Shown: one piece after another, positions 1-64,000 of the stretch
Position numbering within the stretch: the stretch's first letter is position 1
Layout: the number at the start of each line of letters is the position of its first letter
Source: Nanobdellota archaeon
GTDB lineage: Archaea > Nanobdellota > Nanobdellia > Pacearchaeales > GW2011-AR1
DNA: 64,000 nt
Assembly: GCA_038045945.1 (NCBI GenBank)
Contig: JBBSXC010000001.1
Coordinates: 64,001-128,000 of the forward strand
Direction: 5' to 3'
The notes under the pieces: generated by a model
What the model was told of the DNA's origin: nothing
Database searches by the model: none
What the model saw: the letters and a program-made list of their open reading frames with translations, nothing else
Program-made: the position numbers and the translations under genes

Positions 1-120
1 TCTCTTTTTTACCATACCTAATGATTAATATCTTAGTTTATAATAATTATCGAGATAGAATATATCAGAGAAAGCTAAATAAACTAATTAAAACTGATAA
101 TCTAATAAAAAGGTGATAAA

Positions 121-870
121 ATGAGTATCCCAAAATTTAAAGATAAACATCTCTACGACTCTATGGTTAATCCCGCTAATGCTATGAGCATTATTAACAA
201 AAAATTCAAGAATCTTCCCAAAAAGTATCTCTTTGTTTATGAAAAGTTCGCACTTCGATATTTTTTAAGAAAGTATAAGCCTAAGAAATTGGTTCTTTCA
301 GGGAGAATGACTATTTATCTGCATAAAGATATCGGTTTTGTTAGAATGGAAGGTATCGGTGCTCCTTACACTGTGGGTTTCATGGAAAACCTAATTGGTC
401 TTGGAGGGAAGGTCTTCCTCAATATTGGCTTTGCTGGAGGACTTCATAAAGAGGGAATTATCCTTTGTAAAAAATCTTTAAGGGATGAAGGAACTAGCCA
501 TCACTATATCCCTCATGGAGATTATGCTCATCCAGATGAAGAATTAACAAAAAAGCTTGCTAATTTTCTTGATAAGAACAAGGTAGAATATTCTGCTGGA
601 GACTCCTGGACTACAGACTCTTACTTTAGAGAAACTAAAGAAGAAGTTGCAAAGTATTCTAAAGAAGGAATAATAGCTGTAGAAATGGAAAGCTCTGCCT
701 TGTTTACGGTTGGTAAATTCAGAAACGTAAAAGTAGCATCAGCTTTTGTTGTTAGCGATATCTTAAGAGACAAGTGGGAACAAAAAGCTGAACACTATAA
801 TGTTAAGGGCGGTCTAAAGAAATTAGTTGATCTGGGAATAAAGTTTTTAGGAAATAACGGAGTTAAATGA
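121..870 (+). CDS. Nucleoside phosphorylase (PNP/UDP family)
   Basis: Motifs GIGAP, NIGFAGG, RDEGTSHHY, WTTDSYFRET, AVEMESSALF. Confidence 0.9.
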   Translation: MSIPKFKDKHLYDSMVNPANAMSIINKKFKNLPKKYLFVYEKFALRYFLRKYKPKKLVLSGRMTIYLHKDIGFVRMEGIGAPYTVGFMENLIGLGGKVFLNIGFAGGLHKEGIILCKKSLRDEGTSHHYIPHGDYAHPDEELTKKLANFLDKNKVEYSAGDSWTTDSYFRETKEEVAKYSKEGIIAVEMESSALFTVGKFRNVKVASAFVVSDILRDKWEQKAEHYNVKGGLKKLVDLGIKFLGNNGVK

Positions 871-873
871 ATA

Positions 874-1095
874 ATGGCTAGAGACAGAGGAATAGAACAC
901 GCAGACAGGCAATTTGATCTGATCAAACTGATAAATGATAAGCTCAAACATAAGAGGAAGATAAGAATTCTCGATGCTGGTTGCGGTCATGGAGTAGCTA
1001 TGATAGAAATAGCAAAAAAGTTTGGAGATAAAGTTGAGATTCATGGATTTTTAGACAATCCTGCTGTTGGAAATCCAAAAATAATTCGTGAAGAG
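874..1095 (+). pseudogene. Class I SAM-dependent methyltransferase, N-terminal fragment
   Basis: Motif I ILDAGCGHG; after ~KIIREE the frame continues only as the antisense of the opposing gene. Confidence 0.65.
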
Positions 1096-1369
1096 TTTCT
1101 TCAGTTACTCTGGTTATGTCATCAATTTTGTAAACTTCTGTTATTTTTCTCATTATCCAAGCAATCCTTGAACGAATATTGTTTAACCTTACAAATCCTC
1201 TTGGTCCTTTCTGAGAATTCGATGCCACATTAAGACCCATCTCCATATCAGAAACATAACGCAACAATATATCAGAGTTCTGAGTGCTTAAACCAGGAAT
1301 GCCTTCTCTGGTCTTTTTCTTCCAATTCTCATACTGTTCCTTATGTTTGTAGGGGTCTATTTTTACCAT
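1078..1369 (-). pseudogene. Tyrosine recombinase/integrase N-terminal fragment (catalytic domain missing)
   Basis: MVKIDPYKHKEQYENWK...NSDILLRYVSDMEMGLN...KGPRGFVRL resembles N-termini of DPANN integrases (from recall); no R-H-R-Y catalytic region. Confidence 0.55.
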
Positions 1370-1462
1370 TTTTTGTTTTTTATACGCTCCGCTAAGTTTT
1401 AACCTAAAAGAGCGTTGAAGTCACATGGACTATTAAGTTTAAAAGTCTTGTCGCAAAACAAT

Positions 1463-1490
1463 ATATCCGTTCAGAAGCATGGAGTCACGC
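1463..1490. repeat. Degenerate possible third copy of the att-like repeat
   Basis: ATATCC...AGA.GCA...TCACGC shared with the copies at 3285 and 5404, but shorter; lies upstream of the integrase start. Confidence 0.35.
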
Positions 1491-1512
1491 AAGAATAAAA
1501 GTTTAAAGCCCT

Positions 1513-2307
1513 CTACTTTTCTTGGTTTGATGTGAGGACTTTGCCTAAAGATTTCTTAACTATGTAATCTGAACCTAAACTGCCGGCTAAAAATGCTATT
1601 ATAGCCCATATCAGATTATCTTTAAACGCCTCTAAAGAAACTTGGTATCGGTCATAAAGAAAGTAAACTAAAGCTCCGCATATAATTATTCTTAGAATCC
1701 ATTTCCAGATATTTCTCCAGTTTATATTTGGTAAATGAAATCTTATTGTTATATCCTTTTGTAAAAATGGCTTTAATTTCGGATATTTTTCTGATAGGCT
1801 ATCAAAAAACCTATAAAACATCAGAGAAACTATTCTACTAAAGAACGCAATTGATAGCCCTATAAACATAAAAGAAACTAACATCACTATCAAAGCCCAT
1901 CCGATATTTCCTTTTTTTATAAGCATTAAAGTTAGGTTAAAAGCTAACAATGAGAATACGCTATAAAAAAATGTATTCTCTATAGTGTAAAGCCGATAGT
2001 TATAAGCGATTTCTATTGGTAAAATCTTTAGAAACTCTTGATAGTCTTTTTCCCTAAGTTTTTTTAATTCTTTGTTAAGGTGTTTTTTACCTTCTTCGGT
2101 TATAAAAAACATTAGACCCCAATCCTCTTGAGATTCAGCTATATACTTGTCTTTTTGTAGTAAATCTTGAATACTTAATGTAACATGTTTATTAATCTCT
2201 GGATATCTTGTTGTCTTACCCCAAATTTCAGACCAATTTGTTCCGCCTCTCTTAGAATAATAGTTTACTAAAAGAAGTACCAATAGCTTAACTTTTTCTT
2301 TATCCAT
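1513..2307 (-). CDS. Membrane protein with possible N-terminal winged helix
   Basis: 264 aa; FITEEGKKHL wHTH-like end followed by ~4 hydrophobic segments. Confidence 0.7.
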   Translation of the reverse strand: MDKEKVKLLVLLLVNYYSKRGGTNWSEIWGKTTRYPEINKHVTLSIQDLLQKDKYIAESQEDWGLMFFITEEGKKHLNKELKKLREKDYQEFLKILPIEIAYNYRLYTIENTFFYSVFSLLAFNLTLMLIKKGNIGWALIVMLVSFMFIGLSIAFFSRIVSLMFYRFFDSLSEKYPKLKPFLQKDITIRFHLPNINWRNIWKWILRIIICGALVYFLYDRYQVSLEAFKDNLIWAIIAFLAGSLGSDYIVKKSLGKVLTSNQEK

Positions 2308-2331
2308 GTTCTTTAGTTTTATAAGGAAAAT

Positions 2332-2982
2332 TTATTTTTTCTCTTTTGTTATTGAATCGCTTATTATTTTTATTATTCCTAAAATCGCTGGTGAGATAAG
2401 AGCTACTGCGGTTATATGTGTTTGGAAAAAAATCAATGTTAAGGCGATTATAACAATCCAAACTATACTGCCTATCAAATAGTATCTTGCACTACTTGAT
2501 AACCTGTAGAATAAATCCTTTTTATCTATAGCCAGAGTTATTGCAGTGTTAATTATATTGGATGTGATAAAAATAGCCATAATACTTAGTATAAATCCTG
2601 CGATAAATATTTGTAGTGGTGTGATTGTTCCTACTAGGAGCTTGGGTAGAATTGCTGGAACTTTATCTAATACTATGAACCATAATATTGTTATCAAGAC
2701 GTAAATTACTCCTATTGGACTAGCTTTCCAGTGTTTTATTCTTTCTTTCATAAACTTTTTATGTCTAGAAGGATAATAAATTTCAAAAGAAATTTTATCT
2801 TCTATTATGTCTTTATCTTCTTTAAGTTCTTCAATTATCTCATCTATTTCTCCTTCAGAATATTTTTTGCTAAAGCTTTCTTTTATCTTTTTGTCTGTTA
2901 AATTTATCAAATCTTTTGATTTTGTTACTTTTTCTATATAGCTAAAAACTTCTTTCTTCTTTTCCTGTTTTATTTTAGTCAT
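2332..2982 (-). CDS. Hypothetical membrane protein
   Basis: 216 aa; charged N-terminus then ~4 TM segments. Confidence 0.7.
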   Translation of the reverse strand: MTKIKQEKKKEVFSYIEKVTKSKDLINLTDKKIKESFSKKYSEGEIDEIIEELKEDKDIIEDKISFEIYYPSRHKKFMKERIKHWKASPIGVIYVLITILWFIVLDKVPAILPKLLVGTITPLQIFIAGFILSIMAIFITSNIINTAITLAIDKKDLFYRLSSSARYYLIGSIVWIVIIALTLIFFQTHITAVALISPAILGIIKIISDSITKEKK

Positions 2983-2983
2983 T

Positions 2984-3196
2984 TTAGCTTAAATCTGAAA
3001 GCTGTTTTTTAAAATAATAAACTAGGGCAGCTAATAATCCCCCTGAAAATATAATCCATCTAAAAAGTTCGTTAGCTCCTACAAATTGTGTAATTATTAC
3101 TGAAACAACATAAAGCCCTAGTAAAAATAAGACCGGTAAAATTATGAATCTAAAAACTGCATTATTGTATGCATCCTCAATATCGAATCTAGCCAT
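2984..3196 (-). CDS. Small membrane protein
   Basis: Likely start ATG 3196 (MARFDIE), TTTAAA ~25 nt upstream; two TM segments. Confidence 0.65.
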   Translation of the reverse strand: MARFDIEDAYNNAVFRFIILPVLFLLGLYVVSVIITQFVGANELFRWIIFSGGLLAALVYYFKKQLSDLS

Positions 3197-3284
3197 AAAA
3201 ACATATAATCCTCTTGATTTTAAACCTTTTTGTATCATCTTATACACTTAGTTTAAATGAGATAAATAGCTCAAATTAAAATTC

Positions 3285-3326
3285 ATATCCCTGAAAGATG
3301 CACTGATAGATTCACGCCACAACCGG
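3285..3326. repeat. att-like direct repeat (copy of the tRNA-Glu 3' end plus 30 nt flank)
   Basis: 38/42 nt identical to 5404-5445. Confidence 0.85.
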
Positions 3327-3366
3327 CAAGTTGCCTATTTTGTGATTTTAAGGGGCGTACTTTTTA

Positions 3367-4122
3367 TCATTTTTTAGCCAAACCCCATAGTAGTCTAGCA
3401 TATGTTTTAAAAGAATCTGCAACATCTTGGTTTTGTATAACTACGGAAAATGACTTCCCCTTATTAATACCGATAGTAATAGTGTCAGCATATATCTCCA
3501 TCCACGCATGAGTGATTAACTCTTTTGGCATATAACGAACCTCACTTAATGGATAAGAAGCAGATTCTTTACCAAAAGGATACCGAGCATAATCATTATA
3601 CAGATAATAACATTTAATTCCCTTTTTGTATCGGCGTTTGTGATAGTCTGAAAAGTATGGAGTTAGCTTATCATAAGGAGTTCTTGCAATTCCTATAATC
3701 CACATTTCATCACCTTTTTTCATAATATTTAGGGTTCTTTCTCTAGCCGTTTGAATGCCCTTTAGTCCATCATAAACTTGGGCTGTCTCAGAAGTAAGAG
3801 CTGTTTTGTGCTTAGATTCTAACTGAGGAATAATCTCTTGAAGTTCATGTTCTTGTTGTTTAAGTCTGTCTTGCTTTTCTTTATTGTATACTAAGAGTCT
3901 TTCGGGGTTAGTGGCTTTGAAACGTTTAATATCGTCCTTGATAATATGAGAAACAAGACCTTTCTTAGCTAAACGACTTAAAATTTGGTACACTTTAGAG
4001 AGAGAAACTCCAGATTCTTCAACAATCGGTCCAGAGGTGACTTCTCCTAGGCCTATAAGAGCAAGGTAAACTTTTATTTCTCCCGAAGTAAGACCTAATT
4101 CACGTAATGGTTCGATATTCAT
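3367..4122 (-). CDS. TrmB-family transcriptional regulator
   Basis: LRELGLTSGEIKVYLAL...SKVYQILSRLAKKGLV wHTH plus C-terminal effector domain. Confidence 0.9.
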   Translation of the reverse strand: MNIEPLRELGLTSGEIKVYLALIGLGEVTSGPIVEESGVSLSKVYQILSRLAKKGLVSHIIKDDIKRFKATNPERLLVYNKEKQDRLKQQEHELQEIIPQLESKHKTALTSETAQVYDGLKGIQTARERTLNIMKKGDEMWIIGIARTPYDKLTPYFSDYHKRRYKKGIKCYYLYNDYARYPFGKESASYPLSEVRYMPKELITHAWMEIYADTITIGINKGKSFSVVIQNQDVADSFKTYARLLWGLAKK

Positions 4123-4188
4123 TATACCCCACTAAGGGGGAAATAGTATTTATATATTTAGTATCTCCTTATAGTAGTAAATAATAAC

Positions 4189-5391
4189 ATGAAACAGCAA
4201 ATCATAAAACTCCTAGACCCAAGGGAAGTGCAAGAGGAGTTCAATTTAAGGGCGAGAAAGAGAAAAGGTATAGCCAAGGTGCTCTCAAATCGTTTCTCAA
4301 ATTACATTAATGAAAAGTTTGACAGTGATGTGAAAACTCTCCTCAATAAGCACTTCAAAGAATCCCATTTTAAGAATGTTCTAGAAGTAGGAGTCGGGAT
4401 AGGAAGAATAGCCCCATTCTTTATAGAAAGATCAGAAACGTTCTACGGAGTGGATTTTTCTGAAGGTATGCTTAATGAAGCTTCAAAAAACCTTTCTCCT
4501 CATAAAAATATAGAATTAATCTATGGAGATGCTTCAGAGTTAGAATTCAAAAAGGGATTTTTTGACCTTGGAATACTCAGCCTTATACTTAAGCATAACA
4601 ATGATAAGCAGACAAGAAAGATTATCAAAAATATGAAAAAATGGTGTAAAAAAATACTTCTTATAGAACATGTAATCGGAGGGGCTCTTGGAAGTAAAAT
4701 AGCAGTTATAAGAACTTTTGATTGGTATAAAAGAGAGTTCTTACCAAAAAGAATAACAATTCATGAATCATTTCACAGAGATAAAGATTGCATTGTCTTC
4801 TGTTTTTTTGAATCATCTTTACAAACTTTTTTACTTATAAGACACGGAGTTGTAGAAGTCCCTCATGAAAATTTCATTTATGGTCAAAGACATAACCCTC
4901 CTCTATCTATGAAAGGCAAAAGAGAAATGAGGGAGTTAGCTAGAAAGAAAAGTCTTTTTTTTAATTCTATAGATCAAGTTTATTCTAGTGCTCTTCATAG
5001 GTCACTTGAGACTGCACATCTACTCTTTAGAAATAAGCCTATTATTCAAGATGAAAGACTTAAAGAAATAGATTTTGGTGCTTATAGTGGCGTAGATATA
5101 AGGGATCATCCTAAAGTCTTTTCTTCTAAGTACAAATCTCTACTAAAACATAATCAACCTTTCACTGATGGAGAGAGTATTCTTAGTGTAAAAAAGAGAT
5201 TAAACCTGTTTAATAAAGAGATTCTTAAGAGTGGAAAATCTTCTTTTTGCATTGTTTCTCATCAATGGCTTCTAAACTGCTACATGAAGCTACTCTTGCA
5301 TACTAACGAGGAATTTATCTTTGAACAAGGAAAGATAACACAGATTATCTTAGAAGATGGAGAAGTAATTTCCTATAAACACAATGTCTAA
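4189..5391 (+). CDS. Class I SAM methyltransferase fused to a histidine phosphatase domain
   Basis: VLEVGVGIGR and GVDFSEGML; C-terminal LLIRHG, YSSALHRSLET, LKEIDFG, IVSH. Confidence 0.85.
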   Translation: MKQQIIKLLDPREVQEEFNLRARKRKGIAKVLSNRFSNYINEKFDSDVKTLLNKHFKESHFKNVLEVGVGIGRIAPFFIERSETFYGVDFSEGMLNEASKNLSPHKNIELIYGDASELEFKKGFFDLGILSLILKHNNDKQTRKIIKNMKKWCKKILLIEHVIGGALGSKIAVIRTFDWYKREFLPKRITIHESFHRDKDCIVFCFFESSLQTFLLIRHGVVEVPHENFIYGQRHNPPLSMKGKREMRELARKKSLFFNSIDQVYSSALHRSLETAHLLFRNKPIIQDERLKEIDFGAYSGVDIRDHPKVFSSKYKSLLKHNQPFTDGESILSVKKRLNLFNKEILKSGKSSFCIVSHQWLLNCYMKLLLHTNEEFIFEQGKITQIILEDGEVISYKHNV

Positions 5392-5403
5392 TGCAGGATA
5401 AAA

Positions 5404-5445
5404 ATATCCCCGAAAGATGCACTGATAGGTTCACGCCCCCACCGG
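5404..5445. repeat. att-like direct repeat overlapping the tRNA-Glu 3' end
   Basis: Matches 3285-3326 at 38/42 nt. Confidence 0.85.
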
Positions 5446-5506
5446 GATTCGAACCCGGGTTACAAGCTTGAGAAGCTTGTGTCCTTGGCCTCTAGACGAT
5501 AAGGGC
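5434..5506 (-). tRNA. tRNA-Glu(CTC)
   Basis: Cloverleaf; anticodon arm CAAGC-TTCTCAA-GCTTG; T-loop TTCGAAT. Confidence 0.95.
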
Positions 5507-5549
5507 GTTACTGTGAAAGAAGCTTTTTAAGCATTAAAAAGCTTATGGG

Positions 5550-6416
5550 ATGATGACTGATGAGGTAATAATTGTTAATAAGGAAGATTTTGATAAGAAG
5601 GTTTTATCAATGAGTAGGGCCGGCTCTGGTAGTTTGCAGATTATTAGTGATTTTGATAAGACTCTTACTAAGAGTGTTAATATTAAGGGAGACAAAGTTC
5701 CATCAATTATTTCTTGGCTTCGTAGGGGTAAGTACCTGAATGATAATTATTCTGATAAAGCTGAAGCTTTATTTTCTAAGTATCATCCTTATGAGTTATC
5801 AACTGATATTTCAGATAAGGAAAAGTCTTCTATGATGCATGAGTGGTGGGAGACTCATTTTAGGCTTTTGGCTGATTGTGGTCTTGACACTTTTACTATA
5901 AGGAAGGCAACTCAGGAGATGGTTGATAAGGGAGAATTACTTTTAAGGGATGGAGCAGAAGAATTTTTTGTTCGTTTATGGAAAGCTAAAGTTCCTTTAG
6001 TTATTATTTCTGCCAGTATTGGTGATATTATTAAGGAATATTTAAAGATTAAAAGTTTTCATTTTGATAATGTTCACATAATTGCTAATATGTTAAAGTA
6101 TGATAATAATGGAAAATTCTTGGGCGTTATTGAGCCTATTATCCATAGTATGAATAAGAAGGAGATTGAGATTAAGAATCATTCAGAATACAAAAATTTG
6201 TCAGGTAAGAATAATATTATTCTTTTGGGTGATGGTTTAGGTGACTTGGGCATGAGCGAAGGTTTACATTACGACAACATTATTAGGGTTGCTTTTTATA
6301 ATGATGGTGAATCTGACTCTTTAGATTTGTACAAGAAGTCTTTTGATGTTATTATTAAGGGTGAAGCAAGTTTAGAATATGTTAATGATTTGATAGAAAA
6401 GATAGAGAATAATTAA
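5550..6416 (+). CDS. HAD-family pyrimidine 5'-nucleotidase (NT5C3/UMPH-1-like)
   Basis: LQIISDFDKTLT, MHEWWETH, IISASIGD, IHSMNK, ILLGDGLGDLGM. Confidence 0.85.
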   Translation: MMTDEVIIVNKEDFDKKVLSMSRAGSGSLQIISDFDKTLTKSVNIKGDKVPSIISWLRRGKYLNDNYSDKAEALFSKYHPYELSTDISDKEKSSMMHEWWETHFRLLADCGLDTFTIRKATQEMVDKGELLLRDGAEEFFVRLWKAKVPLVIISASIGDIIKEYLKIKSFHFDNVHIIANMLKYDNNGKFLGVIEPIIHSMNKKEIEIKNHSEYKNLSGKNNIILLGDGLGDLGMSEGLHYDNIIRVAFYNDGESDSLDLYKKSFDVIIKGEASLEYVNDLIEKIENN

Positions 6417-6489
6417 TAGCCCCACCAGGACTCGAACCTGGATTTGCGGCTCCAGAGGCCACTGTACTTACCAATTATACTATAGGGCT
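6417..6489 (-). tRNA. tRNA-Gln(CTG)
   Basis: Cloverleaf; anticodon arm GTGGC-CTCTGGA-GCCGC; A1-U72 pair. Confidence 0.95.
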
Positions 6490-6589
6490 ATTGAGATATT
6501 GATTCTTTTAGCGCTTTTAAAATTATCTGCTAGGAAAATATATTTAAAGTGGTAAATTCATTGTTTTCTTATAAAGAGATGAATAATTA

Positions 6590-6919
6590 ATGGCTAGTCC
6601 TATAATAATAATGATTGGTATCCTTTTAGTGTTGTGGATACTTGTTAAGTTTAAGGAGATGAGGCACAGATTTTTAGGCACTATTCTTCTACTGCTTATA
6701 CTTTCTTTGTTCCTTTCTGCTACTTATGTTATTAATAAGGAAAATATTGATTTGAAGAGTGGTGATGGTCTTAGTAAGTTTACTAAGTATTATGTTTTTT
6801 GGTTAGGTAACATTTTTTCTAATGCTAAGCAAATAACTGGTAGTGTTATTAATCAGGATTGGGCTTTAAATAATACTAATCTTGAGTTGCCAAAGATGGG
6901 TAATAGTACTGCACAATGA
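6590..6919 (+). CDS. Hypothetical membrane protein
   Basis: 109 aa; two N-terminal TM helices. Confidence 0.7.
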   Translation: MASPIIIMIGILLVLWILVKFKEMRHRFLGTILLLLILSLFLSATYVINKENIDLKSGDGLSKFTKYYVFWLGNIFSNAKQITGSVINQDWALNNTNLELPKMGNSTAQ

Positions 6920-7173
6920 GGTTTTTTACTATAATCATTGTTTTTTTGCTTGTTGGTGTTTTCTTTATTATTTCTGAGAAGGGCCTTAATGTTGCTTCTT
7001 CTTCTGACTTGAAAATTCTTAAGAGTGATTATTCTTCATGGCTCTTGACTACTGCTAAGAATTCTGCTTTTTTTGTTGGTCAGGCAATAAAGATGGAATG
7101 GTTGCCTGAAACTAATATGTCCGATTCATCATTAGGGATCATTGAGAGTAACGATAGTAATAAGAGTGAATAA
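6916..7173 (+). CDS. Hypothetical membrane-anchored protein
   Basis: 85 aa; ATGA overlap with the upstream gene. Confidence 0.7.
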   Translation: MRFFTIIIVFLLVGVFFIISEKGLNVASSSDLKILKSDYSSWLLTTAKNSAFFVGQAIKMEWLPETNMSDSSLGIIESNDSNKSE

Positions 7174-7249
7174 TTAGTTTTTTCTCTTAATGGAACAAGT
7201 TTTTTTTCTTTAGCTTAATTTTATAAACCTCTCTGGACTTGTTTACTTT

Positions 7250-7774
7250 ATGGTTAAAGAAAATGATTCTAATCCTGTTAAGGAGTCTAAAGAGGGTAAG
7301 CTTGATAAGTTTAGAGCTAATTATGAAAAGTTAGCTAAGAAGCATTCTTTACCTTCTTTTGATATGCTTAATAATTATTTTGATATTGAGGAATTGTCTA
7401 GTAAGAGTACTGATAGGGTTTTGAGGATTATTAGAAGAAGAATTACTGAGAAGACTAGTTCATACTTGAGATTCATGGAAGTTTTCCTTAATCCTTCACA
7501 AGCACCCTTATTTTACATGGTTTTGACTAAGAATATGCCTGATGAGGGTAGGAAGATCATTAATGAGTCTTATTTTGATCTTGGTAGGATTGAGATTGAT
7601 CATTTGCGTATGGAACTGCAGGATTATGATGAAAAAGCAGAATCTGAATTAATTAAGGATTTTTGTGCTATTTGGTCAACTGTTAAGAAACAAATGAAGG
7701 TTTTAGTGGAAATTTTTGATAAGCAGTGGAAGCAGAAAAGGTCTGAGTCGCGAGAGAAAACTTATTTAGGATGA
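7250..7774 (+). CDS. Hypothetical protein
   Basis: 174 aa; backbone codon usage; TATA upstream. Confidence 0.75.
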   Translation: MVKENDSNPVKESKEGKLDKFRANYEKLAKKHSLPSFDMLNNYFDIEELSSKSTDRVLRIIRRRITEKTSSYLRFMEVFLNPSQAPLFYMVLTKNMPDEGRKIINESYFDLGRIEIDHLRMELQDYDEKAESELIKDFCAIWSTVKKQMKVLVEIFDKQWKQKRSESREKTYLG

Positions 7775-7818
7775 TAATTTACAACAGATATTAATATAAA
7801 TAGATAAATCTGGTTTTA

Positions 7819-8202
7819 TTGATGGCTGGTAGCGTTGATACACTAGTTGATTCTTACGTTGTTTCTCTTGCTAAACATTTTGTTTGTGAGGATGGGGAAA
7901 ATTTTGATTTTTTGAGAGATGCTTACTTATCAAACTATAATCTTTTAGGAATGATTGCTCACCGAGGTTTGAGAGATGTTAGAGATAGGAAAAGCTTTTG
8001 CGATCTATCTGAGATGACCCTTGGTTTGTATGATCTTATGATAACGATGAATGTCGATTACTCTAGGGACAGTTTTTTGTTTGATGAATTAGAAGCTACT
8101 AAGGCATTAATGGAAACTGAAGAATTCATTAATGAAGCCCCTGATTCTTATTGGAATGATGATAATAATTGGTCTATTGATTCAAGACCAATAGTTAGAT
8201 AG
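7819..8202 (+). CDS. Hypothetical protein
   Basis: 127 aa, acidic; TATA upstream. Confidence 0.65.
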   Translation: MMAGSVDTLVDSYVVSLAKHFVCEDGENFDFLRDAYLSNYNLLGMIAHRGLRDVRDRKSFCDLSEMTLGLYDLMITMNVDYSRDSFLFDELEATKALMETEEFINEAPDSYWNDDNNWSIDSRPIVR

Positions 8203-8233
8203 ATTATTTAAACATTATTCCCTTGCCCTTTTC

Positions 8234-8947
8234 ATGACTGTTGATTTTAATGATTTGATTGATAATTATCTTAAGAAGGAGTCTTATCCTCGTACTATTG
8301 GTAGGTATTGGCCTAGTGAGGCTGGTGGATGCTTGAGGAAGAATTGGTATAGTTTCAGGATTCCTAAACCTGTTGATAAGCCTTTATCTAGAATATTTGA
8401 GGCTGGTAATATGATTCATGAGTTTGTTGCTGATGTAATTCAGTCTGATAAGAATAGTCATGTTGAACTCCTTGATAAGGAGTTGCCAATTAAGATTCAG
8501 AGAGATGGTTATGTTGTTTCTGGTAGGATTGATGACTTAATACTTGTTTTGTTAGAGGGCAGGGAGTACTTGGTTGAGGTTAAGTCTACAAAGTATTTGC
8601 CTGTTCAGCCCCGTGTTGAGCATTTGATGCAGTTGCAATTATATATGAGTTCTTTGGGCGTTCACGATGGTATTATGCTTTATATTAAGAAGGATGATTT
8701 GCAAACTAAGCAGTTTAGTGTTGATTATGATGAATCGCAAGTTTTGGAGGTTTTGGAAAGGTTTGATAAGTTGCATAAACACTTAGTTAGTGATAAGATC
8801 CCAGAGGCTGAGGCTAAAACTGTTTATGACAAAAATTGGATGTGTGCTTTTTGTCCTTATCTTAAGGAGTGTGATGAAGAAGTAATTAGGAGTAAGGTTG
8901 TTCGCGACTTGGAAAATTCTAAGAATCAAGAATTAGTTGGCAGTTGA
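8234..8947 (+). CDS. Solo Cas4-like PD-(D/E)XK nuclease
   Basis: PSEAGGCLRK, GRIDD, VEVKS, QLQLY and C-terminal CxxCxxxxxC Fe-S ligands. Confidence 0.85.
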   Translation: MTVDFNDLIDNYLKKESYPRTIGRYWPSEAGGCLRKNWYSFRIPKPVDKPLSRIFEAGNMIHEFVADVIQSDKNSHVELLDKELPIKIQRDGYVVSGRIDDLILVLLEGREYLVEVKSTKYLPVQPRVEHLMQLQLYMSSLGVHDGIMLYIKKDDLQTKQFSVDYDESQVLEVLERFDKLHKHLVSDKIPEAEAKTVYDKNWMCAFCPYLKECDEEVIRSKVVRDLENSKNQELVGS

Positions 8948-9328
8948 GTTTTTTGCTAGGTTTGTTGATGATCCTATTGTTAGTAGGAATGATTGCACGT
9001 TTCTTGATTCCCAATTTTTAGGATAAATAATTTTTGTTTTGTTTCCGAACTTGTTTATTAGCATTATGTTTTGTATTATTCTTGCTAGTGTTTCTGCTCT
9101 CATTTTTCCTTCAGTATTTTTTAGTTCTTCCAAATTTATTATGAATGATACTCCTTTTTGTTTTGCTATTTTGCATAATACTTGGTTTAGTCCTGAGTCT
9201 CTTTCGTATAATGAGTCGCGTTTGTTGTCAGAGTGGTTTAGTACTAAGAATTTTGTTTTTTTGTTTTCTATTATTTGTCTGTTTTGGTCTGAGTTTCCTC
9301 CGTAGAATAATCCTTCTTTTTCTTTCAT
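8933..9328 (-). CDS. rnp3: Ribonuclease P protein component 3 (Rpp30), short form
   Basis: NRQIIE, DSGLNQVLCKIAKQKGVSFIINL. Confidence 0.75.
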   Translation of the reverse strand: MKEKEGLFYGGNSDQNRQIIENKKTKFLVLNHSDNKRDSLYERDSGLNQVLCKIAKQKGVSFIINLEELKNTEGKMRAETLARIIQNIMLINKFGNKTKIIYPKNWESRNVQSFLLTIGSSTNLAKNSTAN

Positions 9329-9330
9329 GA

Positions 9331-10020
9331 CTATATTGTTATTTCTGTGCCTATAAATTCTTTTCCTTCTATTAGGTTAACAAAGTTTTTCACGTCGTTT
9401 CCTATGATGAATGTTTTTATTTTTTTGTTCATTACTATTTTTGCTGCTTCTTGGTCTATTACGAAGTGTTGTCCTGGTGTAAACTTCATTTTGTTTGCCA
9501 TTTTTTTCATTTCTTTAGCGCTTATTTTGCTTATTAGTTTAGCATCCTTGTTTTTTCTTGGGTCGCTTGTGTATAGTCCGTTAACGTTTGTTAGATTGAT
9601 GAATTCTGCGTTTAGGAAGCTTGCTAGTTTGGCTGATGTTGAGTCGCTTGTTTGTTTATCAGCGTATCTTAATGCTCCGCAGAATACTATGTCGTGTTTG
9701 TTCAGTAGTCTGTCTACGTGTTTCATATCGTGGGGTATTCCTTCGTCTGGGTCGTGGTCGAAGAAGTAGCTTACGAATCTTGCGTTTGTTCTGGTTATTG
9801 ATATTCCCATCAGGCTTTGTAATCGTTCTGATACTCCTGCTTTTTTTAGTGAGTTTATGTATGTTCTTGCTACGCTTCCTCCTCCGCATACTATCACGAA
9901 CTTGTTTTTTCTTGATAATTTTTTTATTGCTGTTTTTATTTCTGTTAAGAATTCGTTATCAACGCCGCTGCTAGGCACTATTAAGCTGCCGCCAAGACTT
10001 AGCACAAAAACCCTCTTCAT
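9331..10020 (-). CDS. pyrH: UMP kinase
   Basis: VLSLGGS, VCGGG, TSDSTSA, TNVNGLYTSDP. Confidence 0.95.
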   Translation of the reverse strand: MKRVFVLSLGGSLIVPSSGVDNEFLTEIKTAIKKLSRKNKFVIVCGGGSVARTYINSLKKAGVSERLQSLMGISITRTNARFVSYFFDHDPDEGIPHDMKHVDRLLNKHDIVFCGALRYADKQTSDSTSAKLASFLNAEFINLTNVNGLYTSDPRKNKDAKLISKISAKEMKKMANKMKFTPGQHFVIDQEAAKIVMNKKIKTFIIGNDVKNFVNLIEGKEFIGTEITI

Positions 10021-10101
10021 TTAGTCATCCTCTCTTTAGTCTTAATGTGTACTAACTACTATTTAAATGTTTGAGGATTATTTTATAGTAACAAAAGATC
10101 C

Positions 10102-10389
10102 TTATTTTATTATGAATATTTTGTCGTTGGTTACGTCGAAGAATCCTAGTTTTGATCCTGTGTCTAGCCATCCGTGCGCGTAGTTTAGTGCCGCAAAACA
10201 GTTTACTAAATCTTCCTTTTTTTTGAAGTATTCTGCGTCGCTTATGTATCTTGATGCCATATCTAGTATTGTTTCTGCTTCTTCTTTGTGTGATTTGTTT
10301 ATTGCTTCTTTTGCTTCTTTGAATGCGCTTTTTGATATCTCAAAATATTTTTCTATTTTTTCTGGTGTTATTTTGTCTGATTTTTTCAT
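10102..10389 (-). CDS. DUF357 domain protein
   Basis: YISDAEYF...CFAALNYAHGWLD. Confidence 0.85.
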   Translation of the reverse strand: MKKSDKITPEKIEKYFEISKSAFKEAKEAINKSHKEEAETILDMASRYISDAEYFKKKEDLVNCFAALNYAHGWLDTGSKLGFFDVTNDKIFIIK

Positions 10390-10488
10390 GTTTATTTGAT
10401 GTTTTCTCTCCTTATAAATTTAAACCATTTCTTGGCTGATGATACTAAAGTTTATATACGATTTTTGTCCTTTTAGTTATAGCTTAAC

Positions 10489-12726
10489 ATGAAAGAAATA
10501 AGAGGTGGTAAAGTACTTTTGGGTTTTTTGTTAATAATTGTTTTCTTATTTTCCTTATTTCTTTTTGCTAATAATGGTTCTTATTCTGGTTTAGCTGTTT
10601 ATAATTTTGGCCCTTTTGATGATAGTAATAGTTTTGGTCTTTGGACTTCTAGTGGTTCTAGTATGGACGGTTCTTACTCTATTGACAATCAAGTTTTTTC
10701 TGGTGGTACTGGTAGTTTGAAGGGTTCTACAGCCGGTCATAATAAGTCTTTTGTTGGCGTTACTCTTAGTCAGAAGCTTTCTCCTAATATGACTCAGAAT
10801 GGTGAATACCTCAATTTTTATTGGCGTAAGTCTTATCAGAATTCTTTATCTGTTACTAATAATATGTCTATTATTCTTTTAAGACCTGATAATAGTAAGG
10901 TTGTTTTGTGGAATGATTTGTCTAATAATTATGATTCTTGGTCTGGTGAATCTGTTCAGATTAATTCTTTTAATCAACAGGGGGATTATTATCTGGTTTT
11001 GGGTTGTGATTTGAAAACTGGTGAACTTTCTGATAATTCTTCTTCTACTTCTTGTTATTTTGATGAGGTAGTTATTGATACTCAGGGGAGTCCTTCTTCG
11101 CCCATTAGCCCTTTCTTTTATTCTTATCAGCAAACTCCTTCTAGTGGTGTTTCTTATAATGTTTCTACGGTTTATGATTTTAGGGTTTCTGTTTCTAATT
11201 CTGATGGTAAACCTTGGATTGATTTGGATAGTGCTAATAGGAGTCTTTCTCAAGTTTCTGGTAATACTTATCGTTTATTGGCCAGTAATTTGAGTGCTGG
11301 TACGCATTCTTTTTATTATTGGAGTTGGAATAATGGCGGTATTGCTAGTAGAGCTAGGAATTCTTCTCCTGTTATGACTTATCAGGTAACTAAAGGTTTT
11401 GGGGAGCTTAAGACTATTATTAATGGTTATAGGGGCGATTACACTGTTTCTAACAACACTGTTATTTGTTTTTCTGTTATTGCTCCAGATTCTGCTGATG
11501 GTTTGAGAACTATTTCTGTTAATGGTAAGTTGTTTGGTAAGCACGATAGTAACTTTCAGAATTGTACTTCTTTCTCTACCCCTCAGGTTGTTAATATTAG
11601 TTCTTATTGGGATGGCGGTACTAACTACTTTTCTGATTCTGAGTCATGGCAACTTAGAGTTATTAAGGAGTCTGAAATAGTTAATTATAATGAGACTGTG
11701 ATTAAGGTTCTTTCACCTTTCAATATAGATTATTCTTCTGATACTAAATTTTTAGATTTCTCTCTTGTTTCTAATACTGATCTTCGTGAGTGTCGTTATT
11801 CCTTAAACGGTTTAGAATCAGTACTTATGGATAAGGCTAATGGTACTTCTTTCTCTAAAAACGTTATTACAACTCCTGGCTCTCACCAATTGTTCTTTAT
11901 ATGTAAGGATAATCTTGGTACTGTTTTTAATGTTCAACCAGTTATTAATTTTAATGTTAAGGATCAGCCTAAAGTTGGTGTTATTAAGTCTAATTTGAAT
12001 TTTTCTTCAGTTAATGATTCTTGTACTCCTTCTTGGAAGTGTTCAGAGTGGTCTGATTGTTCTGCTGTTTCTTATGATCCTAGTGAAATAATTAGTGGTA
12101 AGATTGATGTTAGGGGTGAGCAGAGGAGGATTTGTTATGATACTACTATTTGTAAGAATGCGGTTATTGAGAAGCAGGTTTGTGATGTTAGGATCCCTGT
12201 TAGGGCTGAGGCTAAGTTTTGGTGTGAACAAAACTATATTGAGATTTATGATTTAGTTACTAACCAGTTAGTTAGTAGGATTAAGGAGAGGGATATTGGC
12301 AATACTAAGACTGCTGATATTGGTTTTGTTATGAGTGAATTTGGTGATTATTGTGATTATTGTTATAATGATGCTCGTGATTTTGATGAAGCTGGTATTG
12401 ATTGTGGTGGTAAAAATTGTCCTGCTTGTTACAATAAGAGTTCGCAGAAGGCTCTTTCTTCTAATGCTTTAAGGTTTTCTTTAACTATTATTGAAGTTTT
12501 AGTTTTGGGTAGCATTATTTCTTACTTGTTTTATTGGTTGATTGTTAAAAGGTTGTGGGCTGGTGAAGAGTCTGAAGAGTTGGTTAGTCCTGCGATGTCG
12601 CTTGTTAAGCAGGCTATGAAGAGGGGTTATTCTAAGGACCAAATTTATGAATTGTTCAAGAAGAAGGGTTGGAAGGATAGGGATATTGATCAGTTAATAA
12701 GGGAATCGCAAAAAAAGTTTGATTAA
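10489..12726 (+). CDS. Large cell-surface protein with Cys-rich modules and C-terminal TM anchor
   Basis: N-terminal TM/signal, S/N/T-rich beta domains, CTPSWKCSEWSDC and DEAGIDCGGKNCPAC motifs, TM, small helical tail. Confidence 0.8.
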   Translation: MKEIRGGKVLLGFLLIIVFLFSLFLFANNGSYSGLAVYNFGPFDDSNSFGLWTSSGSSMDGSYSIDNQVFSGGTGSLKGSTAGHNKSFVGVTLSQKLSPNMTQNGEYLNFYWRKSYQNSLSVTNNMSIILLRPDNSKVVLWNDLSNNYDSWSGESVQINSFNQQGDYYLVLGCDLKTGELSDNSSSTSCYFDEVVIDTQGSPSSPISPFFYSYQQTPSSGVSYNVSTVYDFRVSVSNSDGKPWIDLDSANRSLSQVSGNTYRLLASNLSAGTHSFYYWSWNNGGIASRARNSSPVMTYQVTKGFGELKTIINGYRGDYTVSNNTVICFSVIAPDSADGLRTISVNGKLFGKHDSNFQNCTSFSTPQVVNISSYWDGGTNYFSDSESWQLRVIKESEIVNYNETVIKVLSPFNIDYSSDTKFLDFSLVSNTDLRECRYSLNGLESVLMDKANGTSFSKNVITTPGSHQLFFICKDNLGTVFNVQPVINFNVKDQPKVGVIKSNLNFSSVNDSCTPSWKCSEWSDCSAVSYDPSEIISGKIDVRGEQRRICYDTTICKNAVIEKQVCDVRIPVRAEAKFWCEQNYIEIYDLVTNQLVSRIKERDIGNTKTADIGFVMSEFGDYCDYCYNDARDFDEAGIDCGGKNCPACYNKSSQKALSSNALRFSLTIIEVLVLGSIISYLFYWLIVKRLWAGEESEELVSPAMSLVKQAMKRGYSKDQIYELFKKKGWKDRDIDQLIRESQKKFD

Positions 12727-12782
12727 AATCTTTAACCTATTAGTGTTTTTATGCTGAGAAAACTTTTAAGTTTTCGAGGCAA

Positions 12783-13373
12783 TCAAGAAGCACTTATAAG
12801 CTTCTTTATGTCTAAGTACTTTGTTATTATGAATCTGCTTCCGGCTAGGTCTGATAGTACTGCTGTTATAGAATAATTTTTGTAAGCGGCATTGAATACT
12901 CCTTCTGTTGGGTATGTTTTTGCTAGGTTTGCGAAGTCTGCTATTACTCTTTTTATTTCATCTTCCGATAATGTTACTGCTGTTGTTTCTTCTCCACCTG
13001 GCTTCTTTATCACTAATGGCTTTTCTGGCCCCTGGCATTCTACTACGTATACGTCTCCTCCTATAACCTCGCTTACTTTTCCTAAATCTATTTTTTCTTC
13101 TTGATAAAACTTCTTGTTAGTTAAAGGAGTTGTTATTGTTTTGTTTTCTGTTTGTGGTGTTACAGTGGCGAATTTTACTTTTGGTAAGTCTTGCGGATTA
13201 ATTCTTTCGTTTATTTCTTTTAGTATGTAATCTTTGTTTTTTATTACTTCTTTTAGTCTTCCTTTTATTTCTCTTCTTATTTCTTCACGGAACTTGTTAG
13301 AATTAATGTTTACTAGTATTTCTCTTGTGAATTCTCTTAGGAAGAACCATGATTGTTCGTCACTGCTTAGCAT
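12783..13373 (-). CDS. Hypothetical protein
   Basis: 196 aa ORF, co-oriented with its upstream neighbour (2-nt gap). Confidence 0.7.
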   Translation of the reverse strand: MLSSDEQSWFFLREFTREILVNINSNKFREEIRREIKGRLKEVIKNKDYILKEINERINPQDLPKVKFATVTPQTENKTITTPLTNKKFYQEEKIDLGKVSEVIGGDVYVVECQGPEKPLVIKKPGGEETTAVTLSEDEIKRVIADFANLAKTYPTEGVFNAAYKNYSITAVLSDLAGSRFIITKYLDIKKLISAS

Positions 13374-13375
13374 TA

Positions 13376-13873
13376 TTACACCTTTGGTTCTTCTTTGACT
13401 TGGAATCTTGTTGGTCCTAAATCTATTCTTTCCATTCTTTGTCTAGTTATTTGAGGTATTGTTGGTTGTGGAAATGATCTATTGTTTTGTGATCCTGGTG
13501 CCGGAGTCTCTCCGTACAATTTTTCTTTTAGGTCGTCTCCTAATAATGATAATCCTTTTGCTATTGTTTTGTTTTGGTCTAGTAGTGTGTTTAGTTTTCC
13601 TAAGAATTCTGCTTCTTTTTGTAAGTCTCCGCTTCCTACTGCTCCGCTAGGCCTAAAGTTTTTTTCTGCGAAGCTTCTTGCTGATACTTCGAATATTTGC
13701 AGTAGTTTGCTTATGTTCATTGTTAATAAGTCCATTTTTTCAGCGTTTGTTACTAGCACTTTTTGCAGCCTTACAAAGTTGTCTATTAGTACTTGGTTTA
13801 GGTGTTCTGATCCTGATGTAGAAAATCCGCTTCTGTTTGATTCTTTGTGGCCGCTCACCCTTTTCTTAACCAT
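13376..13873 (-). CDS. Hypothetical protein (coiled-coil-like)
   Basis: Likely start ATG 13873; LIDNFVRLQKVL...NISKLLQIFE. Confidence 0.7.
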   Translation of the reverse strand: MVKKRVSGHKESNRSGFSTSGSEHLNQVLIDNFVRLQKVLVTNAEKMDLLTMNISKLLQIFEVSARSFAEKNFRPSGAVGSGDLQKEAEFLGKLNTLLDQNKTIAKGLSLLGDDLKEKLYGETPAPGSQNNRSFPQPTIPQITRQRMERIDLGPTRFQVKEEPKV

Positions 13874-13980
13874 AAAATATTCGAGGTTTAGCATATTTAT
13901 AAAGGTTATGCAGAGACTATGTGCTTTTGAGGAGATAAATCCTTAAAAGTGTCTTTTACTCTTTTTTTGTCGTGACTTGG

Positions 13981-15408
13981 ATGTTGTTTAACTCTTTGCA
14001 GTTTTTGGTGTTTTTCTTAGTTGTTGTTTCATTATACTTTATTCTTCCTCATAAGTATCGTTGGTTTTTGTTGCTTGTTTCTAGTTACTATTTTTATATG
14101 AGTTATCTTCCAGAGTACGTTCTTGTTTTGTTGTTTGCTACAGTCATGGACTATTTTTTGGCTATTAGGATAGCTTCAATTAAGGATTATACTAAGAGAA
14201 AGTTATTCCTTGTTTTTAGTATTTTTTCTAATCTTGGTTTATTGTTTGTTTTTAAGTACTTTAATTTTTTTGGTGATTCTTTAAGGTCTCTTCTTAGTTT
14301 GGCTTCTTTGGATGTTAGTATTCCTTATAGCTCTTTGATTCTTCCTTTGGGTTTGTCTTTTCATACTTTTCAGAGTTTGGGTTATATGATCGAGGTTTAT
14401 AGGGGTGAGATTAAACCTCAGAAGCATTTTGGTATTTTTGCTTTGTATATTGCTTTTTTTCCTCAGCTTGTTGCTGGGCCTATTGAGAGGGCTAAGAATC
14501 TTATTCCTCAGTTTTATGTGAGTCACAAATTTGATTTTTTGAGAATTGTTGGTGGTCTTAAGATTGTTCTTTGGGGTTTTTTCTTAAAGGCTGTTCTTGC
14601 TGACCGTTTGGCTGTTCCTGTTGATTATGCTTTCACTCATCCTTCTTGGCCTGGTGGTATTTCTCTTCTTTTGGCTACAATATTTTTTGCTTTCCAAATC
14701 TATGGCGATTTTGCTGGTTATACTTTCATTGCTATTGGTACTGCTAAAATTATGGGTTTTTCTTTAATGGATAATTTTCGCAGGCCTTACTTGTCTGGGT
14801 CTTTCGTTGATTTTTGGCGTAGGTGGCATATTTCTTTGTCTTCTTGGTTTAGGGATTACTTGTATATTCCTCTAGGTGGTAGTAAGAAGGGTTTTGTTAG
14901 GACTCTTGTTAATTTGTTTATTGTTTTCTTACTTAGTGGTTTGTGGCATGGTGCTGCTTGGACTTTCGTTATTTGGGGTATTATTCACGGATTATTAGTA
15001 ATTGGTAATACTTTAGTTATCAAGCTTAGTGGTAAGAAAAAGAAGGTTAAGCATAATTTTGGTACAGGCATTATTAATTTCTTTAAGTCTGTCTTTGTTT
15101 TCTCTTTTGTTTGTTTTGCTTGGATTTTTTTCCGTGCTAATTCTGTTTCTGATGCTTTAATAATCATTAAAAGGATTTTTTCTTGGACTGCTCCTAAAAT
15201 TATTACTTTGAGTTTGACTTCTATTGATTTGTCTATTGCTGTTTTCTTAATTTTGTTTGTTATGATTGTTGATTTCTTTACTGAGAAAAGGTTTTTTGGC
15301 GATAAGACTCCTTGGTGGGCAGAATTATTGTTTTATCTTTTGGTTTTTTGGTTTATTATTATTTTAGGCTCCTTTGGGGGTAGGGAGTTTATTTACTTCC
15401 AATTTTAG
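13981..15408 (+). CDS. MBOAT O-acyltransferase (AlgI/DltB-like)
   Basis: MLFNS, LPLGLSFHTFQ, FFPQLVAGPIER, DFWRRWHISLSSWFRDYLYIPLGG, GLWHGA. Confidence 0.95.
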   Translation: MLFNSLQFLVFFLVVVSLYFILPHKYRWFLLLVSSYYFYMSYLPEYVLVLLFATVMDYFLAIRIASIKDYTKRKLFLVFSIFSNLGLLFVFKYFNFFGDSLRSLLSLASLDVSIPYSSLILPLGLSFHTFQSLGYMIEVYRGEIKPQKHFGIFALYIAFFPQLVAGPIERAKNLIPQFYVSHKFDFLRIVGGLKIVLWGFFLKAVLADRLAVPVDYAFTHPSWPGGISLLLATIFFAFQIYGDFAGYTFIAIGTAKIMGFSLMDNFRRPYLSGSFVDFWRRWHISLSSWFRDYLYIPLGGSKKGFVRTLVNLFIVFLLSGLWHGAAWTFVIWGIIHGLLVIGNTLVIKLSGKKKKVKHNFGTGIINFFKSVFVFSFVCFAWIFFRANSVSDALIIIKRIFSWTAPKIITLSLTSIDLSIAVFLILFVMIVDFFTEKRFFGDKTPWWAELLFYLLVFWFIIILGSFGGREFIYFQF

Positions 15409-15409
15409 T

Positions 15410-16570
15410 ATGGACAAAAGAATGTTTTTCTTATCGGTAATTGTTGTTTTGTTATTTTTAATGCCTTTGATTGTTCAGTTACTTTTGCCTTTTGGTTATG
15501 ATAGTTTTCGCATTTGGGATTCTGTTTCTAGGGCTTTTATTAATTCTGATAAGCCTTTTTATTCTAATATTAACATTAGTAGGGTCGAGGTTGGTGATTT
15601 GGCTCATGGTACCGAGTTTGAGGTTAATAGGTCTGTTACTTGGTTTACTGATAGTAGAGGTTTTAGGACGCAAGAGTCTATTGATGATTTTTATGATGTT
15701 GTTATTCTTGGTGACTCTACTATTGCTGGTGCTGGTTTGAGTCAGGAGGATATGCTTTATTCTGTTATTAGTAATAAGACTGGTTTGAGGGTTTATTCTA
15801 TGGGTCAGGTTGGTATTAATCGTTTTTTGAGTGATTCTCGTTTTGTTCTTAATCCTCCTAAAGTTTTGGTTTTTGGTGTTCTTGAGAGGAATATGAATAA
15901 TATTGATGTGTTGAATAAAAGTGTTATTGTGAGGAGTAAATACTTTTTTCCTATTAAGGAGAGGCTTGTTGATTTGCTTGATCGTTCTTTAAAACTTAAT
16001 TTTATTAGAAAGAAGATTTCTCCTTCTATTTCTTCTGATAATTTAGCTGTTAATAATAGTACTAGGATGGTTTTTTATGATGTTTCTCTTACTCAACAAT
16101 TAACTAATTCTTTTGTTGTTACACAGTTGGTTGATGAAATTTCTTCTTATAATGATTTGTTAGCTGATCGTAATATTACTTTGATATTTTTGCCTGTTCC
16201 TAATAAGGAGACTGTTTATTATGATGATTTGCCTCAGAATTTTAAGAATAGGTATTCTAAGTCTAATTTTACTTCTCATATTTCTTTCTTAACTAATAAT
16301 GCTGGTGTTAAAACTGTTGATTTATTACCTATTTATAATAAAGAAAAATCTCAGAGTTTTTTGTATCAGTTGGATGATACTCATTGGAATAGGGATGGTG
16401 TTTTGATTGCTGCTGATGAGGTTATTAAACTGATGAATGTTTCCGACATTAATCACTCTGTTTTTAAGAAGCCTATTGTTAGTGATTTGGTTTTTGAGTT
16501 GTTAGTTTATGAGGCTTTTTTCTTACTTTTCGTTCTTGCTTTTCTTCTTAGAATTTTTGATCGTAAATGA
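15410..16570 (+). CDS. AlgJ/AlgX-like SGNH acetyltransferase
   Basis: ILGDST, PVPNK, DTHWNRDG; directly follows the MBOAT gene. Confidence 0.8.
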   Translation: MDKRMFFLSVIVVLLFLMPLIVQLLLPFGYDSFRIWDSVSRAFINSDKPFYSNINISRVEVGDLAHGTEFEVNRSVTWFTDSRGFRTQESIDDFYDVVILGDSTIAGAGLSQEDMLYSVISNKTGLRVYSMGQVGINRFLSDSRFVLNPPKVLVFGVLERNMNNIDVLNKSVIVRSKYFFPIKERLVDLLDRSLKLNFIRKKISPSISSDNLAVNNSTRMVFYDVSLTQQLTNSFVVTQLVDEISSYNDLLADRNITLIFLPVPNKETVYYDDLPQNFKNRYSKSNFTSHISFLTNNAGVKTVDLLPIYNKEKSQSFLYQLDDTHWNRDGVLIAADEVIKLMNVSDINHSVFKKPIVSDLVFELLVYEAFFLLFVLAFLLRIFDRK

Positions 16571-16573
16571 TTA

Positions 16574-16645
16574 TGGGTCCGGAGAGATTCGAACTCTCAT
16601 CCTTCGCTCTGGAGGCGAAGAGACTAACCGTTATCCTACGGGCCC
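16574..16645 (-). tRNA. tRNA-Trp(CCA), intronless
   Basis: Cloverleaf; anticodon arm TTCGC-CTCCAGA-GCGAA. Confidence 0.95.
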
Positions 16646-16702
16646 TTTGCTAGTTATTGTTTGGAATGAAATGCTTAAAAATGTTGCTAACTAAGAATTA
16701 TC

Positions 16703-17101
16703 ATGGTTGAAGTATTACTTGACACTAATTTTTTGATTAGTTGTGTTAAGCAAAAGATTCATTTTGTTGATGCTATTAAGGAGTTATTATCTGACTCCGA
16801 GATAGTTGTGCCTGCGCAGGTTGTTTCTGAGCTCCAGAGGATTTCTACCGATCATGATCGTAAGTATCGTTTGGAGGATCGTGAGCATGCTAGTCTAGCT
16901 CTTCAACTTATTGTTAAGTATCGTGTTATTAAGGGTAAGGGCAAGTATGCTGATAAGGCCATTATTGGTTATGTTCATGAGAAGAATTATCGTAGTGAGC
17001 AAGTTATTGTTGCTACTATTGATTCTGGTCTTGTGTCAAAGGTTAGGAATGTTTCTAGAGTAATTAAGATTAGGGGTCTTAAGCGTTTAGTTATCGAATA
17101 A
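16703..17101 (+). CDS. PIN-domain protein (Fcf1/Utp24-like)
   Basis: VLLDTNFL, VVSEL, ADKAI, VATID; conserved position before rpoE1. Confidence 0.85.
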   Translation: MVEVLLDTNFLISCVKQKIHFVDAIKELLSDSEIVVPAQVVSELQRISTDHDRKYRLEDREHASLALQLIVKYRVIKGKGKYADKAIIGYVHEKNYRSEQVIVATIDSGLVSKVRNVSRVIKIRGLKRLVIE

Positions 17102-17217
17102 AAAACCTATTTTTTATTTGTAGTAACCTTTAAAAACATCGAAATTTTCGGAAAAAATTTCGTGGCTTAAAAAGCTGCACTCCAAAGCTTTTTAAACTAA
17201 CTTTTTCTAACATTTTG

Positions 17218-17820
17218 ATGTTCTACTTAGCAGAAGTTGAAGATTATATTAGAGTTGAACCTAAATTATTTGGGCTTGATACTCGCGAGGCTGTTAAAGA
17301 ACAACTTAAGACTGCTTATAGCGGTTTTGTTAGTAAGGAATTAGGTTATGTTGTTTCCGTTTTGGATGTTTTGACTGTTCAGGAAGGAGTTGTTATTCCA
17401 GGGGACGGTGCTGTTTATTATAATTCACGATTCAAACTTTTAGTTTGGAAGGCTGAACTTGGAGAGCTTGTTTATTGTATGGTTAAGGAAGTTGCTAACT
17501 TTGGTGCTTTCATGAGTTTGGGTATTACTGATGGTCTTATTCATGTTACTCAGGTTACTGATGATTATGTTAGTTTTTCCAAAACTGGTACTTTGGTTTC
17601 CAAGTCTGGTAAGAAAAGCCTTAAGAAGGGCGATTTATGTTTAGCTAGAATAGTTGCTGTCTCTTATAAGGCTGGAGAACCTAAGATGAGTTTAACTATG
17701 AGACAGCCAGGTCTTGGTAAGATTGAGTGGATTAAGGATGATAAGAGAAAGTCTAAAGTTAAGGGTAGGGGCGAAAGTGAAGAGAAAGAATCTAAACCTA
17801 AAAAGTCTAAGAAAGAATAA
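17218..17820 (+). CDS. rpoE1: RNA polymerase subunit Rpo7 (E')
   Basis: IRVEP, IPGDGAVY, S1 domain FGAF...DGLIHVTQ, LTMRQPGLGK. Confidence 0.95.
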   Translation: MFYLAEVEDYIRVEPKLFGLDTREAVKEQLKTAYSGFVSKELGYVVSVLDVLTVQEGVVIPGDGAVYYNSRFKLLVWKAELGELVYCMVKEVANFGAFMSLGITDGLIHVTQVTDDYVSFSKTGTLVSKSGKKSLKKGDLCLARIVAVSYKAGEPKMSLTMRQPGLGKIEWIKDDKRKSKVKGRGESEEKESKPKKSKKE

Positions 17821-18008
17821 TGGGTAACAAAAAAGCTTGCAAATTATGCAAAAGAATATATGAAGAAGGGAATTGTCCTAGTTGTGGAAGTAACGAATAC
17901 GTGAAAGATTACAAGGGAATTCTTGTTGTTTTCGACCCTGTAAATTCTGATATTGCTAAAAGTATGAAAATAAACAATGCTGGAGAATACGCTGTTAAGG
18001 TTAAATAA
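17820..18008 (+). CDS. spt4: Transcription elongation factor Spt4 (RpoE'')
   Basis: KACKLC...CPSCGS, GEYAVKV. Confidence 0.95.
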   Translation: MGNKKACKLCKRIYEEGNCPSCGSNEYVKDYKGILVVFDPVNSDIAKSMKINNAGEYAVKVK

Positions 18009-18013
18009 TTATC

Positions 18014-18316
18014 ATGGAACATCATAATATACTCAGTGATAAGGATAACAAAACTTTAGGTTTTAGAGAGGTTGAAATATTGATGCCTTTCTCTAAGACA
18101 CCAACAACTGTTGAAATAACTAAAATAATTGCTGATAAGTATAAGGCATCTGAGGATTCTTGTTCTATTCAGATGATTAAGGGTAGTTTTGGTAAAAACC
18201 TTTTTTCTATTAAGGCTAGAATTTATGCTAATAAGGAAAATAAGGATAAGATTGAACATAAGAATAAGAAACCTAAAAAGGCTCCTGGAGCCGCTGTCGG
18301 AGGTAAGAAGAAATAA
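18014..18316 (+). CDS. rps24e: Ribosomal protein eS24
   Basis: NKTLGFREV, TPT, IKGSFG, ARIY; operon context. Confidence 0.85.
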   Translation: MEHHNILSDKDNKTLGFREVEILMPFSKTPTTVEITKIIADKYKASEDSCSIQMIKGSFGKNLFSIKARIYANKENKDKIEHKNKKPKKAPGAAVGGKKK

Positions 18317-18552
18317 TGGCTGGTGACAAAGGCAGTAAAGGTAAAAGGAAGAGGAAAAAACACCCTTCTTCTAAGAGATACAAAATGTATACTGTTAGCG
18401 GTGATAAAATTACTTCTAGGAAGAGAATGTGCCCAAGATGCGGCCCTGGAATATTCTTAGCAGTTGCACCTAACAGAGTATTCTGTGGTAAGTGCGCTTA
18501 CACAGAATTTGCAGCAAGCACAACATTGAAAGCACAAGAAAAGAAAAAGTAA
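18316..18552 (+). CDS. rps27ae: Ribosomal protein eS31 (S27ae)
   Basis: CPRCGPGIFLA...CGKCAYTEF. Confidence 0.95.
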   Translation: MAGDKGSKGKRKRKKHPSSKRYKMYTVSGDKITSRKRMCPRCGPGIFLAVAPNRVFCGKCAYTEFAASTTLKAQEKKK

Positions 18553-18567
18553 AAATTTTATAAAAAA

Positions 18568-19560
18568 TTATCTCTTAGTTTCAACACTATCAAAGAGAGC
18601 ACTCAAACTATCACCCTTAATTGTTCTGTAAATAGCTTCACCAAATAATGGAATCAGAGATATGGTTTCAAGATTGGGACTTCCACTGTTTACTAGGGTA
18701 TCAGAAACAAATAGTTTGTCTAGTGTAGAAAATCTTTCTAGTCCTGCGCTGAATAGTCCGTGAGTTCCATAAGCATAAACGCTTTTAGCCCCATTCTCTC
18801 TCAAAGATGCTTCAGTCATGGCTATAGTCCCACCAGTATCAATCATGTCATCAACAATTAGACAATTCCTGTCTTTAACATCACCTATTATTACAACTTT
18901 ATCAACAACATTATCTTTAAGTCTAATTTTGTCACCTATAGCAACATTCACTTCTAGACCGCTGGCCCTTAGCCTCTTAGCAAGACTTCTAACTCTTTTA
19001 GCCCCACCCATGTCCGGTGAAACAACAGCTAAATCCTCAAAAATTAATGGGTGTTTACTTCCCAGATAATCGATTAGTGTTGGAAAAGAATAAAGATTAT
19101 CAAAAGGAATATCAAAAAATCCTTGCATTGCAGGGTTATGAAGATCAACGGTCATTGCTCTGTCAGCATAAGTAGAGATCATCTTAGCAAGAGCTTTAGC
19201 ATTAACACTAACCCTACTTTCATCCTTTCTTTCTTGACGAGCGAAACGAGTATAAGGAAGAACAACATTTATTTCTTCAGGCGAAGAGAACTTTAGTGCA
19301 TCAAGGACAAAGTTAAGTTCTGTGTACCAGTCTGATGGGGACTTGTTAGAATCATGAATTAGATAACATTGCCTTCTGCGAACGTTCTTAGCAATACGAA
19401 GTTTGAATTCTCCATCCTTAAAGTCTTCTCTTTTGACAGTGACTAAGTCTACCTCAAAATCTCTTTTTGGCTTATATAGAAGGTGATTATAAACACCGAT
19501 AGCAAAATCGTAACCTTTACTGTTAGGATCGGCAATTATTGCAGCATCACCATTTTCCAT
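18568..19560 (-). CDS. prs: Ribose-phosphate pyrophosphokinase
   Basis: FKDGE, PYTRFARQER, VDLH, QGFFDIP, VSPDMGG, VDDMIDTGGT, THGLFS. Confidence 0.95.
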   Translation of the reverse strand: MENGDAAIIADPNSKGYDFAIGVYNHLLYKPKRDFEVDLVTVKREDFKDGEFKLRIAKNVRRRQCYLIHDSNKSPSDWYTELNFVLDALKFSSPEEINVVLPYTRFARQERKDESRVSVNAKALAKMISTYADRAMTVDLHNPAMQGFFDIPFDNLYSFPTLIDYLGSKHPLIFEDLAVVSPDMGGAKRVRSLAKRLRASGLEVNVAIGDKIRLKDNVVDKVVIIGDVKDRNCLIVDDMIDTGGTIAMTEASLRENGAKSVYAYGTHGLFSAGLERFSTLDKLFVSDTLVNSGSPNLETISLIPLFGEAIYRTIKGDSLSALFDSVETKR

Positions 19561-19659
19561 AAAATCTTTTGCCGTGTTAGCTATTTAAGGATTATTGGTA
19601 TAGAAAAATAAATGTATGATTATGAAAACACGGTGCATCTTATATAAATAACTGCTTTC

Positions 19660-20272
19660 TTTCTCCGTGAAAAGCGGAATGCTTTTTTTTTTGTTTGAAT
19701 ATGAAATTCTTTGCTGTAATTAACTTCTAAATCAAGCTTGTACCATATTTTAGAATGGTTTGCTTTCTAGTTAATAATTCTGCAAAGAATCATTTTTGCT
19801 TTTAGGATAAGCGGCTATATCAAGTTTGTACCCTGTTTTAGAAGGGTTTACTTTCTAGCTTATCACTTAAAGCTTCAAGAATGTTAATTCTTGAGACCCA
19901 AAAATCTTATAGATTTTTGAGTTTTTTTTTATCAAGTCGAGTTGATTATTATTTTAAGAATTCTTTATGAGGACTTCTTTGTTAACTTTTAGATATAGAA
20001 AATCTTTCTTATCCTTACTGTATAAATTATTTGTCCTAGAATTCTTGTCTGAAATCTAACTTTTCTTTACTTCTTATCTAAGTACCAGTAGTACTTAAAC
20101 TTATCTATTGATCACCCTTTACCATCTTTTTGCCACCCTCAATCCTCTAATTACTCAGATTTGTATTGGTGAAAGTGAAAGGTGATGATCTTTTGATTAT
20201 AAAACCCTGGAAGAGGCTTTTATGCACTTAAATTAGGTTGCACTAAGCCTCTTCTGGGTAAAAAGAGGTGAT
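19660..20272 (-). ncRNA. Candidate ~600-nt structured non-coding RNA or long leader
   Basis: No ORF of 60 aa or more; at least 8 stems; G-U pairs favour the minus strand; BRE/TATA at 20294-20307; boundaries approximate. Confidence 0.6.
19731..19858. repeat. Two 40-nt tandem hairpin motifs (19731-19770, 19819-19858)
   Basis: 35/40 identical; 4 of the 5 differences form two compensatory base pairs. Confidence 0.9.
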
Positions 20273-20293
20273 ATAATATGTAGGCAAAAGACC

Positions 20294-20307
20294 TATTTAA
20301 ACCTTTC
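20294..20307 (-). promoter_or_regulatory. Archaeal BRE/TATA promoter facing the non-coding region
   Basis: Minus strand GAAAGG-TTTAAATA, ~22 nt before the start of the first stem. Confidence 0.6.
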
Positions 20308-20393
20308 GATATTGTTATCATTACACAATGACAATATCTGCTCTTTATTTTTGACCCGTGGGTTTATAATATTTGTTTGTTTGTGTTTTATTG

Positions 20394-21371
20394 ATGGATG
20401 ATCAGCCCAAAATTGAGGTGAATAAAGTAGAGGTGAGTAGTACTGTTCTTGATAGTATGAATCAGGACGAGGTTTACGGTCTTCTTCTTGATAATGAGGT
20501 TGGTTGGCAGGCTATTCTTTATGATTTGATTAATACTGAGCGGCTTGATCCTTGGAATCTTGATCTTGTTGCTCTTACTCAGAAGTATTTGGAGAAGGTT
20601 AGGATTCTTGAGGAGGCTAACTTCTTTATTTCTTCTAATATTATTCTTGCTGCTTCTTTGCTTCTTAGGATTAAGTCTGAGATTCTTCTTGACCATTATA
20701 TTCCTTCTCTTGATGCTATTCTTTATGGTAAGAAGGATGAGGAGAAGAAGTCTTTGGAGAGGATTCATATTGATGAGTCGCAGCTTCCTTTGATTTATCC
20801 TAGGAGTCCTATGCCTAGGAACCGTCAGGTTACTCTTTCTGAGCTTGTTAGTGCTCTTTCTCATGCTATTAAGACTGAGAATAGGCGTATTCGTAAGGAG
20901 CTTATTATTAGGTCTGCTAGGCGTGAAACTGATATTGTTTTTCCTAAGATGAAGATTCGTATTCAGGATCGTATTAGGCAGATTTATGCTAAGATTCTTT
21001 CTAAATTCCAACAAAAGAAGGAGCGTATTCCTTATTCTGATATTGCTTCTGGTCGTGAGGATCGTATTGCTGGTTTTTTGCCTGTTCTTCATCTTGATAA
21101 CCAACAGAAGGTTTTTTTGCAGCAGGAGGCTCATTATGAGGAGATTTATGTTTGGGTTTACAAGCATTATAAGGAATTGAATCCTCATGTTGTTTCTGCC
21201 GAATTAGAAGAGGTTGATTCTTCTGAGATTGCTAATCACGAGCAACTTGAAAATTTTGATGCTCAGGAGCAGGAAATTATTGATGAACTAAACAAGTCTA
21301 GCAAGCTTTCTGATAAGACTGGTTTTGATAATCCTTTAGGTAATTTGCTTAGTGAATCGGGTGCAGAATAA
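20394..21371 (+). CDS. scpA: Segregation and condensation protein A (kleisin)
   Basis: LDPWNLDLVALTQKYL, ASLLLRIKSE, VTLSELV, FLPVLHL. Confidence 0.9.
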   Translation: MDDQPKIEVNKVEVSSTVLDSMNQDEVYGLLLDNEVGWQAILYDLINTERLDPWNLDLVALTQKYLEKVRILEEANFFISSNIILAASLLLRIKSEILLDHYIPSLDAILYGKKDEEKKSLERIHIDESQLPLIYPRSPMPRNRQVTLSELVSALSHAIKTENRRIRKELIIRSARRETDIVFPKMKIRIQDRIRQIYAKILSKFQQKKERIPYSDIASGREDRIAGFLPVLHLDNQQKVFLQQEAHYEEIYVWVYKHYKELNPHVVSAELEEVDSSEIANHEQLENFDAQEQEIIDELNKSSKLSDKTGFDNPLGNLLSESGAE

Positions 21372-21375
21372 TTTT

Positions 21376-22536
21376 TTATTCTAATAATTCTTTTTCTCCT
21401 ACTTTTTCTTCTTTTCCGCTTGTTAGGTCTTTTATTGTGAACTTTTTTTCTTTTATTTCCTTTTCACCTATGAATACTGCTTTGTTTATACTGTAGGAAT
21501 TTGCGTATTCTAGTGCTTTGCTTGGTTTTCCGTAGAATATTACGCATGATTTTCCTTGTGATCTTAATTTTTTTGTTATTTCTATTGTTTTTTCGTCTTG
21601 GTTTAGTGATACTACTAAGTATTGTGTTTTTGGTAATGGGATTTCTGCTAATACGCTTAGTCTTTCTATGCTTGTTCCAAAGCCGATGCCTTCAATATTG
21701 CCTATGATGTATCTTCCGCCGCCTAGTATTGTTTGTTTCATAACTTTAGATTTTATTTCAAAAATTGTTCCTGTGTAATAGCTAAGTCCTCTGGCTAGTG
21801 ATGGGAGGAATTGTACTTCGAATCCGAATTGCTTGCAATATTCTTTTACTTCTTTTATTTCAGAGTAGTTTTTGTATTTTTCAAAGTAACTTTCTGGTTT
21901 GCTAAATATTTTTATTAATGATTCAGCACCGAATTTTTTAAGGTTTTTTGTTACTTCTTCGTCTGTTAGTTTGTCTAATTTGTCTATTTCTCTTATTACT
22001 TGTTTTCTGTCTTCTTCTTTTATTCCCTCTCCTGAGAGTATTTCGTCAATTAGTTTTCTATTGTTAAAGTATATGTTTACTTCCCCTAAATTAAGTTTTT
22101 TTGTTATTTGGTTTGCCACGGATAATATTTCTGCGTCGCTTTTTATGTTAGAGTCTATTATGTCTACTTCGCATGTTGTAAACTGTCTAGTCCTGTTTTC
22201 TGCTACAGGTTCATCTCGGAATACTGGCCCTATTTGGTATCTTCTGTAAGGTAATTTTTTTCCTTGGGCTATTCTTTTAAGTTGGAATGTGAACTCGTAT
22301 CTTAATGCTAGTTTTCTTTTCCCTTTGTCTGTAAGTTTGTATGTGTCGCTTACTGCTTCATCCGATGGGTTGTCTCCTCTCACGAATTCTTCATCCTCAA
22401 TTATTGGTGTTTCTGCTGGTTCGAATCCGTAACTTCTAAAGATGTCCTCAACGATTCTTTGTGTTTCTTGACGCTTAAGAGCTTCTAGGCCAGTATAGTC
22501 TCTAAATCCTTTAACTGGTTCTTTTATGTTTGTCAT
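21376..22536 (-). CDS. hisS: Histidine--tRNA ligase
   Basis: PVKGFRDY, LALRYEFT, VFRDE, RQFTTC, LARGLSYYTG, GGGRY; start ATG 22536 with SD AAGGTGA; tRNA-His upstream. Confidence 0.92.
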   Translation of the reverse strand: MTNIKEPVKGFRDYTGLEALKRQETQRIVEDIFRSYGFEPAETPIIEDEEFVRGDNPSDEAVSDTYKLTDKGKRKLALRYEFTFQLKRIAQGKKLPYRRYQIGPVFRDEPVAENRTRQFTTCEVDIIDSNIKSDAEILSVANQITKKLNLGEVNIYFNNRKLIDEILSGEGIKEEDRKQVIREIDKLDKLTDEEVTKNLKKFGAESLIKIFSKPESYFEKYKNYSEIKEVKEYCKQFGFEVQFLPSLARGLSYYTGTIFEIKSKVMKQTILGGGRYIIGNIEGIGFGTSIERLSVLAEIPLPKTQYLVVSLNQDEKTIEITKKLRSQGKSCVIFYGKPSKALEYANSYSINKAVFIGEKEIKEKKFTIKDLTSGKEEKVGEKELLE

Positions 22537-22562
22537 TTTTTCACCTTTTTTGTGATTTTGAA

Positions 22563-22634
22563 AGCGGAAGGAGGGAGTTGAACCCTCGTCTCGAGAGCCA
22601 CAGTCTCGCATACTACCGTTGTACTACAACCGCC
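22563..22634 (-). tRNA. tRNA-His(GTG) with encoded G-1
   Basis: Anticodon arm CGAGA-CTGTGGC-TCTCG; two U-U mismatches in the acceptor stem. Confidence 0.9.
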
Positions 22635-22816
22635 ATATTTATTACACTTACGAGTAAGTGATTGTGAGGGTATAAAAGAATTGCTATTTGTTATGAAGTT
22701 GAAACTAGGGTTTTCTTTACTGCGAACAATGATTAAACTCCTGTAGTTTTGTGTTCATAGTATTGTTAGTGTTTTATCAGTTTATAAAATTATTGTTTGG
22801 AAATTCTTGTAGATTT

Positions 22817-23116
22817 TCAAGCCACAAAATTCAAAGAATTTTGATGTTTAGTAATGTTTGTAGTTGTTGTTTCTAATAATAAGAGTTTTTCACCTTTGGG
22901 CACTTGTTTTATTTTGTATTCTAGTTTTGATGCTTCTGATCTGTTTCCTGCTGTTTTTACCAGTAATAGTTTTCCGTACCCTTTTCTTTTTACATATTTG
23001 CTTCCGCGTCCGTTTATGTGTGCTTTCATTCTTTTTTCCAGGTTATTTGTTATTCCTGTATAATAAGTCCCATCTAAGCATTCTATTATGTAAACGCACC
23101 AATCTTTTTTTATCAT
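22817..23116 (-). CDS. GIY-YIG nuclease family protein
   Basis: VYIIEC.DGTYYTGITNNLEKR..AH..G.GSKY. Confidence 0.9.
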   Translation of the reverse strand: MIKKDWCVYIIECLDGTYYTGITNNLEKRMKAHINGRGSKYVKRKGYGKLLLVKTAGNRSEASKLEYKIKQVPKGEKLLLLETTTTNITKHQNSLNFVA

Positions 23117-23230
23117 TTATTTAGTCGATTTTTTTGATGATGCTGCTATTACTCTTTTCTTTGCTTTTTTTACTCCACGCATTCTTCTTGTCATGGATCT
23201 GTGTTTGTGTGCTGCGTATCTTCTTCCCAT
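23117..23230 (-). CDS. Small highly basic protein (37 aa), not in the ORF track
   Basis: MGRRYAAHKHRSMTRRMRGVKKAKKRVIAASSKKSTK; TTTATAA ~25 nt upstream; stop abuts the next ATG. Confidence 0.6.
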   Translation of the reverse strand: MGRRYAAHKHRSMTRRMRGVKKAKKRVIAASSKKSTK

Positions 23231-23287
23231 GTTTTTTCTTAAGAAATGGTGCCTTATAAAGTTTTAGAAGAGGGATCCAGAGTTTTT

Positions 23288-24136
23288 TTATGTTGTTATT
23301 ATTGTTTGGTTTGCTAGCTTGTTTATTACTGGTACGAAGTATTCTGCTGGTAGTGCGAACCCTATGTTTTCTGCTTCTCCTACTTTGAAGTTGTTTATTC
23401 CTACTACTTTTCCGTCTTGGTCTATTAGCGGTCCTCCCGAGTTTCCCGGGTTTAGTGCTACGTCTGTTTGTATATATCTTGCTGGGCTTGAGCTTACTTG
23501 TCTGTCTAGCGAGCTTATTATTCCTTGTGTTACTGAGAATGATAATCCTAATGGGTTTCCTATTGCTATTACTTTTTCTCCTACTTTTGGTTCCTTGTTT
23601 AGTTCAAGTGGTTCGTAAGTTGTTTGTACTCTTAGTAGTGCTACATCCATTTTTTGGTCGTACCCTACTAGTTCTGCGTATTCTGAGTTTTTGTTTGAGT
23701 CTATTATTTGTGTGTATCTTCCCCCTTCTAGTACGTGCGCGTTTGTTACTATGTAGCTTTCTCCGTTCACCTTAGCTATTACAAATCCTGTTCCTTGCCC
23801 TACGTCTGTTTTTATGCTTAGTACACTCACGATTGATTGTTCTATTACTCCTGAGAAGTCATCTGTTGTGTGTGCTTTTAGTATGTTTATTTCTGCTTTT
23901 ATTGTTGATTGTGTTTGTACTAGCGCGTTTGATAAATCGCTTATTTTTGTTTGTGCGTCTAGACTGTTCGTCGCTATTGTTTTCTTTATTTCGTTTATGC
24001 TTTCGTTTAATGCGTTGCTTATTTGTTTGTTGTTTTGGTAGAAGTATGTGAATGTTACTATTTGTGTTATTAGTAGTACACCGATTATTGTGTATAGTAA
24101 TATTATGTGTGTGTTTTTATTATAAGCCATAAGCAT
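23288..24136 (-). CDS. Membrane-anchored trypsin-like serine protease (HtrA-like, no PDZ)
   Basis: GTGFVI, VTNAHV, DVALL, AIGNPLG, NPGNSGGPL. Confidence 0.92.
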   Translation of the reverse strand: MLMAYNKNTHIILLYTIIGVLLITQIVTFTYFYQNNKQISNALNESINEIKKTIATNSLDAQTKISDLSNALVQTQSTIKAEINILKAHTTDDFSGVIEQSIVSVLSIKTDVGQGTGFVIAKVNGESYIVTNAHVLEGGRYTQIIDSNKNSEYAELVGYDQKMDVALLRVQTTYEPLELNKEPKVGEKVIAIGNPLGLSFSVTQGIISSLDRQVSSSPARYIQTDVALNPGNSGGPLIDQDGKVVGINNFKVGEAENIGFALPAEYFVPVINKLANQTIITT

Positions 24137-24262
24137 TTTTTGTTGTTTTTGCTTTAAAAGAGTTATGAAGATAGAATACTTTCAAAAAAATTCTTTATTT
24201 GAACATTTTCTTCAAAGTTTTAGAAATTTTATTATTATAAGACTTGAGCATAATCCTTTTTT

Positions 24263-25003
24263 TTATATTCCTAAATCCTTTGCTATTTTGTCTGCCGCGA
24301 TTATTTCCGGTATTGTTACTATTTCTGCTCCCGCTCTTTTTAGTTTTGATACCATCCCCGGACTTTCGCATCTTGAGTGTACTTCTATTTTTGGGTTTAG
24401 TTCTTTTGCTGTTAGCGTTAGTAGTATGTTTGTTTCTGTTTTTGGTAGTGTTAGTATTATTTTTGCTGCTTTTTCTATATTTGCTGCCTTTAGTGCTTCG
24501 TCGTTTTGTGCGTCTCCTTTAACAACCAAGTATTTTTTCTTTCTTAGTTGCGATACCATTTTTTGTTCCGATTCTATGATTAAGAAGTCTCTATTCTTTG
24601 TTTTTAGTACTCTTGCTATTTCTTCTCCCACTCTCCCACCCCCCACTATTATTATGTGGTTTTTCATCTTCATCACTTTTGATATGGATATTCTTCTTTT
24701 TAAATACTCTCTGACCTTTCCCTCGAGGATTAAGTCTGCTATGCTCCATAATACCCACCACACTAAGAATACTCCTACTATTGCTAGTGTCATCTCCATG
24801 AATCTTTCTGGTATTGTGCTATCATCATTGAACATGAATGCTAATGTGTGCGTTGTTCTGTATAATGATGCACTTATTGTTTCTTCTGATGTTACTCTAA
24901 AACCTATTGTTCCAAAAACGAATAAGAATAGTATCACCCAAAAAAATATTCTTAATCTTTTTGGTAATTCTTCTATTTCTTTTATTCCTGCCCCTTTTGA
25001 CAT
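24263..25003 (-). CDS. 2-TM ion-channel-like protein with RCK/TrkA-N domain
   Basis: Two TM helices then NHIIIVGGGRVG, KGDA...LKAANIEKA; atypical pore loop. Confidence 0.85.
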   Translation of the reverse strand: MSKGAGIKEIEELPKRLRIFFWVILFLFVFGTIGFRVTSEETISASLYRTTHTLAFMFNDDSTIPERFMEMTLAIVGVFLVWWVLWSIADLILEGKVREYLKRRISISKVMKMKNHIIIVGGGRVGEEIARVLKTKNRDFLIIESEQKMVSQLRKKKYLVVKGDAQNDEALKAANIEKAAKIILTLPKTETNILLTLTAKELNPKIEVHSRCESPGMVSKLKRAGAEIVTIPEIIAADKIAKDLGI

Positions 25004-25098
25004 GTTATTGCTATTTTTTCCCCTCCTTCTAAATTAACTAAAACCTCCATAGTTTAAAAGCCCTTTTATAAAAAATAGAACAAATAAATAATATAGAA

Positions 25099-25171
25099 CG
25101 CCCCCACCGGGATTCGAACCCGGGTTACCAGCTCGAAAGGCTAGTGTCCTTGGCCTCTAGACGATAAGGGC
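25099..25171 (-). tRNA. tRNA-Glu(TTC)
   Basis: Identical to tRNA-Glu(CTC) outside the anticodon arm CTAGC-CTTTCGA-GCTGG. Confidence 0.95.
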
Positions 25172-25224
25172 ATTAAAGAGATAATAAGAAATACGTTTTT
25201 AAAGGTTTGGAGTGATAAATTTTT

Positions 25225-25659
25225 TTATTTTGTTTGAACTTTTTCTGTGTAAGCTACAGATGCTACATTTCCTGATACTACTTTATTAAATGTTGATGCA
25301 ATTAGTTCTAACTCTTCTCTTTGGCCGTTTATTAATGCTAAAGGTGATTTGTTTAGGTATAATAATCCAGAGTATCTTTCTAAGTCTCCTTCTATTGAGG
25401 GATTTAGTGGTAGTTCTGTGTATGATTCTGCTTTTAGTTCTAATGATCTCATTGAGTTTACACCTCTTATTTCTACACTTTCAACCCACGAGTCTTCTTT
25501 TCTATGCTCGCCTTTATAGAATTCTTCTGTTCTTCTTCCAGAAATTCTTACTTCTCTATTATTAACTCTTGCAAGACGACTAAGAGAATCTGTAAGTTGT
25601 CTTCTTGTGATGCCATATGAGAAATTAATCCTTGCTACTACTTCTGATGGATTTTTCAT
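25225..25659 (-). CDS. Hypothetical protein
   Basis: 144 aa ORF. Confidence 0.65.
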   Translation of the reverse strand: MKNPSEVVARINFSYGITRRQLTDSLSRLARVNNREVRISGRRTEEFYKGEHRKEDSWVESVEIRGVNSMRSLELKAESYTELPLNPSIEGDLERYSGLLYLNKSPLALINGQREELELIASTFNKVVSGNVASVAYTEKVQTK

Positions 25660-25714
25660 AATGAATAATTATAATAATCCTTTTTTAAGATTAGTGGTGA
25701 CTGTTTTCTACTGT

Positions 25715-26098
25715 TTATAGCTTCATCATTTTTGCGAATTTTCCTACTATTGGTACATTTCTGTATTCGCCTTTTATTGCGTAGAACCAGCTCAAGACCC
25801 ACAGTAGTACTGCTATAACGTATACTATTGGTCCGATGATCCATCCGAATCCAGGTATGCTTACAGCTACTGCTGATATTAGGTATACTATGAATATCAT
25901 TAGTGATTGTTTAGCGTAGAACATTACGTAGTGGTCTCTTCTTCTTACTAGTAGTGCTATGAAGAATCCTACTATGCTGAAGAATGTTGCTATGAATGCG
26001 AATAGTTTGCTGTCATCGTTAAGCACCAGGTTTATTCTTGATTCAATTCCTGCTAAACCTTTTTCTTCCTTCTTTTTTGTGTTTCTTCTTTTTGCCAT
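25715..26098 (-). CDS. DUF4870-like membrane protein
   Basis: YVMFYAKQSL...AIKGEYRNVPIVG, 3 TM segments. Confidence 0.8.
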   Translation of the reverse strand: MAKRRNTKKKEEKGLAGIESRINLVLNDDSKLFAFIATFFSIVGFFIALLVRRRDHYVMFYAKQSLMIFIVYLISAVAVSIPGFGWIIGPIVYVIAVLLWVLSWFYAIKGEYRNVPIVGKFAKMMKL

Positions 26099-26104
26099 TG
26101 TTTA

Positions 26105-26419
26105 TTATTTTTTGTGTGTTTCTCTTATTAGTTTAATTCCTGTTACTATTCCCCATATCCATGCTGCTGTTGGTGCTATAATTATTATTGGCACTCCTAG
26201 GGCTATTCCTACTCCGCTGATTATTAGCATTGTTCCTAAAAGTAGTCCTCCGAGGATTATTGCTATTTGCCATACTCCTTCTTTTATTTTTCCAGCTATT
26301 AGGCTTCCTAATCCTGGTAAGATTATTATGTTAAGTATTAGTGCTAGAATTGCTATGCTTTGTTCGTGATTAGCGTTGTTAATAGATTCTTTACCACCAC
26401 TCTTTTTCTTTGCAGTCAT
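26105..26419 (-). CDS. TM2-like small membrane protein
   Basis: LALILNIIILPGLGSLIAG...AWIWGI. Confidence 0.7.
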   Translation of the reverse strand: MTAKKKSGGKESINNANHEQSIAILALILNIIILPGLGSLIAGKIKEGVWQIAIILGGLLLGTMLIISGVGIALGVPIIIIAPTAAWIWGIVTGIKLIRETHKK

Positions 26420-26494
26420 GAAAATTGTAAGATTTAGTAGTATTTAAATATTAATACTGAAGAAAAATTGTTATTTTTTTATAAGAAATTAGAA

Positions 26495-26632
26495 TGAGCC
26501 TATGCGGATTTGAACCGCAGACCTCCGGCTTTCTTAGCACGTATATGCCACTAAAGCATTAGTTCGCTCAAGTTGCTTGAGAGAACAACGTCTTATAAGA
26601 CCGGCGTTCTAACCGGGCTGAACTATAGGCTC
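26495..26632 (-). tRNA. tRNA-Ile(TAT) with 63-nt intron (26531-26593) at position 37/38
   Basis: Exons fold into a cloverleaf; BHB motif with CTTA/TAAG helix and two 3-nt bulges. Confidence 0.9.
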
Positions 26633-26814
26633 ATTCCCTAAAACCCATATCGCTACTAGCTAAAAAAGTGAAGTAAAAAACTCTATTTAAAGGTATTGTC
26701 CAGGTTCTTCACTTAACCTTTTCCCAATCCTCAATTCTGCCCTTAACAACTGCAAATAAGGTGTTATTTTCAGGTATGAAGAACTTTTTTGTTATTTTTT
26801 CTTTAAGGAAACCT

Positions 26815-27135
26815 TTATTTTTTATCAATAAATTTTGAGAATTCTCTAACTACTTTTCTAAACTTTTTTGTGTGCCCTCTTTTAGAGCCGCTTATTTGTC
26901 TGCTGTAGGCGTGGGCTAATTCATGTATTAATGTATTTATTTGTGATAATAAAGAGTTATTCTCTCCTATTGATATTATCCTTTTTTTTATTTTGTAGTA
27001 TCCCTTAACTTCTCTTTTTTTGTGGAATCCGTCAAAAAGGTTTATTTCTTTTATTACTAGTTTTCCTTTACAAAATTTTTTGTTAATTAGAAGTGTTATC
27101 TTCTTAAAAAGTAAGATTTTTTCTTTATTCTCCAT
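26815..27135 (-). CDS. SprT-like HEXXH metallopeptidase domain protein
   Basis: TLIHELAH...GHTKKF. Confidence 0.7.
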   Translation of the reverse strand: MENKEKILLFKKITLLINKKFCKGKLVIKEINLFDGFHKKREVKGYYKIKKRIISIGENNSLLSQINTLIHELAHAYSRQISGSKRGHTKKFRKVVREFSKFIDKK

Positions 27136-27242
27136 TGTTATTGTAATGTTTTTCTCGTATAAAAGGGCTTTTGTTGGACCGTTTTTTTAATTGATAATGA
27201 GTTATAGGATAGTTTTTAATACTAAGATTAAGAAATAATTTT

Positions 27243-28427
27243 ATGTTAATAGGACTTGTTGGTGCCCCTAATGTTGGTAAAAGTACTTTTTTTAAGGCTG
27301 CTACTTTAGCTGATGTTTTAATAGCTAATTATCCTTTTGCTACTATAAAGCCTAATCATGGAGTAGCTTATGTTCGTATTGATTGTATTGATAAAGAATT
27401 AGGCGCTAAGTGTAATCCTCGTGAGGGTTATTGTGTTGATGGTCAACGTTTTGTTCCTTGTGAATTAATGGATGTTGCTGGTTTAGTTCCTGATGCTTCT
27501 AAGGGTAAGGGTTTGGGTAATCAGTTTTTAGATGATTTGCGTCAGGCTGATGCTTTTATTCAAATTGTTGATTTGTCTGGTAAGAATAATGAAGAAGGTA
27601 AGGCTGTTGATGATTATTATCCTGGTAACAGTATTGCTTTTTTGGAGAAGGAGTTAGATTTGTGGTATTTGGGAATTCTCAAAAAGGTTTGGCCTGTTTT
27701 TGTTCGTACTGCTGAGATGCAAAAGCAGAATTTTGCTCAGGCTGTAACAAAACAGTTTTCAGGGCTGAAAGTAACTGAGGATGATGTTAAGAAAGTTTTG
27801 TTAAAGACGGGTTTAGACCCCCTTCATCCAACTAAGTGGTCTGATGATGAATTAATGAAGTTTTCAAACATGCTTCGGTCTTTGACTAAGCCTATGATTA
27901 TTGTTGGTAACAAGATTGATTCAGCTAAGGGTAAGGAGAATTATGATAAGATTAAGAAGGATTTTTCTTATGAGGTTATTCCAGTATCAGCTGAGAGTGA
28001 ATTAGCTTTGCGTGAAGCATCAAAGAATGGAATAATAGATTATGTTCCTGGCGATAAGGACTTTATTATAAAAGATGAGTCTAAACTTACTGATAAGCAA
28101 AGAATGGCTCTAAAGTTTGTTAAAGAAAAAATTCTTGACGTTTATGGCTCGACCGGTGTTCAAAAAGTTCTTAACATGGTAGTTTTTGATTTGTTAAAGT
28201 ATATCGCTGTTTTCCCTGCTGGTACAAAAAAGTTAGCTGATAGTAAAGGAAATATTTTACCAGATTGTTATTTGATTCCTTCAGGTAGTACTGCTTTAGA
28301 TTTTGCTTTTAAGCTTCATACTGATTTAGGTAAAAACTTTATTAGAGCAATTGACGTTAGAACTAAACAAACTGTTGGTAAAGATCACAAACTTAAAAAT
28401 CGTGATGGTATTGAGATAGTAACTTAA
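27243..28427 (+). CDS. ychF: YchF/OBG-family translation-associated NTPase
   Basis: GAPNVGKST, ANYPFATI, DVAGLV, C-terminal TGS domain. Confidence 0.95.
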   Translation: MLIGLVGAPNVGKSTFFKAATLADVLIANYPFATIKPNHGVAYVRIDCIDKELGAKCNPREGYCVDGQRFVPCELMDVAGLVPDASKGKGLGNQFLDDLRQADAFIQIVDLSGKNNEEGKAVDDYYPGNSIAFLEKELDLWYLGILKKVWPVFVRTAEMQKQNFAQAVTKQFSGLKVTEDDVKKVLLKTGLDPLHPTKWSDDELMKFSNMLRSLTKPMIIVGNKIDSAKGKENYDKIKKDFSYEVIPVSAESELALREASKNGIIDYVPGDKDFIIKDESKLTDKQRMALKFVKEKILDVYGSTGVQKVLNMVVFDLLKYIAVFPAGTKKLADSKGNILPDCYLIPSGSTALDFAFKLHTDLGKNFIRAIDVRTKQTVGKDHKLKNRDGIEIVT

Positions 28428-28490
28428 GAATTCTTCTTTAGTTTCTTTTGCACATAAATCTTTTAATACGTATTAATCATTATCCTAATT

Positions 28491-29864
28491 ATGAGTTTTG
28501 ATGAAAAGTTAGATCATTATGTTAATGGTATGGTTGATTCTTATTCTAGTGAGTTGTGTGATTTGGTTAATATTCCAAGCGTATCAAACGATCCTACAAA
28601 GAAGGATGATTTACAAAGAATTTTGTTAAGAGTTAGTGAAATCGTTCAGCCTATTGGTTTTGTTACCCAAATTGTTCCAACAAAGGGTAATCCTGCTATG
28701 ATAGCAACACTAAAAATTAGTGATGATAAACCCTGGCTTATGATTTATAATCATATGGATGTTCAGCCTGCTAATGAGCCTGAGTGGAAGACTCAAGCGT
28801 TCACCGCTACTATTACTAACGGTAAAATTATTGGTAGAGGTAGTACTGATGATAAGGGTCCTGCTCTTTCAGTTATTCATGCTATAAAGTTTTTGAAAGA
28901 TAATAATCATGATTTGCCTAATATTCAACTGGTTTATGAAACTGAGGAAGAAATTGGTTCTCCCAATTTTGGTTCTTTTATTGAAGAAAACCTTAAGATT
29001 GGTAAACTCATGATTCCTTCATCAATTCTTGTTTCTGATACTATTTTTGAGGGTGATAGTCCTAGTATTTCTTATAAGCTTAGGGGTGTTGTTAGGGCTT
29101 TTGTTACTCTTCAGACTGCTGATAAGGAAGTTCATTCTGGAATGGCTGGTGGTATTGCTAAGAATCCACTTAAGATTTTGATTAAGGCTCTTAATTCTTG
29201 TTATGAGGAAAATAATATTTTGATTCCTGGTTGGCATGATGGGATAATACCATTAACTGATAAGGAGAAGGAATCAACGAAGAAGGCTTCAACATCGCTA
29301 ATTATTGAGAAGTTTAAGAGTGATTTAGGATTGCTTGAAACTCATACTGATAACTCGCAAGAGGCTATTATGAGGCTTTGGCATCAGCCTACTTTTGAGG
29401 TTCATGGCTTTGAGGGTGCTCAGCATTTGCCTGGTTCTATTAAGACTGCTATTCCTAAGTCTGTTACTGCTAAACTCACCATGAGGATTGTTCCAGGTCA
29501 AGATGTTGATAACTTGTTATTTCTCTTAGGCGAGCATTTGAGGAATACTCATCCTGGAATAATTGTTAGAGGTGATGGTCTTCCAGCATCAATTACTGAT
29601 ATTAATAATCCTTTTGTTAAGAGGGCTGAGCAAGCATGTCTTTACGGTTTTGGTAAGGAGCCTTTGTTTGTTGGTTGTGGTGGCTCTATTGGTGCTGTTA
29701 CAGAATTTCAGAGATTACTTGAGGGTGTTCCAGTTGTCTTAATCGCTCAATCTCTTCTTTCTGATGGTTATCATGCTCCTAATGAAGAATTTCGTTTAAC
29801 TCAGGCTCAGGCTGGTTGTAAAACAATGGCTAAGTATATTAGTAGTATTGCGTTAATGAGGTAA
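28491..29864 (+). CDS. M20 family metallopeptidase/dipeptidase
   Basis: YNHMDVQP, GRGSTDDKGP, ETEEEIGS, HSG, HAPNE. Confidence 0.92.
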   Translation: MSFDEKLDHYVNGMVDSYSSELCDLVNIPSVSNDPTKKDDLQRILLRVSEIVQPIGFVTQIVPTKGNPAMIATLKISDDKPWLMIYNHMDVQPANEPEWKTQAFTATITNGKIIGRGSTDDKGPALSVIHAIKFLKDNNHDLPNIQLVYETEEEIGSPNFGSFIEENLKIGKLMIPSSILVSDTIFEGDSPSISYKLRGVVRAFVTLQTADKEVHSGMAGGIAKNPLKILIKALNSCYEENNILIPGWHDGIIPLTDKEKESTKKASTSLIIEKFKSDLGLLETHTDNSQEAIMRLWHQPTFEVHGFEGAQHLPGSIKTAIPKSVTAKLTMRIVPGQDVDNLLFLLGEHLRNTHPGIIVRGDGLPASITDINNPFVKRAEQACLYGFGKEPLFVGCGGSIGAVTEFQRLLEGVPVVLIAQSLLSDGYHAPNEEFRLTQAQAGCKTMAKYISSIALMR

Positions 29865-29905
29865 TTACAATAATTTTTATAAAGTGAAACAATCATTTTT
29901 TTGTT

Positions 29906-30424
29906 ATGGATTCTAAACAAGCTGATTCTTTTTTGGGTTTTACTTATTTAAGTCTTGATGCTTTGCAACAATTCTTAAGTGTTGATATTCCAAAGGCGAG
30001 GGATCCTTCTGTTCGTTTTCCTTCTTTAAGGCTTGATGATATAAGAGTTGTTGGTGTTGGCTCTTCTCATGATGGAACTAAGGCAGTTAGAGCTACTATT
30101 AGGGATTATTTTAGTTCTAGGAACGGAGATGTTTCTGGTAAGATAGTTTATGGCAAGGTTTTAGCTACTATGTCTGATGATCATAAAGGGGTTGTTGAGG
30201 CTGTAAGGTTTAGGCTCGATAGAGAAATACCTTTGATTAATCCTAGAAGTGGTGGTAGGCGTTGTAATTTTGCTCCTGAAACTAGTATTAGTCCTTGTAA
30301 TACGAAAGTTTTAGCTCTTCATAATAAGGATAATTTTAGGTTGATGTTTGGTGCTGGTACTCTTAGTTTTTCTCAGGATTATTTTATTTCTGAGAAAGGT
30401 CTTGATCTTATGTATTCTTTCTAA
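29906..30424 (+). CDS. Hypothetical protein
   Basis: 172 aa; TATA upstream. Confidence 0.65.
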   Translation: MDSKQADSFLGFTYLSLDALQQFLSVDIPKARDPSVRFPSLRLDDIRVVGVGSSHDGTKAVRATIRDYFSSRNGDVSGKIVYGKVLATMSDDHKGVVEAVRFRLDREIPLINPRSGGRRCNFAPETSISPCNTKVLALHNKDNFRLMFGAGTLSFSQDYFISEKGLDLMYSF

Positions 30425-30436
30425 AAAAAAAGTTTT

Positions 30437-32473
30437 TTAGTGGTATTCGTTTCTTGCTTTGAATGAGTCTATGAATTTGCTGTTGTCGTCTCTGTTTACT
30501 ACGCTGTTTAGTTCGTATGCTTCTGTGTCTCCTTTAACTATCTTTTTGACTTTTGTTGCTGATGCTACTCTTCTTTGCATTTGTTGTGATAGTAATACTT
30601 CGCTTGTTGCTCCGTCTGCTAATTTTTTTGCTAGGCTTAGTGTTTGTCCTAGGCTTGTGAATTTTAGTTTTTTTGTTTGTTTGTCTATTTCTACTACTAG
30701 GTCTCCGTGGTTTATTCCTATTCCGAATTCTATTTTGTTTGCTGGGTTTGATTTTGAGTTGTGTAGTGTTAGTACGGATTTTATTTCTTGTGCTATTATT
30801 AGGCTTGTGTTTTCTGTTTTGTATGTTTTCGTTGCGCTTGGTGCTAGTATTCCTATGATGAATTCTTCTGCTTGGTATACTGATCCTTTAACTTTTGTTA
30901 TTTGTGCTATTATTGTTTCTAGTGCTGTTTTGTAGTAGTCTTGTTTTTCTATTTTTTGTTTGTTTTTTATTTTTATTGCTATTATTGAGCATGGTTCTTT
31001 AACTCCCCTTATTACTAGTGAGTGTTCTGCTTCTTTTGGTGTTACTCTTCCTATTGTTACGTCTGAGCTTCTTATTGTGCTTATGTTTGGTGCTTCGTAG
31101 TTTGTGTTTCCGTACTTGTTTCCTTTTACAAGCCTACTTAATGCTGCCAGTGAAGGCATGTAGTGTATGAATTTTTGTTTTCCTAAGCCTTTTGATACTC
31201 CGAATATGAATAGTCCTAATACGCCTAGTATGAATAGCCATACTAGCGAGTATCTTGTTATTATTGATGTGCTGTCTGCTACGTCGATAAGTCTTACTGC
31301 ATTACCTGTTAGTGATATTCCTGATGCTGAGAATTTTCCTACCCCATCTGTTGCTGATACGTCGTAACTTCCGTCTGGTGCTTGTAAACTGTATATTGCG
31401 CTTTCACCAACTCCTAATTCTAAGTCTATTATTTCTTTGTTTGGTCCTATTCCTACCTCAACGCTTTTTTTGTATGGTACGTTTCCCGTATTTGCTATTT
31501 TTAGTGTTGTGTTGACTATTTCGAATGTTACTTTTTCTACTTCTGGTACGTAGAAGAATCGTTTGTTGCTTAGTGATTCTACTTTTACTACTATTGTTCT
31601 GTATCCTGGTGTTTCGTTTATTGGTAAATCAATCATTATGTCTTCTCCCGAGTTTACTATTTGGTCGTTTATTTTTGTGTCTTCTCCGTTTAGTAATGAG
31701 TATCTTGCTTGTGTTGTTATTTCTTTATCTGTTTGGTCGTATACTAATATTTTGAATTTGTATGGTGTTCCTGGTGTTGCTTCTTGGTTTTCTATTGATA
31801 CTTCTATTTTTCTTGCTTCTTGTTTTACGAATATGTTGCTTTCTAGGTTTGCGTCGTTTATTATGTTTCCTTGTTTGTCTTTTTCGTAAACTTTTGTTTT
31901 TATTGAGTATGTTCCTGATGCCATGTTTTGTGGTAGGCTGAAGTTGTATACTGCTACTCCGTTAATTACTGGTAAGTCTAGTGATATTCCTGCTTCTGCG
32001 AATGTTACTGATGCGAATCCGTTTATTGCTTTTCCGTTTGCTTTTGTTGCGCTTATTCTTATGATTATGCTTTCGCTAGGCCCTACTTCTTTTTTGTCTA
32101 TTTCTGCGTATGCGTCGGTGTGGTCGCTTATTGTGAATGTTTGGCTTTGAACTGATGATGTTCCGTATGTTGCTGCTATGAAGCATGATCCTTTTAGTGG
32201 TCCTATGAATGAGTTTGATAAAGTGAATGATTTTCTTACAATTGTTGATGATAATATGTCGTGTGTTATTACTACTTTGTTTTGTTCGCAGTTAAGACTC
32301 ATATCGAAGAAGTTGTCTGATAAGCTGTCCACTGTTGCTGCTAGTGTTATTTCGTCGCCTAAGTTGTAAATTGCTGCTGGTTGTTCTAAGAATACTTCAG
32401 CTCGCACAGCGCTAACTGTTAGTAATAATGTTACTGCTAAAACTATTAATAATACTGTTGATGACTTCACCAT
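30437..32473 (-). CDS. Single-pass membrane protein with Ig-like ectodomain and degenerate class III nucleotidyl-cyclase-like domain
   Basis: Signal peptide, beta-rich region, TM, then FGIGINHGDL...LGQTLSLAKKL...VLLS. Confidence 0.7.
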   Translation of the reverse strand: MVKSSTVLLIVLAVTLLLTVSAVRAEVFLEQPAAIYNLGDEITLAATVDSLSDNFFDMSLNCEQNKVVITHDILSSTIVRKSFTLSNSFIGPLKGSCFIAATYGTSSVQSQTFTISDHTDAYAEIDKKEVGPSESIIIRISATKANGKAINGFASVTFAEAGISLDLPVINGVAVYNFSLPQNMASGTYSIKTKVYEKDKQGNIINDANLESNIFVKQEARKIEVSIENQEATPGTPYKFKILVYDQTDKEITTQARYSLLNGEDTKINDQIVNSGEDIMIDLPINETPGYRTIVVKVESLSNKRFFYVPEVEKVTFEIVNTTLKIANTGNVPYKKSVEVGIGPNKEIIDLELGVGESAIYSLQAPDGSYDVSATDGVGKFSASGISLTGNAVRLIDVADSTSIITRYSLVWLFILGVLGLFIFGVSKGLGKQKFIHYMPSLAALSRLVKGNKYGNTNYEAPNISTIRSSDVTIGRVTPKEAEHSLVIRGVKEPCSIIAIKIKNKQKIEKQDYYKTALETIIAQITKVKGSVYQAEEFIIGILAPSATKTYKTENTSLIIAQEIKSVLTLHNSKSNPANKIEFGIGINHGDLVVEIDKQTKKLKFTSLGQTLSLAKKLADGATSEVLLSQQMQRRVASATKVKKIVKGDTEAYELNSVVNRDDNSKFIDSFKARNEYH

Positions 32474-32593
32474 TTTTCTTCTATAGTGTTATCGAGCAAA
32501 TAATGTATATAAATGTTATGAGGAAGAGAAACATACAATAAAGATAGTTATTTATCAGCAATCTCTGCAGACAAAGTTTATATAATTAGGATT

Positions 32594-33736
32594 ATGACTG
32601 TTTTTATGGTAAAGGGTGAATCAATGAAGGTTACTCCTTATGAAGCAAAAGGGGAAATAGACTATGATCAATTAGTAAAACAGTTCGGTGTTGAGAGGAT
32701 TGATCAAGATTTAATGAAGAGGATAGAAAAGAAGGCAGGTGAGCTACATTTCATGCTTCGCAGAGGAGTCTTTTTTGCGCATAGAGACTTAAAATTTGTA
32801 CTTGAAGAGTACGATAAGGGAAACAAGTTTTATCTTTACACTGGGAGAGCTCCAAGTGGACCAATACATTTAGGGCATCTACAACCTTGGATTTTTACTA
32901 AGTGGTTACAGGATACTTTTGGTGTAGAGTTATGGTTTCAATTCCCTGATGAAGAAAAATTTTTGTTTAAACCAGAGATGAGTTTTGAGGATGGACAAAA
33001 ATATCTTAATGATAATATGTTGGACATTATAGCTTTAGGTTTTGATCCTAAAAAGACTCACTTCTTGATAGATACTAAGCATGCAAATGCTATGTACAAA
33101 GAAGCATGTAAAGTAGCAAAAAAGATTACTTTTAACATGGTAAGGTCATCATTCGGATTTGATGAAAGTGATAATATAGGATTAATATTTTACACTAGTA
33201 TGCAAGCTGTTCCAGCATTTTTGCCTTCGGTAATCGCAAAAAAGAATATTCCTTGTTTGATTCCTCACGCAGTTGACCAAGACGTCCACTTTAGGTTAAC
33301 TAGGGATATTTTGCCAAAACTAGGTTATTATAAACCTGCAAGTATTCAATGCGTATTTTTGCCGCCTTTACAGGGGGTTGCTGGAAAGATGAGTTCATCA
33401 CAAAGCAGTGAAGCAATACTAACTACTGATACACCAAAGGAAGTTGAGCGTAAGATTAACAGGTACGCTTTTAGTGGGGGAAGAGATACCATTGAGGAGC
33501 ATCGTAAACTTGGAGGAAATCCTGATGTTGATGTTTCTTACCAATATTTGAGGATGCTATTAGAAGATGATGATAAGAAACTAAAAAAGATTCATGATGA
33601 TTATAAGAGTGGAAAGATGACAACAGGCGAATTAAAGAAATATACTATTGATAAAATTAATTCTTTTTTAGCAGTTCATCAAAAGAAGCGCGAAGAAGCA
33701 AAAAAGGTTGTTGACAAATTTATTTGGAAAGAATGA
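32594..33736 (+). CDS. trpS: Tryptophan--tRNA ligase (archaeal/eukaryal type)
   Basis: LYTGRAPS, HLGH, KMSSS, YAFSGG. Confidence 0.96.
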   Translation: MTVFMVKGESMKVTPYEAKGEIDYDQLVKQFGVERIDQDLMKRIEKKAGELHFMLRRGVFFAHRDLKFVLEEYDKGNKFYLYTGRAPSGPIHLGHLQPWIFTKWLQDTFGVELWFQFPDEEKFLFKPEMSFEDGQKYLNDNMLDIIALGFDPKKTHFLIDTKHANAMYKEACKVAKKITFNMVRSSFGFDESDNIGLIFYTSMQAVPAFLPSVIAKKNIPCLIPHAVDQDVHFRLTRDILPKLGYYKPASIQCVFLPPLQGVAGKMSSSQSSEAILTTDTPKEVERKINRYAFSGGRDTIEEHRKLGGNPDVDVSYQYLRMLLEDDDKKLKKIHDDYKSGKMTTGELKKYTIDKINSFLAVHQKKREEAKKVVDKFIWKE

Positions 33737-33737
33737 A

Positions 33738-34376
33738 TTATTTTTCTTTATAAAAGACGTGTTTGAATTCTTTAGCATTTTTTATTTCATCAAAAGTTTT
33801 TCTTTCCATTAGTTTTGAGCCAGCCCATTTAGGACTAATAGCTAAAGTGTGATAATGAGTTTGTCCAAGATTATAAGAATTGGAATTTTCTCCTAAGACA
33901 GTATCTGCAGCTGTTAAGCATTCTTCCCATGATTTCGAGTCATATCTTTGTGGGTCCATAAGTTTTTTCTTATTAGGATCATTATCGTTAAAGCATGAGT
34001 ATTGCCACTCTTTAAGTATAGAATCCTTTATTGTTTCCCCATTCCACTTTTTCCCATCTTTAGCTCTATTAATTGCCGTGTAAGCAATAACCCTTTTTTC
34101 TTCTCTAGAACAGTTTCTTGCTTCTCCAAAAAGCATTCTAGCAATTATTACTTTATCACTATCATTTTTAAAATCATTAGTGCTATAATCTACTTGTTTG
34201 GCTTTTTGTTTATCACTTTTTGGTAAATCAAATAATTCTAAGCGTTCTTCTAGTTGCGAGTTATTTGTTATTCCCTTAGGATTTTCTTCAGTATAAGTTT
34301 GGCTTTTATCAAAATAGTATATAAGCGCACTTAGACCTATTATTCCCCCAGCAACTATTTTTTGTCTAGTGTTCAT
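33738..34376 (-). CDS. SleB/Hydrolase_2-family cell wall hydrolase with N-terminal anchor
   Basis: ARMLFGEARN, VIAYTAINR, WQYSCFN, THYH, PKWA, HVFY. Confidence 0.88.
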   Translation of the reverse strand: MNTRQKIVAGGIIGLSALIYYFDKSQTYTEENPKGITNNSQLEERLELFDLPKSDKQKAKQVDYSTNDFKNDSDKVIIARMLFGEARNCSREEKRVIAYTAINRAKDGKKWNGETIKDSILKEWQYSCFNDNDPNKKKLMDPQRYDSKSWEECLTAADTVLGENSNSYNLGQTHYHTLAISPKWAGSKLMERKTFDEIKNAKEFKHVFYKEK

Positions 34377-34388
34377 TTTTGTCTAAGC

Positions 34389-34637
34389 TTATAGATGCGC
34401 TGCCTCCATTCTTCTATGCAATTTTTCTTTAGTTAATCCTAAATTTATTGCTTCGTCTAATAATTTTTCGTCAGCTAGGATAATAGCAGCAGCTAATTCT
34501 TTACCCTCAGGAGAATAATTATTACCTGCATTATTAGAGAAGTCTGTTCTTAGTGCTTCAAGGTCTATACTTCTTTGAGCGATTATTAAAGCGTACTGAG
34601 GTTTTTCTTTTAGTTTAGAGAAGTATTCTGGTTCCAT
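34389..34637 (-). CDS. Hypothetical protein
   Basis: 82 aa; start overlaps the upstream stop. Confidence 0.6.
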   Translation of the reverse strand: MEPEYFSKLKEKPQYALIIAQRSIDLEALRTDFSNNAGNNYSPEGKELAAAIILADEKLLDEAINLGLTKEKLHRRMEAAHL

Positions 34638-34918
34638 TATTGATTGCTCCCTTCATAATTTTCTTCGTTAATTTTTCCAATAGGTTTGCATTCGTCAAAA
34701 ACTATTTCTTCAGCTTCAAGAACGCCTAAATCACTAGCTAAAGCAACAACTCCCCTTTCTCTTCTTTCAAGTTCTCTTGTAAGCATCCTGCTCTTATGGT
34801 GATTCAAAACTCCTGAACGGTAGCGTCCTTCAACTTGGTTATTAGCTACTTCAGCTGCATTGACGACAGGTCTAAATGCAGCAGCAGCATACAAGACTTC
34901 TTTATAGTCAACTCTCAT
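34637..34918 (-). CDS. Hypothetical protein
   Basis: Likely start ATG 34918 (MRVDYK), TATA ~25 nt upstream. Confidence 0.6.
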   Translation of the reverse strand: MRVDYKEVLYAAAAFRPVVNAAEVANNQVEGRYRSGVLNHHKSRMLTRELERRERGVVALASDLGVLEAEEIVFDECKPIGKINEENYEGSNQ

Positions 34919-34937
34919 AAAAACTACAGGAAAAAGA

Positions 34938-34999
34938 ACTATATAAATCTTACTGATAGTGTATCTTAGTAGTAGTAACAAAAGGAAGATTTATATAGT
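34938..34999. promoter_or_regulatory. Divergent promoters with identical 14-mers (AAGATTTATATAGT)
   Basis: Perfect inverted repeat 34938-34951 / 34986-34999, each 19 nt from an ATG. Confidence 0.75.
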
Positions 35000-35018
35000 A
35001 TTGATGAATCAATGATTT

Positions 35019-35444
35019 ATGGTTAAAAAAGAAGTTTTTGATTGTGGATGTTACAGAGTATCGGGAAACTTTTATGATGACAATGACGAAACTATAGCAA
35101 CAGCTGTGGCTAGTGCTGCAAGGGAAGCTGAAGTAGCATCAAGAAATGCTAGTCAAAGACCAAAAGATTTGGACTTAATAGCGGGTAGTTTAGATGTCAG
35201 ATTCAGAATTAGAGGATTTAGGGGGGAAGGAAGTCCTAGGGAATGGAGAACTGCTCCATTGAGTAATTTATCACATGCAGCCGGTTTTACTCGTGAGAAA
35301 GCAATAAGAGACTTTGGAAGAGCAAACTACCAGTTATTGGAAGATCCATTAATGCCACTACAAGAACACATATATGGGGACGGGATGTACAGAGCTACTC
35401 TAGAAAAAGCGCAATTAGCTGTAAAGTTAGAAGAAATGAGATAA
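35019..35444 (+). CDS. Hypothetical protein
   Basis: 141 aa ORF. Confidence 0.65.
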   Translation: MVKKEVFDCGCYRVSGNFYDDNDETIATAVASAAREAEVASRNASQRPKDLDLIAGSLDVRFRIRGFRGEGSPREWRTAPLSNLSHAAGFTREKAIRDFGRANYQLLEDPLMPLQEHIYGDGMYRATLEKAQLAVKLEEMR

Positions 35445-35508
35445 AAAGTGAGAAAAATTATTATTATCTAATTAAAACTTTTATAAACTCTTCTTTTGTT
35501 GTTATTGT

Positions 35509-36807
35509 ATGGCTGATTTTAAGTTTAATTTTGGTGATTTTGTTAAGATTAAGGATAATAATGAATTTTTAGAGGGCGTTATACTTGAGAGTCCTGATAG
35601 CGAGTTTTATTTGTTGAAGCTTAATAGTGGTTATAATATTGGTGTTAGAAAAGAGAATATTGTTTCAATAGAGGTCGTTAATAGGAGGGTTGTGGAAAAA
35701 GTTGTTGATGTTAAGAAAAGTGTTGATAGTGGTCTTCCTAAAGTTGATATTATTATGACAGGTGGCACTATTAGTAGTCGTCTTGATTATAGAACTGGTG
35801 GTGTTACTAGTCTTACAAGCCCAGAGGACTTTTTTCGTTTTTACCCAGAAATTTTTAAGATTGCGAGCGTTAATAGGGTTGTTGTTCCTTTCATGAAGTT
35901 GTCAGAGAACATGGAGATTAAAGATTGGAAGATTATTGGTGAAGAAGTTGAGAAGAGTATGAATAATCCTGAGGTTGATGGTGTTATTGTTACTCATGGT
36001 ACTGATATTTTACATTATACTTCTTCTGCTTTATCTTTTTTCTTTCCTAAGCCTAATAAGCCTGTAGTTTTGACTTTTAGTCAGAAGAGTACTGATAGGG
36101 CTTCTTCTGATGCTTCTTTGAATTTGCAGTGTGCTGCTAGACTTGCAGTATCAAATATTGCCGAGGTTGTTATTGTTGGTCATTCTAGTACTAATGATGA
36201 TTTTTGTTATGCTCTTCTGGGAACTAAGGTTAGGAAGATGCATTCTACTTCTAGAGATGCTTTCAAACCTGTGAATATTGATCCTTTAGTTAAGGTTTAT
36301 TCTGATAGGATTGAGAAGTTGAATTATTTTAGAGAGAGACCTTCTAAGTCTGATAAGAGTGAAAAATTAAAGGGCGATATATTTATTAGTGAAAAGGTTG
36401 GCCTAATAAAGTTTTATCCTGGTCAAAGTTTTGAGATACTTGATTATTATTCTAAGATTTGTGAAGCTTTAATAATTGAAGGTGTTGGCGTTGGTAATGT
36501 TCCTGTTGAGGGTAATAATTCTTGGATTCCTTCTATTAAGAAGGCTATTAATAATGGTATGATGATTTTTATGACTTCTCAGACTGTTTTTGGTAGGACA
36601 GAGCCTTATGTTTATTCTACGGCTAGAGATTTGCAAAAAGCTGGCGTGATTTTTTTAGAGGATATGTTGAGTGAGGCTGCTTTTGTTAAGCTTTCTTGGG
36701 TTCTTGGTAATAAGAATTGGAATAAGGATAAAGAAACTATTAAGAAGAAGATGCTTGAGAATGTTAGTGGTGAGATTAATAATAGATTGCAGTTAAGGGG
36801 GGATTAG
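35509..36807 (+). CDS. gatD: Glu-tRNA(Gln) amidotransferase subunit D
   Basis: LKLNSGYNIG, TGGTISSRLDYRTGGV, VTHGTD, VRKMHS. Confidence 0.95.
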   Translation: MADFKFNFGDFVKIKDNNEFLEGVILESPDSEFYLLKLNSGYNIGVRKENIVSIEVVNRRVVEKVVDVKKSVDSGLPKVDIIMTGGTISSRLDYRTGGVTSLTSPEDFFRFYPEIFKIASVNRVVVPFMKLSENMEIKDWKIIGEEVEKSMNNPEVDGVIVTHGTDILHYTSSALSFFFPKPNKPVVLTFSQKSTDRASSDASLNLQCAARLAVSNIAEVVIVGHSSTNDDFCYALLGTKVRKMHSTSRDAFKPVNIDPLVKVYSDRIEKLNYFRERPSKSDKSEKLKGDIFISEKVGLIKFYPGQSFEILDYYSKICEALIIEGVGVGNVPVEGNNSWIPSIKKAINNGMMIFMTSQTVFGRTEPYVYSTARDLQKAGVIFLEDMLSEAAFVKLSWVLGNKNWNKDKETIKKKMLENVSGEINNRLQLRGD

Positions 36808-36809
36808 TT

Positions 36810-37349
36810 ATGTCTGTTAAGATTACTTATTTTGTTCATGGTACAACCACGGATAATGAGGAGGGGCTTTCTACTGGCCAAAATGATGGAGAGTTATCTG
36901 AACTTGGAGTAAAACAATCAAAGGATTTGCCAGGACAAGTAAAAGATAAGTCTTTTGTTGAAGTATTCTCCTCTGATTTAAGGAGGGCTATTGATTCTTC
37001 AGAGATTTCTTTTGGTGAGAATCGCCAGATAAGAATTGATGTGAGATTAAGAGAGTGTGATTATGGCAAGCTTAATGGGTCTAAGGAAGAAAAAGTTGAT
37101 TATTCAGAACACATTGATAACCCATTTCCTGATGGAGAATGCTTAAAGGATGTTGAGGAAAGAATGAGGAACTTTTTAAAATTCTTGAAAAGAAATTATT
37201 CTGGTAAACATATAGCGATTGTAGCTCATAAGGCACCACAATTAGCTTTGGAAGTTTTAACAAATAATAAGACCTGGAAGGAAGCCATTGAGCAAGATTG
37301 GAGAAAAGTTGGTAAGTGGCAACCAGGATGGATTTATACTGTTAAATAA
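36810..37349 (+). CDS. Histidine phosphatase family protein
   Basis: FVHGTT, SSDLRRA, LRECDYG, IVAH. Confidence 0.9.
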   Translation: MSVKITYFVHGTTTDNEEGLSTGQNDGELSELGVKQSKDLPGQVKDKSFVEVFSSDLRRAIDSSEISFGENRQIRIDVRLRECDYGKLNGSKEEKVDYSEHIDNPFPDGECLKDVEERMRNFLKFLKRNYSGKHIAIVAHKAPQLALEVLTNNKTWKEAIEQDWRKVGKWQPGWIYTVK

Positions 37350-37361
37350 TTTTATTAGATT

Positions 37362-38036
37362 TTAAGCTAAGGGCGTTATTGTTTTTCCAGCGAACATTAC
37401 TAAGAATATTACTGCTAATACTAATAATGCTAGCGGTATTATTATTAGTGCTAGGAATGCTTTCATCTTGGTCATTTTTTGGTATTTTGCTAGTGCTGCT
37501 ATTTCGAAGTAGAATACGTGTATTATTTGTATTATGAAAACTATCATTAGTCCTATGTATTCTGGACTTGTGTATGCGTCTGTTATTTGGCTTGACCCTA
37601 CTCTTAGTATTAGTGCTGCGCTTAGTATTGATGTTATTATTCCATAAGGCATCCCTAAAACCGCTCCGTACGTTGATGGTTTGTATGTGTTAAAGTATCC
37701 TTGTTTTCCTCCAAATATTAGTACCCCTAAGTGTATTATTCCTGCGAATATGAATGGTGTTACAAATGAGAATATTAATCCTGATAATAAATTGAGTATC
37801 ATTCCGCCTGTGCTTGTTGGGTTATTGCTTCTTAGTATCAGTGCTGTTATTATCGTGCTTAGTATTGTTATCCACACGTATGTTTTTACGTAGAAGAACA
37901 TTATTCCCTGGTAGTCTTTTTCTTCGTTCATTGATTCAGCGAACTTTTTAGGGTGGAAGAATAATTTTGAGAATTTAGAAAAGTATCCACTTATGCCTTT
38001 AGCACCTTGGACTTTATTGCCTCTTTCTTTAGCCAT
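37362..38036 (-). CDS. YIP1-family membrane protein
   Basis: LFFHPKKF, IIHLGVLIFGG...T, 5 TM segments. Confidence 0.8.
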   Translation of the reverse strand: MAKERGNKVQGAKGISGYFSKFSKLFFHPKKFAESMNEEKDYQGIMFFYVKTYVWITILSTIITALILRSNNPTSTGGMILNLLSGLIFSFVTPFIFAGIIHLGVLIFGGKQGYFNTYKPSTYGAVLGMPYGIITSILSAALILRVGSSQITDAYTSPEYIGLMIVFIIQIIHVFYFEIAALAKYQKMTKMKAFLALIIIPLALLVLAVIFLVMFAGKTITPLA

Positions 38037-38150
38037 TAAAAGAGTCACACAAAAAGCATTAATAAAGGTTATCAGAGAAACAATAAGCGTAGTAACTACT
38101 TATTAGTTACAAAAAGAAAGGTTTTTAAAGGAAAATGCCTGTTTATTTTA

Positions 38151-39293
38151 ATGACAGACCTAAATAAAAGCCATAGGATTATGGGCACGATTATATATGG
38201 ACTTGAAAGAGGAGTGGAAGGTAAAGAAGGATTCGAAGCATCTTTATCAAGACTTCATCTAGCCTTACTGAGCGGCCATAAACCCGAGTATAGCTCCAAA
38301 TCAGATTTTGTTAATGGAATTGTTGCTGACATGGAAAAATATTGTGGACTAGTTAAGGCTAGAAGAAATATCGTTGTTGAGGGCTCTAGCAGAGAGATGG
38401 CTACTGAAACTGAAGCACTAGAAAGCTTGAAGTATGCTGTTAAGATCGCTAAAGATTACTTAACGCCTTTTATGAGAAGGAGATTTGATTTTTCTGATAA
38501 GGTTTTTCACGATATCCATGACCTGGGAATAGCCTATGTAAACGCTGTAACTGACAGTGCTTCAGAAGAGTATATTCCTCGTGAAGCAACTGTTGATGCT
38601 AAATTAAGATCAACTAATCTTGCTAAGCAAGCTTCAAGAACGAGGAGAACTTATGCAGCAGACCATGTAAAGAAGGCAGATTTAGAAGACACATTGTCAG
38701 TTTTGTCTGATTCAGTTTCAAAGAATACCACTGAATCTTATATGAGGCCTTATGAAAATGTTGTTGTTACTCCTAAGAAAGTTTCTAAAAAAAGAAAGTT
38801 TACTGATAGGTTGATTGATGGACTAACTACAAGCTTAGGTACCGCTGAGAAATTAGAGTTTGTTCCAGATGTTATATTCCCTATAGCTACAGGTGGCGTG
38901 GAGTTAGGTATCGATGTCGCCATTGTTTATGAAAATTTTGGTTTTGACCCAATTGTTTATCCTGTAATGTTCTCTATGAAAACTAGAAAGCATAGGCACC
39001 CTTGGACTGCAAATGATGAAGAATTTTTAAGAACTAGAAATCATGAGGGAGAAAAGTTTTTAATAACTGAAGACTGGGTTACAACTGGTAACACTGTTAG
39101 AGGAGTAATAAACGAATTAGAATCCAGTTTTCCTAAAGAAATAAGAGTGGCTACAATAAAGAGAGATCCAAAAATATCTAGAATGCCTATACTTGATAAA
39201 TACAGATTCTATGTTGGCCAGTGGATCCCTTATAGAGGAAGCAAAACCGATTCAATAGCGGATCAGGCAGCACCTGAAAGTAAGTCTGAGTAG
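38151..39293 (+). CDS. Protein with C-terminal type I phosphoribosyltransferase domain
   Basis: PIATGG, LITEDWVTTGNT, IRVATI; ~210-aa unknown N-terminal region. Confidence 0.8.
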   Translation: MTDLNKSHRIMGTIIYGLERGVEGKEGFEASLSRLHLALLSGHKPEYSSKSDFVNGIVADMEKYCGLVKARRNIVVEGSSREMATETEALESLKYAVKIAKDYLTPFMRRRFDFSDKVFHDIHDLGIAYVNAVTDSASEEYIPREATVDAKLRSTNLAKQASRTRRTYAADHVKKADLEDTLSVLSDSVSKNTTESYMRPYENVVVTPKKVSKKRKFTDRLIDGLTTSLGTAEKLEFVPDVIFPIATGGVELGIDVAIVYENFGFDPIVYPVMFSMKTRKHRHPWTANDEEFLRTRNHEGEKFLITEDWVTTGNTVRGVINELESSFPKEIRVATIKRDPKISRMPILDKYRFYVGQWIPYRGSKTDSIADQAAPESKSE

Positions 39294-39350
39294 ACTTTAG
39301 TTTTTCCTCTTTTACTAAACCTTTAATAATCTCTTTGTTTTCTTTTTTTT

Positions 39351-40862
39351 ATGTCTAAAAAAGTTCCGAAGGATAAGAAGGTTTTAGAAGAAGCTGAGGA
39401 GAAAAAAGTTTTTGATAATGATGACTTAGTTCTTGATATGAAGTGTGGTATTGAGATTCATCAGCAGCTTAATACTAATAAATTGTTTTGCAATTGTCCT
39501 TCTGTTCTTCGTGCGGATAATCCTGATTTTAAAGTTATGAGGAAGTTACACTTGGTTGCTGGTGAGGGTGGCGTTGTTGATGCTGCTGCTGTTCATGAAT
39601 CCAGTAAAGAAAAAACTTTTTTTTATGAGGGTTATAAGGATAATACTTGTCTTGTTGATTTGGATGAGGAGCCCCCTCATGATATTAATAAGGATGCTCT
39701 TAAGACTGGAGTACAAGTTGCACTCATGCTTAATTGTGAAATTTTACCTTTAACTCAGATTATGCGTAAGACTGTTATTGATGGTAGTAATACTAGCGGT
39801 TTTCAAAGGACTGTTCTTATTGCTAGAAATGGTTATGTTCAGACTGATAGCGGCAAGGTTAGGATTGATTCTGTTTGTTTAGAGGAGGATTCTTCAAGAA
39901 CTATTAGCGAGGATAAGGGTGTTAAGATTTATCGTCTTGATAGGTTAGGCATTCCGCTTGTTGAGATTGCTACAGCTCCTGATATTAAGTCTCCAGAACA
40001 GGCTAAGGAAGTTGCTTTGTTTATTGGTGATATTTTGCGTTCTTCTAATGTTAAGCGAGGTATCGGTACTATTCGTCAGGATGTTAATGTTTCTGCTTGT
40101 GTTAATGGTTTGTGGGGTAGTCGTGTTGAGATTAAGGGTGTTCAGGATCCTTCACTTATAGAAAAATCTGCGAGTATTGAGGTTGATAGACAGAAGACTT
40201 TGATTCTTGAGGGAAAATCTGTTGGTGAGGTAAGGAAAGCTAATGAGGATGGTACTAGTGATTTTTTAAGGCCTATGCCAGGTGCTGCTAGGATGTATCC
40301 TGAAACTGATCTTCCTCTTTTAAGGATTACTAGAGAAGAAATTAATGATTCTAAGAAGACTCTTCCTAAGCTTAAGTCTGCTATTAAGGGTGAACTTAGT
40401 AGTGCTGGTCTTAGTGATGAGATGATTAAGCTCGTTCTTGATAATAATAAGATTTCTGATTTGCAAGAATTACTTAAGGTTTATCAGAATCCTAATCTTA
40501 TTGCTAAAATGCTTGTTTTGTGGCCTAGTGAAATTAGTAAGAAGACTAACGAAAAGTTAGATTCTTTGGATAAGAAGTTAACTCTTGATGTTTTAGAAAC
40601 TGTTCTTTTTGCTATTAATACTAAGAAGCTTGATGAGAGTAACGCTAAAGAAGCCATTAGTAGGATTGTTTCGGGTATTCCTGTTAAGGATGCTATAATT
40701 TTCCATAAGACTGAGAACTTGGAAGAGTTGATTATGAAAATTGTTAATTCTAAGCCAGGTCTTTCTAAGCAAGGTTATATGGGTTTGGTTATGGCTCAGC
40801 TTAGGGGTAAGGCTTCTGGTAAAGAAGTTATGGATGTTCTTAACACTTTAATAAAAGATTAA
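39351..40862 (+). CDS. gatE: Glu-tRNA(Gln) amidotransferase subunit E
   Basis: GIEIHQQL, MRKTVIDGSNTSGFQRT, RGIGTIRQDVNVS, RPMPGAARMYPETD. Confidence 0.95.
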   Translation: MSKKVPKDKKVLEEAEEKKVFDNDDLVLDMKCGIEIHQQLNTNKLFCNCPSVLRADNPDFKVMRKLHLVAGEGGVVDAAAVHESSKEKTFFYEGYKDNTCLVDLDEEPPHDINKDALKTGVQVALMLNCEILPLTQIMRKTVIDGSNTSGFQRTVLIARNGYVQTDSGKVRIDSVCLEEDSSRTISEDKGVKIYRLDRLGIPLVEIATAPDIKSPEQAKEVALFIGDILRSSNVKRGIGTIRQDVNVSACVNGLWGSRVEIKGVQDPSLIEKSASIEVDRQKTLILEGKSVGEVRKANEDGTSDFLRPMPGAARMYPETDLPLLRITREEINDSKKTLPKLKSAIKGELSSAGLSDEMIKLVLDNNKISDLQELLKVYQNPNLIAKMLVLWPSEISKKTNEKLDSLDKKLTLDVLETVLFAINTKKLDESNAKEAISRIVSGIPVKDAIIFHKTENLEELIMKIVNSKPGLSKQGYMGLVMAQLRGKASGKEVMDVLNTLIKD

Positions 40863-40881
40863 ACAACACCCAACTATTTTT

Positions 40882-40995
40882 TTAGTGAAGTGTTGTTGAA
40901 AGAAAATAAGATACTAAGAACACTAACATCCCTAGTATTATAAGTGCTGATGCTATAGTTTTTGCTGTGAAGAAGCGAAATTCTTTTTGACTCAT
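40882..40995 (-). CDS. Small single-TM peptide (37 aa), not in the ORF track
   Basis: MSQKEFRFFTAKTIASALIILGMLVFLVSYFLSTTLH; TTTATA ~25 nt upstream. Confidence 0.45.
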   Translation of the reverse strand: MSQKEFRFFTAKTIASALIILGMLVFLVSYFLSTTLH

Positions 40996-41125
40996 AAATT
41001 AGTAATGTTTAAACTTCTATAAAAATAGTTGTGGTCTAAAAAAATACAAAAATTGAAACGTAACAAAAATACTTTTTTTTGAGATACAACAAAGATTAAT
41101 AAATATGGTTCACTAATATTTTTTT

Positions 41126-41533
41126 ATGCCTAAGCTTAATCGACCTATTCATTTTGAGATTCAGGGTGAGAATCCTGAAAAACTTGCTAAGTTTTATTCT
41201 GATGTTTTTGGTTGGGTTATTAAGAAGTGGGATAGTCCTGATATGGATTATTGGATGATTATGACTGATGATAAGGATAGTAATAATCCTGGTATTAATG
41301 GCGGTCTTCTTAAGAGGCCTTGTCCTGCTCCTGCTTTAGAACAAGGCACTAATGCTTTTACTTGTACTATGAATGTTGAAAGCGTTGATGATATGATTAA
41401 GAAGGTCGTTAAGCATGGTGGTAAGATTGCTATGCCTAAGTTTGCTATTGCTGATATGGCCTGGCAAGCTTACTGTGTTGATCCGGAGAATAATGTTTTT
41501 GGTCTTCATGAAGAATTCAAAAAGGTTAAGTGA
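41126..41533 (+). CDS. VOC/glyoxalase family protein
   Basis: HFEI, FYSDVFGW, GINGGL, DPENNVFGL. Confidence 0.92.
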   Translation: MPKLNRPIHFEIQGENPEKLAKFYSDVFGWVIKKWDSPDMDYWMIMTDDKDSNNPGINGGLLKRPCPAPALEQGTNAFTCTMNVESVDDMIKKVVKHGGKIAMPKFAIADMAWQAYCVDPENNVFGLHEEFKKVK

Positions 41534-41578
41534 TTCTGCTACAATAATATTTTTAAGCTAGCTTTGCAGTGATTAATT

Positions 41579-41938
41579 ATGATAGCGCTTTATGATCCTT
41601 TGAAGAAGGAGTTAGGATTCTATATTGATGAAAAAAGAGAATCTGCCAGGTCATATCTTGAGGGTCCATTAATTGTTAAAGGAATGGAGAATGATGGAGT
41701 TTTAAGAAGAGCCGCAATAAGTTTTCCTCGTGATGCTATGTATAGCGAATTTCAAACTAATTCAGAATTTTTTTCTGACAAGCCTCGCGAACTAACTCAG
41801 GTAAGTCTTACATTAACTCCTTGGGCTAGAACAAGACTTGATGAAAAAAAGGCGATTATTCCAGTGAAAAATCCGGGTATAGAGGTGATTGTTAGTTTAG
41901 AGCCTGATATGAGTTTATTATCATCATCTGCCGCTTAA
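41579..41938 (+). CDS. Hypothetical protein
   Basis: 119 aa ORF. Confidence 0.6.
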   Translation: MIALYDPLKKELGFYIDEKRESARSYLEGPLIVKGMENDGVLRRAAISFPRDAMYSEFQTNSEFFSDKPRELTQVSLTLTPWARTRLDEKKAIIPVKNPGIEVIVSLEPDMSLLSSSAA

Positions 41939-42003
41939 GGGGCAGGCTAGTAATAATTCTTAAATCATAATCTTAATAAACCCGTTCTTGTAATATTATA
42001 ACT

Positions 42004-43278
42004 ATGGAAAGAAAAATGATTAGCGATTTGAAGGAGGGCGAGCATTCTTTGATTAAGGGTTGGGTTCATGAAATTCGTGATTTGTCTAAGATGAAGTTTA
42101 TTCTACTTAGGGATTCTTCGGGTATTGTCCAGTGCATTATTAAGGATGATAAGTTGATGAAGGATTCTTCTAGCATTAGTTTGGAGAGCGTTATTGAGAT
42201 TGAAGGAGCGGTGAATAAGGCTTCTGTTAAGGCTGATCTTGCTCGTAAAGATGTTGAACTTCATGCTAAGTCTATTAAGATTCTTAGTTTGGCTGAAACT
42301 TTACCTATTCAAGTTAATGAAAAAACAATAACTACTGAATTACCAACAAGGCTTGATCATCGTTCTTTAGATGTTAGGAAGCCTAAAATTTCAGCTATTT
42401 TTAAGATTCAGAGTGAAATAGCTAATTCTTTCAGAAAGTTTTTTTATAAGAATGGTTTTACTGAGATTCAACCACCTTTTATTATTGGAGCAGCAAGCGA
42501 GGGTGGAAGTGAAGTTTTTGAGGTTAAATATTTTGATAAGAAGGCTTACTTAGCTCAAAGTCCTCAATTGTATAAACAAATGATGGCTTGTGCTTTTGAG
42601 AAAGTTTTTGCTTTAGGCCCTGCTTGGAGAGCAGAGAAGCATAATACTACTAGACACATTAATGAGATAAGGCAAATGGATGTAGAAGTAGCCTTCACCG
42701 ACCAAATGCAAATAATGAAGTTGCAAGAGGAGGTTTTACAATTCATAATTCAGAACGTTAAAGAAAGATGTTCAAGAGAACTAGAAATATTGGGAAGAAG
42801 TGATATAAAAGCTCCTAAGGGTGTATACTTACATTATGAGGATGCTATTAAGAAGTCTGGTGGAAAAATTGGTGAGGATTTTACTCCTGAACAGGAAAGG
42901 AAGCTTTGTGACATGTACCCTGGGGACATAGTGTTTACTCATTCTTGGCCTACAAGCATTAAAGTTTTTTATATAATGCCTAAGGATGGTAAGAAGAATG
43001 CTACTGAAAGTTGTGGTTTTGATTCTTTGTATGGCGGCGTTGAGATTTCTAGTGGTGGTCAACGTATTCACATTCCAGAATTATTAATTGATAGGATTAA
43101 AGCTAAGGGTTTGAACCCTAAAGATTTTAAAACTTATATTGATAGTTTCCGTTACGGTGCTCCACCTCATAGCGGTTGGGCTTTAGGTCTTGAAAGACTT
43201 ACCCAAATGATTTGCGGTCTTGATAATATTAAAGAAGCAACATTATTCCCTAGAGACAGGGATAGGTTGACACCTTAG
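42004..43278 (+). CDS. aspS: Aspartate--tRNA ligase (archaeal type)
   Basis: LAQSPQLYKQ, RAEKHNTTRH, EISSGGQR, YGAPPH, FPRD. Confidence 0.93.
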   Translation: MERKMISDLKEGEHSLIKGWVHEIRDLSKMKFILLRDSSGIVQCIIKDDKLMKDSSSISLESVIEIEGAVNKASVKADLARKDVELHAKSIKILSLAETLPIQVNEKTITTELPTRLDHRSLDVRKPKISAIFKIQSEIANSFRKFFYKNGFTEIQPPFIIGAASEGGSEVFEVKYFDKKAYLAQSPQLYKQMMACAFEKVFALGPAWRAEKHNTTRHINEIRQMDVEVAFTDQMQIMKLQEEVLQFIIQNVKERCSRELEILGRSDIKAPKGVYLHYEDAIKKSGGKIGEDFTPEQERKLCDMYPGDIVFTHSWPTSIKVFYIMPKDGKKNATESCGFDSLYGGVEISSGGQRIHIPELLIDRIKAKGLNPKDFKTYIDSFRYGAPPHSGWALGLERLTQMICGLDNIKEATLFPRDRDRLTP

Positions 43279-43282
43279 AACC

Positions 43283-44617
43283 ATGGTTAAAAAAGTAGAA
43301 AAAGTTTCTGTTGATACTCACAGCGAATCATTCATTAGTATTTCTGATGCTATCAAGCAAGGTTCTGGTCGTGTTTCTATTAGAGGTTGGGTTTATCGTG
43401 AGAGGGATGGAAAAGAATTAAGATTCATAGTCCTAAGAGACTCAAGTAATATAATACAGTGCGTGTTGAAAAAGGAAAAGTTTGAAAAACAATGGGGAGA
43501 GATAAGTAAAATAGGAATTGAAAGCTCACTAGAAATAGTTGGGGAAATAAAAGCAGACGCTCGAGCACCAACAGGTTACGAAATATCAGCAGAAAAAATA
43601 ATAATAGTGCAAATAGCTGAGGATTTCCCCATTAACAAAGATTTGAACGAGGAGTTGCTTGGAGACAGAAGGCATTTGTGGCTTCGTAGTAGAAAGATGA
43701 CTTCTATTATGAAGATTAGAAGCAGGTATATACAGGCTAGAGAAGCATTCTTTCATAAAGAGGGATTTTATCGTTTTGATACTCCTATACTTCAACCAAC
43801 ACAAAGCGAAGGTGGAAGTACAGTTTTTGAAGTAAAATATTATGATAAAAAAACGTTTTTAGCCCAAACATGGCAGTTATACGGCGAATCAGCAATTTTC
43901 GCTCTTGAAAAAGTTTACAATATGGGTCCAACTTTCAGGGCTGAGAAGAGTAATACTTCAAGACATTTATCTGAATTTTGGATGGCAGAAGTAGAAGTGG
44001 CCTGGTGGGGTCTTAAAGAAATATCTGAGTTTGCAAAAAAAGAATTAAAACATTGTATAAGCATAGTGGTAAAAGAATGTGAGGAAGAGTTTAAGATATT
44101 AGGAGTGGATGCAAAAAAATTGTTAGAGATGACAAAGAAAGAGTGGCCTACAATTAAGTATCGTGATGCACTAAAATTAATAAAAGAAAAAGATGGGATG
44201 ACAGTACCGTTCGGCAAGGATTTAAGGACAATTGAAGAACAAACAATAATGAAACATTTTGATACTCCTGTTGTTGTTACTCATTATCCTAAAGAAATAA
44301 TGGCTTTTTATAAGCCGAGTGACCCAAAAAGTCCTGATGAAGCATTATGCTTTGATATGTTAGCTCCACAGATAGGCATAGAGATAGTTGGAGGAAGCCA
44401 AAGAGACTTGAATGTTGAGGAGATGTCAAAAAAACTAAAAGCTGATGGTGAAGACCCAAAAAATTATCAGTTTTATTTTGATACTAGGAAGTATGGAAGT
44501 GTGCCTCATTCAGGATACGGAGTAGGAATCGAGAGGGTAATACAGTGGATTTGTGGTCTTGAAAGTATTAAGGATGCTATTGCCTTCCCTAGGACTATGA
44601 ATAGGACAACTCCTTAA
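43283..44617 (+). CDS. asnS: Asparagine--tRNA ligase
   Basis: RHLWLR, QLYGE, RHLSEFWMAE, EIVGGSQR, YGSVPHSG. Confidence 0.93.
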   Translation: MVKKVEKVSVDTHSESFISISDAIKQGSGRVSIRGWVYRERDGKELRFIVLRDSSNIIQCVLKKEKFEKQWGEISKIGIESSLEIVGEIKADARAPTGYEISAEKIIIVQIAEDFPINKDLNEELLGDRRHLWLRSRKMTSIMKIRSRYIQAREAFFHKEGFYRFDTPILQPTQSEGGSTVFEVKYYDKKTFLAQTWQLYGESAIFALEKVYNMGPTFRAEKSNTSRHLSEFWMAEVEVAWWGLKEISEFAKKELKHCISIVVKECEEEFKILGVDAKKLLEMTKKEWPTIKYRDALKLIKEKDGMTVPFGKDLRTIEEQTIMKHFDTPVVVTHYPKEIMAFYKPSDPKSPDEALCFDMLAPQIGIEIVGGSQRDLNVEEMSKKLKADGEDPKNYQFYFDTRKYGSVPHSGYGVGIERVIQWICGLESIKDAIAFPRTMNRTTP

Positions 44618-44720
44618 ATAATTGCGATAATTACTAAAAAGATTATGAGTGCGCCTTAATGATTGATCAGTATAGTTTGTTTCAGCAATTCTTAAATAAC
44701 GTTCTAACAACTAATTTTTT

Positions 44721-45524
44721 ATGAAGAGACGTTATTTTCCTTTGACTCGTGGTAAAAGGTTGAGGGAAGCAAATTTTGATTCCACTTGGGATAGTTATCT
44801 TAAAGGTAGAAGCGATTATGATCGTAATGCTTTGGTAGAGCATTATATGCCTTTAGTTGATGATGTTATTAATTCTTTAATTAGGACTTTGCCCCCTTAT
44901 ATTGATGTTCAAGAGTTGTCAGGTCCTGGGAATATGGGTCTTCTTCAAGCAGTTATTAATTGTGATTCTAAAAAACTAACAGTTTTTGATCATTATGCTA
45001 GGAAGAGAATAAAGGGTTCTGTTCTTGATCATTTGAGAAGTTTAGACTTTATGCCTAGGACTAGAAGAATATTTTTGAAGAAGTCAAAGAAGGCTGAGTT
45101 AAATCTCAATAATAAGCTTGGTAGAAAATGCACTGATGAGGAATTATGTAAATATATGGGTATGAGTTATGATGATTATTATAAGAAGATGTCTGAGGCT
45201 CGCGAAGTTGAGAGTTTGGAGTATGATGATTTTGGTACAGAAACAGCCTCTAATGATTTGAGAAGAAGGAGACTTTTATTAGAAGATTTAGATTTAGATC
45301 CTCAAATAGCAACTACTCTAAGAGAAGTTTCTAGTATAGCCAGGGATAATCTTTCTGATGAAGATTATAAGATGCTAACTTTAAGAATGGAGAATAGAGG
45401 TAATGAGGAGATAGGTATAAGTATTCGTGGTTTAGCTCCTTCCACAATTTGTGCTAGATTAAGAAAAGCGGTTTATCCTTGTATTAAGGAGAAATTGGGT
45501 GAAGGTTATGAAGAAGCAGCATAA
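44721..45524 (+). CDS. Sigma-70 family, FliA/WhiG-like protein
   Basis: Region 2 RNALVEHYMPLV...GNMGLLQAV...FDHYARKRIKGSVLDHLRSLDFMPR; region 3 LGRKCTDEELCKYMGMS; region 4-like LSDEDY...EEIG...TICARL. Confidence 0.85.
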   Translation: MKRRYFPLTRGKRLREANFDSTWDSYLKGRSDYDRNALVEHYMPLVDDVINSLIRTLPPYIDVQELSGPGNMGLLQAVINCDSKKLTVFDHYARKRIKGSVLDHLRSLDFMPRTRRIFLKKSKKAELNLNNKLGRKCTDEELCKYMGMSYDDYYKKMSEAREVESLEYDDFGTETASNDLRRRRLLLEDLDLDPQIATTLREVSSIARDNLSDEDYKMLTLRMENRGNEEIGISIRGLAPSTICARLRKAVYPCIKEKLGEGYEEAA

Positions 45525-46332
45525 ATTAGGAGTTTTTCTTGAAGGTGGTGGCATTAAGACTTTTTATGGAGGTGGAGTTATTGATCAATTAAAGGCTTTT
45601 GGGATAAAGCCCGATTATTATGCTGGCATAAGTGCTTCTGCTGGTACAATATTTGGTAACATTTTTTCTTGTAGTGAAGAAATAATTGATATTTTTGGTA
45701 AGAGGTGTGATAATAATAAGAAAAACTTTTATTTCTTTAGAAAGCCTCACTTTCCTCATAACCATATGATGGAGAATTCTCTTATAAAAATTTTTGATAA
45801 GCACATAAAGAATCCTAATTCTAAATCAGAATTCAAAATTATTGCCGGAATAACGAATAATAACTATTCTTGGGTTAAGACCCATTTGGTTCTTTATTTG
45901 ATGATAATGAAAAATCTTCTTCGCATAAACCTCTTTGATTATTTCAGAAAAATGTTTTCTGTTAAAGAATCAAGTATTACCTCTGATGATAACTTAGATA
46001 AAAAAGTTATTGTTAATTTTATTATGGGTTCTTCAAGCATCTATCCTTTCATCAAACCCCATTATCATGATGGTAAACTCTTGCTCGAGGCTAATTGTTT
46101 AGATCTAGATTACCAGAATTGTCTAAGTAATTGTGATAAAGGTATAATAATTCATAATTCTACTGGTAAAAGTTTTGTTAATGGTAAATTTTTACATGTT
46201 TATTCTTCTACTAGTTTGCCCAGTAACATTTTAGATTATACTAGCAAAGAAAAGCTTGTTAGTTTAAGAAAAGTTGGTATGCTAGAGGTAAAAAAGCAGA
46301 AATTTTTTGTTGAAAAGTTTATTTCTTCTTAA
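45508..46332 (+). CDS. Patatin-like phospholipase family protein
   Basis: LEGGGIK, AGISAS, GSSSIYP; overlaps the sigma gene stop. Confidence 0.75.
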   Translation: MKKQHKLGVFLEGGGIKTFYGGGVIDQLKAFGIKPDYYAGISASAGTIFGNIFSCSEEIIDIFGKRCDNNKKNFYFFRKPHFPHNHMMENSLIKIFDKHIKNPNSKSEFKIIAGITNNNYSWVKTHLVLYLMIMKNLLRINLFDYFRKMFSVKESSITSDDNLDKKVIVNFIMGSSSIYPFIKPHYHDGKLLLEANCLDLDYQNCLSNCDKGIIIHNSTGKSFVNGKFLHVYSSTSLPSNILDYTSKEKLVSLRKVGMLEVKKQKFFVEKFISS

Positions 46333-46400
46333 TTTTCTCTTCGTTCTTGTCAACTTCTTGTATCTTTTAAGTGGTAATGTACAGTTTATTAAAAAAAGTG

Positions 46401-46418
46401 TCGTCGATTTATCGACGA
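46401..46418. promoter_or_regulatory. Palindromic operator candidate upstream of ftsZ
   Basis: TCGTCGAT-TT-ATCGACGA, ~25 nt before a TATA-like ATATAAA. Confidence 0.5.
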
Positions 46419-46643
46419 TAAAACAACGTAGCTATAGGGTAAAAATATATAAAGAAGAAGTGCTTCGTGTTTGTATTAATTTGACCCGCCAAGATTAAAT
46501 TAATACCGTTCGTTTAATGAAGAGTATTTCTTAAGAGTTATTTGTAACTCTTTTTATTAATAGGATAAAGAACAAACAAGTATTTAAACTTGCCGTTTTA
46601 TATTCTATCTAACAACACAAAAAGGAGGATACAAAAAAAGAAA

Positions 46644-47717
46644 ATGTTAAATTTTGCGGAAGAGGCGATTAAGAATTCTGCTGCTTACAGCATCAACTTT
46701 GATGAACTTAAAGCCGGAAAAGCCAATATCAAGGTTTTCGGTTGTGGTGGAGCTGGTTGTAATATGATTACATGGCTCTTCAATAAGGGTATCAATGGTG
46801 CTACTGTTTATGGTTTGAACACTGATGCACTTCACCTTAGTATTACTAAGGCTGATGAAAAAATCTTAATAGGTAAGGAACTTACTAGAGGTCTTGGATG
46901 TGGTGGTTTTCCTGCTAAAGGAAGAGAAGCTGCTAAAGAGTCAATCTCTGATATTAAGAAGGGTGTTAGTGGTGCAGACATGGTCTTCGTTCTTGCTGGT
47001 ATGGGTGGAGGTACAGGTACTGGTTCAGCACCTGTTGTTGCTCAACTTGCTAAGGAAGCTGGCTCAGTAGTTATTGGTGTTGTCACTATGCCTTGGGAGA
47101 TGGAGAAGGCTAGAATTGACAAAGCAGAATTTGGACTTCAGGAGCTTAGAGATGCAACGGACACTACAATTGTCCTTGACAATAACAGGCTTACTGATAT
47201 TGCTGGTAATTTGCCTATTGAGCAAGCATTCGCTGTTGCTAATGAACTGGTTAGTACAATGATTAAGGGAATAGTGGAAACTATTACTCTCCCATCATTA
47301 ATCAACCTGGACTATGCAGACGTTTCGGCCATCATGAAGGGTGGTGACGTTGCTGTCATTGGTATTGGTGAAAGCGACACTCAGAATAGAGTAGATGAAG
47401 CTGTTCGTCAAGCATTGACTCACCCATTACTGGATGTTGACTATAGGGGCGCTACTGGTGCTCTTGTTCACATTAGTGGTGGTACTGACTTAAAGCTTGA
47501 AGAATTTAGTAATATTGGTATGTTAGTTACTGAAAACCTTTCACCAGATGCTCAAGTGATCATCGGTGCGAGAATCAACAAGGATTTTGCAGGTAAAGTA
47601 AGAGTTATTACCATCATGACTGGTGTTAAGAGCCCTTATGTTCTTGGCAAACAAAGAACTAACTCCTATGAGTCTAGCTCAGAGATGTCAGAGCTTGGAA
47701 TAGAGGTTTTAAGATAA
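46644..47717 (+). CDS. ftsZ: Cell division protein FtsZ
   Basis: [26 protein letters not shown]; SD AGGAGG upstream. Confidence 0.97.
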
Positions 47718-47774
47718 TAGTTTCCAAATTATTATCATACTCCAGTATTCGGCAAGCTCATGATTTGTTTTTTT

Positions 47775-47840
47775 GAGGATCCGCCCATAAGGGAAGCGTT
47801 TCGCGACGCGTCCTAAGGGATTGGGCGGCCTCCATTTTTT
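47775..47840 (+). other. GC-rich stem-loop followed by a T-run (terminator or small RNA)
   Basis: GAGG/CCTC, CCGCCCA/TGGGCGG, AGG/CCT, GCGT/ACGC, then a T-run. Confidence 0.6.
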
Positions 47841-47892
47841 TATGTTTTATGGCTGCAAGTATGAAAGGTTTTTTAGGCTACTAGTCTTTTTT

Positions 47893-48405
47893 TTAGAATA
47901 TTTTTATTAATGTGTTGCTGAAGTATCCTGTGTTTGAGCAGTGGTATACTTTGTGTGTTACTTGATTTAGATTTCCGTAATAGATTAAGTTGTTTTTTTC
48001 TAATAATTCATCGTTTTCTTTTGCGTATTTTACTTGTGGTGGTTTGAACTTTTCTGGTTTGTAGCCTAAACATTCTTGGAATGCTTTTATTCCTTCATTC
48101 ATTTCTTCTTGTGTTCTTTGTGTTTCGAATTCTCTATAAGTATGGCGTATTCCGTGCAGCCCTAATGTTTTATTGAAGCTTTTAATGTAGTTGCACCATT
48201 GTGTGTTATTTGCTATTGACTGGTTTTGGTATAGTGGTATAATCCATAAAACATCGCTTTTTCTTATTAGTTCTTCATCGCATTGTATTAGTGGGTTTAG
48301 ATCGTCTAACTCTGCTCGGTTTATTAGTCTGATTGTAAATAATGCTAATATCAGTATTAGTATAGTAGCTGTTGTTATTATCAATCCCTTTTTTGTTTTG
48401 TTCAT
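47893..48405 (-). CDS. DUF2334/polysaccharide deacetylase-like protein
   Basis: N-terminal TM, LDDLNP, LGLHGIRH, FKPP. Confidence 0.7.
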   Translation of the reverse strand: MNKTKKGLIITTATILILILALFTIRLINRAELDDLNPLIQCDEELIRKSDVLWIIPLYQNQSIANNTQWCNYIKSFNKTLGLHGIRHTYREFETQRTQEEMNEGIKAFQECLGYKPEKFKPPQVKYAKENDELLEKNNLIYYGNLNQVTHKVYHCSNTGYFSNTLIKIF

Positions 48406-48415
48406 TAGAAAGAAT

Positions 48416-48967
48416 TTATTGTCTTTTGTTCTTATCCCATTCTTCAAAGTATAGTGTGTCTTCTATTTTTGGTTTCGCTGTCGCTTTTTTTCTGTCTCCT
48501 AACTTTACTGGTGCTTCGTAACCTATTGGTATTATTGCTTCCACTTCTACTTCTTTTGGTATTTTTAGTAATCTTTTTATTATTCTGTCTGAGAAGTGTC
48601 CTATCCAACAACTTGCCATTCCTGCTTCACTTATTGCTAGTAGCATGTTGTTTATTGCTGCTCCTGCTTCTTGGTGTGCGAACATTTCTCCTTTTTTTTC
48701 AAAGTTTCTTAATAGTTGTTCTTTTCGCGAGCATACGACTATTATTGCTGATACATCTGCCAGGAATCCTTGTTGGCATGCGTCTGCTATTTGCATAATC
48801 TTTTTTTGTTCGCTTACTATTATGTAGTTTAGTGTTGGTATGTTTCCTGCTAGTGGTACTTGGTTTGCGTAGTCTATTATTTCTGCTACTTCTTTCCAAC
48901 TCACAGTTTTTTCTTTTATGTATGATCTTACTGATTTTCTCTTTTTTAATAAGTCGTAAAAATTCAT
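48416..48967 (-). CDS. Nitroreductase family protein
   Basis: RKSVRSY, PLAGN, NMLLA...GMASCWIG, IPIGY. Confidence 0.9.
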   Translation of the reverse strand: MNFYDLLKKRKSVRSYIKEKTVSWKEVAEIIDYANQVPLAGNIPTLNYIIVSEQKKIMQIADACQQGFLADVSAIIVVCSRKEQLLRNFEKKGEMFAHQEAGAAINNMLLAISEAGMASCWIGHFSDRIIKRLLKIPKEVEVEAIIPIGYEAPVKLGDRKKATAKPKIEDTLYFEEWDKNKRQ

Positions 48968-49043
48968 ATAATGAGTATGTTTGGCAGGTATAAAAACTTT
49001 GAGATGCATTTTGTTAAGCACTTCTAAACCTCAAGAACTTTTT

Positions 49044-49415
49044 TTATAATATGTCGGCTCTGTCTATTTGTTCAAGAGTACTTTTAAGTGTTGCATCCAG
49101 GTCTTTTGCGTTAACACGGTTATTTCTAACAATCAACTTTTTTGCTTCTGCAAGGTTTCTTTCTGCTTCTTTCCATAAGCCTTTACTTAGTGATGCGCCT
49201 TCAAATGTTCCTACGTAGAAGTCTCTTCTGAGCCCGCCAGTCATACCCCTTCTTCTTTCTACTTCTGTTACAACAACGTTTGTGTTAGTTCCCTCATAGT
49301 TTGCTATGTAGAAGTTATGGTTTGCGTCATCATCACTTATAGTCATATTCGGTTCTTCACCATTAATTCCTGCTCTTCTCAGCGTTTCTGCCTTAGCGTA
49401 TCCTGTTAGTGTCAT
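49044..49415 (-). CDS. Hypothetical protein
   Basis: 123 aa ORF. Confidence 0.65.
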   Translation of the reverse strand: MTLTGYAKAETLRRAGINGEEPNMTISDDDANHNFYIANYEGTNTNVVVTEVERRRGMTGGLRRDFYVGTFEGASLSKGLWKEAERNLAEAKKLIVRNNRVNAKDLDATLKSTLEQIDRADIL

Positions 49416-49455
49416 GATTATCTAGGGTTATTTGGTATTAAAAGCATTGTTGTTT

Positions 49456-50577
49456 TTAGGAGGATACTATTCCACCACCTATTACTTCGTAGCTTTTTGG
49501 TTTGTATATTACGCTTGCTTGCCCTTGACTTATTCCTGTTGCTCCTTCTTTTAGTGTTATTGTGAAACTTTTCTTTTTTGTTTCGTATTTCATTTTTGCT
49601 GGTAATAATTCTCCTACTTTTCTTATTCTAACGTCCACCGTCATTTTTTTCTTTTTTGTTTCCTTAATGTCTTCTGTTATTAGGTGTAAATTTTTTATTG
49701 TGAAGTATTTTTTCAGTAATATTGGGTGTCCTTTTGGTGCTGCTACTATTATGTTTTTCTTTACGTCTTTTTTTGCTACGTACCACCTTTGTGAATTAAT
49801 CCTGTCGCGCACGCCAGGATTAATGTCAATACCAAAACGCGGGCCTATTCTTTGTCCTATTGTGTAGTAGAACACTCCGTCATGTTCTCCTATGATTTTT
49901 CCTTCTGGCGAGAGTATTTTTCCTTTTTTTTGTTTTATTTTCTTTTTTAAGAATTCTTTCAGATTTACCTTTCCTATGAAGCATATTCCTTTTGTTGATT
50001 CTCTGTCATGGTTTGGTAATTCTAGTTTTTTTGCTATGTTTCTTATTTCTTTTTTTGTGTATTCTCCTATTGGGAATAGTGTGTGGCTTAAGTCTTCTTG
50101 ACTTAGTCTGTATAGGAAGTATGATTGATCTTTTAGGTCTTCTTTTCCTCTAAGTAAATAATACTTGTTTTTTTTCTTTTTTATTCTTGCGTAATGTCCC
50201 GTTACTATGTACTGGCACCCTAATTTTTTTGCTGCTTTCCATAATAATGGGAATTTTACTAGTTGGTTGCAGTCTACGTCAGGGTTTGGTGTTATTCCTT
50301 CTTTGTATTGTTTGAACATTTCTTCTACTACACTTTTGCGGTATTCTTTTTCGAAATCTAGGGTTATTAGCGGTAGGTTTAGTTTTGCTGTTACACGTCT
50401 TGCCATTCTTCTGTCTTCGCGCCAGGAGCATTCTCCCATATCGTTTTTTGTGTCACTCCAATTTTTCATGAATGCACAAATAACTTCGTGTCCTTCTTTA
50501 TTCATTAAGTATGCTGCAATACTTGAGTCTACTCCACCCGATAACGCTACTAGTACTTTAGTTTTTTTCTTTTCCAT
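49456..50577 (-). CDS. mnmA: tRNA 2-thiouridylase MnmA (bacterial type)
   Basis: SGGVDSS, FMKNW, TPNPDVDCN, TGHYA, KDQSYFL, GICFIG, YTIGQR. Confidence 0.95.
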   Translation of the reverse strand: MEKKKTKVLVALSGGVDSSIAAYLMNKEGHEVICAFMKNWSDTKNDMGECSWREDRRMARRVTAKLNLPLITLDFEKEYRKSVVEEMFKQYKEGITPNPDVDCNQLVKFPLLWKAAKKLGCQYIVTGHYARIKKKKNKYYLLRGKEDLKDQSYFLYRLSQEDLSHTLFPIGEYTKKEIRNIAKKLELPNHDRESTKGICFIGKVNLKEFLKKKIKQKKGKILSPEGKIIGEHDGVFYYTIGQRIGPRFGIDINPGVRDRINSQRWYVAKKDVKKNIIVAAPKGHPILLKKYFTIKNLHLITEDIKETKKKKMTVDVRIRKVGELLPAKMKYETKKKSFTITLKEGATGISQGQASVIYKPKSYEVIGGGIVSS

Positions 50578-50609
50578 GATGTTTTTTAGAAATGTTTTGT
50601 TAAAAGTTT

Positions 50610-51194
50610 TTATTTGCTCATCTTTTTTAGTAATTCTACCACTATTGGTAATTCTTTTGTGCTGGCTGTTTCTTCGTCAAAGTGTCCCATTCCGGATAGC
50701 ATTATTATTTCGCTGTCTAGGTTGCTTTGGTATAGTGTTACGTTGTTCATTGGTACGTATGGGTCGTTGTCCGAGAATATTGCTACAAACTTCTTTGCTC
50801 TAGTTTTTATTTTTTCAAAGTTTGTTTTCATTTCCAGCCATGGTTTAGCTGTTAGCTTCATTTGAGGCTCAGGCGTTGCTTCTTTGCTTAGTGAGAACCA
50901 TCCTCCTACGAATATTACTCCTCCGCATACGTCTCCATCTGCTACTTCTCCTTCTAAATATTTCATTACTGCTTTGCATCCTATGCTGTGGCATATGAAG
51001 TATGTTTCTTCGTCTACTTCTCCTACAATTTTTACTAGTTTTTCTACCCATTCCCTAATTACTGGTGAATGTGTGTCTGGCATTTCTGGTATTTCTACTT
51101 TGAATCCTTCTTTTTCGAGTGTTCTGGCTACACTTTCGTACCAGTTCATTTTTGGGTTAAAATCCCATCCGTGAATAATGAATACTCTCTTCAT
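50610..51194 (-). CDS. RBBP9/YdeN-family alpha/beta hydrolase
   Basis: IIHGW, CHSIGC, SDNDPYV, GHF. Confidence 0.9.
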   Translation of the reverse strand: MKRVFIIHGWDFNPKMNWYESVARTLEKEGFKVEIPEMPDTHSPVIREWVEKLVKIVGEVDEETYFICHSIGCKAVMKYLEGEVADGDVCGGVIFVGGWFSLSKEATPEPQMKLTAKPWLEMKTNFEKIKTRAKKFVAIFSDNDPYVPMNNVTLYQSNLDSEIIMLSGMGHFDEETASTKELPIVVELLKKMSK

Positions 51195-51285
51195 AGCAAT
51201 AATTTAGGGTTTTTTGTCATATATTAATCTTGCTAATAAGTTTGTTATAGTTAAGCTTATAAATTAGGAAAATTGGTTTTATTTT

Positions 51286-51519
51286 ATGAGTAGGGCTTTG
51301 GAGTTTTTTAGACGAATCGATTTAAAATCATTAGCTAATGCTGCTGGCCAAGTAGTCGTTCCCGGTTATTCCACGGCTCATTATGTTTATTTTGATAGGT
51401 ACGCCGCTAACCCTCAAACTGATGGAAAAGTTTATGTTTTTGAGCAGAGAGCTAAAAGGTTTGGTTTAGATCTTGTTAAAGGCTTGGCTTGGTACGGTCT
51501 TTATGAGATTGTTAAATAA
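51286..51519 (+). CDS. Hypothetical protein
   Basis: 77 aa; TATA upstream. Confidence 0.55.
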   Translation: MSRALEFFRRIDLKSLANAAGQVVVPGYSTAHYVYFDRYAANPQTDGKVYVFEQRAKRFGLDLVKGLAWYGLYEIVK

Positions 51520-51526
51520 CATTTTT

Positions 51527-52006
51527 TTATTCTATTTTTAGCCCTGGGAATAGTTTTCTTTCTTCTTGTAATTCTGCCTTTCTTTCGCTCATTTTCCAGC
51601 CTAAGTCTAATAATTGGTCTTTTCCCATTGCTTTTCTTGCTTTTGGGAACATTTCTGATTCTTCTTCATGGGCGTGATGCCCTACTAACTCTTTTAGTAT
51701 TTTAGCTTTTGCTGAGAATACGTCTTGGTTTTTTTCTCCTCCCATTTTTGATATTAGGTAGTCTACTAGCTCTTGCTCTTCGTGTGCTTCATAGAATAAT
51801 TCTCTTCCTTCTTGTGTATTAACTGCGTTTTTGAATGCTGGATAAAATATTTCTTCTTCTATTTTAGTGTGTATAGTTAGTTCTTTCTTTATTTTTTTAA
51901 ATAATTCTTCATTAATGATTTTTGATGCTGTTAGTCTTTTTAATAATTCTCTAACTGTTTTATGATCATCTTTCAATAATTTAATTGCGTCCATTCTCTT
52001 AGCCAT
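51527..52006 (-). CDS. Hemerythrin/HHE domain protein
   Basis: LKDDH, HTKIEEEIFYP, HHAHEEESEMFP. Confidence 0.9.
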   Translation of the reverse strand: MAKRMDAIKLLKDDHKTVRELLKRLTASKIINEELFKKIKKELTIHTKIEEEIFYPAFKNAVNTQEGRELFYEAHEEQELVDYLISKMGGEKNQDVFSAKAKILKELVGHHAHEEESEMFPKARKAMGKDQLLDLGWKMSERKAELQEERKLFPGLKIE

Positions 52007-52122
52007 TATACTTAGAGTTCAATGACCCATAAAAAGCCGTGCAGTATGAAAGATAACGACTAAAATATAGAATTCTCCCATCCTTTAATGCTAGTTTTAG
52101 TGTTCTTTATCTAGCGTGTGTA

Positions 52123-52197
52123 CGTCCCGGGGAGGATTTGAACCTCCGACCCCCTGATTAACAGTCAGGTGCTCTAACCGGACTGAGCTACCGAGAC
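52123..52197 (-). tRNA. tRNA-Asn(GTT)
   Basis: Anticodon arm CCTGA-CTGTTAA-TCAGG. Confidence 0.95.
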
Positions 52198-52303
52198 ACA
52201 AAACAAACAAGAAAATACGCGTATTTAAGTTTAATTGTTAATAGGATGAATCCTGCGTTCTAGTATAGAAGTGTTTAAATTGTTCTTAGTCATGATACAC
52301 TCC

Positions 52304-53464
52304 ATGGATTCTAGACCTATTCCTGAAAGAATAAGTGAAAGAGTTTATAATGGTAGGAGTTTAGCTGAGATGCTCAATTTTTCTAGGGATTATGGTGCTA
52401 GTGATATTAAGTTTGTTGTTGGTTTGCCACCTTATTTTAGAAGGGGTGAAGGATTAGTTCATAATCTTGGTGATGGTAAGGGCGCTTTTGAGCCAGTAAA
52501 TCTTGAAACTATGAATAAGTTTGTTGATTGTTTAACAACACAAAAGCAGAGGGACAAGTTATTATCTGGAGAGGAGGATTTAGATATGTCAGTGATAATG
52601 CCAGAGAATGACGGGGCAAGATCTTATAGACTAAACTTGGCTATGCAGAAAGGAACGCCAATGATAATGATAAGAGTAGTTCCAGATAAAATAAGGCCTT
52701 TATCAGATCTTGGACTTCCAAAAACTATAATTGACTATTTTAGGACTTTACAAAGGGGTATTGTTTTGGTTACTGGGGCTACTGGTGCTGGTAAGTCTTC
52801 AACTTTAGCTGCGATGGTGGATGATATAAGAGTTAGGAATAGTGATGAGATAATAACTATTGAAGACCCTATAGAGTATGTTCATAATTCTGATTCATCA
52901 TTAATAATTCAGAGGGAGTTAAGAAGGGATACTCAGTCATATAGTTCGGCATTGAAGTCTGCTATGAGACAAGACCCTGACGTTATAGCTATAGGAGAAA
53001 TAAGGGATACTGAAACCGTGAGAGCATGCTTAGAATCATCTTATACCGGTCACTTAGTCTTAGGAACTTTACACACTGCTGATGCTATACAAAGTGTTAA
53101 TAGAATGATCGATTTGTTTCCTGAAAGTTTACAAAGAGATATATCGTCTCAGCTTTCCGATACTTTAAGAATTGTTATTTCTCAGTCTTTAGTTCCAACA
53201 ATTAATGGTGGTAGAAAACTTGTGGCTGAGATTTTGAGGAATGACCCTTTTTCTGCTATATCTAAACAAATCCGTGATAGGGATCCTCCTGGAAAAATTT
53301 TGTCTAGTATGCAAACAGGTAAGAGGTATGGGATGGTAGTTATGGAAGACGCATTGTTTGACGCTTATCAGGCAAATCTTATCGATAAAGTAACAGCTTT
53401 TGGTTATGCTATAAGAAAAGATGAGATGAAAAGAAAACTAGATTTTGGCGAGTTAGGCAAATAA
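52304..53464 (+). CDS. pilT: Type IV pilus retraction ATPase PilT/PilU family (bacterial type)
   Basis: GASDI..VVGLPPYFR, TGATGAGKSSTL, TIEDPIEY, RQDPDVI.IGEIRD, TGHLVLGTLHT, MQTG..YGM. Confidence 0.88.
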   Translation: MDSRPIPERISERVYNGRSLAEMLNFSRDYGASDIKFVVGLPPYFRRGEGLVHNLGDGKGAFEPVNLETMNKFVDCLTTQKQRDKLLSGEEDLDMSVIMPENDGARSYRLNLAMQKGTPMIMIRVVPDKIRPLSDLGLPKTIIDYFRTLQRGIVLVTGATGAGKSSTLAAMVDDIRVRNSDEIITIEDPIEYVHNSDSSLIIQRELRRDTQSYSSALKSAMRQDPDVIAIGEIRDTETVRACLESSYTGHLVLGTLHTADAIQSVNRMIDLFPESLQRDISSQLSDTLRIVISQSLVPTINGGRKLVAEILRNDPFSAISKQIRDRDPPGKILSSMQTGKRYGMVVMEDALFDAYQANLIDKVTAFGYAIRKDEMKRKLDFGELGK

Positions 53465-53472
53465 TCATTTTT

Positions 53473-54246
53473 TTAGTCTTCTAGTTCTAGTCCTTCGTCT
53501 TGTGGGTCTTGTAAGTTTTTTATTCCTTTTGTTAGTTCGTCATTCGATATTTCTGGTGATGCTTTTTTCTTCATTGGTTTCATTGTTGCTTTTTTGTTAC
53601 CGTTATTGTTTTCTTCGTCCATTTCTTGGTCAAAATCATCATCTTCATCGTATAATTCTGGCCTTGATCTTTTTAGGTTGTTGTCTTCGTCTTTCTTTCT
53701 CATTAGTGGTTTTTTCTTGAACTTTTTCACTTTTGGTTGCTTACCTTGTACTTTTACTCCGTTGTCGTATTTGTGTTGTGTTCTTGACCTTTCTAAGAAG
53801 CCGTATACTTTTCCTTGTGCGCTTCCTCTAATGAGTTTTTCTACTGCTGTCATTGTTGCTCTTATTTCTTCTGCTATTCCTATTATGTATATTGTGTTTC
53901 CTTTGATTTTCATTACTGAGTCTGATAACTTTTCCATTAGCTTTTTTGTTTTTCCTTTAGTTCCTATGATTCTTGCTCTTACGTCTGCTATGTTTGTTCT
54001 TCTAGAATAATCTCTTATGTGCATTGTTTCCATTAAGTATTCTGGGTTTGCTAATAGCAATGCTATTTGTATTTCGTAGTCTGCTTCTAATGCTTCAAAC
54101 ACTTTTTCGCAATCATAAATGTTTTCTTCTTTTCCGTTAATTGTTACTTGGTTTGCTGATACTTCTAAGCCTACGCCTAAAGTTTTTTGTAGTATTGGTA
54201 GGTTGTTAATTACTGATCTTATGTTTCGAACAAATACTGTTTTCAT
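53473..54246 (-). CDS. KH-domain RNA-processing protein (Dim2/Pno1/Krr1-like)
   Basis: RARIIGTKGKTK, LIRGS..GKVY.FLE; follows aIF-1A. Confidence 0.88.
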   Translation of the reverse strand: MKTVFVRNIRSVINNLPILQKTLGVGLEVSANQVTINGKEENIYDCEKVFEALEADYEIQIALLLANPEYLMETMHIRDYSRRTNIADVRARIIGTKGKTKKLMEKLSDSVMKIKGNTIYIIGIAEEIRATMTAVEKLIRGSAQGKVYGFLERSRTQHKYDNGVKVQGKQPKVKKFKKKPLMRKKDEDNNLKRSRPELYDEDDDFDQEMDEENNNGNKKATMKPMKKKASPEISNDELTKGIKNLQDPQDEGLELED

Positions 54247-54294
54247 AAAATTATTATGTTAAAGAGTCGTTATTAAAGTTTCTGTTGTGTTTTT

Positions 54295-54702
54295 TTATCC
54301 TAATTCGCCTTTTAGTAGTCCGCTTCTTTTTAGCCATTCTGATTCTGCTGGCGTGTATTTGAATATTACGTCTCCTTTTATGTCTCCTTCGAATTCCCAT
54401 GGTTCTATTAGTACTATGTTTCCCTCTCTTAACCATAGTTTTCTTTTCATTCTTCCCGGTACTCTGCAATTTCTGTCTTTTCCGTCAGAGCATTTTACTA
54501 ACATTTTTGCTCCACCGTATCTTTGCTCTACTCTTCCTATTACTTGTCTTCCTTTTGGTACTCTTGCTCTTGCTACAAATGTTGGTTGTCCTTCAGGTGA
54601 GTCGCGAGTGAATACTTCTTTTTTCTTGTATTTTACTTCTTTGTTTGCGTTAGAATTCTCTATGTTTTCGTAATCATCGCTTGAATTTTCATCATCTGCC
54701 AT
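54295..54702 (-). CDS. eif1a: Translation initiation factor aIF-1A
   Basis: VKCSDGKDRNCRVPGRMKRKLWLREG, KGDVIFKYT. Confidence 0.95.
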   Translation of the reverse strand: MADDENSSDDYENIENSNANKEVKYKKKEVFTRDSPEGQPTFVARARVPKGRQVIGRVEQRYGGAKMLVKCSDGKDRNCRVPGRMKRKLWLREGNIVLIEPWEFEGDIKGDVIFKYTPAESEWLKRSGLLKGELG

Positions 54703-54830
54703 TATTTATCGTTAATAAATCAGCGTTTATAAACTTTGAGATGCTTTTTTTGCGCATCTCGAGGCCTAAAAAATCTAGAACCGAAGATTTTTTAAGGTTA
54801 ATCTAATTTTTTAGAAAGCGTTTATTTTTT

Positions 54831-58292
<3,462 letters not shown>

Positions 58293-58294
58293 GA

Positions 58295-58507
58295 TTAATT
58301 CTTACTTATGAATAATTTAATTGAGTAAATAATTCCTAGTGCTCCAATTACTATGAATAATAACCCACCAACACCTGGCAAGTTTTTCCAACTCCCAGAT
58401 AAAGCTGATAATGAATAGAAGAATACTCCTACAAGTGTAACTACAAGTGAAGCGGCTAACGTTAAAAGTTTACTGTTCAAGTTATTGTGATTATTTTCTT
58501 TTGCCAT
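58295..58507 (-). CDS. Small 2-TM membrane protein between rpoB and rpoA
   Basis: 70 aa; 7-nt and 2-nt gaps to neighbours. Confidence 0.65.
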   Translation of the reverse strand: MAKENNHNNLNSKLLTLAASLVVTLVGVFFYSLSALSGSWKNLPGVGGLLFIVIGALGIIYSIKLFISKN

Positions 58508-58514
58508 TGTTTTT

Positions 58515-61500
58515 TTATTCGTATTTGTTTCCTAGTTCGAATTGTGTTTTAATGTGTAGTCCTTGTAGTTCGTCTACTAGTAGTTTGAATGCGTATGATA
58601 CTTCTATTTTTTCTATTTCGTTGCTTGAGCATGCTGGGCATGTTATTTTGTTTCTTATTCTGTCGTCTACTGCTAAATATCCGCACTTAGCGCATATTGG
58701 TAGTACTACTCTGTCGCTGTCGTATCTTTCTTTTAGTAATAATGATGCTCCATGAGCAACAAGAGCTTCTTGTTCCATTTCTCCTAGTCTTAATGCTCCT
58801 CCCATGCTTCTTCCTTCTATTGGTTGTCTTGTTAATAGTTGTACTTTACCACTTGCTCTTGCGTGTAGTTTGTTAGCTACCATATATTTTAGTCTTAAGT
58901 AGTACATTTCTCCAATGTATATTTTTGCTTTCATTACTCTTCCTGTTATTCCGTCGTACATTGTTTCTTTACCATCGTATCTGAATCCTATGCTTTTTAG
59001 TTCTTCTTCTAGTTCATCTCTGCTTTCACCTGAGAATGCTGTTCCGTCAATTATTCTTCCTGAGTTGCTTCCTACTTTTCCTCCCATTAGTTCAATTAGG
59101 TATCCCATAGTCATACGTGATGGGATTCCGTGTGGGTTGAACATTACGTCTGGTTTCATACCACGCGAAGTGAATGGTATGTCATTTTCTGGTACTATCA
59201 TTCCAACTACTCCTTTTTGCCCGTAAGGTGTTGAGAATTTGTCTCCTAATTCTGGTATTCTTTGGTCCCTCATTCTTACTTGTACTAGTCTGTTTCCTTC
59301 GTTGTCGATTGTTAAGAATACTGCGTCAACTATTCCTTTTTCTTCTTGCCTCATTGCTGAAGATGATTCTTTTCTTGTTCTAACACTAATTTCTCTTGCT
59401 TCTGATAAGAATTTTGGTGGTGAAGTTTTTCCTATGATTACGTCTTCTTCGTGCATGTCTGCTTCAACGTATGCTATTCCGTCGTCTTCTAAGAATTTGT
59501 AGCTGTCTTGTGTTCTGTATCTTGATGTGTCTTTTTCTGGTATTTCTATTTTGTCAGCTAGTCCTCCAGCGTAATGTATTTCTTCTGTTACGTAAGGTCT
59601 AAAGTATGTGCTTCTTCCCATTCCTCTTTGTACGCTTCCTCTGTTTAGCACTATTGCGTCTTCCATGTTGTATCCTTCGTGTGTCATTACTGCTACTACT
59701 AAGTTTTGTCCGCTTGGGTAAATGTTTAAAGTGTCATAAACGAAACTTCGAACGATTGGTTTTTGTGGGTAGTGTAGTACTGATACGTCTGTGTCTACTC
59801 TTACTGGGTAGTTTGCTGCGTATATTCCTAATGCCTGTTTTTGTGTTTTTGATCCTCTGTTAAGACGGGAAGCTTGGTTGTGGTTTGCGTATGGTACTAA
59901 GCTTGTTACTAGGCCTAGCAAATCTATGTGGTCTATTTCTAGGTGTGTGTGTTCGCTTGTTAGTTCGTCTTTGTTTAGGCATACTAGTGAGTTTTCTTCT
60001 TCTCTTGCGTCTAAGTATTCTACTATTCCTTGTTTTAGTAAGTCGTTCCAGTTCATTTCTCCGGCTGCTAGTGAAGCTTCGTGGTCTTCTGTGAATCTGC
60101 TTACTCCGTTGTCAACTATTATTATTGGTCTTAGTACTCTTCCTGTTTCGCTTGATATTATTATTGTTTTTAGTTCGTCGTTTAGTCCTATGCTTAATTC
60201 CATTGGTAGTTTGTCTCCTCTTCTCATTTCTTTTACTTTTCCTATGAATTCTTTTTCGTCGTCTACTGATCCTACGAATCTTCCGTTGAAGAATACGTCA
60301 TGGTTGTATCCTTCTTCTGTTTTTGTGTTTGGGCTCATTCCTAATGCTTCTAGTGTTTCAACAAACTTTTTTTCTTCTATGTTTGATCTTGTTGCTATTC
60401 TGCACATTATTGCTAAATTCTTTTTCAGTCCTATTTCTGTTCCTTCTGGTGTTTCTACTGGGCAGAATCTTCCGTAGTGTGTTGGGTGTAAAGTTCTAGC
60501 CATGAAGTTTTCTTGTTCTCCTGGTAGTTGGCTTGACACTTTTTGTAGTTGTGATAGTATTGCTAAGTAGTTTGTTTTGTCCATGTTTTGTGTTACTCCG
60601 CTTGTTTCTCCAATCCAGCTTCCTGTTGCTATTGCTGATTCCATTCTGTGTGAGAATAGTGTTGATTTTGCTATTGTTTTTACTGAATAAAACTTTTTTC
60701 TTTTTGCTATTTTTTGCAATGAGTATTGTATGTCTCTTATTAGTATGTTCATGTTAACTCTGAATAGGTCTGCTAGTAAGTCTCCGCTTAGTCTTACTCT
60801 TTTGTTTGCGTAGTGGTCTTTGTTTGTGACTATTGATGAGTCGTCTTTTGCTGCGTAGAATTGTTTTATTAGCTTACATAGTGTTACTGCTTTTTCTCCT
60901 CTGTCATCTTTTCCTAGGCCTATGTGTGGCATTAAGTATGAGTCTAATCTTTGTTTTACTCTGTCTACCATTTCTTTTTTTGTTCCTTGTAATGATGTTT
61001 TTTCTGCTATGTACACCATTGCGTCGTCTGCTGTGTGAATGTTAGCGAATTCGTAAAGGTTTACTATGAATGAGTCGCTTTCTCTACCTACAAAACGAGC
61101 TATGTCGCTTTCTTTTGTCATTCCTAATGCTTTTAGTACTACTACTGTTGGTATGTTTTTGAATCTTGAGAATGATGTTTCTAGTATTCCTTCACTTGTT
61201 TCTGTTATTGATACTGGTATTCTGTATGATCCTCTTAGGCTGAATAATCTTAAAGTTAGTTTTCCTCTTGATATTCCTATGAATGGTTGGTTTGGTGCTA
61301 AGTCTTCTATCATTACTATTACTCTTTCGTTTCCGTTAACTATGAAGTATCCTCCCGGGTCTAATGGGTCCATGTAGTTTTCTTCTAATTGTTCTTTATT
61401 CATTCCGTAAGTGTTACAAATATTACTTCTTACGATTACTGGTATTTTTCCTATTTCGAAGTTGTGGCTTTCTATGTTGCTTCCTTGTTTTACGCTTATT

Positions 61501-61781
61501 TCTACAAATACTGGTGCTGAGTATGTTAGGTTTCTTAGGCGTGCTTCTGTTGGTGTTAGAACGCTTGTGCTTCCGTCTGCTTCCACGACTACTGGTTTTT
61601 GCACGCTTACTTTTCCTAGTTTTATTTCGAAGTCGTCTGATATTAACCCGTCTGATATTTCGTCAACTATTTCTTGCATTCTTTTATCTAAGAAGTTGTT
61701 GAATGATACAATGTTTGATTCTACTAGTGAATGATTGGCTAAATAGTTTTTTAGTATTACGTGCTTTTTATCAACTACCAT
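58515..61781 (-). CDS. rpoB: RNA polymerase subunit B (unsplit)
   Basis: GGYFIVNG.ERV, CPVETPEG, GYNMEDA, GDKF, LRLGEME. Confidence 0.97.
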   Translation of the reverse strand: MVVDKKHVILKNYLANHSLVESNIVSFNNFLDKRMQEIVDEISDGLISDDFEIKLGKVSVQKPVVVEADGSTSVLTPTEARLRNLTYSAPVFVEISVKQGSNIESHNFEIGKIPVIVRSNICNTYGMNKEQLEENYMDPLDPGGYFIVNGNERVIVMIEDLAPNQPFIGISRGKLTLRLFSLRGSYRIPVSITETSEGILETSFSRFKNIPTVVVLKALGMTKESDIARFVGRESDSFIVNLYEFANIHTADDAMVYIAEKTSLQGTKKEMVDRVKQRLDSYLMPHIGLGKDDRGEKAVTLCKLIKQFYAAKDDSSIVTNKDHYANKRVRLSGDLLADLFRVNMNILIRDIQYSLQKIAKRKKFYSVKTIAKSTLFSHRMESAIATGSWIGETSGVTQNMDKTNYLAILSQLQKVSSQLPGEQENFMARTLHPTHYGRFCPVETPEGTEIGLKKNLAIMCRIATRSNIEEKKFVETLEALGMSPNTKTEEGYNHDVFFNGRFVGSVDDEKEFIGKVKEMRRGDKLPMELSIGLNDELKTIIISSETGRVLRPIIIVDNGVSRFTEDHEASLAAGEMNWNDLLKQGIVEYLDAREEENSLVCLNKDELTSEHTHLEIDHIDLLGLVTSLVPYANHNQASRLNRGSKTQKQALGIYAANYPVRVDTDVSVLHYPQKPIVRSFVYDTLNIYPSGQNLVVAVMTHEGYNMEDAIVLNRGSVQRGMGRSTYFRPYVTEEIHYAGGLADKIEIPEKDTSRYRTQDSYKFLEDDGIAYVEADMHEEDVIIGKTSPPKFLSEAREISVRTRKESSSAMRQEEKGIVDAVFLTIDNEGNRLVQVRMRDQRIPELGDKFSTPYGQKGVVGMIVPENDIPFTSRGMKPDVMFNPHGIPSRMTMGYLIELMGGKVGSNSGRIIDGTAFSGESRDELEEELKSIGFRYDGKETMYDGITGRVMKAKIYIGEMYYLRLKYMVANKLHARASGKVQLLTRQPIEGRSMGGALRLGEMEQEALVAHGASLLLKERYDSDRVVLPICAKCGYLAVDDRIRNKITCPACSSNEIEKIEVSYAFKLLVDELQGLHIKTQFELGNKYE

Positions 61782-61786
61782 TTTTT

Positions 61787-61993
61787 TTATACCACCACCC
61801 TGTAATACATAAATGTTTTTTCTTCGAATTTTCTTTCTATTTTGATAACGTCTCCTTTACTACACCCTTCAGGTAATCCTGGATCAGTTATGCTTATTTT
61901 TGGTAATTGGTATGTTGATACGTTAAACTTTTCTAATAGTTCGTTAACTTCATCTTTTTTTATTTTCGTGTGTTTTGGCTGTAATGCGTGCAT
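61787..61993 (-). CDS. rpoH: RNA polymerase subunit H (Rpo5)
   Basis: HALQPKH, LPKI..TDP, GDVIKIER, YYRVV. Confidence 0.95.
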   Translation of the reverse strand: MHALQPKHTKIKKDEVNELLEKFNVSTYQLPKISITDPGLPEGCSKGDVIKIERKFEEKTFMYYRVVV

Positions 61994-62270
61994 CTTTTAG
62001 AATATTTTAGGGGTTTAGGTTTTTATTGGAAAATTGCTAGCACAACTTAACAATAATAAAAACCAGCAAAAATGCCTTTTTAAACCTTTCTAAGACTTAT
62101 GTATTCTGAGCCCTAAAACCTTAAAGACGGGCTTTTTAGGTCCTAAAAACTATTTTTTATTGTCAAAAACTCCGAGTTTTTTTCTTTTAGGTGTTTACTT
62201 AGTAGCTCCTTCTTTGTTTTCTTAGCTAATCAGAGGATTTTTAAACGATTAATTGTAGTTATTTGTATAT

Positions 62271-62345
62271 GGCTCCGTAGCTCAGCCTGGATAGAGTACT
62301 TGGCTTTTAACCAAGGTGTCGCGGGTTCAAATCCCGTCGGAGCCA
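62271..62345 (+). tRNA. tRNA-Lys(TTT)
   Basis: Anticodon arm CTTGG-CTTTTAA-CCAAG. Confidence 0.95.
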
Positions 62346-62364
62346 TTAACTTTTTTTAGAATTA

Positions 62365-62685
62365 TTATTTTATGTAGCTCGTTATTTTTTCAATTAGTGT
62401 TTCTTCGCTTACTGCTCCTATTATTCTTCCTACTTCTTTTCCTGCCTTTAGTATTATCATTGTTGGTATGCTCATAACACCATATTTTTCTGCTATTTCT
62501 CCGTATTCGTCTACGTTTACTTTTGTGAAGTGTACTTTTTTCTGGAATTTTTTTATTGCTACTTCGTCTATTATTGGCCCCATCATTACGCATGGCATGC
62601 ACCATTCTGCGTAGAAATCTACAAATGCGTATTCTGCTTTTAGTGCATTATCAAATTCTTTTATGTTGCTTATTTCTTCTACCAT
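62365..62685 (-). CDS. trxA: Thioredoxin
   Basis: VDFYAEWCMPC, VMSIPT. Confidence 0.93.
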   Translation of the reverse strand: MVEEISNIKEFDNALKAEYAFVDFYAEWCMPCVMMGPIIDEVAIKKFQKKVHFTKVNVDEYGEIAEKYGVMSIPTMIILKAGKEVGRIIGAVSEETLIEKITSYIK

Positions 62686-62749
62686 GAAAAGTGTTTAGAA
62701 ACAGGACTATAAAAAGCTGACGGGGATAGACAGATGTTCAGCAGAGTCA

Positions 62750-64000
62750 TTATTTTGTTATTTTTGTTTCTTTAATTTGAATCTCGCAATGGTCATTACT
62801 GCAGAATTTTTCTTCTTCTTTTTCTATAACTCCCATTTTTGAGAAGTCTGCTTCTTTTATTTCGCTTCTTCTTTTTTCGTATTCTGTTTTTGTTATTTCT
62901 TCGTATGGCATTTGTTCGAATGCTCCTTCTTCTGTTCTTGGCAAGAAGCTTATTGCTTTTAGTTTGTATTGCATTACGTCTAATACTCTTACTATTTCTT
63001 TTGCTTCTGTTTTTGGATCGAAGCTTGCTGTGCAGCTTACTTGGTTGTCTGCCCAGTGTTCTTGCATGAATGCTGCTAGGTTTACTTGTTCCCATAATGA
63101 AACTTGTTTTATTGTTCTCATTGATCCTACGTGTACTGGTATTTCTACAACTATTGATGATTTGTCGTCTTTTGAGTCTTCTATTTTGTATCCTGCTTCT
63201 TGTAGTATTGGTATCATTTCGCTTCCTTTTCCTAGTCTTATTCTTCTTATGTAGTATTCTGATTCTGGGTAGTGTATTCCTGGTGTTGCTCCTGCTAGTA
63301 GGCTTACGCTTCCTGATGGTTTTACTGATGTTGTTTTTATTGATTTTGGTACTGTTAACCAGTCGCTATAAACTCCGTCGTAGTGTTGTATTGTGTCATA
63401 ACCGTCTCTTGACCATTCTCTTAAATTTTTTATTCCCCTTGATGTTAAGAATTGTGCAATTCCGCTCATTGATGCTCCTATTCTTCTGTTTCTTAGTAGT
63501 ACTCTGTTTGTTTCTGGCCAGTGGCTTTCTCCCAGCGCTACAGTTTTTGCGTATAAGTATGCGAATTTTAGTGTTCTTAAGAAGTCTTCTTTTGTTTGGT
63601 GTCTTTCTGGGAATGTTTCTACTAGGTTGCATAATTCGTAGCTTTCTAGGCTTTGTTCTACGCATGGGTTTGCTCCTTTAACTCTTCTGTCTTTGTGGTT
63701 TGGTGGGTCGCTCATTCTTCCAAAGGCTCTCATGTTTTCCAGCCATGCGTATCCTGGTTCTCCGTTTATTGCTGTTCTTTTTGCTGGTTCACTATAGTCC
63801 ATTCCTAGCCTAGCAAATATTGAGTTATTACTTACCCATCCGAAATCTTTTCTTTCTGGGTGTCTGTCATAATTTTTTAGGTCTAAGAATTCTTCGTCTT
63901 CCGGCTCTCCTAATGCTAGTTCTGCGCTTCTTCTAACGTTTCCTGCTACTACGCATCTTCCAATCATGTTTTCTAGATCTGTTATGACTCTGGAAGTTAT
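62750..64000 (-). CDS. nrdJ: Class II (adenosylcobalamin) ribonucleotide reductase, monomeric type; 5' part outside the window
   Basis: VVAGNVRRSA, NPCVEQSL..ELCNL, TSVKPSGSVS, C-terminal CxxxxC. Confidence 0.9.
   Translation of the reverse strand: MTSRVITDLENMIGRCVVAGNVRRSAELALGEPEDEEFLDLKNYDRHPERKDFGWVSNNSIFARLGMDYSEPAKRTAINGEPGYAWLENMRAFGRMSDPPNHKDRRVKGANPCVEQSLESYELCNLVETFPERHQTKEDFLRTLKFAYLYAKTVALGESHWPETNRVLLRNRRIGASMSGIAQFLTSRGIKNLREWSRDGYDTIQHYDGVYSDWLTVPKSIKTTSVKPSGSVSLLAGATPGIHYPESEYYIRRIRLGKGSEMIPILQEAGYKIEDSKDDKSSIVVEIPVHVGSMRTIKQVSLWEQVNLAAFMQEHWADNQVSCTASFDPKTEAKEIVRVLDVMQYKLKAISFLPRTEEGAFEQMPYEEITKTEYEKRRSEIKEADFSKMGVIEKEEEKFCSNDHCEIQIKETKITK

Follow-up and report, generated by a model that had tools for sequence, protein, structure and literature searches.

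Evidence for a clade-wide small RNA gene with a 16S rRNA 3'-end-like tail between prs and scpA of a Nanobdellota archaeon

The ORF-poor gap of 812 bp between prs (positions 18568 to 19560, minus strand) and scpA (20373 to 21371, plus strand, assigned by Pfam), which occupies positions 19561 to 20372 of the 64,000-nt stretch of DNA analyzed (the window), very probably holds a real small RNA gene. This gene, about 78 nt long, lies on the minus strand at 20195 to 20272, where it was matched by its covariance model with 95.3 bits. The best explanation of the locus as a whole, which we judge to stand slightly on the probable side, joins this gene to an action in trans through a tail that resembles the 3' end of 16S rRNA. 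The remainder of the gap, ~590 nt, is spacer particular to the species or genus, with a dispersed hairpin repeat and a tandem hairpin duplication, the rest being weakly structured. The original prediction had recognized the gap and, within it, a structured RNA transcribed on the minus strand from its own promoter starting at about 20272; these parts were borne out, while the length of about 600 nt that it had proposed was not (see below).

The gene is preceded by the BRE/TATA sequence GAAAGGTTTAAATA (GAAAGG TTTAAATA) at 20294 to 20307 of the minus strand, at the very place where it had been predicted. This promoter is kept in eight aligned genomes, and its consensus is shared with leaderless genes of the same genome. 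In those leaderless genes the distance from TATA to ATG is 20 to 22 nt, and in the small RNA 21 nt separate the TATA box from AUCACC; because the spacing matches, the 5' end of the RNA was placed at A20272, the position at which the conserved transcript sequence begins. All eight genomes showed the same order of elements, namely, BRE/TATA, ~21 variable nt, the invariant TATCACCTCTTTTT and the hairpin. Some distant lineages carry the TATA box 33 to 45 nt upstream and a small hairpin ahead of the tail, so that the tail would be internal in them and not 5' terminal.

The predicted RNA has three parts. Its 5' segment, AUCACCUCUUUUU (13 nt, 20260 to 20272, minus strand), is invariant, with each position the same in 63 or 64 of the 64 aligned sequences, and is unpaired in the fold. 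It is followed by a long hairpin (20204 to 20259, minus strand), supported by covariation, in which a base of 3 to 4 bp (CCC/GGG) leads to a conserved internal loop (A/CA), then to a 10-bp stem and, at the apex, to a stem-loop that varies; the stem GAAGAGGCTT/AAGCCTCTTC of the original prediction is the one found here, at 20210 to 20219 and 20245 to 20254. Past the hairpin comes a U tract (UUUU; 20201 to 20204, minus strand), which appears as GGGTTT in all rows of the alignment and is, judging from its sequence, a likely though weak termination site. As the tract comprises merely 3 or 4 U residues, read-through into the spacer would be possible. The 3' end would fall at about 20201 to 20195, its exact position being uncertain, and the ends and abundance of the transcript are in general deduced from the DNA.

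Covariation supports the formation of the hairpin in RNA. Paired combinations filled 87.3% of the alignment cells of the hairpin, and 174 cells showed double changes, compared to 48.6 +/- 6.0 in shuffled alignments; none of 500 shuffles reached 174, and slid-alignment controls yielded at most 69. Among the pairs of the small RNA, GU/UG combinations outnumbered AC/CA combinations (91 versus 20), which supports the minus strand as the RNA strand. In the same way, a second covariance model, R2, scored 85.5 bits on the minus strand and 14.5 bits on the plus strand.

No reading frame is conserved at the small RNA. The only frames of at least 30 aa in the gap are 19967 to 20059 (plus strand, 30 aa), 20220 to 20321 (minus strand, 33 aa) and a 42-aa frame overlapping prs. 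The 33-aa frame begins upstream of the TATA box of the small RNA, and apical loops of different genomes vary in length by numbers not divisible by three, both signs of a noncoding gene.

The family proved to be widespread. A blastn comparison of the 721-nt region with 40 relatives gave matches in 32 of them (33 of 41 genomes including its own), and outside the genus nearly all matches fell within query positions 1 to 132. Model R1 matched 146 of the 151 genomes of the order and 68 of the 69 high-quality ones, mostly once per genome; with model R2, matches were obtained in 134 of 151 high-quality genomes from a phylum-wide draw. The small RNA is a clade-wide, mostly single-copy gene in genomes titled Woesearchaeota, Pacearchaeota or Nanoarchaeota. 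In a class-wide draw it was detected in 54 of 151 genomes, and whole families were without a match; it was not found in five families of the same class in which scpA is also present (f26, 0/17; f30, 0/16; f11, 0/9; f20, 0/7; and f18, 0/7). No RNA run was found to contain the locus. Among contigs from four DNA runs, one of 18 kb, which may be the source of this DNA, spans positions 19400 to 20600 without differences, and the matches of short contigs from other organisms are limited to 20245 to 20279.

Rfam 15, at gathering score, gave no match in the gap with any family, including SRP RNA, RNase P RNA, 5S rRNA, tRNA, OLE, GOLLD, ROOL and HEARO. At E values of up to 10, three chance matches to miRNA and snoRNA models appeared (15.6 to 19.5 bits, against cutoffs of 50 to 96), and at seven related loci Rfam yielded no match. 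SRP RNA, RNase P RNA, rRNA and tRNA lie elsewhere in the genome, in agreement with the original view that the RNA is neither SRP RNA, RNase P RNA nor rRNA; reduced forms of 5S rRNA, SRP RNA and RNase P RNA were rejected on the same ground, all three being found at other loci. C/D box sRNAs have a C box (RUGAUGA) and a D box (CUGA) near their ends and a K-turn, and no RUGAUGA or CUGA box is present in the 78-nt RNA or in the family consensus, so that this class was discarded. In H/ACA sRNAs, the hairpin encloses a large pseudouridylation pocket, a K-turn or K-loop is present, and an ACA box lies on the 3' side of the stem. Here, the internal loop measures 1 by 2 nt, UUU(U) and not ACA comes after the stem, and there is no GA/AG tandem; this class was rejected too.

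The region downstream of the small RNA behaves differently. Only positions 20332 to 20195 of the minus strand, about 125 nt comprising the promoter and the ~78-nt RNA, are conserved beyond the genus. The section nearest to the RNA (20098 to 20190, minus strand) forms a domain particular to this genus in which a tail-like AUCACCUUUC pairs with AAAGGGUGAU (fold z, -1.8); the same-genus genome has GAGGTGATAAAAAGAG at the corresponding place. Then comes AT-rich spacer with local hairpins (19950 to 20097; z, -1.6 on the minus and -1.3 on the plus strand), among them the pair 20046 to 20033 with 19974 to 19956, without a match in the 40 relatives. A copy of a dispersed two-hairpin module, made up of an A/U-run hairpin and UCAAGAAUUAACAUUCUUGA, follows at 19870 to 19924 (minus strand; z, -5.6). 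It is 84% identical to a second locus of the same genome (C4:2282-2335), directly adjoining RNase P RNA on its 5' side, and the 20-nt hairpin of the module has six near-identical copies in the genome, all of them intergenic. A copy of the module is also placed in a tRNA intron. The stem ACCCAAAAATCT/AGATTTTTGAGT named in the original prediction is part of this section (19896 to 19922). The two large repeated hairpins that it had described are also there, as tandem 49-nt units at 19727 to 19775 and 19815 to 19863, which begin 88 nt apart and are 84% identical (z, -1.5 to -2.6). They differ by one compensatory change, CCAT/ATGG versus CCCT/AGGG, and no copies of the unit occur elsewhere in this genome or in the relatives. 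The other stems that had been named appear in the minimum-free-energy fold. A search for a further copy of the small RNA in the spacer, with filters off, gave 3.1 bits (E, 1.2) as the best same-strand match, and decayed tandem copies of the RNA were rejected on that account.

Could all these elements belong to one multi-domain RNA of about 600 nt, or to a long read-through isoform in which the 78 nt would be the 5' domain and the downstream hairpins further domains? We consider this improbable. The shortness of the U tract (UUUU) speaks for it, as does base composition: T runs are few on the A-rich minus strand of the spacer, and runs of T9 to T10 occur on the plus strand. In addition, this genome and the same-genus genome each carry a complement of the tail about 150 to 230 nt downstream, and a mismatch in the hairpin at 19896 to 19922 reads G-U when taken from the minus strand but C-A from the plus strand, so that the original remark on such positions held for this stem. 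The 641-nt stretch as a whole also folds better than its shuffles (z, -5.6 on the minus strand; 20 shuffles for each strand). However, the plus strand folds as well (z, -6.9), and the z-score consequently does not choose the strand. When the gap was folded in pieces, with 200 shuffles per piece, only the small RNA (20195 to 20272; z, -4.9 minus and -5.1 plus) and the hairpin pair at 19866 to 19930 (z, -5.6 minus and -4.6 plus) stood out, the remaining four of the six pieces giving values of -1.3 to -2.6. The folding check proposed at the outset thus gave scores far from 0 but neither a strand nor structure throughout. Furthermore, the spacer unit with the strongest structure, the dispersed module, recurs at five other loci of the genome; except for that module, 19712 to 20188 has no match in the 40 relatives, and the long-range pairs joining the stems are without comparative support. 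Across 41 related loci, the next frame of at least 80 aa on either strand lies at a median of 185 nt from the RNA start and is unrelated between genomes, and the spacer of 688 nt seen here is the longest of all. That an AT-rich gap offers one good-looking stem after another is not, by itself, evidence for a single large RNA.

That the gap is an element acting as DNA, for instance a replication origin or a set of protein-binding palindromes, or else a decayed gene or insertion sequence, is very improbable. Its length, its AT-richness, its direct and inverted repeats and the equally good folding of both strands would suit such an element. Against it stand stems that covary across many sequences, unlike DNA-binding sites, as well as the G-U excess on one strand, a BRE/TATA oriented and spaced correctly, and the lack of a conserved frame. 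At archaeal replication origins, ORB repeats surround an AT-rich unwinding element, orc1/cdc6 is usually adjacent, and the skew has a turning point. Here, the cumulative GC skew has no turning point at the gap, ORC/Cdc6 is not among the flanking genes scanned, the neighbors being prs, scpA and hisS, and the repeats are dispersed hairpins present at other loci too; an origin was accordingly rejected.

Both neighboring genes appear to have promoters of their own. The region upstream of prs (19581 to 19711, minus strand) is conserved within the genus (75% identity to the same-genus genome over query positions 610 to 720) and includes the prs TATA box, CCTTAAATAG, at 19581 to 19590, 21 nt ahead of the prs ATG. 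Since prs carries this leaderless-type promoter, the long prs leader that had been offered as an alternative is unlikely. On the other side, the putative scpA promoter TTTATAAT (20363 to 20370, plus strand) precedes a probable leaderless start at ATG 20394 to 20396, the 23-nt spacing being compared with that of the leaderless genes. Between the divergent promoters of the RNA and scpA, and adjoining the BRE, lies a conserved element, TGTCATT-N-GTAACA (20308 to 20332, minus strand), seen in columns 57 to 83 of the eight-genome alignment and in the intergenic sequences of 40 loci.

This element, together with the gene order, might suggest a locus-bound role in which the RNA or its transcription regulates the adjacent kleisin gene or works with SMC-ScpAB. 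Indeed, scpA is the immediate neighbor in 40 of the 43 loci of the order (39 divergent and 1 tandem). Of 20 distant loci, 5 also have it next to the RNA (3 in divergent and 2 in tandem arrangement), and so, judged by coordinates, do 9 out of 35 RNA-positive genomes from other orders; in one lineage the neighbor is smc. In the other 26 of those 35 genomes, though, the two genes are apart, and scpA is present in RNA-negative families (16/17 in f26, 7/7 in f20 and 7/7 in f18). The linkage may be inherited gene order, because distant lineages keep the RNA in an old block, rpoE-S24e-...-scpA-hisS. Nor was the scpA mRNA convincing as a target: its pairing with the tail was little better than that of permuted tails (mean duplex over 40 loci, -9.5 kcal/mol in sense, -6.9 in antisense and -8.45 with permuted tails), and its best sites were mostly AAAAAGAG-type Lys/Glu codons. 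On these grounds, we regard a partnership with scpA as quite unlikely.

The tail itself offers a more general lead. The first eight bases of the RNA, AUCACCUC, are identical to the 16S rRNA 3' end, the anti-Shine-Dalgarno sequence, and the most likely mode of action is therefore in trans, through partners of that sequence. The 16S 3' ends of relatives read GGAUCACCUCCU, and seven of nine relatives have 16S genes ending in GGATCACCTCCT; the 16S gene of this genome is not in the assembly. As in rRNA the motif is single-stranded and invariant, and the U-rich continuation of the small RNA resembles the 16S trailer in some genomes; unlike in rRNA, it opens a separate predicted transcript of ~78 nt, with a hairpin after it and no helix 45 ahead. 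Two genomes combine a 16S end and trailer GATCACCTCCTTTTTT with RNA starts of the form GATCACCTCTTTTTT, and in one genome the same U is lost in both molecules (16S, GGACCACC; RNA start, ACACCUC). Such a joint change was confined to one lineage, two further genomes with variant tails having no assembled 16S gene. Many RNA-negative families share the same 16S end. A split-off or fragmented piece of 16S rRNA was rejected, since the 16S genes of nine of nine relatives match their model end to end and have their own CACCUCC end.

The preferred mechanism, which we put forward tentatively and below an even chance, is that of a 5'-seed riboregulator that would pair with Shine-Dalgarno-like mRNA sites. 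Pairing by the tail would cover Shine-Dalgarno sites of the GAGGUGAU type together with the A-rich stretch preceding them, so masking or marking these sites, and the U-rich stretch and hairpin would be the protein-binding, stabilizing parts. The genome encodes an Lsm protein, and the presence of its gene suggests a role for it with the small RNA. The RNA shows features of a trans-acting seed sRNA of the Lsm/Hfq type, namely, its own promoter, a terminator-like 3' hairpin with a U tract and a conserved single-stranded seed. GGTGA-type motifs peak at -15 to -10 ahead of the starts in 57 of 908 long ORFs, the start assignment being crude; with only about 6% of long ORFs bearing a strong Shine-Dalgarno-like motif, most genes would lie outside even a global role. 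Several near-complements of the tail lie 4 to 10 nt ahead of an ATG. The perfect 13-mer complement occurs twice in the genome, once as the gene itself and once ahead of a 14-codon frame. RNAduplex found no conserved clean site for the tail in rRNA (eight rRNA loci, covering the 16S-23S regions of five genomes). Invariance at the level of a class, together with a single copy, is more typical of core-machinery RNAs than of regulators and counts against this mechanism. The synteny with scpA is not accounted for by a seed mechanism.

The same resemblance could instead make the RNA a protein decoy or cofactor in the biology of the 16S 3' end; it would imitate the 3' end of pre-16S rRNA, AUCACCUC being followed by a U-rich trailer and then a stem, and would bind proteins that read this end in maturation, modification or initiation, and not mRNAs. 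The eight identical bases, the two genomes in which the 16S end and trailer are like the RNA 5' end and the U changed in both molecules would fit this, as would the hairpin base and internal loop, which are kept in sequence as expected of a protein site, and conservation at the level of a housekeeping RNA. Yet the co-change is limited to a single lineage, the same 16S end occurs in many families that lack the RNA, and the Nob1-type PIN_6 domain, the obvious partner, was not found in this genome. In the class draw, PIN_6 turned up in just 2 of the 54 genomes with the RNA, and in one of these two its score was below the Pfam cutoff; among the 97 RNA-negative genomes it was found in 14. Most RNA-negative families are also without it, and related genomes are not independent. 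A decoy is, for these reasons, unlikely, if less so than a partnership with scpA.

Conservation at the level of this small RNA is normally confined to core machinery. DPANN-type archaea have tiny genomes and few regulators, and to our knowledge almost none of their noncoding RNAs are known experimentally beyond rRNA, tRNA, RNase P RNA and SRP RNA. A wider proposition, which is rather doubtful, would make the free-standing copy of the 16S tail an undescribed core RNA of Woesearchaeota/Pacearchaeota-type archaea that competes with or replaces the ribosomal anti-Shine-Dalgarno sequence. It might then govern Shine-Dalgarno-led translation throughout the clade, or take part in handling the 16S 3' end in lineages with no detectable Nob1 nuclease domain, its place beside scpA tying its function to chromosome segregation. 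If expressed, the RNA would provide a handle on the control of translation initiation or on the treatment of the 16S 3' end in these archaea. It is small enough for synthesis, its covariance model can be used for genome annotation, and its strong conserved promoter can serve as a reference.

Several known RNAs resemble the small RNA in design. In bacteria, RybB and OmrA/B are Hfq-dependent sRNAs with a 5' seed, and RsaE/RoxS are C-rich anti-Shine-Dalgarno sRNAs; RNAs of the RsaE type are conserved across a whole order and target Shine-Dalgarno regions. With all of these the small RNA shares a conserved single-stranded 5' seed, then a stretch rich in U and a hairpin that resembles a terminator and ends in a U tail, although they belong to another domain of life and there is no homology. 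U7 snRNA, which acts in the processing of eukaryotic histone 3' ends, is likewise short, at about 60 to 70 nt, and has a guide segment at its 5' end, a U-rich site of the Sm type and a hairpin at its 3' end. We found no published description of such an RNA in those portions of the literature that were searched, and the portion of PMC3491384 consulted describes no RNA of this kind. Among archaea, sRNAs that mask ribosome-binding sites and the binding of sRNAs by Lsm are described in the consulted sections of a review (PMC5867862). The nearest likeness there is with sRNA41 and sRNA154 of Methanosarcina mazei, trans-encoded small RNAs with an anti-RBS sequence for which a block of translation initiation has been proposed (PMC5867862). 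As presented in those sections, they are genus-level regulators with the anti-RBS sequence in loops, whereas the small RNA described here is conserved across orders, is single copy and carries its motif at the extreme 5' end.

The gap between prs (minus strand) and scpA (plus strand), at 19561-20372, held just two short frames, of 30 and 33 amino acids. The elements named in the original prediction, which had proposed an ∼600-nt multidomain noncoding RNA with its own promoter, were all found in the sequence: the BRE/TATA at 20307-20294 on the minus strand, a 10-bp perfect stem (20210-20219/20245-20254), a 12-nt stem (19896-19922), and two 49-nt repeated hairpins, the remaining stems being present in the minimum-free-energy fold. 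The surrounding genome (847 kb, low GC, archaeal, 7 contigs, 93% complete) showed the gene order Rpb7/RpoE homologue, Spt4, S24e, S27ae, prs, gap, scpA, hisS. DNA contigs agreed with the assembly at the locus, and co-occurring organisms have the same 35 nt at 20245-20279.

The folding of the whole stretch on the minus strand was well beyond that of shuffled sequences (z, -5.6), as had been anticipated, but the plus strand scored even more strongly (z, -6.9). Of six pieces folded separately, just two were clearly nonrandom on the minus and plus strands: the first 78 nt (z, -4.9 and -5.1) and the paired hairpins of 19866-19930 (z, -5.6 and -4.6). The other four ranged from -1.3 to -2.6. These values point to local structure; single-sequence folding decides neither which strand is read nor whether the stems belong to one RNA. 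When 19600-20320 was used as a blastn query, 32 of 40 relatives gave a match (33 of 41 genomes including the source). Outside the genus, the matches were almost entirely limited to the initial ∼130 nt of the query, read on the minus strand, and 19600-20190 was mostly without match. The ∼600-nt multidomain RNA is thus not supported; what had been detected was a genuine small RNA gene at the wrong size. The object of interest is a predicted ∼78-nt RNA (20272-20195, minus strand) that carries a mimic of the 16S tail and is kept across a large archaeal clade.

From 5' to 3', the alignment comprised a TGTCATT-N-GTAACA element, CGAAAGGTTTAAATA, about 21 variable nucleotides, an invariant TATCACCTCTTTTT, (A/C)CCCAG, a stem, a variable apical hairpin, the return strand of the stem, and CCAGGGTTT. 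Among 64 sequences, 87.3% of the cells were paired, and double changes occurred in 15 of the 17 pairs. Double-change cells numbered 174, versus 48.6 ± 6.0 after column shuffling (none of 500 shuffles reached 174) and at most 69 when the partner was slid by 1 to 3 columns; fitting of the alignment to the model biases it toward structure, but the margin over the controls was large. Read on the minus strand, there were 91 G-U/U-G cells versus 20 A-C/C-A cells, and the model scored 85.5 bits on the minus strand versus 14.5 bits on the plus strand. The BRE is placed so as to direct transcription into the small RNA. Judged by covariation, G-U excess, strand scores, and BRE orientation, the conserved stretch is an RNA read from the minus strand, so that the promoter-driven, structured noncoding RNA of the original prediction is retained at the level of sequence, with its oriented, conserved BRE/TATA and covarying hairpin.

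The spacing from the TATA to AUCACC was 21 nt, and that from TATA to ATG in leaderless protein genes of the same genome with the same promoter consensus was 20 to 22 nt; transcription in this order is thus expected to begin precisely at the invariant segment. Certain distant lineages differ: their TATA is 33 to 45 nt upstream, and the invariant segment follows a small CUACU...AGUAG hairpin, forming a single-stranded linker between two hairpins. The TGTCATT-N-GTAACA element (20308-20332) is conserved throughout the order, directly upstream of the BRE and between the divergent promoters of the small RNA and scpA, and may be a transcription factor site.

Each of the 13 positions of the 5' segment, AUCACCUCUUUUU (20272-20260), was identical in 63 or 64 of the 64 sequences. 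The 16S 3' end read GGAUCACCUCCU in seven of nine relatives, ...CCUCCC in one, and GGACCACCUCCU in one; eight bases of the small RNA are thus those of the anti-Shine-Dalgarno end of 16S rRNA. In one relative (G025; loci L083 and L247), the 16S end is GGACCACC, with GGACCACCTCCT in place of GGATCACCTCCT, and the small RNA starts with ACACCUC (ACACCTC in DNA) in place of ATCACCTC. The same U is hence lost in both, an anecdotal case from a single lineage. Equally anecdotal, the 16S end plus trailer of two other genomes is GAUCACCUCCUUUUUU, similar in sequence to their small RNA starts, GAUCACCUCUUUUUU.

With a covariance model based on 8 sequences, the small RNA was detected in 146 of 151 genomes of the order, including 68 of 69 of high quality; most genomes had a single hit, and every hit was full length. 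As relatives' genomes are not independent, such counts measure breadth and not statistical significance. Rebuilt from 64 sequences, the model gave hits in 134 of 151 high-quality genomes sampled across the phylum and in only 54 of 151 from a class-wide draw. In the latter, the small RNA was present or absent by whole family: it was found in 17/17 genomes of family f1, 4/4 of f12, and 4/4 of f29, and this model did not find it in f26 (0/17), f30 (0/16), f11 (0/9), f20 (0/7), or f18 (0/7). An exact-pattern scan of public genomes returned at least 120 stretches; among the 80 matches listed, most had titles naming Woesearchaeota, Pacearchaeota, Nanoarchaeota, or Nanoarchaeia MAGs, and seven with bacterial titles were taken as chance matches. 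In other orders, reduction of the apical hairpin to a tetraloop shortens the RNA to 58 to 75 nt. A few genomes have it twice, in tandem.

Within the order, scpA was the nearest upstream gene at 40 of 43 loci (39 divergent, 1 tandem), while prs was the downstream neighbour only in the source genus. At 20 loci from other orders, scpA was adjacent in five (three divergent, two tandem); judged by coordinates, 9 of the 35 genomes from other orders that have the small RNA keep it next to scpA. Other distant loci had Rpb7/S24e or hisS as neighbours, the same block as in the window. The source genome encodes SMC, ScpB, and ScpA, and scpA was also found in families where the small RNA was not. The linkage is real and long-lived, and it may reflect inherited gene order. 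The tail showed no convincing pairing with scpA mRNA. In many relatives (loci L057, L048, L029, L038, L026, L046, L039, and others), the interval from the small RNA gene to scpA contains TAGGCACTAC or TAGGTACTAC as a direct repeat, in two or three copies, along with an AGTAGTAAT box; the window is without them. At locus L114 (relative G224), the smc gene adjoining the small RNA is interrupted, in the region coding for the N-terminal head, by an intein bearing a LAGLIDADG endonuclease domain. The scpA frame is listed from TTG 20373, and ATG 20394 lies 23 nt after a TTTATAAT box; a start at this ATG, giving a leaderless mRNA, is more likely.

In the rest of the gap, 19600-20190, blastn against the relatives gave no match besides the prs upstream region (in a same-genus genome) and a 55-nt module. 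This module (19870-19924), an A/U-run hairpin plus UCAAGAAUUAACAUUCUUGA, is a dispersed repeat, its 20-nt hairpin having six near-identical copies in the genome, all intergenic; it looks REP-like or intron related. The core is UCAAGAAUUAAYAUUCUUGA with A/U-run hairpins at its flanks, and besides 19870-19924, copies lie elsewhere in the source genome at C4:2282-2335, C4:119400, C4:240748, C7:35272, C1:139192, and C3:124052, as well as in the same-genus genome. In one case, the repeat directly adjoins the RNase P RNA gene at its 5' end, and a variant form occurs within a tRNA intron. The two 49-nt hairpins represent a tandem duplication at this site and show a single compensatory change. At 20098-20190, a genus-specific, weakly structured domain (z, -1.8) pairs a tail-like AUCACCUUUC with AAAGGGUGAU, the same-genus genome having GAGGTGATAAAAAGAG at the matching place, and, in a transcript extended by read-through, could sequester the tail. 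Across 41 related loci, the next stop-to-stop frame of at least 80 amino acids starts a median of 185 nt past the RNA start; the source genome has the longest spacer, 688 nt. The prs gene is preceded by a TATA of its own, 21 nt ahead of the ATG and kept in the same-genus genome. The ∼110 nt upstream of this promoter (19601-19711; 75% identity in that genome) include another TATA-like sequence, TTTATATA, together with a small hairpin (CCGTGAAAAGCGG), and could be a regulatory region or a further small transcript.

No relevant match to the gap was present in Rfam 15. RNase P RNA, SRP RNA, and 5S rRNA are each located elsewhere in the genome; an rRNA fragment was rejected because the 16S and 23S genes of the relatives are complete, a C/D or H/ACA box RNA because the box features are absent, and a coding region because no frame is conserved. 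Judged by Rfam 15 and the literature searched, the small RNA is apparently undescribed. The RNase P RNA (C4:2325-2672; 49.4 bits versus a gathering cutoff of 84) and SRP RNA (C3:162915-163175; 84.1 versus 96.5) gave full-length matches and are divergent forms that would escape standard annotation. A 138-nt Rfam tRNA match at 26495-26632 (54.9 bits), not in the ARAGORN output, is probably an intron-containing tRNA.

As read from the alignments, the small RNA combines a conserved, oriented promoter, a covarying hairpin, and an invariant, single-stranded segment identical to the anti-Shine-Dalgarno sequence, mostly in one copy per genome. It would work in trans through whatever reads such a sequence. 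The main rival to mRNA pairing is that the RNA would serve as a decoy or cofactor of proteins acting on the 3' end of 16S rRNA. The PIN_6 domain of Nob1 (PF17146), the usual candidate partner, was not found in the source genome and occurred in just 2 of the 54 RNA-positive genomes of the class-wide draw (16 of all 151; 4 of 4 archaeal control genomes), which weakens a Nob1 decoy and leaves room for other partners. A conserved tail-complementary site in rRNA was looked for and not found. We favour base pairing of the tail with mRNAs at sites of the Shine-Dalgarno type. Sequences nearly complementary to the tail are found immediately ahead of several start codons in the source genome, which uses GGUGA-type sites for a minority of genes only (57 of 908 long open reading frames, peaking at -15 to -10, with crudely assigned starts). 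The order of parts, a seed followed by a U-rich stretch and a terminal hairpin, fits such pairing, and an Lsm gene is present. Both archaeal sRNAs that mask ribosome-binding sites and Lsm-bound sRNAs are described in a review (PMC5867862), and these provide the analogy for the mRNA pairing proposed here.

Follow-up and report, generated by a model that had tools for sequence, protein, structure and literature searches.

Twin hairpins with compensated helices in the spacer upstream of a PRPP synthase gene: a putative orphan structured intergenic RNA element of a Nanobdellota archaeon

Tandem aptamer architectures are found in the glycine riboswitch and in the guanine-PRPP aptamers of ykkC subtype 2a. 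Repeated hairpins are likewise the mark of the CsrB/RsmZ-type small RNAs, bacterial RNAs that titrate proteins or act as scaffolds. Archaeal H/ACA RNAs carry an ACA (ANA) box directly 3' of the lower stem, together with a two-stranded pseudouridylation pocket. The locus described here lies in a window of 64,000 nucleotides (the whole stretch of DNA that was analyzed) from a Nanobdellota archaeon, and it shares something with each of these systems. As in tandem riboswitch aptamers, two adjacent modules lie upstream of a metabolic gene on the same strand, and their helices are retained through compensatory change; unlike those aptamers, the modules share no core across species, match no Rfam family and do not recur beside a given gene; conservation within the spacer is lowest in the supposed sensor, and the gene has an adjacent promoter of its own. 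The resemblance to CsrB/RsmZ-type RNAs lies in repeated hairpins that display the same loop sequence within one short non-coding stretch, but here there are only two modules, in an archaeal host, with no sequence relation to those RNAs and with an RNA that is itself putative. Archaeal two-hairpin H/ACA guides offer a similar layout: their tandem hairpins measure about 65-85 nt, and in each of them the lower stem leads through an internal loop to an upper stem that has G-A juxtapositions and is capped by an apical loop. The present hairpins differ in having no ACA/ANA box, almost no 5' pocket strand (in hairpin A) and a G-A arrangement that is not K-turn-like. Finally, two similar imperfect palindromes in direct orientation within about 170 nt recall the palindrome-associated elements derived from IS200/IS605, although here there is a single locus, no transposase was found and the searches returned no other copies.

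The genome that contains the window is small (0.85 Mb, or 847 kb, in 7 contigs; 35% GC; completeness 93%). Within the window the genes prs and scpA are divergent, with hisS also nearby, and the spacer between them, 812 nt without open reading frames of at least 90 aa, is the largest gene-free gap of the 64 kb, the runner-up being 583 nt. No stop-free frame longer than 48 aa is present on either strand of 19612-20372, and no small frame is conserved in the alignment of this spacer with that of a relative of the same genus (G001). At gathering thresholds, Rfam models matched eight tRNAs in the window and nothing else; between 19500 and 20450, matches with E up to 10 were three in number and at the level of chance, the best scoring 19.5 bits against a cut-off of 96 bits. 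The features of the locus are as follows.

18568-19560, minus strand: prs, the PRPP synthase gene (Pfam Pribosyltran_N, Pribosyl_synth and Pribosyltran)
19590-19581, minus strand: TATA box of prs, CCTTAAATAG; 30 nt separate its first T from the ATG at 19560
19603-19692, strand not assigned: block between hairpin B and the prs promoter, 77% identical to G001 (E 4.7e-19)
19705-19791, probably minus strand: hairpin B, about 87 nt, with an outer stem, a partly paired internal loop and the apical module 19727-19770
19798-19873, probably minus strand: hairpin A, about 76 nt, with an outer stem of about 14 pairs and the apical module 19815-19858
19876-19893, strand not assigned: small 7-bp hairpin adjoining hairpin A; G001 has a hairpin in the same place with changed arms
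19896-19929, strand not assigned: A/T-rich hairpin of 12 bp, with a T9 run after it in plus-strand reading
20201-20272, minus strand: small-RNA gene of about 72 nt, 330 nt from the hairpins, with a strong BRE/TATA promoter at 20308-20293
20373-21371, plus strand: scpA (Pfam SMC_ScpA)

Hairpins B and A are built around two copies of one module. A repeat search returned a direct repeat of 49 nt (19727-19775 and 19815-19863; 84% identity) with a spacing of 88 nt, and the 44-nt core copies within it, B at 19727-19770 and A at 19815-19858, are identical in 38 of 44 columns (86%). The six core differences fall in minus-strand columns 9, 15, 24, 26, 34 and 41. Columns 9 and 34 change together from U-A to C-G and columns 15 and 26 from C-G to A-U, which gives two compensated pairs; of the remaining two differences, one (column 24) is in the apical loop and the other (column 41) in the lower internal loop. 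An earlier note on this DNA had counted five differences between copies of 40 nt, four of them forming two compensatory pairs and the fifth lying in the loop; the pairs and the loop position are confirmed, and the count is correct over 40 nt, the 44-nt core adding column 41 as a sixth. The core has 24 paired and 20 unpaired positions. When six substitutions were placed at random on it in 500,000 trials, at least two compensated pairs arose with P=0.00135, and at least two compensated pairs together with no broken pair with P=0.00046.

The flanks outside the core are unrelated between the copies, and each copy is nonetheless closed by a helix of its own, as the earlier note had also proposed. 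In copy B this is a stem of 9 bp (ATTCTTTGC, 19706-19714 with 19782-19790), a length of flank helix that occurs with P ~0.0015 at random positions of the genome. In copy A the sequence GATAAGC at 19806-19812 pairs with 19858-19864 as part of a longer stem, 19798-19812 with 19858-19873, that comprises about 14 pairs with two small interruptions; its longest uninterrupted flank run, 6 bp, has P ~0.09 at random genome places and is not rare alone. Two asymmetric internal loops, each of 2 nt opposite 4 nt, interrupt every copy, and they are the same in both.

For the stretch that spans both hairpins (19700-19880, 181 nt), the minus-strand fold has -44.8 kcal/mol and z=-4.46, which none of 200 shuffles equaled; the plus-strand fold has -44.2 kcal/mol and z=-2.84, equaled by 2 of 200. 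In the equivalent stretch of G001 the z-scores are -5.64 (minus) and -2.60 (plus). Every pair in both hairpins of the window is Watson-Crick, so the hairpins alone carry no strand signal; the 12-bp closing stem of G001, in a fold read by eye, contains two G-U pairs, whose plus-strand counterparts would be C-A mismatches. The z-scores of the window and of G001, these G-U pairs, and the minus-strand orientation of the small-RNA gene in the same spacer together suggest that the putative hairpin transcript is probably on the minus strand. A promoter matrix of the lineage, made from 13 small-RNA promoters, gave no score of at least 5 bits beside the hairpins, and only weak TATA-like candidates are present there. 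One of these, CTTAAAATAA at 19958-19949 on the minus strand, would start a transcript near 19927, and U-runs lie downstream at 19608-19604; such a transcript would stop within the conserved hairpin and U-rich block, 19692-19603, ahead of the prs promoter. In a related strain with a net deletion of 50 nt (X8), the same candidate promoter would place the start about 6 nt before hairpin A.

Of the 13 sequencing runs listed as containing this DNA, none is an RNA run; variation among close strains was read from contigs of depth ~2 in four DNA runs from other studies. In one contig of run X8 (record 8) the region of hairpin A, 19793-19875, is covered with a single difference, and 31 other letters stand in place of 19876-19956, with loss of both the small 7-bp hairpin and the terminator-like hairpin at 19896-19929. 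In another contig of that run (X8 record 7), 19647-19761 is covered with 13 differences and 5 gaps, 3 of the 13 differences being unlisted and possibly located near the ends of the aligned piece; 7 substitutions and 2 deletions fall in 19700-19726, against one listed substitution in the part of the core covered, 19727-19761. The loose end of this contig, 26 letters read by eye, appears to contain the rest of a copy-B-like core followed by a copy-A-like flank, with one extra base in the upper internal loop and with A-A where the 5' GA stands in the window. If that reading is right, this strain would have one hairpin instead of two, its helices would be kept while further changes accumulate in the internal loops, and the loop bases taken for tandem G-A would not be conserved. 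The internal loop that the earlier note read as tandem GA pairs is thus altered in a related strain (on one low-depth contig). In the minimum free energy fold of copy B, G4-U41 and A5-U40 pair and the GA is bulged.

Comparison with G001 places these hairpins in the least conserved part of the spacer. The gene order of small ribosomal protein genes, prs, spacer and scpA is retained in that genome, and the spacer is likewise about 810 nt long. Alignment of the two spacers reveals conserved blocks at 19581-19712, which contains the prs TATA box, a hairpin, T/U runs and a second TATA-like motif, and at 20196-20300, with little similarity between them. G001 is without hairpin B, has unrelated hairpins at the position of hairpin A and differs from the window by an insertion-like difference of about 90 nt. 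The conserved blocks therefore lie outside the hairpins, the opposite of what is seen in a riboswitch, whose sensor is the conserved part. The 5' outer arm of hairpin B (19706-19714) is homologous to G001 sequence and overlaps the conserved TATA-like block, so the stem may owe some of its conservation to something other than the hairpin. Absence of the module from G001 and its apparent single copy in one strain imply that it is either dispensable or very young.

The module is most likely an orphan, lineage-specific structured intergenic RNA element, itself putative. More specifically, and with confidence somewhat short of even, we take the twin hairpins to be a species-level structured non-coding RNA that bears a duplicated binding module for a protein or RNA partner; its transcription, its strand and the existence of the partner are all presumptive. 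Compensated pairs, independently formed outer stems, a core kept against diverging flanks and asymmetric loops all argue for selection on a folded single strand, and the presence of the same asymmetric loops in both copies fits such a strand better than a symmetric DNA operator. On this view, a protein or a second RNA would dock at the duplicated 44-nt module and would make contact through its apical loop and its A-rich internal loops. Against this reading, the covariation comes from two copies and one or two strain variants on depth-2 contigs, and so reflects very few events.

The main rival explanation involves no RNA role, and we regard it as unlikely but as deserving serious consideration. 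Template-switch correction of quasi-palindromes and inverted repeats can yield paired changes without selection, and the twin hairpins could be quasi-palindromic DNA that arose in an AT-rich spacer by local duplication and template switching. Such DNA would either be neutral or act as DNA, for instance by insulating, by stopping transcription in both directions between the promoters or by binding a protein. The confinement of the module to its own lineage, its differing copy number among close strains, the swapping of nearby hairpins by indels and the different hairpins at the same place in G001 would all be expected of such DNA, which would also owe its paired changes to templated mutation, and the conserved TATA-like block may explain in part the outer-stem arm at 19706-19714. 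What tells against it is that the core has changed much less than its flanks, whether the two copies or the related strain is considered, that chance would have to account for two independent outer stems, that retained asymmetric loops are unexpected for a symmetric protein operator, and that a spacer of about 810 nt has been retained in a streamlined genome of 0.85 Mb.

The position of the hairpins, 146-313 nt upstream of prs, raises the question of whether they act on that gene; the distance from 19706 to the ATG at 19560, earlier put at about 150 nt, is 146 nt. The TATA box CCTTAAATAG of prs is identical in sequence and spacing in G001. Short matches to the prs promoter stretch (25-32 nt, 88-96% identity) are also present in three further relatives. 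The rule that transcription starts 30 nt from the first T of the TATA box predicts the conserved 5' end of the small RNA in 13 of 14 loci and, by eye over 38 upstream regions, fits mature tRNA 5' ends within a few bases (tRNA-Cys, 31 nt). By this promoter geometry, the prs mRNA is most likely leaderless, or nearly so, and made from its own promoter. The gene itself is patchy in the lineage, being found in 4 of the 26 genomes searched (own genome counted), and the protein is 57% (G001), 39% and 34% identical in the three relatives that have it. The two of these other than G001 have upstream intergenic distances of 35 nt (G011) and 59 nt (G037), and the module is absent upstream of all three other prs genes.

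It is in this setting that a cis-acting upstream transcript, or a long prs leader, has to be judged. Such a transcript would end at 19603-19692 or read into the prs promoter, and it would control the gene either through transcriptional interference or through a protein that binds the twin module. The minus-strand order of hairpins, conserved hairpin with U-runs and prs TATA box is what this arrangement would produce; both prs-bearing genomes of the genus fold strongly here, and the spacer of about 810 nt is absent from neighborhoods without prs. We nevertheless consider a role of this kind improbable, because G001 swaps the sensor part and keeps the platform, the reverse of regulatory leaders, because the prs TATA box stands at a leaderless distance, and because the prs genes of G011 and G037 have merely 35 and 59 nt upstream.

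Searches for relatives of the module were made at increasing distance. Within the genome (847 kb), with up to 10 of 40 substitutions allowed, no copies were found besides the adjacent pair. A covariance model of the core, built on the two copies and scoring 70 bits on them, found no credible match in 100 relatives (best 23.4 bits, E 0.029) or in 150 family genomes (best 23 bits, E 0.038); given the number of genomes searched, the best of these foreign scores are within chance, and in the 14 weak matches inspected loops and stems were never retained together. The same model gave no match at the three other prs loci (G001, G011 and G037) and a single one, with E 0.65, among 19 loci near homologues of the neighboring small RNA or conserved block. 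BLAST of the 181-nt stretch against 60 relatives returned short AT-rich chance matches only.

Pattern searches extended this comparison to 185,579 species genomes (one genome per species), a collection from which, as from the others scanned, records of the window's own genome were possibly excluded. A strict pattern gave no match there. A pattern with loops and junctions fixed and stems left free gave 60 stretches across unrelated bacteria and archaea, in which the number of stem pairs peaks at 3-4 of 9, as by chance, and reaches 9 of 9 in none; the best has 8 of 9 stem pairs and is a single sequence shared by two Bacillus records. In metagenome contigs, a pattern designed for close relatives matched 37 stretches, none of them homologous, one having 5 of 5 inner pairs and no outer helix. 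Viral contigs yielded 4 and 9 pattern stretches (13), none credible, and a best covariance-model score of 19.8 bits on preselected DNA. Neither the covariance-model search of relatives nor the pattern search of the metagenome, the comparisons by which the earlier note would have its module judged, thus produced a credible match or a recurring downstream gene, and by these searches the module is found only in its own organism and close strains. The accessible portions of the literature on DPANN riboswitches and on non-coding and structured RNA describe no such element.

The same searches bear on the origin of the pair as a relic of a small mobile element, either the ends of an IS200/IS605-type palindrome-associated element or a MITE. 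Two similar imperfect palindromes in direct orientation and close together, and a difference of about 90 nt from G001 that looks like an insertion, are features that such a relic might leave. The earlier note had named copies elsewhere as the sign of such an element, and none were found in the genome, where only the two are present with up to 10 of 40 substitutions allowed, or in relatives, metagenome or viral contigs. No target-site duplication was seen, the outer stems are inverted and not direct repeats, and the genome, 93% complete, has neither a Y1 transposase (Y1_Tnp) nor a TnpB-type domain; a mobile origin is accordingly quite improbable.

The proposal that drew attention to this locus was of a duplicated ligand- or protein-binding module that resembles tandem riboswitch aptamers. 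Half of it stands, in that there is a duplicated hairpin with compensated helices, and a riboswitch function is not supported, given the lack of any homologue found beyond the organism and its close strains, the different hairpins of G001 and the separate TATA box of prs. Metabolite-binding aptamers in tandem that control PRPP synthase would account for two similar modules with compensated pairs upstream of, and on the same strand as, a gene of nucleotide metabolism. We regard them as very improbable: Rfam yields no match even with E relaxed to 10, the covariance model finds no homologue among 250 related genomes, loop-anchored patterns find none in the 185,579 species genomes, the metagenome or the viral contigs, the three other prs genes of relatives are without the module, and the internal-loop bases differ in the related strain while prs has its own promoter. 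A new archaeal tandem riboswitch would be notable; the claim fails on comparison. A narrower version, which we likewise hold to be a long shot, is that a very young, species-restricted tandem aptamer or protein-operated switch might belong to a minus-strand transcript that either terminates at the block before prs or continues past it; were it true, a DPANN archaeon would adjust its PRPP synthesis through an RNA sensor that has no relatives. A decayed CRISPR mini-array of two repeats, suggested by a palindromic repeat of about 44-49 nt and a spacer of about 39-44 nt, is scarcely credible, as the repeats are only 84% identical and form an extended hairpin with internal loops unlike CRISPR repeats, the inter-repeat spacer pairs with the outer flanks, and the genome has no Cas1 and no Cas12f/TnpB-type domain.

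Several known structures were also considered and rejected. The K-turn consensus links a canonical to a non-canonical stem by a 3-nt bulge that precedes, on its own strand, tandem sheared G-A pairs; here the 5' strand is unbulged, and the sole bulged bases (U-W) come after the G-A of the 3' strand. The fold of copy B, moreover, prefers G-U and A-U at these positions, and the 5' G-A reads A-A by eye in X8 record 7. For an H/ACA RNA, no ACA occurs within 3 nt after either lower stem on either strand, and the internal loop of hairpin A has 0-2 nt on its 5' side, hence no 5' pocket strand. Neither C nor D boxes of a C/D box RNA were seen. A replication origin is contradicted by the sole Cdc6_C match, which is on another contig (C4), and by a cumulative GC skew that climbs steadily across the locus with no turn. 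A divergent RNase P or SRP RNA hidden in the spacer is ruled out, since both genes were located elsewhere, on contigs C4 and C3. The RNase P RNA (C4:2325-2672) scores 49.4 bits against an Rfam gathering threshold of 84, and the SRP RNA (C3:162915-163175) 84.1 bits against 96.5; both are under threshold, and standard annotation would therefore miss both.

Whatever the function of the twin hairpins, their remaining value is as a marker that the unusually long spacer of a streamlined DPANN genome is rich in RNA-type signals, and of these the conserved small-RNA gene at 20201-20272 is a better lead than the hairpins themselves. DNA matches to its block, 20196-20300, are present in 83 of 101 relatives, and a covariance model of the small RNA finds it in 110 of the 151 high-quality genomes that were sampled phylum-wide; both counts include the genome of the window. 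Its promoter consists of CGAAAG, one base and TTTAWAWA, about 22 nt before the 5' tail, in 13 of 14 aligned loci. The tail, AUCACCUCUUUUU, is invariant; after it come a 12-pair stem, in which one pair covaries, and a U-run. Promoter and U-run are conserved across relatives. We take the tail to resemble the 3' end of 16S rRNA. The RNA occurs in 1-3 copies per genome, often of about 50 nt and sometimes in tandem, and adjoins scpA in 10 of 12 loci, divergently in 9. Rfam holds no family for 20201-20272 at E up to 10.

The other elements of the spacer are of more restricted distribution. Besides the hairpin of CACGG (19629-19633) with CCGTG (19665-19669), the block at 19603-19692 contains a plus-strand T10 run, a U-rich minus-strand stretch and a second small hairpin, whose arms are changed in G001; at full length the block was not found in the other 99 relatives. 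It may terminate the hairpin transcript or form its 3' end, act as a bidirectional terminator or be a small RNA of its own. The A/T-rich hairpin at 19896-19929, with U5 within its 3' arm on the minus strand in addition to the T9 run on the plus, is terminator-like both ways. Just upstream of scpA, G001 has three tandem units of about 63 nt (L038 3090-3280, read by eye), each bearing a AAAAATCT...AGATTTTT hairpin that resembles window 19896-19922. A palindromic motif at 19930-19950, TATCAA and TTGAT separated by 5-6 nt, is kept both in G001 and in the 31-letter replacement of the X8 strain although its surroundings are altered, and may be a candidate protein-binding site.

Follow-up and report, generated by a model that had tools for sequence, protein, structure and literature searches.

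The exploitation of bacteria by archaea of this kind is an idea already published. The parts of Castelle et al. 2021 (PMC8204110) drawn on here put the share with sigma-70-type factors at about 38% for Pacearchaeota (N=90) and 39% for Woesearchaeota (N=196), identify no anti-sigma factor, report murein-degrading proteins, and raise bacterial hosts for some DPANN as a question. A survey in PLoS Biol 2025 (PMC12352652), in the sections considered, found peptidoglycan hydrolase homologues in 175 of 3,706 archaeal genomes, prominently in Nanoarchaeota, and took bacteria, not the wall of the producer itself, to be what these enzymes act on. Similarly, the sections of Vigneron et al. 2022 (PMC9723730) on 'vampiristic' Woesearchaeota propose, from genomes alone, DPANN predation on bacteria by means of peptidoglycan degradation and membrane-damaging proteins.

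Here we describe a 64,000-nucleotide stretch of archaeal DNA (the window) that carries four bacterial-type genes, encoding a SleB/CwlJ-type cell-wall hydrolase, a sigma-70-family factor, a patatin-like acyl hydrolase and a PilT ATPase. In our assessment these are probably independent acquisitions of different ages, occupying variable slots in an otherwise collinear Pacearchaeota-type chromosome, and not one machine. The set differs from the systems above as far as those accounts describe them. The wall enzyme of PMC8204110 is a giant lytic transglycosylase and PMC9723730 describes genes for GH23 transglycosylases together with a tlyC-type pore-forming toxin, whereas the enzyme in the window is small and of the SleB/CwlJ type, in a genome where none of the other wall-targeting domains SLT, Amidase_2, M23 and LysM was found. 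The survey of PMC12352652 looked for modular hydrolases, while in the window protein Hydrolase_2 was the one domain detected. The sigma family of PMC8204110 is annotated as a primary sigma, in contrast to the FliA/WhiG-like orphan of the window; against the sigma-70 frequency of about 38% given there, Sigma70_r2 occurs in 53 of the 151 genomes of the order compared here. PilT, twitching, patatin and cell wall hydrolase receive no mention in two supplement files of PMC8204110, Hydrolase_2, SleB and PF07486 are unnamed in the main text of PMC12352652, and phospholipase, pili and sigma each occur 0 times in the portions of PMC9723730 considered.

Four bacterial-type genes on an archaeal chromosome

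The source of all four genes is a Pacearchaeota-type chromosome of 847 kb, 93% complete; the habitat of this tiny archaeon is groundwater. Pfam and NCBIfam recovered every one of the genes where an earlier note, made from the letters of the DNA, had placed them, its PilT start at 52304 being one of three (Table 1). The note had also described them as standing in the window without their usual partners; for PilT, no pilus gene is among the 36 ORFs scanned from 27 to 64 kb. The same contig encodes Rpb1- and Rpb2-type RNA polymerase subunits, GatD/GatE, eIF-1A and a KH/PNO1-like protein (Pfam), which mark the organism as archaeal, and all four bacterial-type genes are flanked by archaeal housekeeping genes (Pfam). 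GC content is flat at 0.33-0.36, and codon-usage z-scores are +1.0 for the hydrolase, -0.4 for sigma, -0.2 for patatin and -0.6 for PilT.

Comparisons were made with 151 genomes of the order and 401 of the phylum, both samples of their groups. G000 denotes the present genome and G522 a genome of the same genus that is only 79% complete, in which one stretch is collinear with the window from 30.4 to 46.3 kb and includes the hydrolase at 54% identity and the patatin at 68%.

Table 1. Features of the window discussed in the text, with positions counted from its first nucleotide.
Feature	Position	Strand	Remarks
Class I aaRS, TrpRS/TyrRS family	32594..33736	+	Synteny anchor of the hydrolase; PF00579; 73% identical and adjacent in G522
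SleB/CwlJ-type cell-wall hydrolase (Hydrolase_2)	33738..34376	-	212 aa; PF07486 35.9 bits, cut-off 27 (Pfam)
Orphan ORF	34389-34637	-	Between hydrolase gene and gatD; specific to this genome
Orphan ORF	34637-34981	-	Between hydrolase gene and gatD; specific to this genome
Orphan ORF	35019-35444	+	Between hydrolase gene and gatD; specific to this genome
Orphan ORF	41579..41938	+	119 aa; homologue absent from the collinear part of G522
Class II aaRS, Asp/Asn/Lys type	43283..44617	+	Left anchor of the sigma slot; PF00152, PF01336
FliA/WhiG-like sigma-70-family factor, orphan	44721..45524	+	267 aa; sigma2, sigma3 and sigma4 domains
Patatin-like acyl hydrolase, divergent	45508..46332	+	274 aa; GTG alternative start 45499; PF01734 45.3 bits, cut-off 27.7
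Orphan ORF	49044..49415	-	123 aa; no family match
Orphan ORF	51286..51519	+	77 aa; codon-usage z = -1.5, the poorest fit in the set
tRNA-Asn(GTT)	52122..52198	-	Left boundary of the PilT slot; ARAGORN
PilT/PilU-family ATPase	52271..53464	+	GTG 52271; ATG 52292 or 52304; no pilus genes nearby
KH-domain (PNO1/KRR1-like) protein	53473..54246	-	Right boundary of the PilT slot; Pfam; followed by eIF-1A and RNA polymerase subunit A

The SleB-type hydrolase and the orphan ORFs

The hydrolase consists of a basic and hydrophobic N-terminal segment, a variable linker and a catalytic domain at the C-terminus; Hydrolase_2 is the only domain that Pfam detects in it, and no wall-binding module was found. 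A profile built from nine orthologues matches the SleB structures 4FET and 4F55 (B. anthracis / B. cereus) at E 1.5e-5 and aligns the Glu of the GE(A/S)R motif, which we take to be the catalytic residue of SleB. The two thus share a catalytic domain family, but the match is a distant one made via the profile, the window protein differs from SleB in having a hydrophobic segment and a variable linker in place of a recognisable wall-binding domain, and no sporulation or germination genes occur here. The protein also matches the phage endolysin family phrog_938 (45.5 bits, PHROGs).

Hydrolase_2 is present in 11 of the 151 order genomes. Organism names are given for four of the 97 homologues of the hydrolase, all of them archaeal, and its gene adjoins an aaRS gene in G522 as well as at six of nine relatives' loci (aaRS homologue within 1.5 kb). 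The hydrolase belongs to an archaeal clade, is inherited vertically beside the aaRS gene, and would be an old gene passed down within one subclade. The protein is presumably made with its N-terminal segment serving for export or anchoring. A putative muralytic enzyme kept by a lineage, with an export-type N-terminus, in an organism without such a wall points to bacterial peptidoglycan; its most likely target would lie outside the cell, as the wall of a partner, prey or competitor or as wall debris.

The three orphan ORFs beside the hydrolase gene have no homologue in the nine relatives' hydrolase loci, and G522 has one unrelated 93-aa ORF at their place. None of the six orphans (34389, 34637, 35019, 41579, 49044, 51286) has a match in Pfam, NCBIfam, PADLOC or PHROGs, which upholds their description as orphans; their supposed solubility is not clear for 34637-34981, whose N-terminus is hydrophobic if the gene does start at TTG.

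Sigma factor, patatin and PilT

The sigma factor exceeds the Pfam cut-offs for Sigma70_r2 (24.9 bits against 24) and Sigma70_r3 (32.9 against 25.3), and in NCBIfam it comes closest to FliA/WhiG, with 104.5 bits where the cut-off is 189.6. An AlphaFold2 model folds into three domains (pLDDT 84), and all 49 Foldseek matches listed for it are bacterial sigma factors, with sigma-28, WhiG and SigD among the top ones. It is alike to bacterial sigma-28 in best family match and three-domain model, but differs from it in falling under the FliA/WhiG cut-off, in that the gene was found in one genome only, and in that no bacterial core polymerase is among the window's genes. Searches of 5.8 billion proteins and of 1.84 billion cluster representatives gave no relative above 37% identity; the window's own sigma was counted in 6 of the 151 order genomes. 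The gene is missing from its syntenic slot in L128 and G522, where 303 bp separate a 62% identical aaRS orthologue from the patatin gene downstream of it, a gap that in G522 holds a 63-aa ORF, and no sigma was found in G522. The protein is full-length, FliA/WhiG-like and an orphan, and its gene lies, in this lineage, between the aaRS gene and what would be an older patatin gene.

The sigma gene ends 17 nt inside the patatin gene, so that the two are probably co-transcribed today. The patatin has 23 homologues: those named after Pacearchaeota or left unnamed are 62-68% identical to it, and one with a Kaiserbacteria (CPR) name is 36% identical. G40, S42, S44 and a GGG/GGN motif are invariant; no export signal was found. 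The patatin family occurs in 33 of the 151 order genomes and the window's own subfamily in one, and the G522 orthologue is 68% identical. The protein is probably cytoplasmic, an acyl-ester hydrolase from a small subfamily with one CPR-named member, inherited at least within the genus, and it probably processes ester lipids, taken up or self-made. Adjacency of sigma and patatin was seen in 0 of 12 other genomes with both families and at 0 of 5 loci of the nearest sigma relatives.

The PilT protein scores 144.9 bits for T2SSE (Pfam) and, with 329.3 bits, surpasses the curated cut-off of 319.1 for PilT/PilU (TIGR01420, NCBIfam). It carries all four ATPase motifs (Walker A, Asp box, Walker B and His box). 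Its best relatives are all bacterial PilT, to which it is at most 42% identical, and its branch is long (1.56). In score, intact ATPase motifs and length (about 350-400 aa) it resembles bacterial type IVa PilT/PilU; in contrast to type IVa pili, no PilB, PilC or PilM-Q neighbour it, and its host is an archaeon with archaeal-type pilus machinery. Contig C3 of this genome encodes archaeal type IV pilus genes, namely a FlaI/ArlI-like ATPase, an ArlJ/UpsF-like platform protein and pilins with the archaeal N-terminal domain, and a prepilin peptidase lies on contig C4. This archaeal type IV pilus locus is complete and could partner PilT; if PilT is active, the archaeal pilus would be its only plausible substrate in the genome.

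True PilT, scoring over the cut-off, occurs in 2 of the 151 order and 2 of the 401 phylum genomes. It was not found in G522, where two unrelated small ORFs occupy the slot between the tRNA-Asn orthologue, which carries a 20-nt insert, and the KH orthologue (61% identical), with the order KH, eIF1A, RpoA, RpoB kept. PilT is a single gene that lies, in this lineage, between the tRNA-Asn and KH-protein genes. According to published statements archaea lack PilT; its presence in an archaeon contradicts them and is the most novel part of our findings.

One system or separate acquisitions

The earlier note had put forward, as a hypothesis, that these genes are one toolkit of an archaeon that exploits bacteria; on that view hydrolase and patatin would breach, a PilT-driven pilus would hold and sigma would reprogram a bacterial host or prey. 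All four families ordinarily work inside bacteria or upon them, the hydrolase combines an export-type N-terminus with the conserved Glu, the sigma and patatin genes overlap, bacterial hosts or prey have already been proposed for Pace-/Woesearchaeota, and archaeal peptidoglycan hydrolases that kill bacteria are reported in the sections of PMC12352652 considered. Nevertheless, we hold such a toolkit to be very unlikely. By family-level counts, which lump non-orthologous members, the four families come together in G000 alone among the 151 order genomes, and no two of them show a significant association; the strongest pair, hydrolase with patatin, was observed 5 times against 2.4 expected (p = 0.06, or 0.14 without G000). 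No single donor phylum emerges, given an archaeal clade for the hydrolase, a patatin subfamily with one CPR-named protein and an orphan sigma; an N-terminal hydrophobic segment is found in the hydrolase only, not in sigma, patatin or PilT; the genome encodes no further wall-targeting domains; and the archaeal pilus locus makes partners available to PilT. The ages of the genes also differ, with hydrolase and patatin present in G522, and sigma and PilT missing from its assembled syntenic slots. The system-level inference fails because the checks set beforehand, on co-occurrence, donor and archaeal partners, went against it, and different arrival times without joint travel argue for separate borrowings rather than one anti-bacterial kit. 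Counting against independence are the sigma-patatin overlap and a hydrolase-patatin co-occurrence somewhat over expectation. The G522 slots could also reflect loss there instead of gain in G000, or sigma and PilT could lie elsewhere in that 79%-complete genome.

It is conceivable, though we think it improbable, that sigma and PilT are neutral, short-lived cargo, recent single-gene gains with no working role and heading for loss. Their absence from the G522 slots, the missing sigma orthologue in protein searches, the rarity of true PilT and its long branch, and the sub-threshold FliA/WhiG score would fit; against this, both reading frames are intact, PilT retains all its ATPase motifs and a score over the curated cut-off, the sigma model folds confidently into three domains, and the codon usage of both genes is fully adapted to the genome, which argues for long residence in a streamlined 847-kb chromosome. 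The prospect that bacterial DNA was wrongly joined to an archaeal contig in assembly or binning we regard as slighter than any other. The genome was assembled from a metagenome, and public contigs break just upstream of PilT, but that break falls inside the conserved tRNA-Asn gene, and single public contigs run without differences and at even depth through aaRS-sigma-patatin-FtsZ and PilT-KH-eIF1A; since these runs may come from the source sample, they amount to a second assembler and not to a second set of data. The genes also match the genome in composition and codon usage, and hydrolase and patatin lie at the same places in G522. Independent acquisition thus remains our preferred reading of the four genes. 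What stands of the proposal that this archaeon exploits bacteria is the hint from a single gene: of the four, the hydrolase alone supports it, in agreement with the published proposals.

Bacterial-type genes on an archaeal chromosome

The four bacterial-type genes flagged in the earlier note, encoding a SleB-type hydrolase, a FliA/WhiG-like sigma factor, a patatin and PilT, are each matched by a family profile at their coordinates (Table) and are not an artefact. Their genome (G000; 847,022 bp in 7 contigs, GC 0.35, completeness 93%) is that of an archaeon, since an Rpb1/Rpb2-type RNA polymerase, GatD/GatE, eIF-1A and a KH/PNO1-like protein are encoded on the same contig. GC content is flat over the region, and in codon-usage fit and GC3 the four genes all fall within about 1-1.7 SD of 461 G000 genes. 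Public contigs holding the stretch come from four DNA runs of one groundwater study, with no RNA runs listed as holding it. One of these contigs reaches from the 3' end of an aaRS gene through the sigma factor, patatin and FtsZ up to hemerythrin, and a second holds PilT, KH and eIF1A, both with zero differences and even depth; since these runs may derive from the source sample itself, they amount to a second assembler's result and not to independent data. The break between the two falls within the gene for tRNA-Asn, a conserved sequence that would split the assembly graph. Two contig joints (45843 to 52853 and 51872 to 53872) were set aside as probable cross-matches, having just 21 letters on one side. 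For the orphan ORFs listed in the earlier note, no family match was found in Pfam, NCBIfam, PADLOC or PHROGs.

Table. Coordinates of the genes, contigs and comparison loci discussed; positions are those of the window unless a genome or contig is named.
Feature	Position	Strand	Remark
678-aa protein	30437-32473	-	signal peptide
Class I aaRS gene	32594-33736		synteny anchor
Hydrolase_2 gene	33738-34376	-	PF07486
Tandem class II aaRS genes	42004-44617	+	Asp/Asn/Lys-type
Public contig, aaRS to hemerythrin	43652-52176		
Sigma-70-family gene	44721-45524	+	regions 2 and 3
Patatin gene	45508-46332	+	PF01734
DUF2334 gene	47893-48447	-	
MnmA-type tRNA 2-thiouridylase gene	49456-50577	-	tRNA_Me_trans
tRNA-Asn(GTT)	52122-52198	-	contains contig break 52147-52176
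Public contig, PilT to eIF1A	52147-54821		
PilT/PilU-family ATPase gene	52271-53464	+	TIGR01420
RNA polymerase subunit A gene	54831-58292	-	Rpb1 domains 1-5
Pilins (archaeal N-terminal domain), FlaI/ArlI-like ATPase, ArlJ/UpsF-like platform protein	G000 C3, about 163-173 kb		
Second platform-like gene	G000 C3:194 kb		
Prepilin peptidase	G000 C4:224.8 kb		
Second sigma factor gene	G000:C5:57703-58569	+	regions 2 and 4
G522 RNA polymerase subunit A gene	G522:C27, L179 3287-8170		1,627 aa
G522 tRNA-Asn orthologue	L179 15-111	-	20-nt insert
G092 PilB/GspE-like ATPase gene	G092:C2, L014 1105-3072	-	T2SSE

Co-occurrence and the question of a shared system

It is an open question whether DPANN, Pacearchaeota among them, live on bacteria; lists of bacterial-type genes are the argument usually made for it, and the idea of DPANN equipped to exploit bacteria is already in print. 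Table S3 of Castelle et al. 2021 (PMC8204110) gives sigma-70 factors in 39% of 196 Woesearchaeota and 38% of 90 Pacearchaeota genomes, and the same source reports murein-degrading proteins and raises bacterial hosts as a possibility. Predatory, 'vampiristic' Woesearchaeota are among the proposals of Vigneron et al. 2022 (PMC9723730). In a PLoS Biology paper of 2025 (PMC12352652), 175 of 3,706 archaeal genomes have peptidoglycan hydrolases, Nanoarchaeota figuring prominently; according to its title and abstract, archaeal enzymes of this kind kill bacteria. The earlier note had read the dispersed genes of the window as a toolkit of this kind, directed at a bacterial host or prey; the present case illustrates how such a gene list can dissolve when inspected.

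A common set of 151 genomes of the order, spanning 9 families and 84 genera, was searched with each gene family. TIGR01420 (PilT) exceeded its cut-off in two of them (G000 and a relative, G150), Hydrolase_2 was found in 11 (10 over the cut-off), all within the window's own family, Sigma70_r2 in 53 (49 over the cut-off) and patatin in 33. Hydrolase, sigma factor and patatin are combined in G000 and two relatives (G009 and G045), neither of the latter with PilT. No pair of families was significantly associated across these 151 genomes; the strongest, hydrolase and patatin, was observed 5 times against 2.4 expected (one-sided Fisher p = 0.06, or 0.14 without G000), p-values that overstate the association because related genomes are not independent. 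With the four families joined in a single genome of the 151, G000 itself, and no significant pair, the notion of one co-inherited multi-gene system is not supported.

Nor do the four genes share a neighbourhood or a history, as the sigma factor and PilT are missing from the syntenic slots of G522, a genome of the same genus, in which the hydrolase and patatin are found. Contig C3 of G522 is collinear with the window from 30.4 to 46.3 kb over nine genes (the 678-aa secreted protein, the class I aaRS, hydrolase, GatD, a histidine phosphatase, GatE, two class II aaRS and patatin), with best-hit identities between the two genomes ranging from 46% for the first class II aaRS to 73% for the class I aaRS. 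The short genes lying between these nine are without counterpart in the other genome, those of G000 being three orphans past the hydrolase, Yip1, a phosphoribosyltransferase, a glyoxalase, a 119-aa orphan and the sigma factor. Since the slot genes differ throughout, the dispersed bacterial-type genes follow the general pattern of the genome and constitute no special system. More broadly, the comparison illustrates how reduced genomes change, a housekeeping backbone remaining collinear while short slots carry differing lineage-specific genes. The most likely account of the four genes, and in our judgement a probable one, is that they represent independent acquisitions of differing ages. As to the suggestion that this archaeon acts on bacteria, among the four only the hydrolase, with its export-type N-terminus, backs the hint; the toolkit as a system is not supported.

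Several further features of the backbone were observed in passing. The tandem class II aaRS genes are of the Asp/Asn/Lys type, with further paralogues in the G522 stretch. The MnmA-type tRNA 2-thiouridylase (tRNA_Me_trans, 247 bits) lies near other families common in bacteria, e.g. a nitroreductase, a serine hydrolase and hemerythrin. RNA polymerase subunit A is encoded in the window by one 1,153-aa ORF; its G522 counterpart exceeds those of the other relatives (1,133-1,203 aa) by about 470 aa, extra length that may stem from an inserted element, for instance an intein.

Differing histories of the hydrolase, patatin and sigma factor

The hydrolase scores 35.9 bits against PF07486 (cut-off 27), and its relatives 33-60 bits. 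All nine aligned orthologues share a layout in which a basic and then hydrophobic N-terminus is followed by a variable linker and the conserved domain, the hydrophobic segment and linker occupying residues 1-90. Residue E85 lies within a GE(A/S)R motif, the Glu of which we take to be catalytic, and is invariant in 9 of 9 orthologues. A single-sequence search against solved structures returned spurious repeat-protein matches only, and a profile search was used in its place; the orthologue profile matched the SleB structures 4FET and 4F55 (E 1.5e-5), with E85 aligned to the YGEsRGE of 4FET. Phage endolysin families (PHROGs) also match the protein. Hydrolase_2 is the sole Pfam domain detected in it, and an N-terminal peptidoglycan-binding domain of the SleB kind was not detected, placing the enzyme in the SleB/CwlJ type and not in SleB proper.

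Among 97 homologues of the hydrolase, all four that carry an organism name are archaeal (two Pacearchaeota, one Nanoarchaeia and one 'uncultured archaeon'). As in the window, a homologue of the class I aaRS lies less than 1.5 kb from the hydrolase gene in 6 of 9 relatives' loci, and likewise beside it in G522. Together, this synteny, the archaeal homologues and the shared layout indicate an old, vertically kept gene belonging to an archaeal clade of SleB/CwlJ-type enzymes, and its age and stability within one subclade make the hydrolase a good candidate for an enzyme assay. From its family and N-terminus we infer that it would act outside the cell on bacterial peptidoglycan. Searches of the rest of the 93% complete genome for other wall-targeting domains (SLT, Amidase_2, Peptidase_M23 and LysM) found none. 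A conserved small partner upstream of the hydrolase was considered and rejected, the upstream ORFs of nine relatives and G522 being unrelated to those of the window.

Two further proteins of the window were noted. The 678-aa protein, encoded close to the hydrolase gene, has a clear signal peptide and no family match, and over its C-terminal 181 residues it shares 55% identity with a partial ORF at the end of the G522 stretch; it is a predicted lineage-specific secreted or surface protein. The DUF2334 protein, which combines a weak match to the polysaccharide deacetylase PdaB with a strong N-terminal membrane segment, may be a second bacterial-type envelope-directed enzyme.

The patatin (PF01734, 45.3 bits; cut-off 27.7) belongs to a divergent subfamily. 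The usual nucleophile motif of patatins is G-x-S-x-G, and the acidic partner of their Ser-Asp dyad sits in a D-G-G/A motif. Across 16 aligned sequences of this subfamily, the glycine-rich GGG/GGN motif is kept (G14 and G15 invariant), invariant G40, S42 and S44 form G-x-S-x-S, not G-x-S-x-G, and the column of the dyad acid holds Glu in 14 and Asp in 2, the window's own protein reading E-A-N. No export signal was detected in this patatin. Its 23 homologues include a Pacearchaeota-named protein at 68% identity, two proteins without organism name at 65% and 62%, a Nanoarchaeota-named protein at 48%, and one (P0263) named for the CPR bacterium Candidatus Kaiserbacteria at 36% over 98% of the query, the last of which hints that ultra-small archaea and CPR bacteria share genes. 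With a threshold of E 1e-8, just 1 of the 151 order genomes yielded a member of the subfamily, but G522 has an orthologue at 68% identity. A metagenome scan with the patatin protein alone yielded zero relatives, and one with the patatin alignment 18 loci. The second patatin of G000, on contig C3, is unrelated to that of the window by BLASTP.

The sigma factor matches Sigma70_r2 (24.9 bits, cut-off 24) and Sigma70_r3 (32.9 bits, cut-off 25.3) and gives no match to Pfam Sigma70_r4; over the area of region 4, the WhiG model aligns up to residue 251 and a helical domain is modelled at 194-259 (block pLDDT 88-94). Its score of 104.5 bits against TIGR02479 is under the cut-off of 189.6, making it FliA/WhiG-like and not a certified member. 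The AlphaFold2 model (pLDDT 84) comprises sigma2 (16-108), sigma3 (113-164), a disordered linker and sigma4 (194-259), and each of the 49 matches listed by Foldseek is a bacterial sigma factor. A word-indexed search of 5.8 billion proteins returned the protein itself and two others at 36-37% identity, one of them named FliA/WhiG from an Aquifex sp. MAG. When 1.84 billion cluster representatives were searched exhaustively, 9,146 relatives reached E 0.001 or better, but the protein itself was the only one at E 1e-30 or better, and the next scored 108 bits with 33% identity. The 68 nearest relatives that were examined, taken from 150 listed, match FliA/WhiG models without exception. By these searches, the window sigma factor is an orphan. 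A complex prediction pairing sigma residues 12-165 with residues 1-340 of RNA polymerase subunit A, both entered as alignments and run without controls, scored 0.31 against a mark of 0.32.

The 17-nt overlap of the sigma and patatin genes suggests that the two are now co-transcribed. In G522 and in a metagenome contig (L128), the gap between the orthologous genes for the aaRS (62% identity) and patatin (68-70%) is only 303 bp and holds a 63-aa ORF, with no sigma remnant found in it by tblastn. The sigma factor lies beside patatin in none of 12 other genomes with both families and at none of five loci of its nearest relatives in the order; being unlinked elsewhere, the pair is best regarded as a chance local arrangement, brought about by insertion here or by loss in the relative. 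A role of the two as a defence system was also considered and rejected, neither protein matching PADLOC. The genome encodes a second, RpoD/RpoS-like sigma factor on contig C5, unrelated to that of the window by BLASTP and neighboured by ribosomal protein S2, a tRNA-binding protein and other housekeeping genes.

PilT and the archaeal pilus

The most novel element of this analysis is a true PilT gene on the chromosome of an archaeon, in addition to genes for a pilus of the archaeal type. The protein scores 329.3 bits against TIGR01420 (cut-off 319.1) over model positions 2-343 of 343, and its translation contains all four of the sequence stretches that we take to be the Walker A, Asp box, Walker B and His box. 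In a further sample, 2 of 401 high-quality genomes of the phylum were over the cut-off (G000 and a relative, G207). The other TIGR01420 matches in the order reach 62 bits or less among the matches listed and lie in archaeal-type ATPases of 500-700 aa, G092 excepted. This last genome, a relative of the same family, encodes a full-length, 655-aa bacterial-type PilB/GspE-like ATPase (T2SSE, 345 bits, model positions 11-367), another bacterial pilus/secretion gene in these archaea.

According to Makarova et al. 2016, the PilT family is not encoded by archaea, and a 2018 review states that no PilT homologue has been identified in them. Within open-access papers and preprints, we found no report of an archaeal PilT for DPANN, Nanoarchaeota or Woesearchaeota, the one candidate paper concerning Patescibacteria. 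A true PilT in an archaeal genome contradicts a textbook-level statement, and it is a natural case in which to test whether an archaeal pilus can be driven by a retraction motor from bacteria.

Of 217 PilT relatives in species-representative genomes, the best 80 all have bacterial titles, with identities of 42% or less. A tree of 81 rows, built by a quick LG+G4 search with two fused or tandem rows (L074 and L088) left out, puts the window PilT on an end branch of 1.56 in a basal position that is not resolved, so that no donor phylum can be named. G522 keeps the order RpoB, RpoA, eIF1A and KH together with an orthologous tRNA-Asn, and the slot from tRNA-Asn to KH spans 1,180 bp with two small unrelated ORFs in G522 and 1,275 bp with PilT in G000. 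An integrated element at tRNA-Asn was considered and rejected, PilT lying on the 5' side of the tRNA and no att-like direct repeat being found in 51-55 kb.

No accompanying pilus genes were found by Pfam among the 36 ORFs of the window scanned between 27 and 64 kb. The two other T2SSE ATPases and two T2SSF proteins of G000 match archaeal FlaI/ArlI, TadA-type and ArlJ/UpsF families; the machinery that accompanies PilT in bacterial type IVa pili was not found. Outside the window, G000 encodes a complete archaeal-type pilus system. We tentatively raise the possibility, which we consider rather unlikely as a whole, that PilT was gained from bacteria as a single gene next to tRNA-Asn and wired to this archaeal type IV pilus, giving the tiny symbiont a motor-driven, retractile pilus with which to draw itself onto a host cell or to take up DNA, as in CPR bacteria. 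The PilT proteins of two other Nanoarchaeota genomes, G150 and G207, respectively 42% and 37% identical to that of the window, are encoded at non-syntenic places without pilus genes, which would mean repeated independent gain; their contigs also carry genes whose products match G000 proteins at 56-66% identity, among them a CDC48-type ATPase in G207. The tRNA-Asn orthologue of G522, untyped by ARAGORN, carries its insert in the anticodon-loop region, and the tRNA-Asn(GTT) of G000 is intron-free.

What the first reader, a model, noticed from the sequence alone, without database searches (positions are those of the whole stretch)
44721..45524. Bacterial FliA/WhiG-like sigma factor in an archaeal chromosome
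Seen: a full-length 267-aa protein with recognisable sigma regions 2 and 3 and a diverged region 4. It sits between archaeal asnS and ftsZ, behind an archaeal TATA box (TTAAATA ~25 nt upstream), and has backbone-like T-rich codons, so it looks domesticated rather than contaminating. Established: archaeal RNAP initiates with TBP/TFB and does not use sigma factors. Inference: either repurposed as a DNA-binding regulator, or an effector/decoy acting on a bacterial host's RNAP or anti-sigma FlgM. The core-binding region 2 is the best-preserved part.
Basis: partly seen in the sequence, partly recalled or inferred. Interest (0 to 1): 0.8.

Follow-up and report, generated by a model that had tools for sequence, protein, structure and literature searches.

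The report
Orphan FliA-like sigma in DPANN archaeon
A tiny groundwater archaeon carries an intact, well-adapted copy of a bacterial flagellar-type sigma factor gene although it has only an archaeal RNA polymerase; such genes are already known in this group of archaea, and what they do there is still unknown.

Summary
ORF 44721-45524 (+) encodes a 267-aa FliA/WhiG-like sigma-70-family protein. Sigma70_r2 and r3 pass Pfam's cut-offs; no r4 match. The AlphaFold model is confident, and all 48 listed Foldseek matches are sigma factors.

The host is a Pacearchaeota-type DPANN archaeon. Archaeal RpoB and fused RpoA lie about 9 kb away; TBP and TFB are present; no bacterial beta' or FlgM was found.

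The gene is not a chimera. Its codon usage is typical of the genome. Its TATA box sits at -29..-23, the genome-wide register for leaderless genes.

It is a lone copy. It is absent from the same site in the same-genus genome, and its nearest relative among 1.84 billion representatives is 33% identical. It falls among bacterial FliA proteins.

Region 2 is as conserved as in ordinary FliA proteins; region 4 has lost both -35 contacts.

Sigma genes in DPANN are published (Castelle 2021). The sigma-2 domain occurs in 156 of 401 phylum genomes searched. This scan noted such genes 78 times on other DNA.

Verdict: a new member of a known kind, probably an accessory regulator; binding to archaeal RNAP remains untested.

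The parts
44687..44698 (+). Archaeal promoter: A-A at -34/-33 (BRE-like position) and TATA box TTAAATA at -29..-23 from the ATG; implies a leaderless mRNA
   Evidence: Sequence. Genome-wide positional peak of TATA-like hexamers at -30..-26 (353 against 19-57 per other bin, 457 genes) and A-enrichment at -34..-32.
44721..45524 (+). FliA/WhiG-like sigma-70-family gene, 267 aa plus stop
44754..45068 (+). Sigma-2 domain (aa 12-116; regions 1.2-2.4): 29 of 35 family-conserved columns identical, including R96, D103, R106, R113, R116 and the G70/G73/L74/A77 helix
   Evidence: Pfam r2; model pLDDT 82-97 in the 10-residue blocks covering aa 11-120
45069..45215 (+). Sigma-3 domain (aa 117-165)
   Evidence: Pfam r3, 32.9 bits; helices H113-133, H139-146, H150-162
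45216..45281 (+). Low-confidence acidic/basic linker (aa 166-187), at the place of the sigma 3.2 linker
   Evidence: pLDDT below 50 for aa 166-187
45282..45521 (+). Diverged sigma-4-like helical domain (aa 188-267): family motif S-E-S-R-x-S-Q reads A-P-S-T-I-C-A, and both E. coli sigma-28 -35 phosphate contacts are replaced (K208->E229, R220->T242)
   Evidence: No PF04545 match; helices H194-210, H213-223, H228-234, H240-266 at block-mean pLDDT 80-95
45508..46332 (+). Patatin-like phospholipase gene overlapping the sigma stop by 17 nt; probably co-transcribed. Its orthologue in the same-genus genome G001 follows asnS directly, with no sigma gene
   Evidence: Pfam Patatin, 45.3 bits; tblastn 68.6% identity starting at this ATG
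43283..44617 (+). asnS, upstream flank of the insertion site
   Evidence: NF003037, 458 bits; orthologue 62% identical in G001

Best explanation
This is a horizontally acquired bacterial FliA/WhiG-type (group 3) sigma gene that has been domesticated as a species-specific accessory gene in a Pacearchaeota-type DPANN archaeon. Shown: it is transcribed, if at all, by the archaeal TBP/TFB machinery from a canonical TATA box placed for a leaderless mRNA, probably together with the overlapping patatin-like gene. The protein keeps the sigma-2 and sigma-3 domains at a normal family level of conservation, but has lost the sigma-4 residues that contact the -35 element. The cell has no bacterial core RNA polymerase, no FlgM and no enrichment of sigma-28 promoters, so it cannot act as a classical sigma-28. 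Inferred: it works as an accessory transcription regulator through its sigma-2/sigma-3 module. That module would bind a -10-like DNA element, and it may touch the RNA polymerase clamp coiled-coil, without replacing TBP/TFB. My split within this reading is about 0.35 for RNAP-independent DNA binding and 0.2 for action with a clamp contact. Identity and domestication: about 0.95. Mechanism: about 0.55.
For: Identity:
- r2 and r3 pass Pfam's cut-offs. The best models are FliA/WhiG.
- Best solved relatives by sequence are E. coli FliA (6pmi_F, 73 bits, aa 32-260) and Aquifex sigma-28 (1rp3_A).
- AlphaFold model: mean pLDDT 84.6. All 48 listed Foldseek matches are sigma factors, aligned over 225-295 columns.
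- In the tree it lies inside the FliA clade (SH-aLRT 99).

Archaeal host and no bacterial core:
- Archaeal RpoB scores 1270 bits and RpoA' 1024 bits, on the same contig. GatD and GatE are present, as are TBP and TFB.
- All four rpoC-model matches fall within the one archaeal rpoA ORF.

Domestication:
- The TATA box sits in the genome-wide register.
- Codon score is at the 37th percentile.
- A 267-codon open frame has P about 1e-9 by chance.
- Logan contigs from two samples bridge asnS-sigma-patatin-ftsZ with 0 differences and the same depth as the flanks.

Function centred on sigma-2:
- 29 of 35 conserved sigma-2 columns are identical, and 22 of 71 true family members score the same or lower. 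For sigma-4 the figures are 6 of 13 columns and 5 of 71 members.
- The three near-invariant -10-contact arginines are kept: E. coli R74, R84 and R94 correspond to R96, R106 and R116 here. Both -35 contacts are lost.

Context: sigma-2 domains occur in 156 of 401 phylum genomes searched and in 0 of 4 control archaea, so the lineage retains such proteins.
Against: - No target, partner or expression data exist. No RNA run was listed.
- It is a lone copy. It is absent at the same site in the same-genus genome G001, which is 79% complete.
- The nearest relative in the exhaustive search is 33% identical, so purifying selection cannot be measured.
- Its end branch is long: 1.55 against a median of 0.99.
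- Seven of the eleven E. coli -10 contact residues listed by Shi et al. are replaced, and an eighth is conservatively changed (R98->K120).
- Sigma-28 -10 motifs are not enriched: GCCGATAA occurs 12 times against 11.4 +/- 3.5 in shuffles, and 4 of 69 CCGATAA sites lie upstream of genes, as chance predicts.
- The A1 alignment consists of the proteins most similar to ours, and the best-scoring stretch is sigma-2. This favours a high sigma-2 agreement.
- The AlphaFold model used an alignment of true FliA proteins, which leans it towards a sigma-4 fold.
Confidence: 0.55

Rival explanations
1. Genuine sigma on archaeal RNAP. Sigma-2 docks on the RpoA clamp coiled-coil, the homologue of the bacterial beta' clamp helices, and the protein directs promoter-specific initiation or melting. 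This would be a hybrid bacterial/archaeal initiation pathway.
For: Sigma-2, the core-binding and -10-melting module, is kept at a normal family level while sigma-4 decays. The RpoA clamp coiled-coil segment (aa about 208-259) is almost invariant in 27 Pacearchaeota-type sequences. Sigma-2 domains are retained in 156 of 401 genomes of the phylum. Castelle et al. 2021 leave the role in transcription open.
Against: TBP and TFB are present, and the promoter architecture across the genome is uniformly TATA-based. No sigma-28-type motif is enriched. The sigma-4 contacts are lost. The gene is dispensable in the sister species. To my knowledge (recalled, no call) there is no experimental precedent.
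Confidence: 0.15
2. Functionless passenger: a transferred gene that is drifting and has not yet been deleted.
For: Lone copy, absent from the same-genus genome. No relative above 33% identity. Long end branch. Degenerate sigma-4. No partner or motif found.
Against: The 267-codon frame is intact in a 35% GC genome, P about 1e-9 by chance. The TATA box is correctly placed. Codon usage is fully adapted, which implies long residence. Decay is uneven, sparing sigma-2. The genome is a reduced one of 847 kb, where useless DNA is expected to be lost; that last step is inference.
Confidence: 0.15
3. Cargo of a mobile element or virus, serving that element and not the cell.
For: The gene is present in one species of the genus and absent in the other. 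The genome has several integrated-element scars (earlier notes). Neighbours of other FliA-like genes in the order are mostly unannotatable: 9 of 10 scanned had no Pfam family.
Against: The insertion is a single gene between asnS and patatin. There is no integrase and no meaningful flanking repeat, only 10-nt chance matches. Composition is indistinguishable from the genome.
Confidence: 0.05
4. Secreted effector or decoy that acts on a bacterial partner's RNAP or on FlgM.
For: Sigma-2 is well preserved. Bacterial-type genes, including a PilT-family ATPase, lie nearby.
Against: There is no hydrophobic N-terminal signal-like segment (sequence). No link to a secretion system was seen. The loss of the -35 contacts would cripple it as a sigma in bacteria. 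A bacterial host for this lineage is not established; that is recalled, not tested.
Confidence: 0.04
5. Assembly chimera or bacterial contamination.
For: None found. All four runs belong to one study, so the support is not fully independent.
Against: X1 record 3 (43652-47290) and X2 record 10 (43652-48500) span both junctions with 0 differences, at depths of 19.6 and 12.2, equal to the flanks. GC and codon usage are typical. The promoter is archaeal. The identical protein is on record from 3 contigs, the longest of 506 kb.
Confidence: 0.02

Closest known systems
Sigma-70-family genes of DPANN archaea (fam00359 of Castelle et al. 2021, Front Microbiol, PMC8204110; passage read)
   Same: A bacterial-type sigma-70-family gene on a contig with archaeal marker genes. 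TBP and TFB are present, no anti-sigma factor is found, and the function is unknown. In my survey the sigma-2 domain occurs in 156 of 401 genomes of the phylum.
   Different: The paper stresses Woesearchaeota, whereas this host is Pacearchaeota-type (names given by sources). This gene is a compact FliA-type singleton. It does not group with the other sigma-like genes of its order and has no BLASTP similarity to the genome's second, RpoD/RpoS-like sigma gene. Whether it is listed in fam00359 could not be checked, because the supplementary tables are closed.
Bacterial FliA / sigma-28 (E. coli 6PMI, Aquifex 1RP3, P. aeruginosa 9WSM) and WhiG (6PFV)
   Same: Same length class and the same sigma-2/sigma-3/sigma-4 layout without region 1.1. 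The best sequence and fold matches are these proteins. It lies inside the FliA clade. It keeps R96, R106 and R116, which correspond to the E. coli -10 contacts R74, R84 and R94.
   Different: It scores below the curated family cut-off (104.5 against 189.6 bits). Both -35 contacts are lost, and seven of the eleven listed -10 contact residues are replaced. No bacterial core RNAP, FlgM or sigma-28 promoter enrichment is found in the genome. Its own promoter is archaeal.
Other sigma-like genes noted by this scan in DPANN genomes (e.g. e1-4720118, e1-5119842, e1-4455378)
   Same: Orphan, diverged, dispensable FliA/WhiG- or RpoD-like genes under archaeal promoters, wedged between housekeeping genes.
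   Different: There is no sequence look-alike of this gene among the earlier findings. This one is full-length without added domains, and its sigma-2 is unusually well kept.

Membership tests
FliA/WhiG (sigma-28, group 3 sigma-70 family) | Sigma-2 domain (Pfam PF04542) present | tested here: met
   24.9 bits against a cut-off of 24; 27.5 bits in the six-frame search; 29 of 35 family-conserved columns identical
FliA/WhiG (sigma-28, group 3 sigma-70 family) | Sigma-3 domain (PF04539) present | tested here: met
   32.9 bits against a cut-off of 25.3, aa 120-179
FliA/WhiG (sigma-28, group 3 sigma-70 family) | Sigma-4 domain (PF04545) with the -35 recognition helix | tested here: inconclusive
   No HMM match. 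The model predicts four helices at block-mean pLDDT 80-95, and Foldseek alignments run nearly full length, but the model was built from a FliA alignment. Conserved helix residues are replaced: E->P240, R->T242, Q->A245. The E. coli -35 contacts K208 and R220 correspond to E229 and T242 here.
FliA/WhiG (sigma-28, group 3 sigma-70 family) | Score above NCBIfam TIGR02479's curated cut-off | tested here: not met
   104.5 bits against 189.6. In the order-wide survey, 0 of 301 genomes had a match over the cut-off.
FliA/WhiG (sigma-28, group 3 sigma-70 family) | Phylogenetic placement within the FliA clade | tested here: met
   Inside a clade of 78 rows (70 representatives, 7 order ORFs, ours) with SH-aLRT 99. 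Caveats: quick LG+G4 tree of 104 rows, long branches, and only 70 of the 151 non-self listed hits were used. The sister P0034 is a long branch whose relatives are Verrucomicrobiota/Opitutales.
FliA/WhiG (sigma-28, group 3 sigma-70 family) | Works with bacterial core RNAP (beta' clamp helices, beta flap) in the same cell | tested here: not met
   Only archaeal RpoB and fused RpoA are found. All four rpoC-model matches lie in that one ORF. The genome is 93% complete.
FliA/WhiG (sigma-28, group 3 sigma-70 family) | Cognate anti-sigma FlgM | tested here: not met
   Best PF04316 match scores 12.2 bits, E 0.21, against a cut-off of 25
FliA/WhiG (sigma-28, group 3 sigma-70 family) | Sigma-28 promoters (TAAA-N15-GCCGATAA) in front of a regulon | tested here: not met
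   GCCGATAA: 12 observed against 11.4 +/- 3.5 in shuffles. Composite motif: 8 against 5.8 +/- 2.2. 4 of 69 CCGATAA sites lie within 150 nt upstream of ORFs, against 5.6% of the sequence space. The -10 consensus is quoted in PMC12784957; the full composite is recalled. Bacterial flagellar genes were not searched for.
Sigma-70-family genes of DPANN archaea (Castelle et al. 2021) | Sigma-70-domain protein encoded on a contig with archaeal, taxonomically informative genes, not mis-binned | tested here: met
   Same contig as archaeal rpoB/rpoA, gatD/gatE and an intron-bearing tRNA. Junctions are bridged by contigs from two samples. RpoA relatives are named Pacearchaeota/Nanoarchaeota by their sources.
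Sigma-70-family genes of DPANN archaea (Castelle et al. 2021) | Listed in protein family fam00359 | not testable with these tools

The most novel reading that the evidence does not exclude
The sigma-2 domain is kept because it docks on the clamp coiled-coil of the archaeal RNA polymerase, the site that universally binds NusG/Spt5 and, in archaea, TFE. This compact FliA-derived protein would then modulate or direct initiation by an archaeal RNAP. That would be the first working sigma-archaeal polymerase pair, and a model for the sigma-2 proteins found in about two-fifths of the genomes searched in this phylum.
Probability: 0.2. Interest if true: 0.85.

Novelty: new member of a known kind. Interest (0 to 1): 0.3.

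Why it matters
Archaeal transcription is thought to run without sigma factors. Even so, sigma-2 domains are retained in a large share of DPANN genomes: 156 of 401 searched here. Castelle et al. 2021 leave their mechanism open. This gene adds no new phenomenon. It is, however, a convenient test case, being short (267 aa), unfused and full-length, with a sigma-2 as well kept as in bacterial FliA, a degenerate sigma-4 and a clean archaeal promoter. If its sigma-2 were shown to bind the archaeal clamp coiled-coil, that would show how a bacterial initiation factor can be grafted onto an archaeal polymerase. If it binds only DNA, that would show that sigma domains are being reused as ordinary regulators.

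Tried and rejected
- Complex prediction of RpoA aa 1-320 (alignment A2) with sigma aa 12-116 (alignment A1): no verdict, score 0.27 and 0.17 against a mark of 0.32, and the controls were not run. This is no evidence either way.
- Expression: no RNA holder was listed for window 43800-46700. The 4 DNA runs all come from one groundwater study.
- dN/dS: not possible. The word-indexed search found only the protein itself plus two proteins at 36-37% identity over 46% of the query. The exhaustive search found nothing above 33% identity. The four runs show no variant positions.
- Remnant of the gene in the same-genus genome: none. The best tblastn hit has E 0.36 and lies elsewhere in the locus, not in the 303-nt spacer.
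- Donor: the best named hits are Planctomycetota, Verrucomicrobiota, Armatimonadota and Alcaligenes. Only 6 of the 20 clusters looked up carry any name. The tree is unresolved around our long branch, with 60 of 101 inner branches open, so I name no donor.
- The search for related loci with alignment A1 failed because no stretch was conserved enough. I used the single protein P0034 instead.
- Shared context of other FliA-like genes in the order: of 10 neighbouring proteins scanned, 9 have no Pfam family and 1 is a DEAD-box helicase.
- Flanking repeats around the insertion: only short chance matches.
- Bacterial-type promoter scan of the region: 10 sites against 9.0 +/- 3.5 in shuffles, so no signal.
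The one candidate passage was irrelevant.
- Mapping of the aromatic residue that stacks on -11A, described for P. aeruginosa sigma-28: dropped, because the chain and paper numbering could not be reconciled.

Full report
**1. The observation**

ORF 44721-45524 on the + strand starts with ATG and encodes 267 residues.
- Pfam finds Sigma70_r3 (32.9 bits, cut-off 25.3, aa 120-179) and Sigma70_r2 (24.9 bits, cut-off 24, aa 38-108). There is no r4 match at E<=0.1.
- A six-frame search of the whole genome with the r4 model found 9 matches, none in this ORF.
- The best NCBIfam models are all FliA/WhiG. TIGR02479 scores 104.5 bits, below its curated cut-off of 189.6. The WhiG model aligns over aa 14-251.
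- By sequence, the closest solved structures are E. coli FliA in the sigma-28 holoenzyme (6pmi_F, 73 bits, aa 32-260) and Aquifex sigma-28 (1rp3_A).
- An AlphaFold2 model built on 72 aligned sequences has mean pLDDT 84.6. It shows three helical domains and a low-confidence linker at aa 166-187.
- All 48 listed Foldseek matches in the PDB are sigma factors, aligned over 225-295 columns. TM-scores are only 0.33-0.48, as expected for three domains on flexible linkers.

The description 'regions 2 and 3 recognisable, region 4 diverged' is therefore correct.

**2. The host is an archaeon and the contig is sound**

- The window carries archaeal rpoB (1270 bits to the archaeal model) and an rpoA that joins A' and A'' in one 1152-aa protein, 9-17 kb downstream of the sigma gene. 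It also carries gatD and gatE and a 138-nt tRNA gene, apparently with an intron.
- The genome has 847,022 bases in 7 contigs and is 93% complete with 1% contamination. It has TBP and TFB.
- The bacterial rpoC model matches only inside the archaeal rpoA ORF. No FlgM is found; the best match scores 12.2 bits against a cut-off of 25.
- Relatives of RpoA are named Pacearchaeota or Nanoarchaeota by their sources.
- Logan contigs assembled independently from two groundwater samples (X1 record 3, 43652-47290; X2 record 10, 43652-48500) span asnS-sigma-patatin-ftsZ with no differences. Their depth equals that of the flanks: 19.6 against 19.7, and 12.2 against 12.3. All four runs belong to one study, and two may be the source of the assembly.
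- GC content is flat along the window.

**3. The gene is domesticated**

- Its synonymous-codon score lies at the 37th percentile of 628 ORFs. GC is 0.342 against a mean of 0.350, and GC3 is 0.231 against 0.264.
- In 457 genes with free upstream DNA, TATA-like hexamers starting at -30..-26 from the ATG number 353, against 19-57 in every other 5-nt bin. A is enriched at -34..-32. The genome therefore uses leaderless mRNAs with a fixed BRE/TATA register.
- The sigma gene has TTAAATA at -29..-23 and A-A at -34/-33. Exact TTAAATA occurs 27 times in that bin and at most 5 times in any other.
- A 267-codon open frame has P about 1.2e-9 at this base composition.
- The next gene, patatin-like (45.3 bits), most likely starts at ATG 45508, 17 nt inside the sigma ORF. 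That is where its similarity to the orthologue in G001 begins.

**4. It is a lone copy**

- The genome holds one copy.
- The genome also holds a second, unrelated sigma gene on contig C5. It is 288 aa and RpoD/RpoS-like, with r2 at 57 bits, and has no BLASTP similarity to ours.
- In the same-genus genome G001 (79% complete), asnS (62% identical) is followed after 303 nt directly by patatin (69% identical). No sigma gene or remnant is there.
- With our protein as query, 4 of 41 related genomes including our own gave a match. The three others are weak (18-30 bits) and fall in longer or different sigma-like proteins.
- The word-indexed search of 5.8 billion proteins found only the protein itself and two proteins at 36-37% identity over 46% of the query.
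- The exhaustive search of 1.84 billion representatives gave 9146 hits at E<=0.001, but only the protein itself at E<=1e-30. The best other hit scores 108 bits at 33% identity.
- Named clusters among the top hits are bacterial: Planctomycetota, Verrucomicrobiota, Alcaligenes FliA and Armatimonadota. Only 6 of the 20 clusters looked up carry a name.
- A quick LG+G4 tree of 104 rows used ours, 33 sigma ORFs of the order, and 70 of the 151 non-self listed hits, chosen as those in A1 that cover most of the profile. It puts ours inside the FliA clade (SH-aLRT 99), away from most sigma genes of its order and not beside the other FliA-like genes of the order.
- The tree sister, P0034, is also a long branch. 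P0034's relatives are Verrucomicrobiota/Opitutales.
- I infer a bacterial origin but name no donor.

**5. What is conserved**

- Against the 71 family members of A1, ours is identical at 41 of the 58 columns that are >=70% conserved.
- By domain: 29 of 35 in sigma-2 (22 of 71 members score the same or lower), 6 of 10 in sigma-3 (8 of 71), and 6 of 13 in sigma-4 (5 of 71).
- Shi et al. (bioRxiv 10.1101/2020.01.02.893370; abstract, outline and section 6 read) list the E. coli sigma-28 DNA contacts. I mapped them through the alignment.
- The three arginines that are near-invariant in the family are kept: R74, R84 and R94 correspond to R96, R106 and R116 here.
- R98 becomes K120. H26, R34, R58, Q63, T69, Q73 and R95 are replaced.
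- Both -35 contacts are lost. These are K208 and R220, whose double mutant cut transcription in that paper; here they are E229 and T242.
- Caveat: A1 consists of the proteins most similar to ours, which favours sigma-2 agreement.

**6. No sign of a sigma-28 system**

GCCGATAA is the -10 consensus quoted in PMC12784957 (passages read). It occurs 12 times, against 11.4 +/- 3.5 in shuffles. The composite motif occurs 8 times against 5.8 +/- 2.2. CCGATAA sites lie upstream of ORFs at the chance rate, 4 of 69. This is a weak negative, because the specificity residues have changed.

**7. What is known**

- Castelle et al. 2021 (PMC8204110; the passage on sigma factors read) report sigma-70 genes (fam00359) in DPANN, 'particularly prevalent in Woesearchaeota'. 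They ruled out mis-binning, found no anti-sigma factors, and call the mechanism unclear.
- My surveys agree. The FliA/WhiG model matches at E<=1e-5 in 89 of 301 genomes of the order, none over the cut-off.
- The sigma-2 domain passes Pfam's cut-off in 156 of 401 high-quality genomes of the phylum and in 0 of 4 control archaea. Two of the matching genomes, G551 and G630, are flagged unpublished; without them the count is 154 of 399.
- This scan has 78 earlier notes on sigma genes in DPANN, in at least 72 genomes. None resembles this sequence.
- Literature searches found no experimental work on such proteins. Subscription journals and supplements were not searchable.

**8. Verdict**

The gene is a real, domesticated, species-specific FliA-type sigma gene of bacterial origin, which makes it a new member of a known kind.
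- Most likely it is an accessory regulator that works through its sigma-2/sigma-3 module (0.55).
- The boldest reading not excluded is that sigma-2 docks on the archaeal RNAP clamp coiled-coil (0.2). The single complex job gave no verdict (see Tried and rejected).
- A functionless passenger remains possible (0.15).

Noticed in passing
window 54831-58292 (-): RNAP subunits A' and A'' are fused into one 1152-aa protein: A' model over aa 3-530 and beyond, A'' model over aa 799-1120. Nearly all of the 120 listed relatives, named Pacearchaeota/Nanoarchaeota, have the same length of about 1140-1220 aa with all five Rpb1 domains (three shorter entries of 662-1049 aa), so the fusion appears to be lineage-wide.
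   Followed up: partly
G000:C5:57703-58569 (L005:1354-2220): The same genome has a second sigma-70-family gene of 288 aa, RpoD/RpoS-like (TIGR02997 135.7 bits, r2 57 bits, r4 about 45 bits). It has no BLASTP similarity to the window's gene. It also matches the MzaA anti-phage sigma model at 128 bits, below that model's cut-off.
   Followed up: partly
whole genome G000 (statistic over 457 genes): There is a very sharp promoter register: TATA-like hexamers start at -30..-26 from the ATG, with A-rich positions at -34..-32. Most genes are therefore leaderless.
   Followed up: yes
window 52271-53464 (+): A PilT/PilU-family ATPase above NCBIfam's curated cut-off (329 bits against 319) lies 7 kb downstream of the sigma gene. 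No link to the sigma gene was shown.
   Followed up: no
L019 (G254:C8), L023 (G029:C64), L048 (G115:C22), G282:C8: Several genomes of the order carry two FliA/WhiG-like sigma genes in tandem, and many sigma-like ORFs have long N-terminal extensions (353-586 aa). In the phylum survey a sigma-2 domain sits in open frames of up to 1763 aa (G612).
   Followed up: no
window 42004-44617 and L055 (G001:C3:16000-33077): aspS (non-discriminating type) and asnS lie in tandem, together with gatD/gatE. The same-genus genome has four class-II Asp/Asn-type synthetase paralogues within about 10 kb.
   Followed up: no
window 26495-26632 (-): A 138-nt tRNA gene, presumably with an intron, is found by Rfam (54.9 bits) but not by ARAGORN.
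   Followed up: no
window 13972-16570 (+): An MBOAT acyltransferase followed by an AlgX-like SGNH protein. This is a bacterial-looking O-acetylation gene pair in the archaeal chromosome.
   Followed up: no
L055 11928-12230 (G001): At the place where the window has the sigma gene, the sister species has a 303-nt spacer. It holds a small ORF for a hydrophobic peptide of about 63 aa.
   Followed up: no
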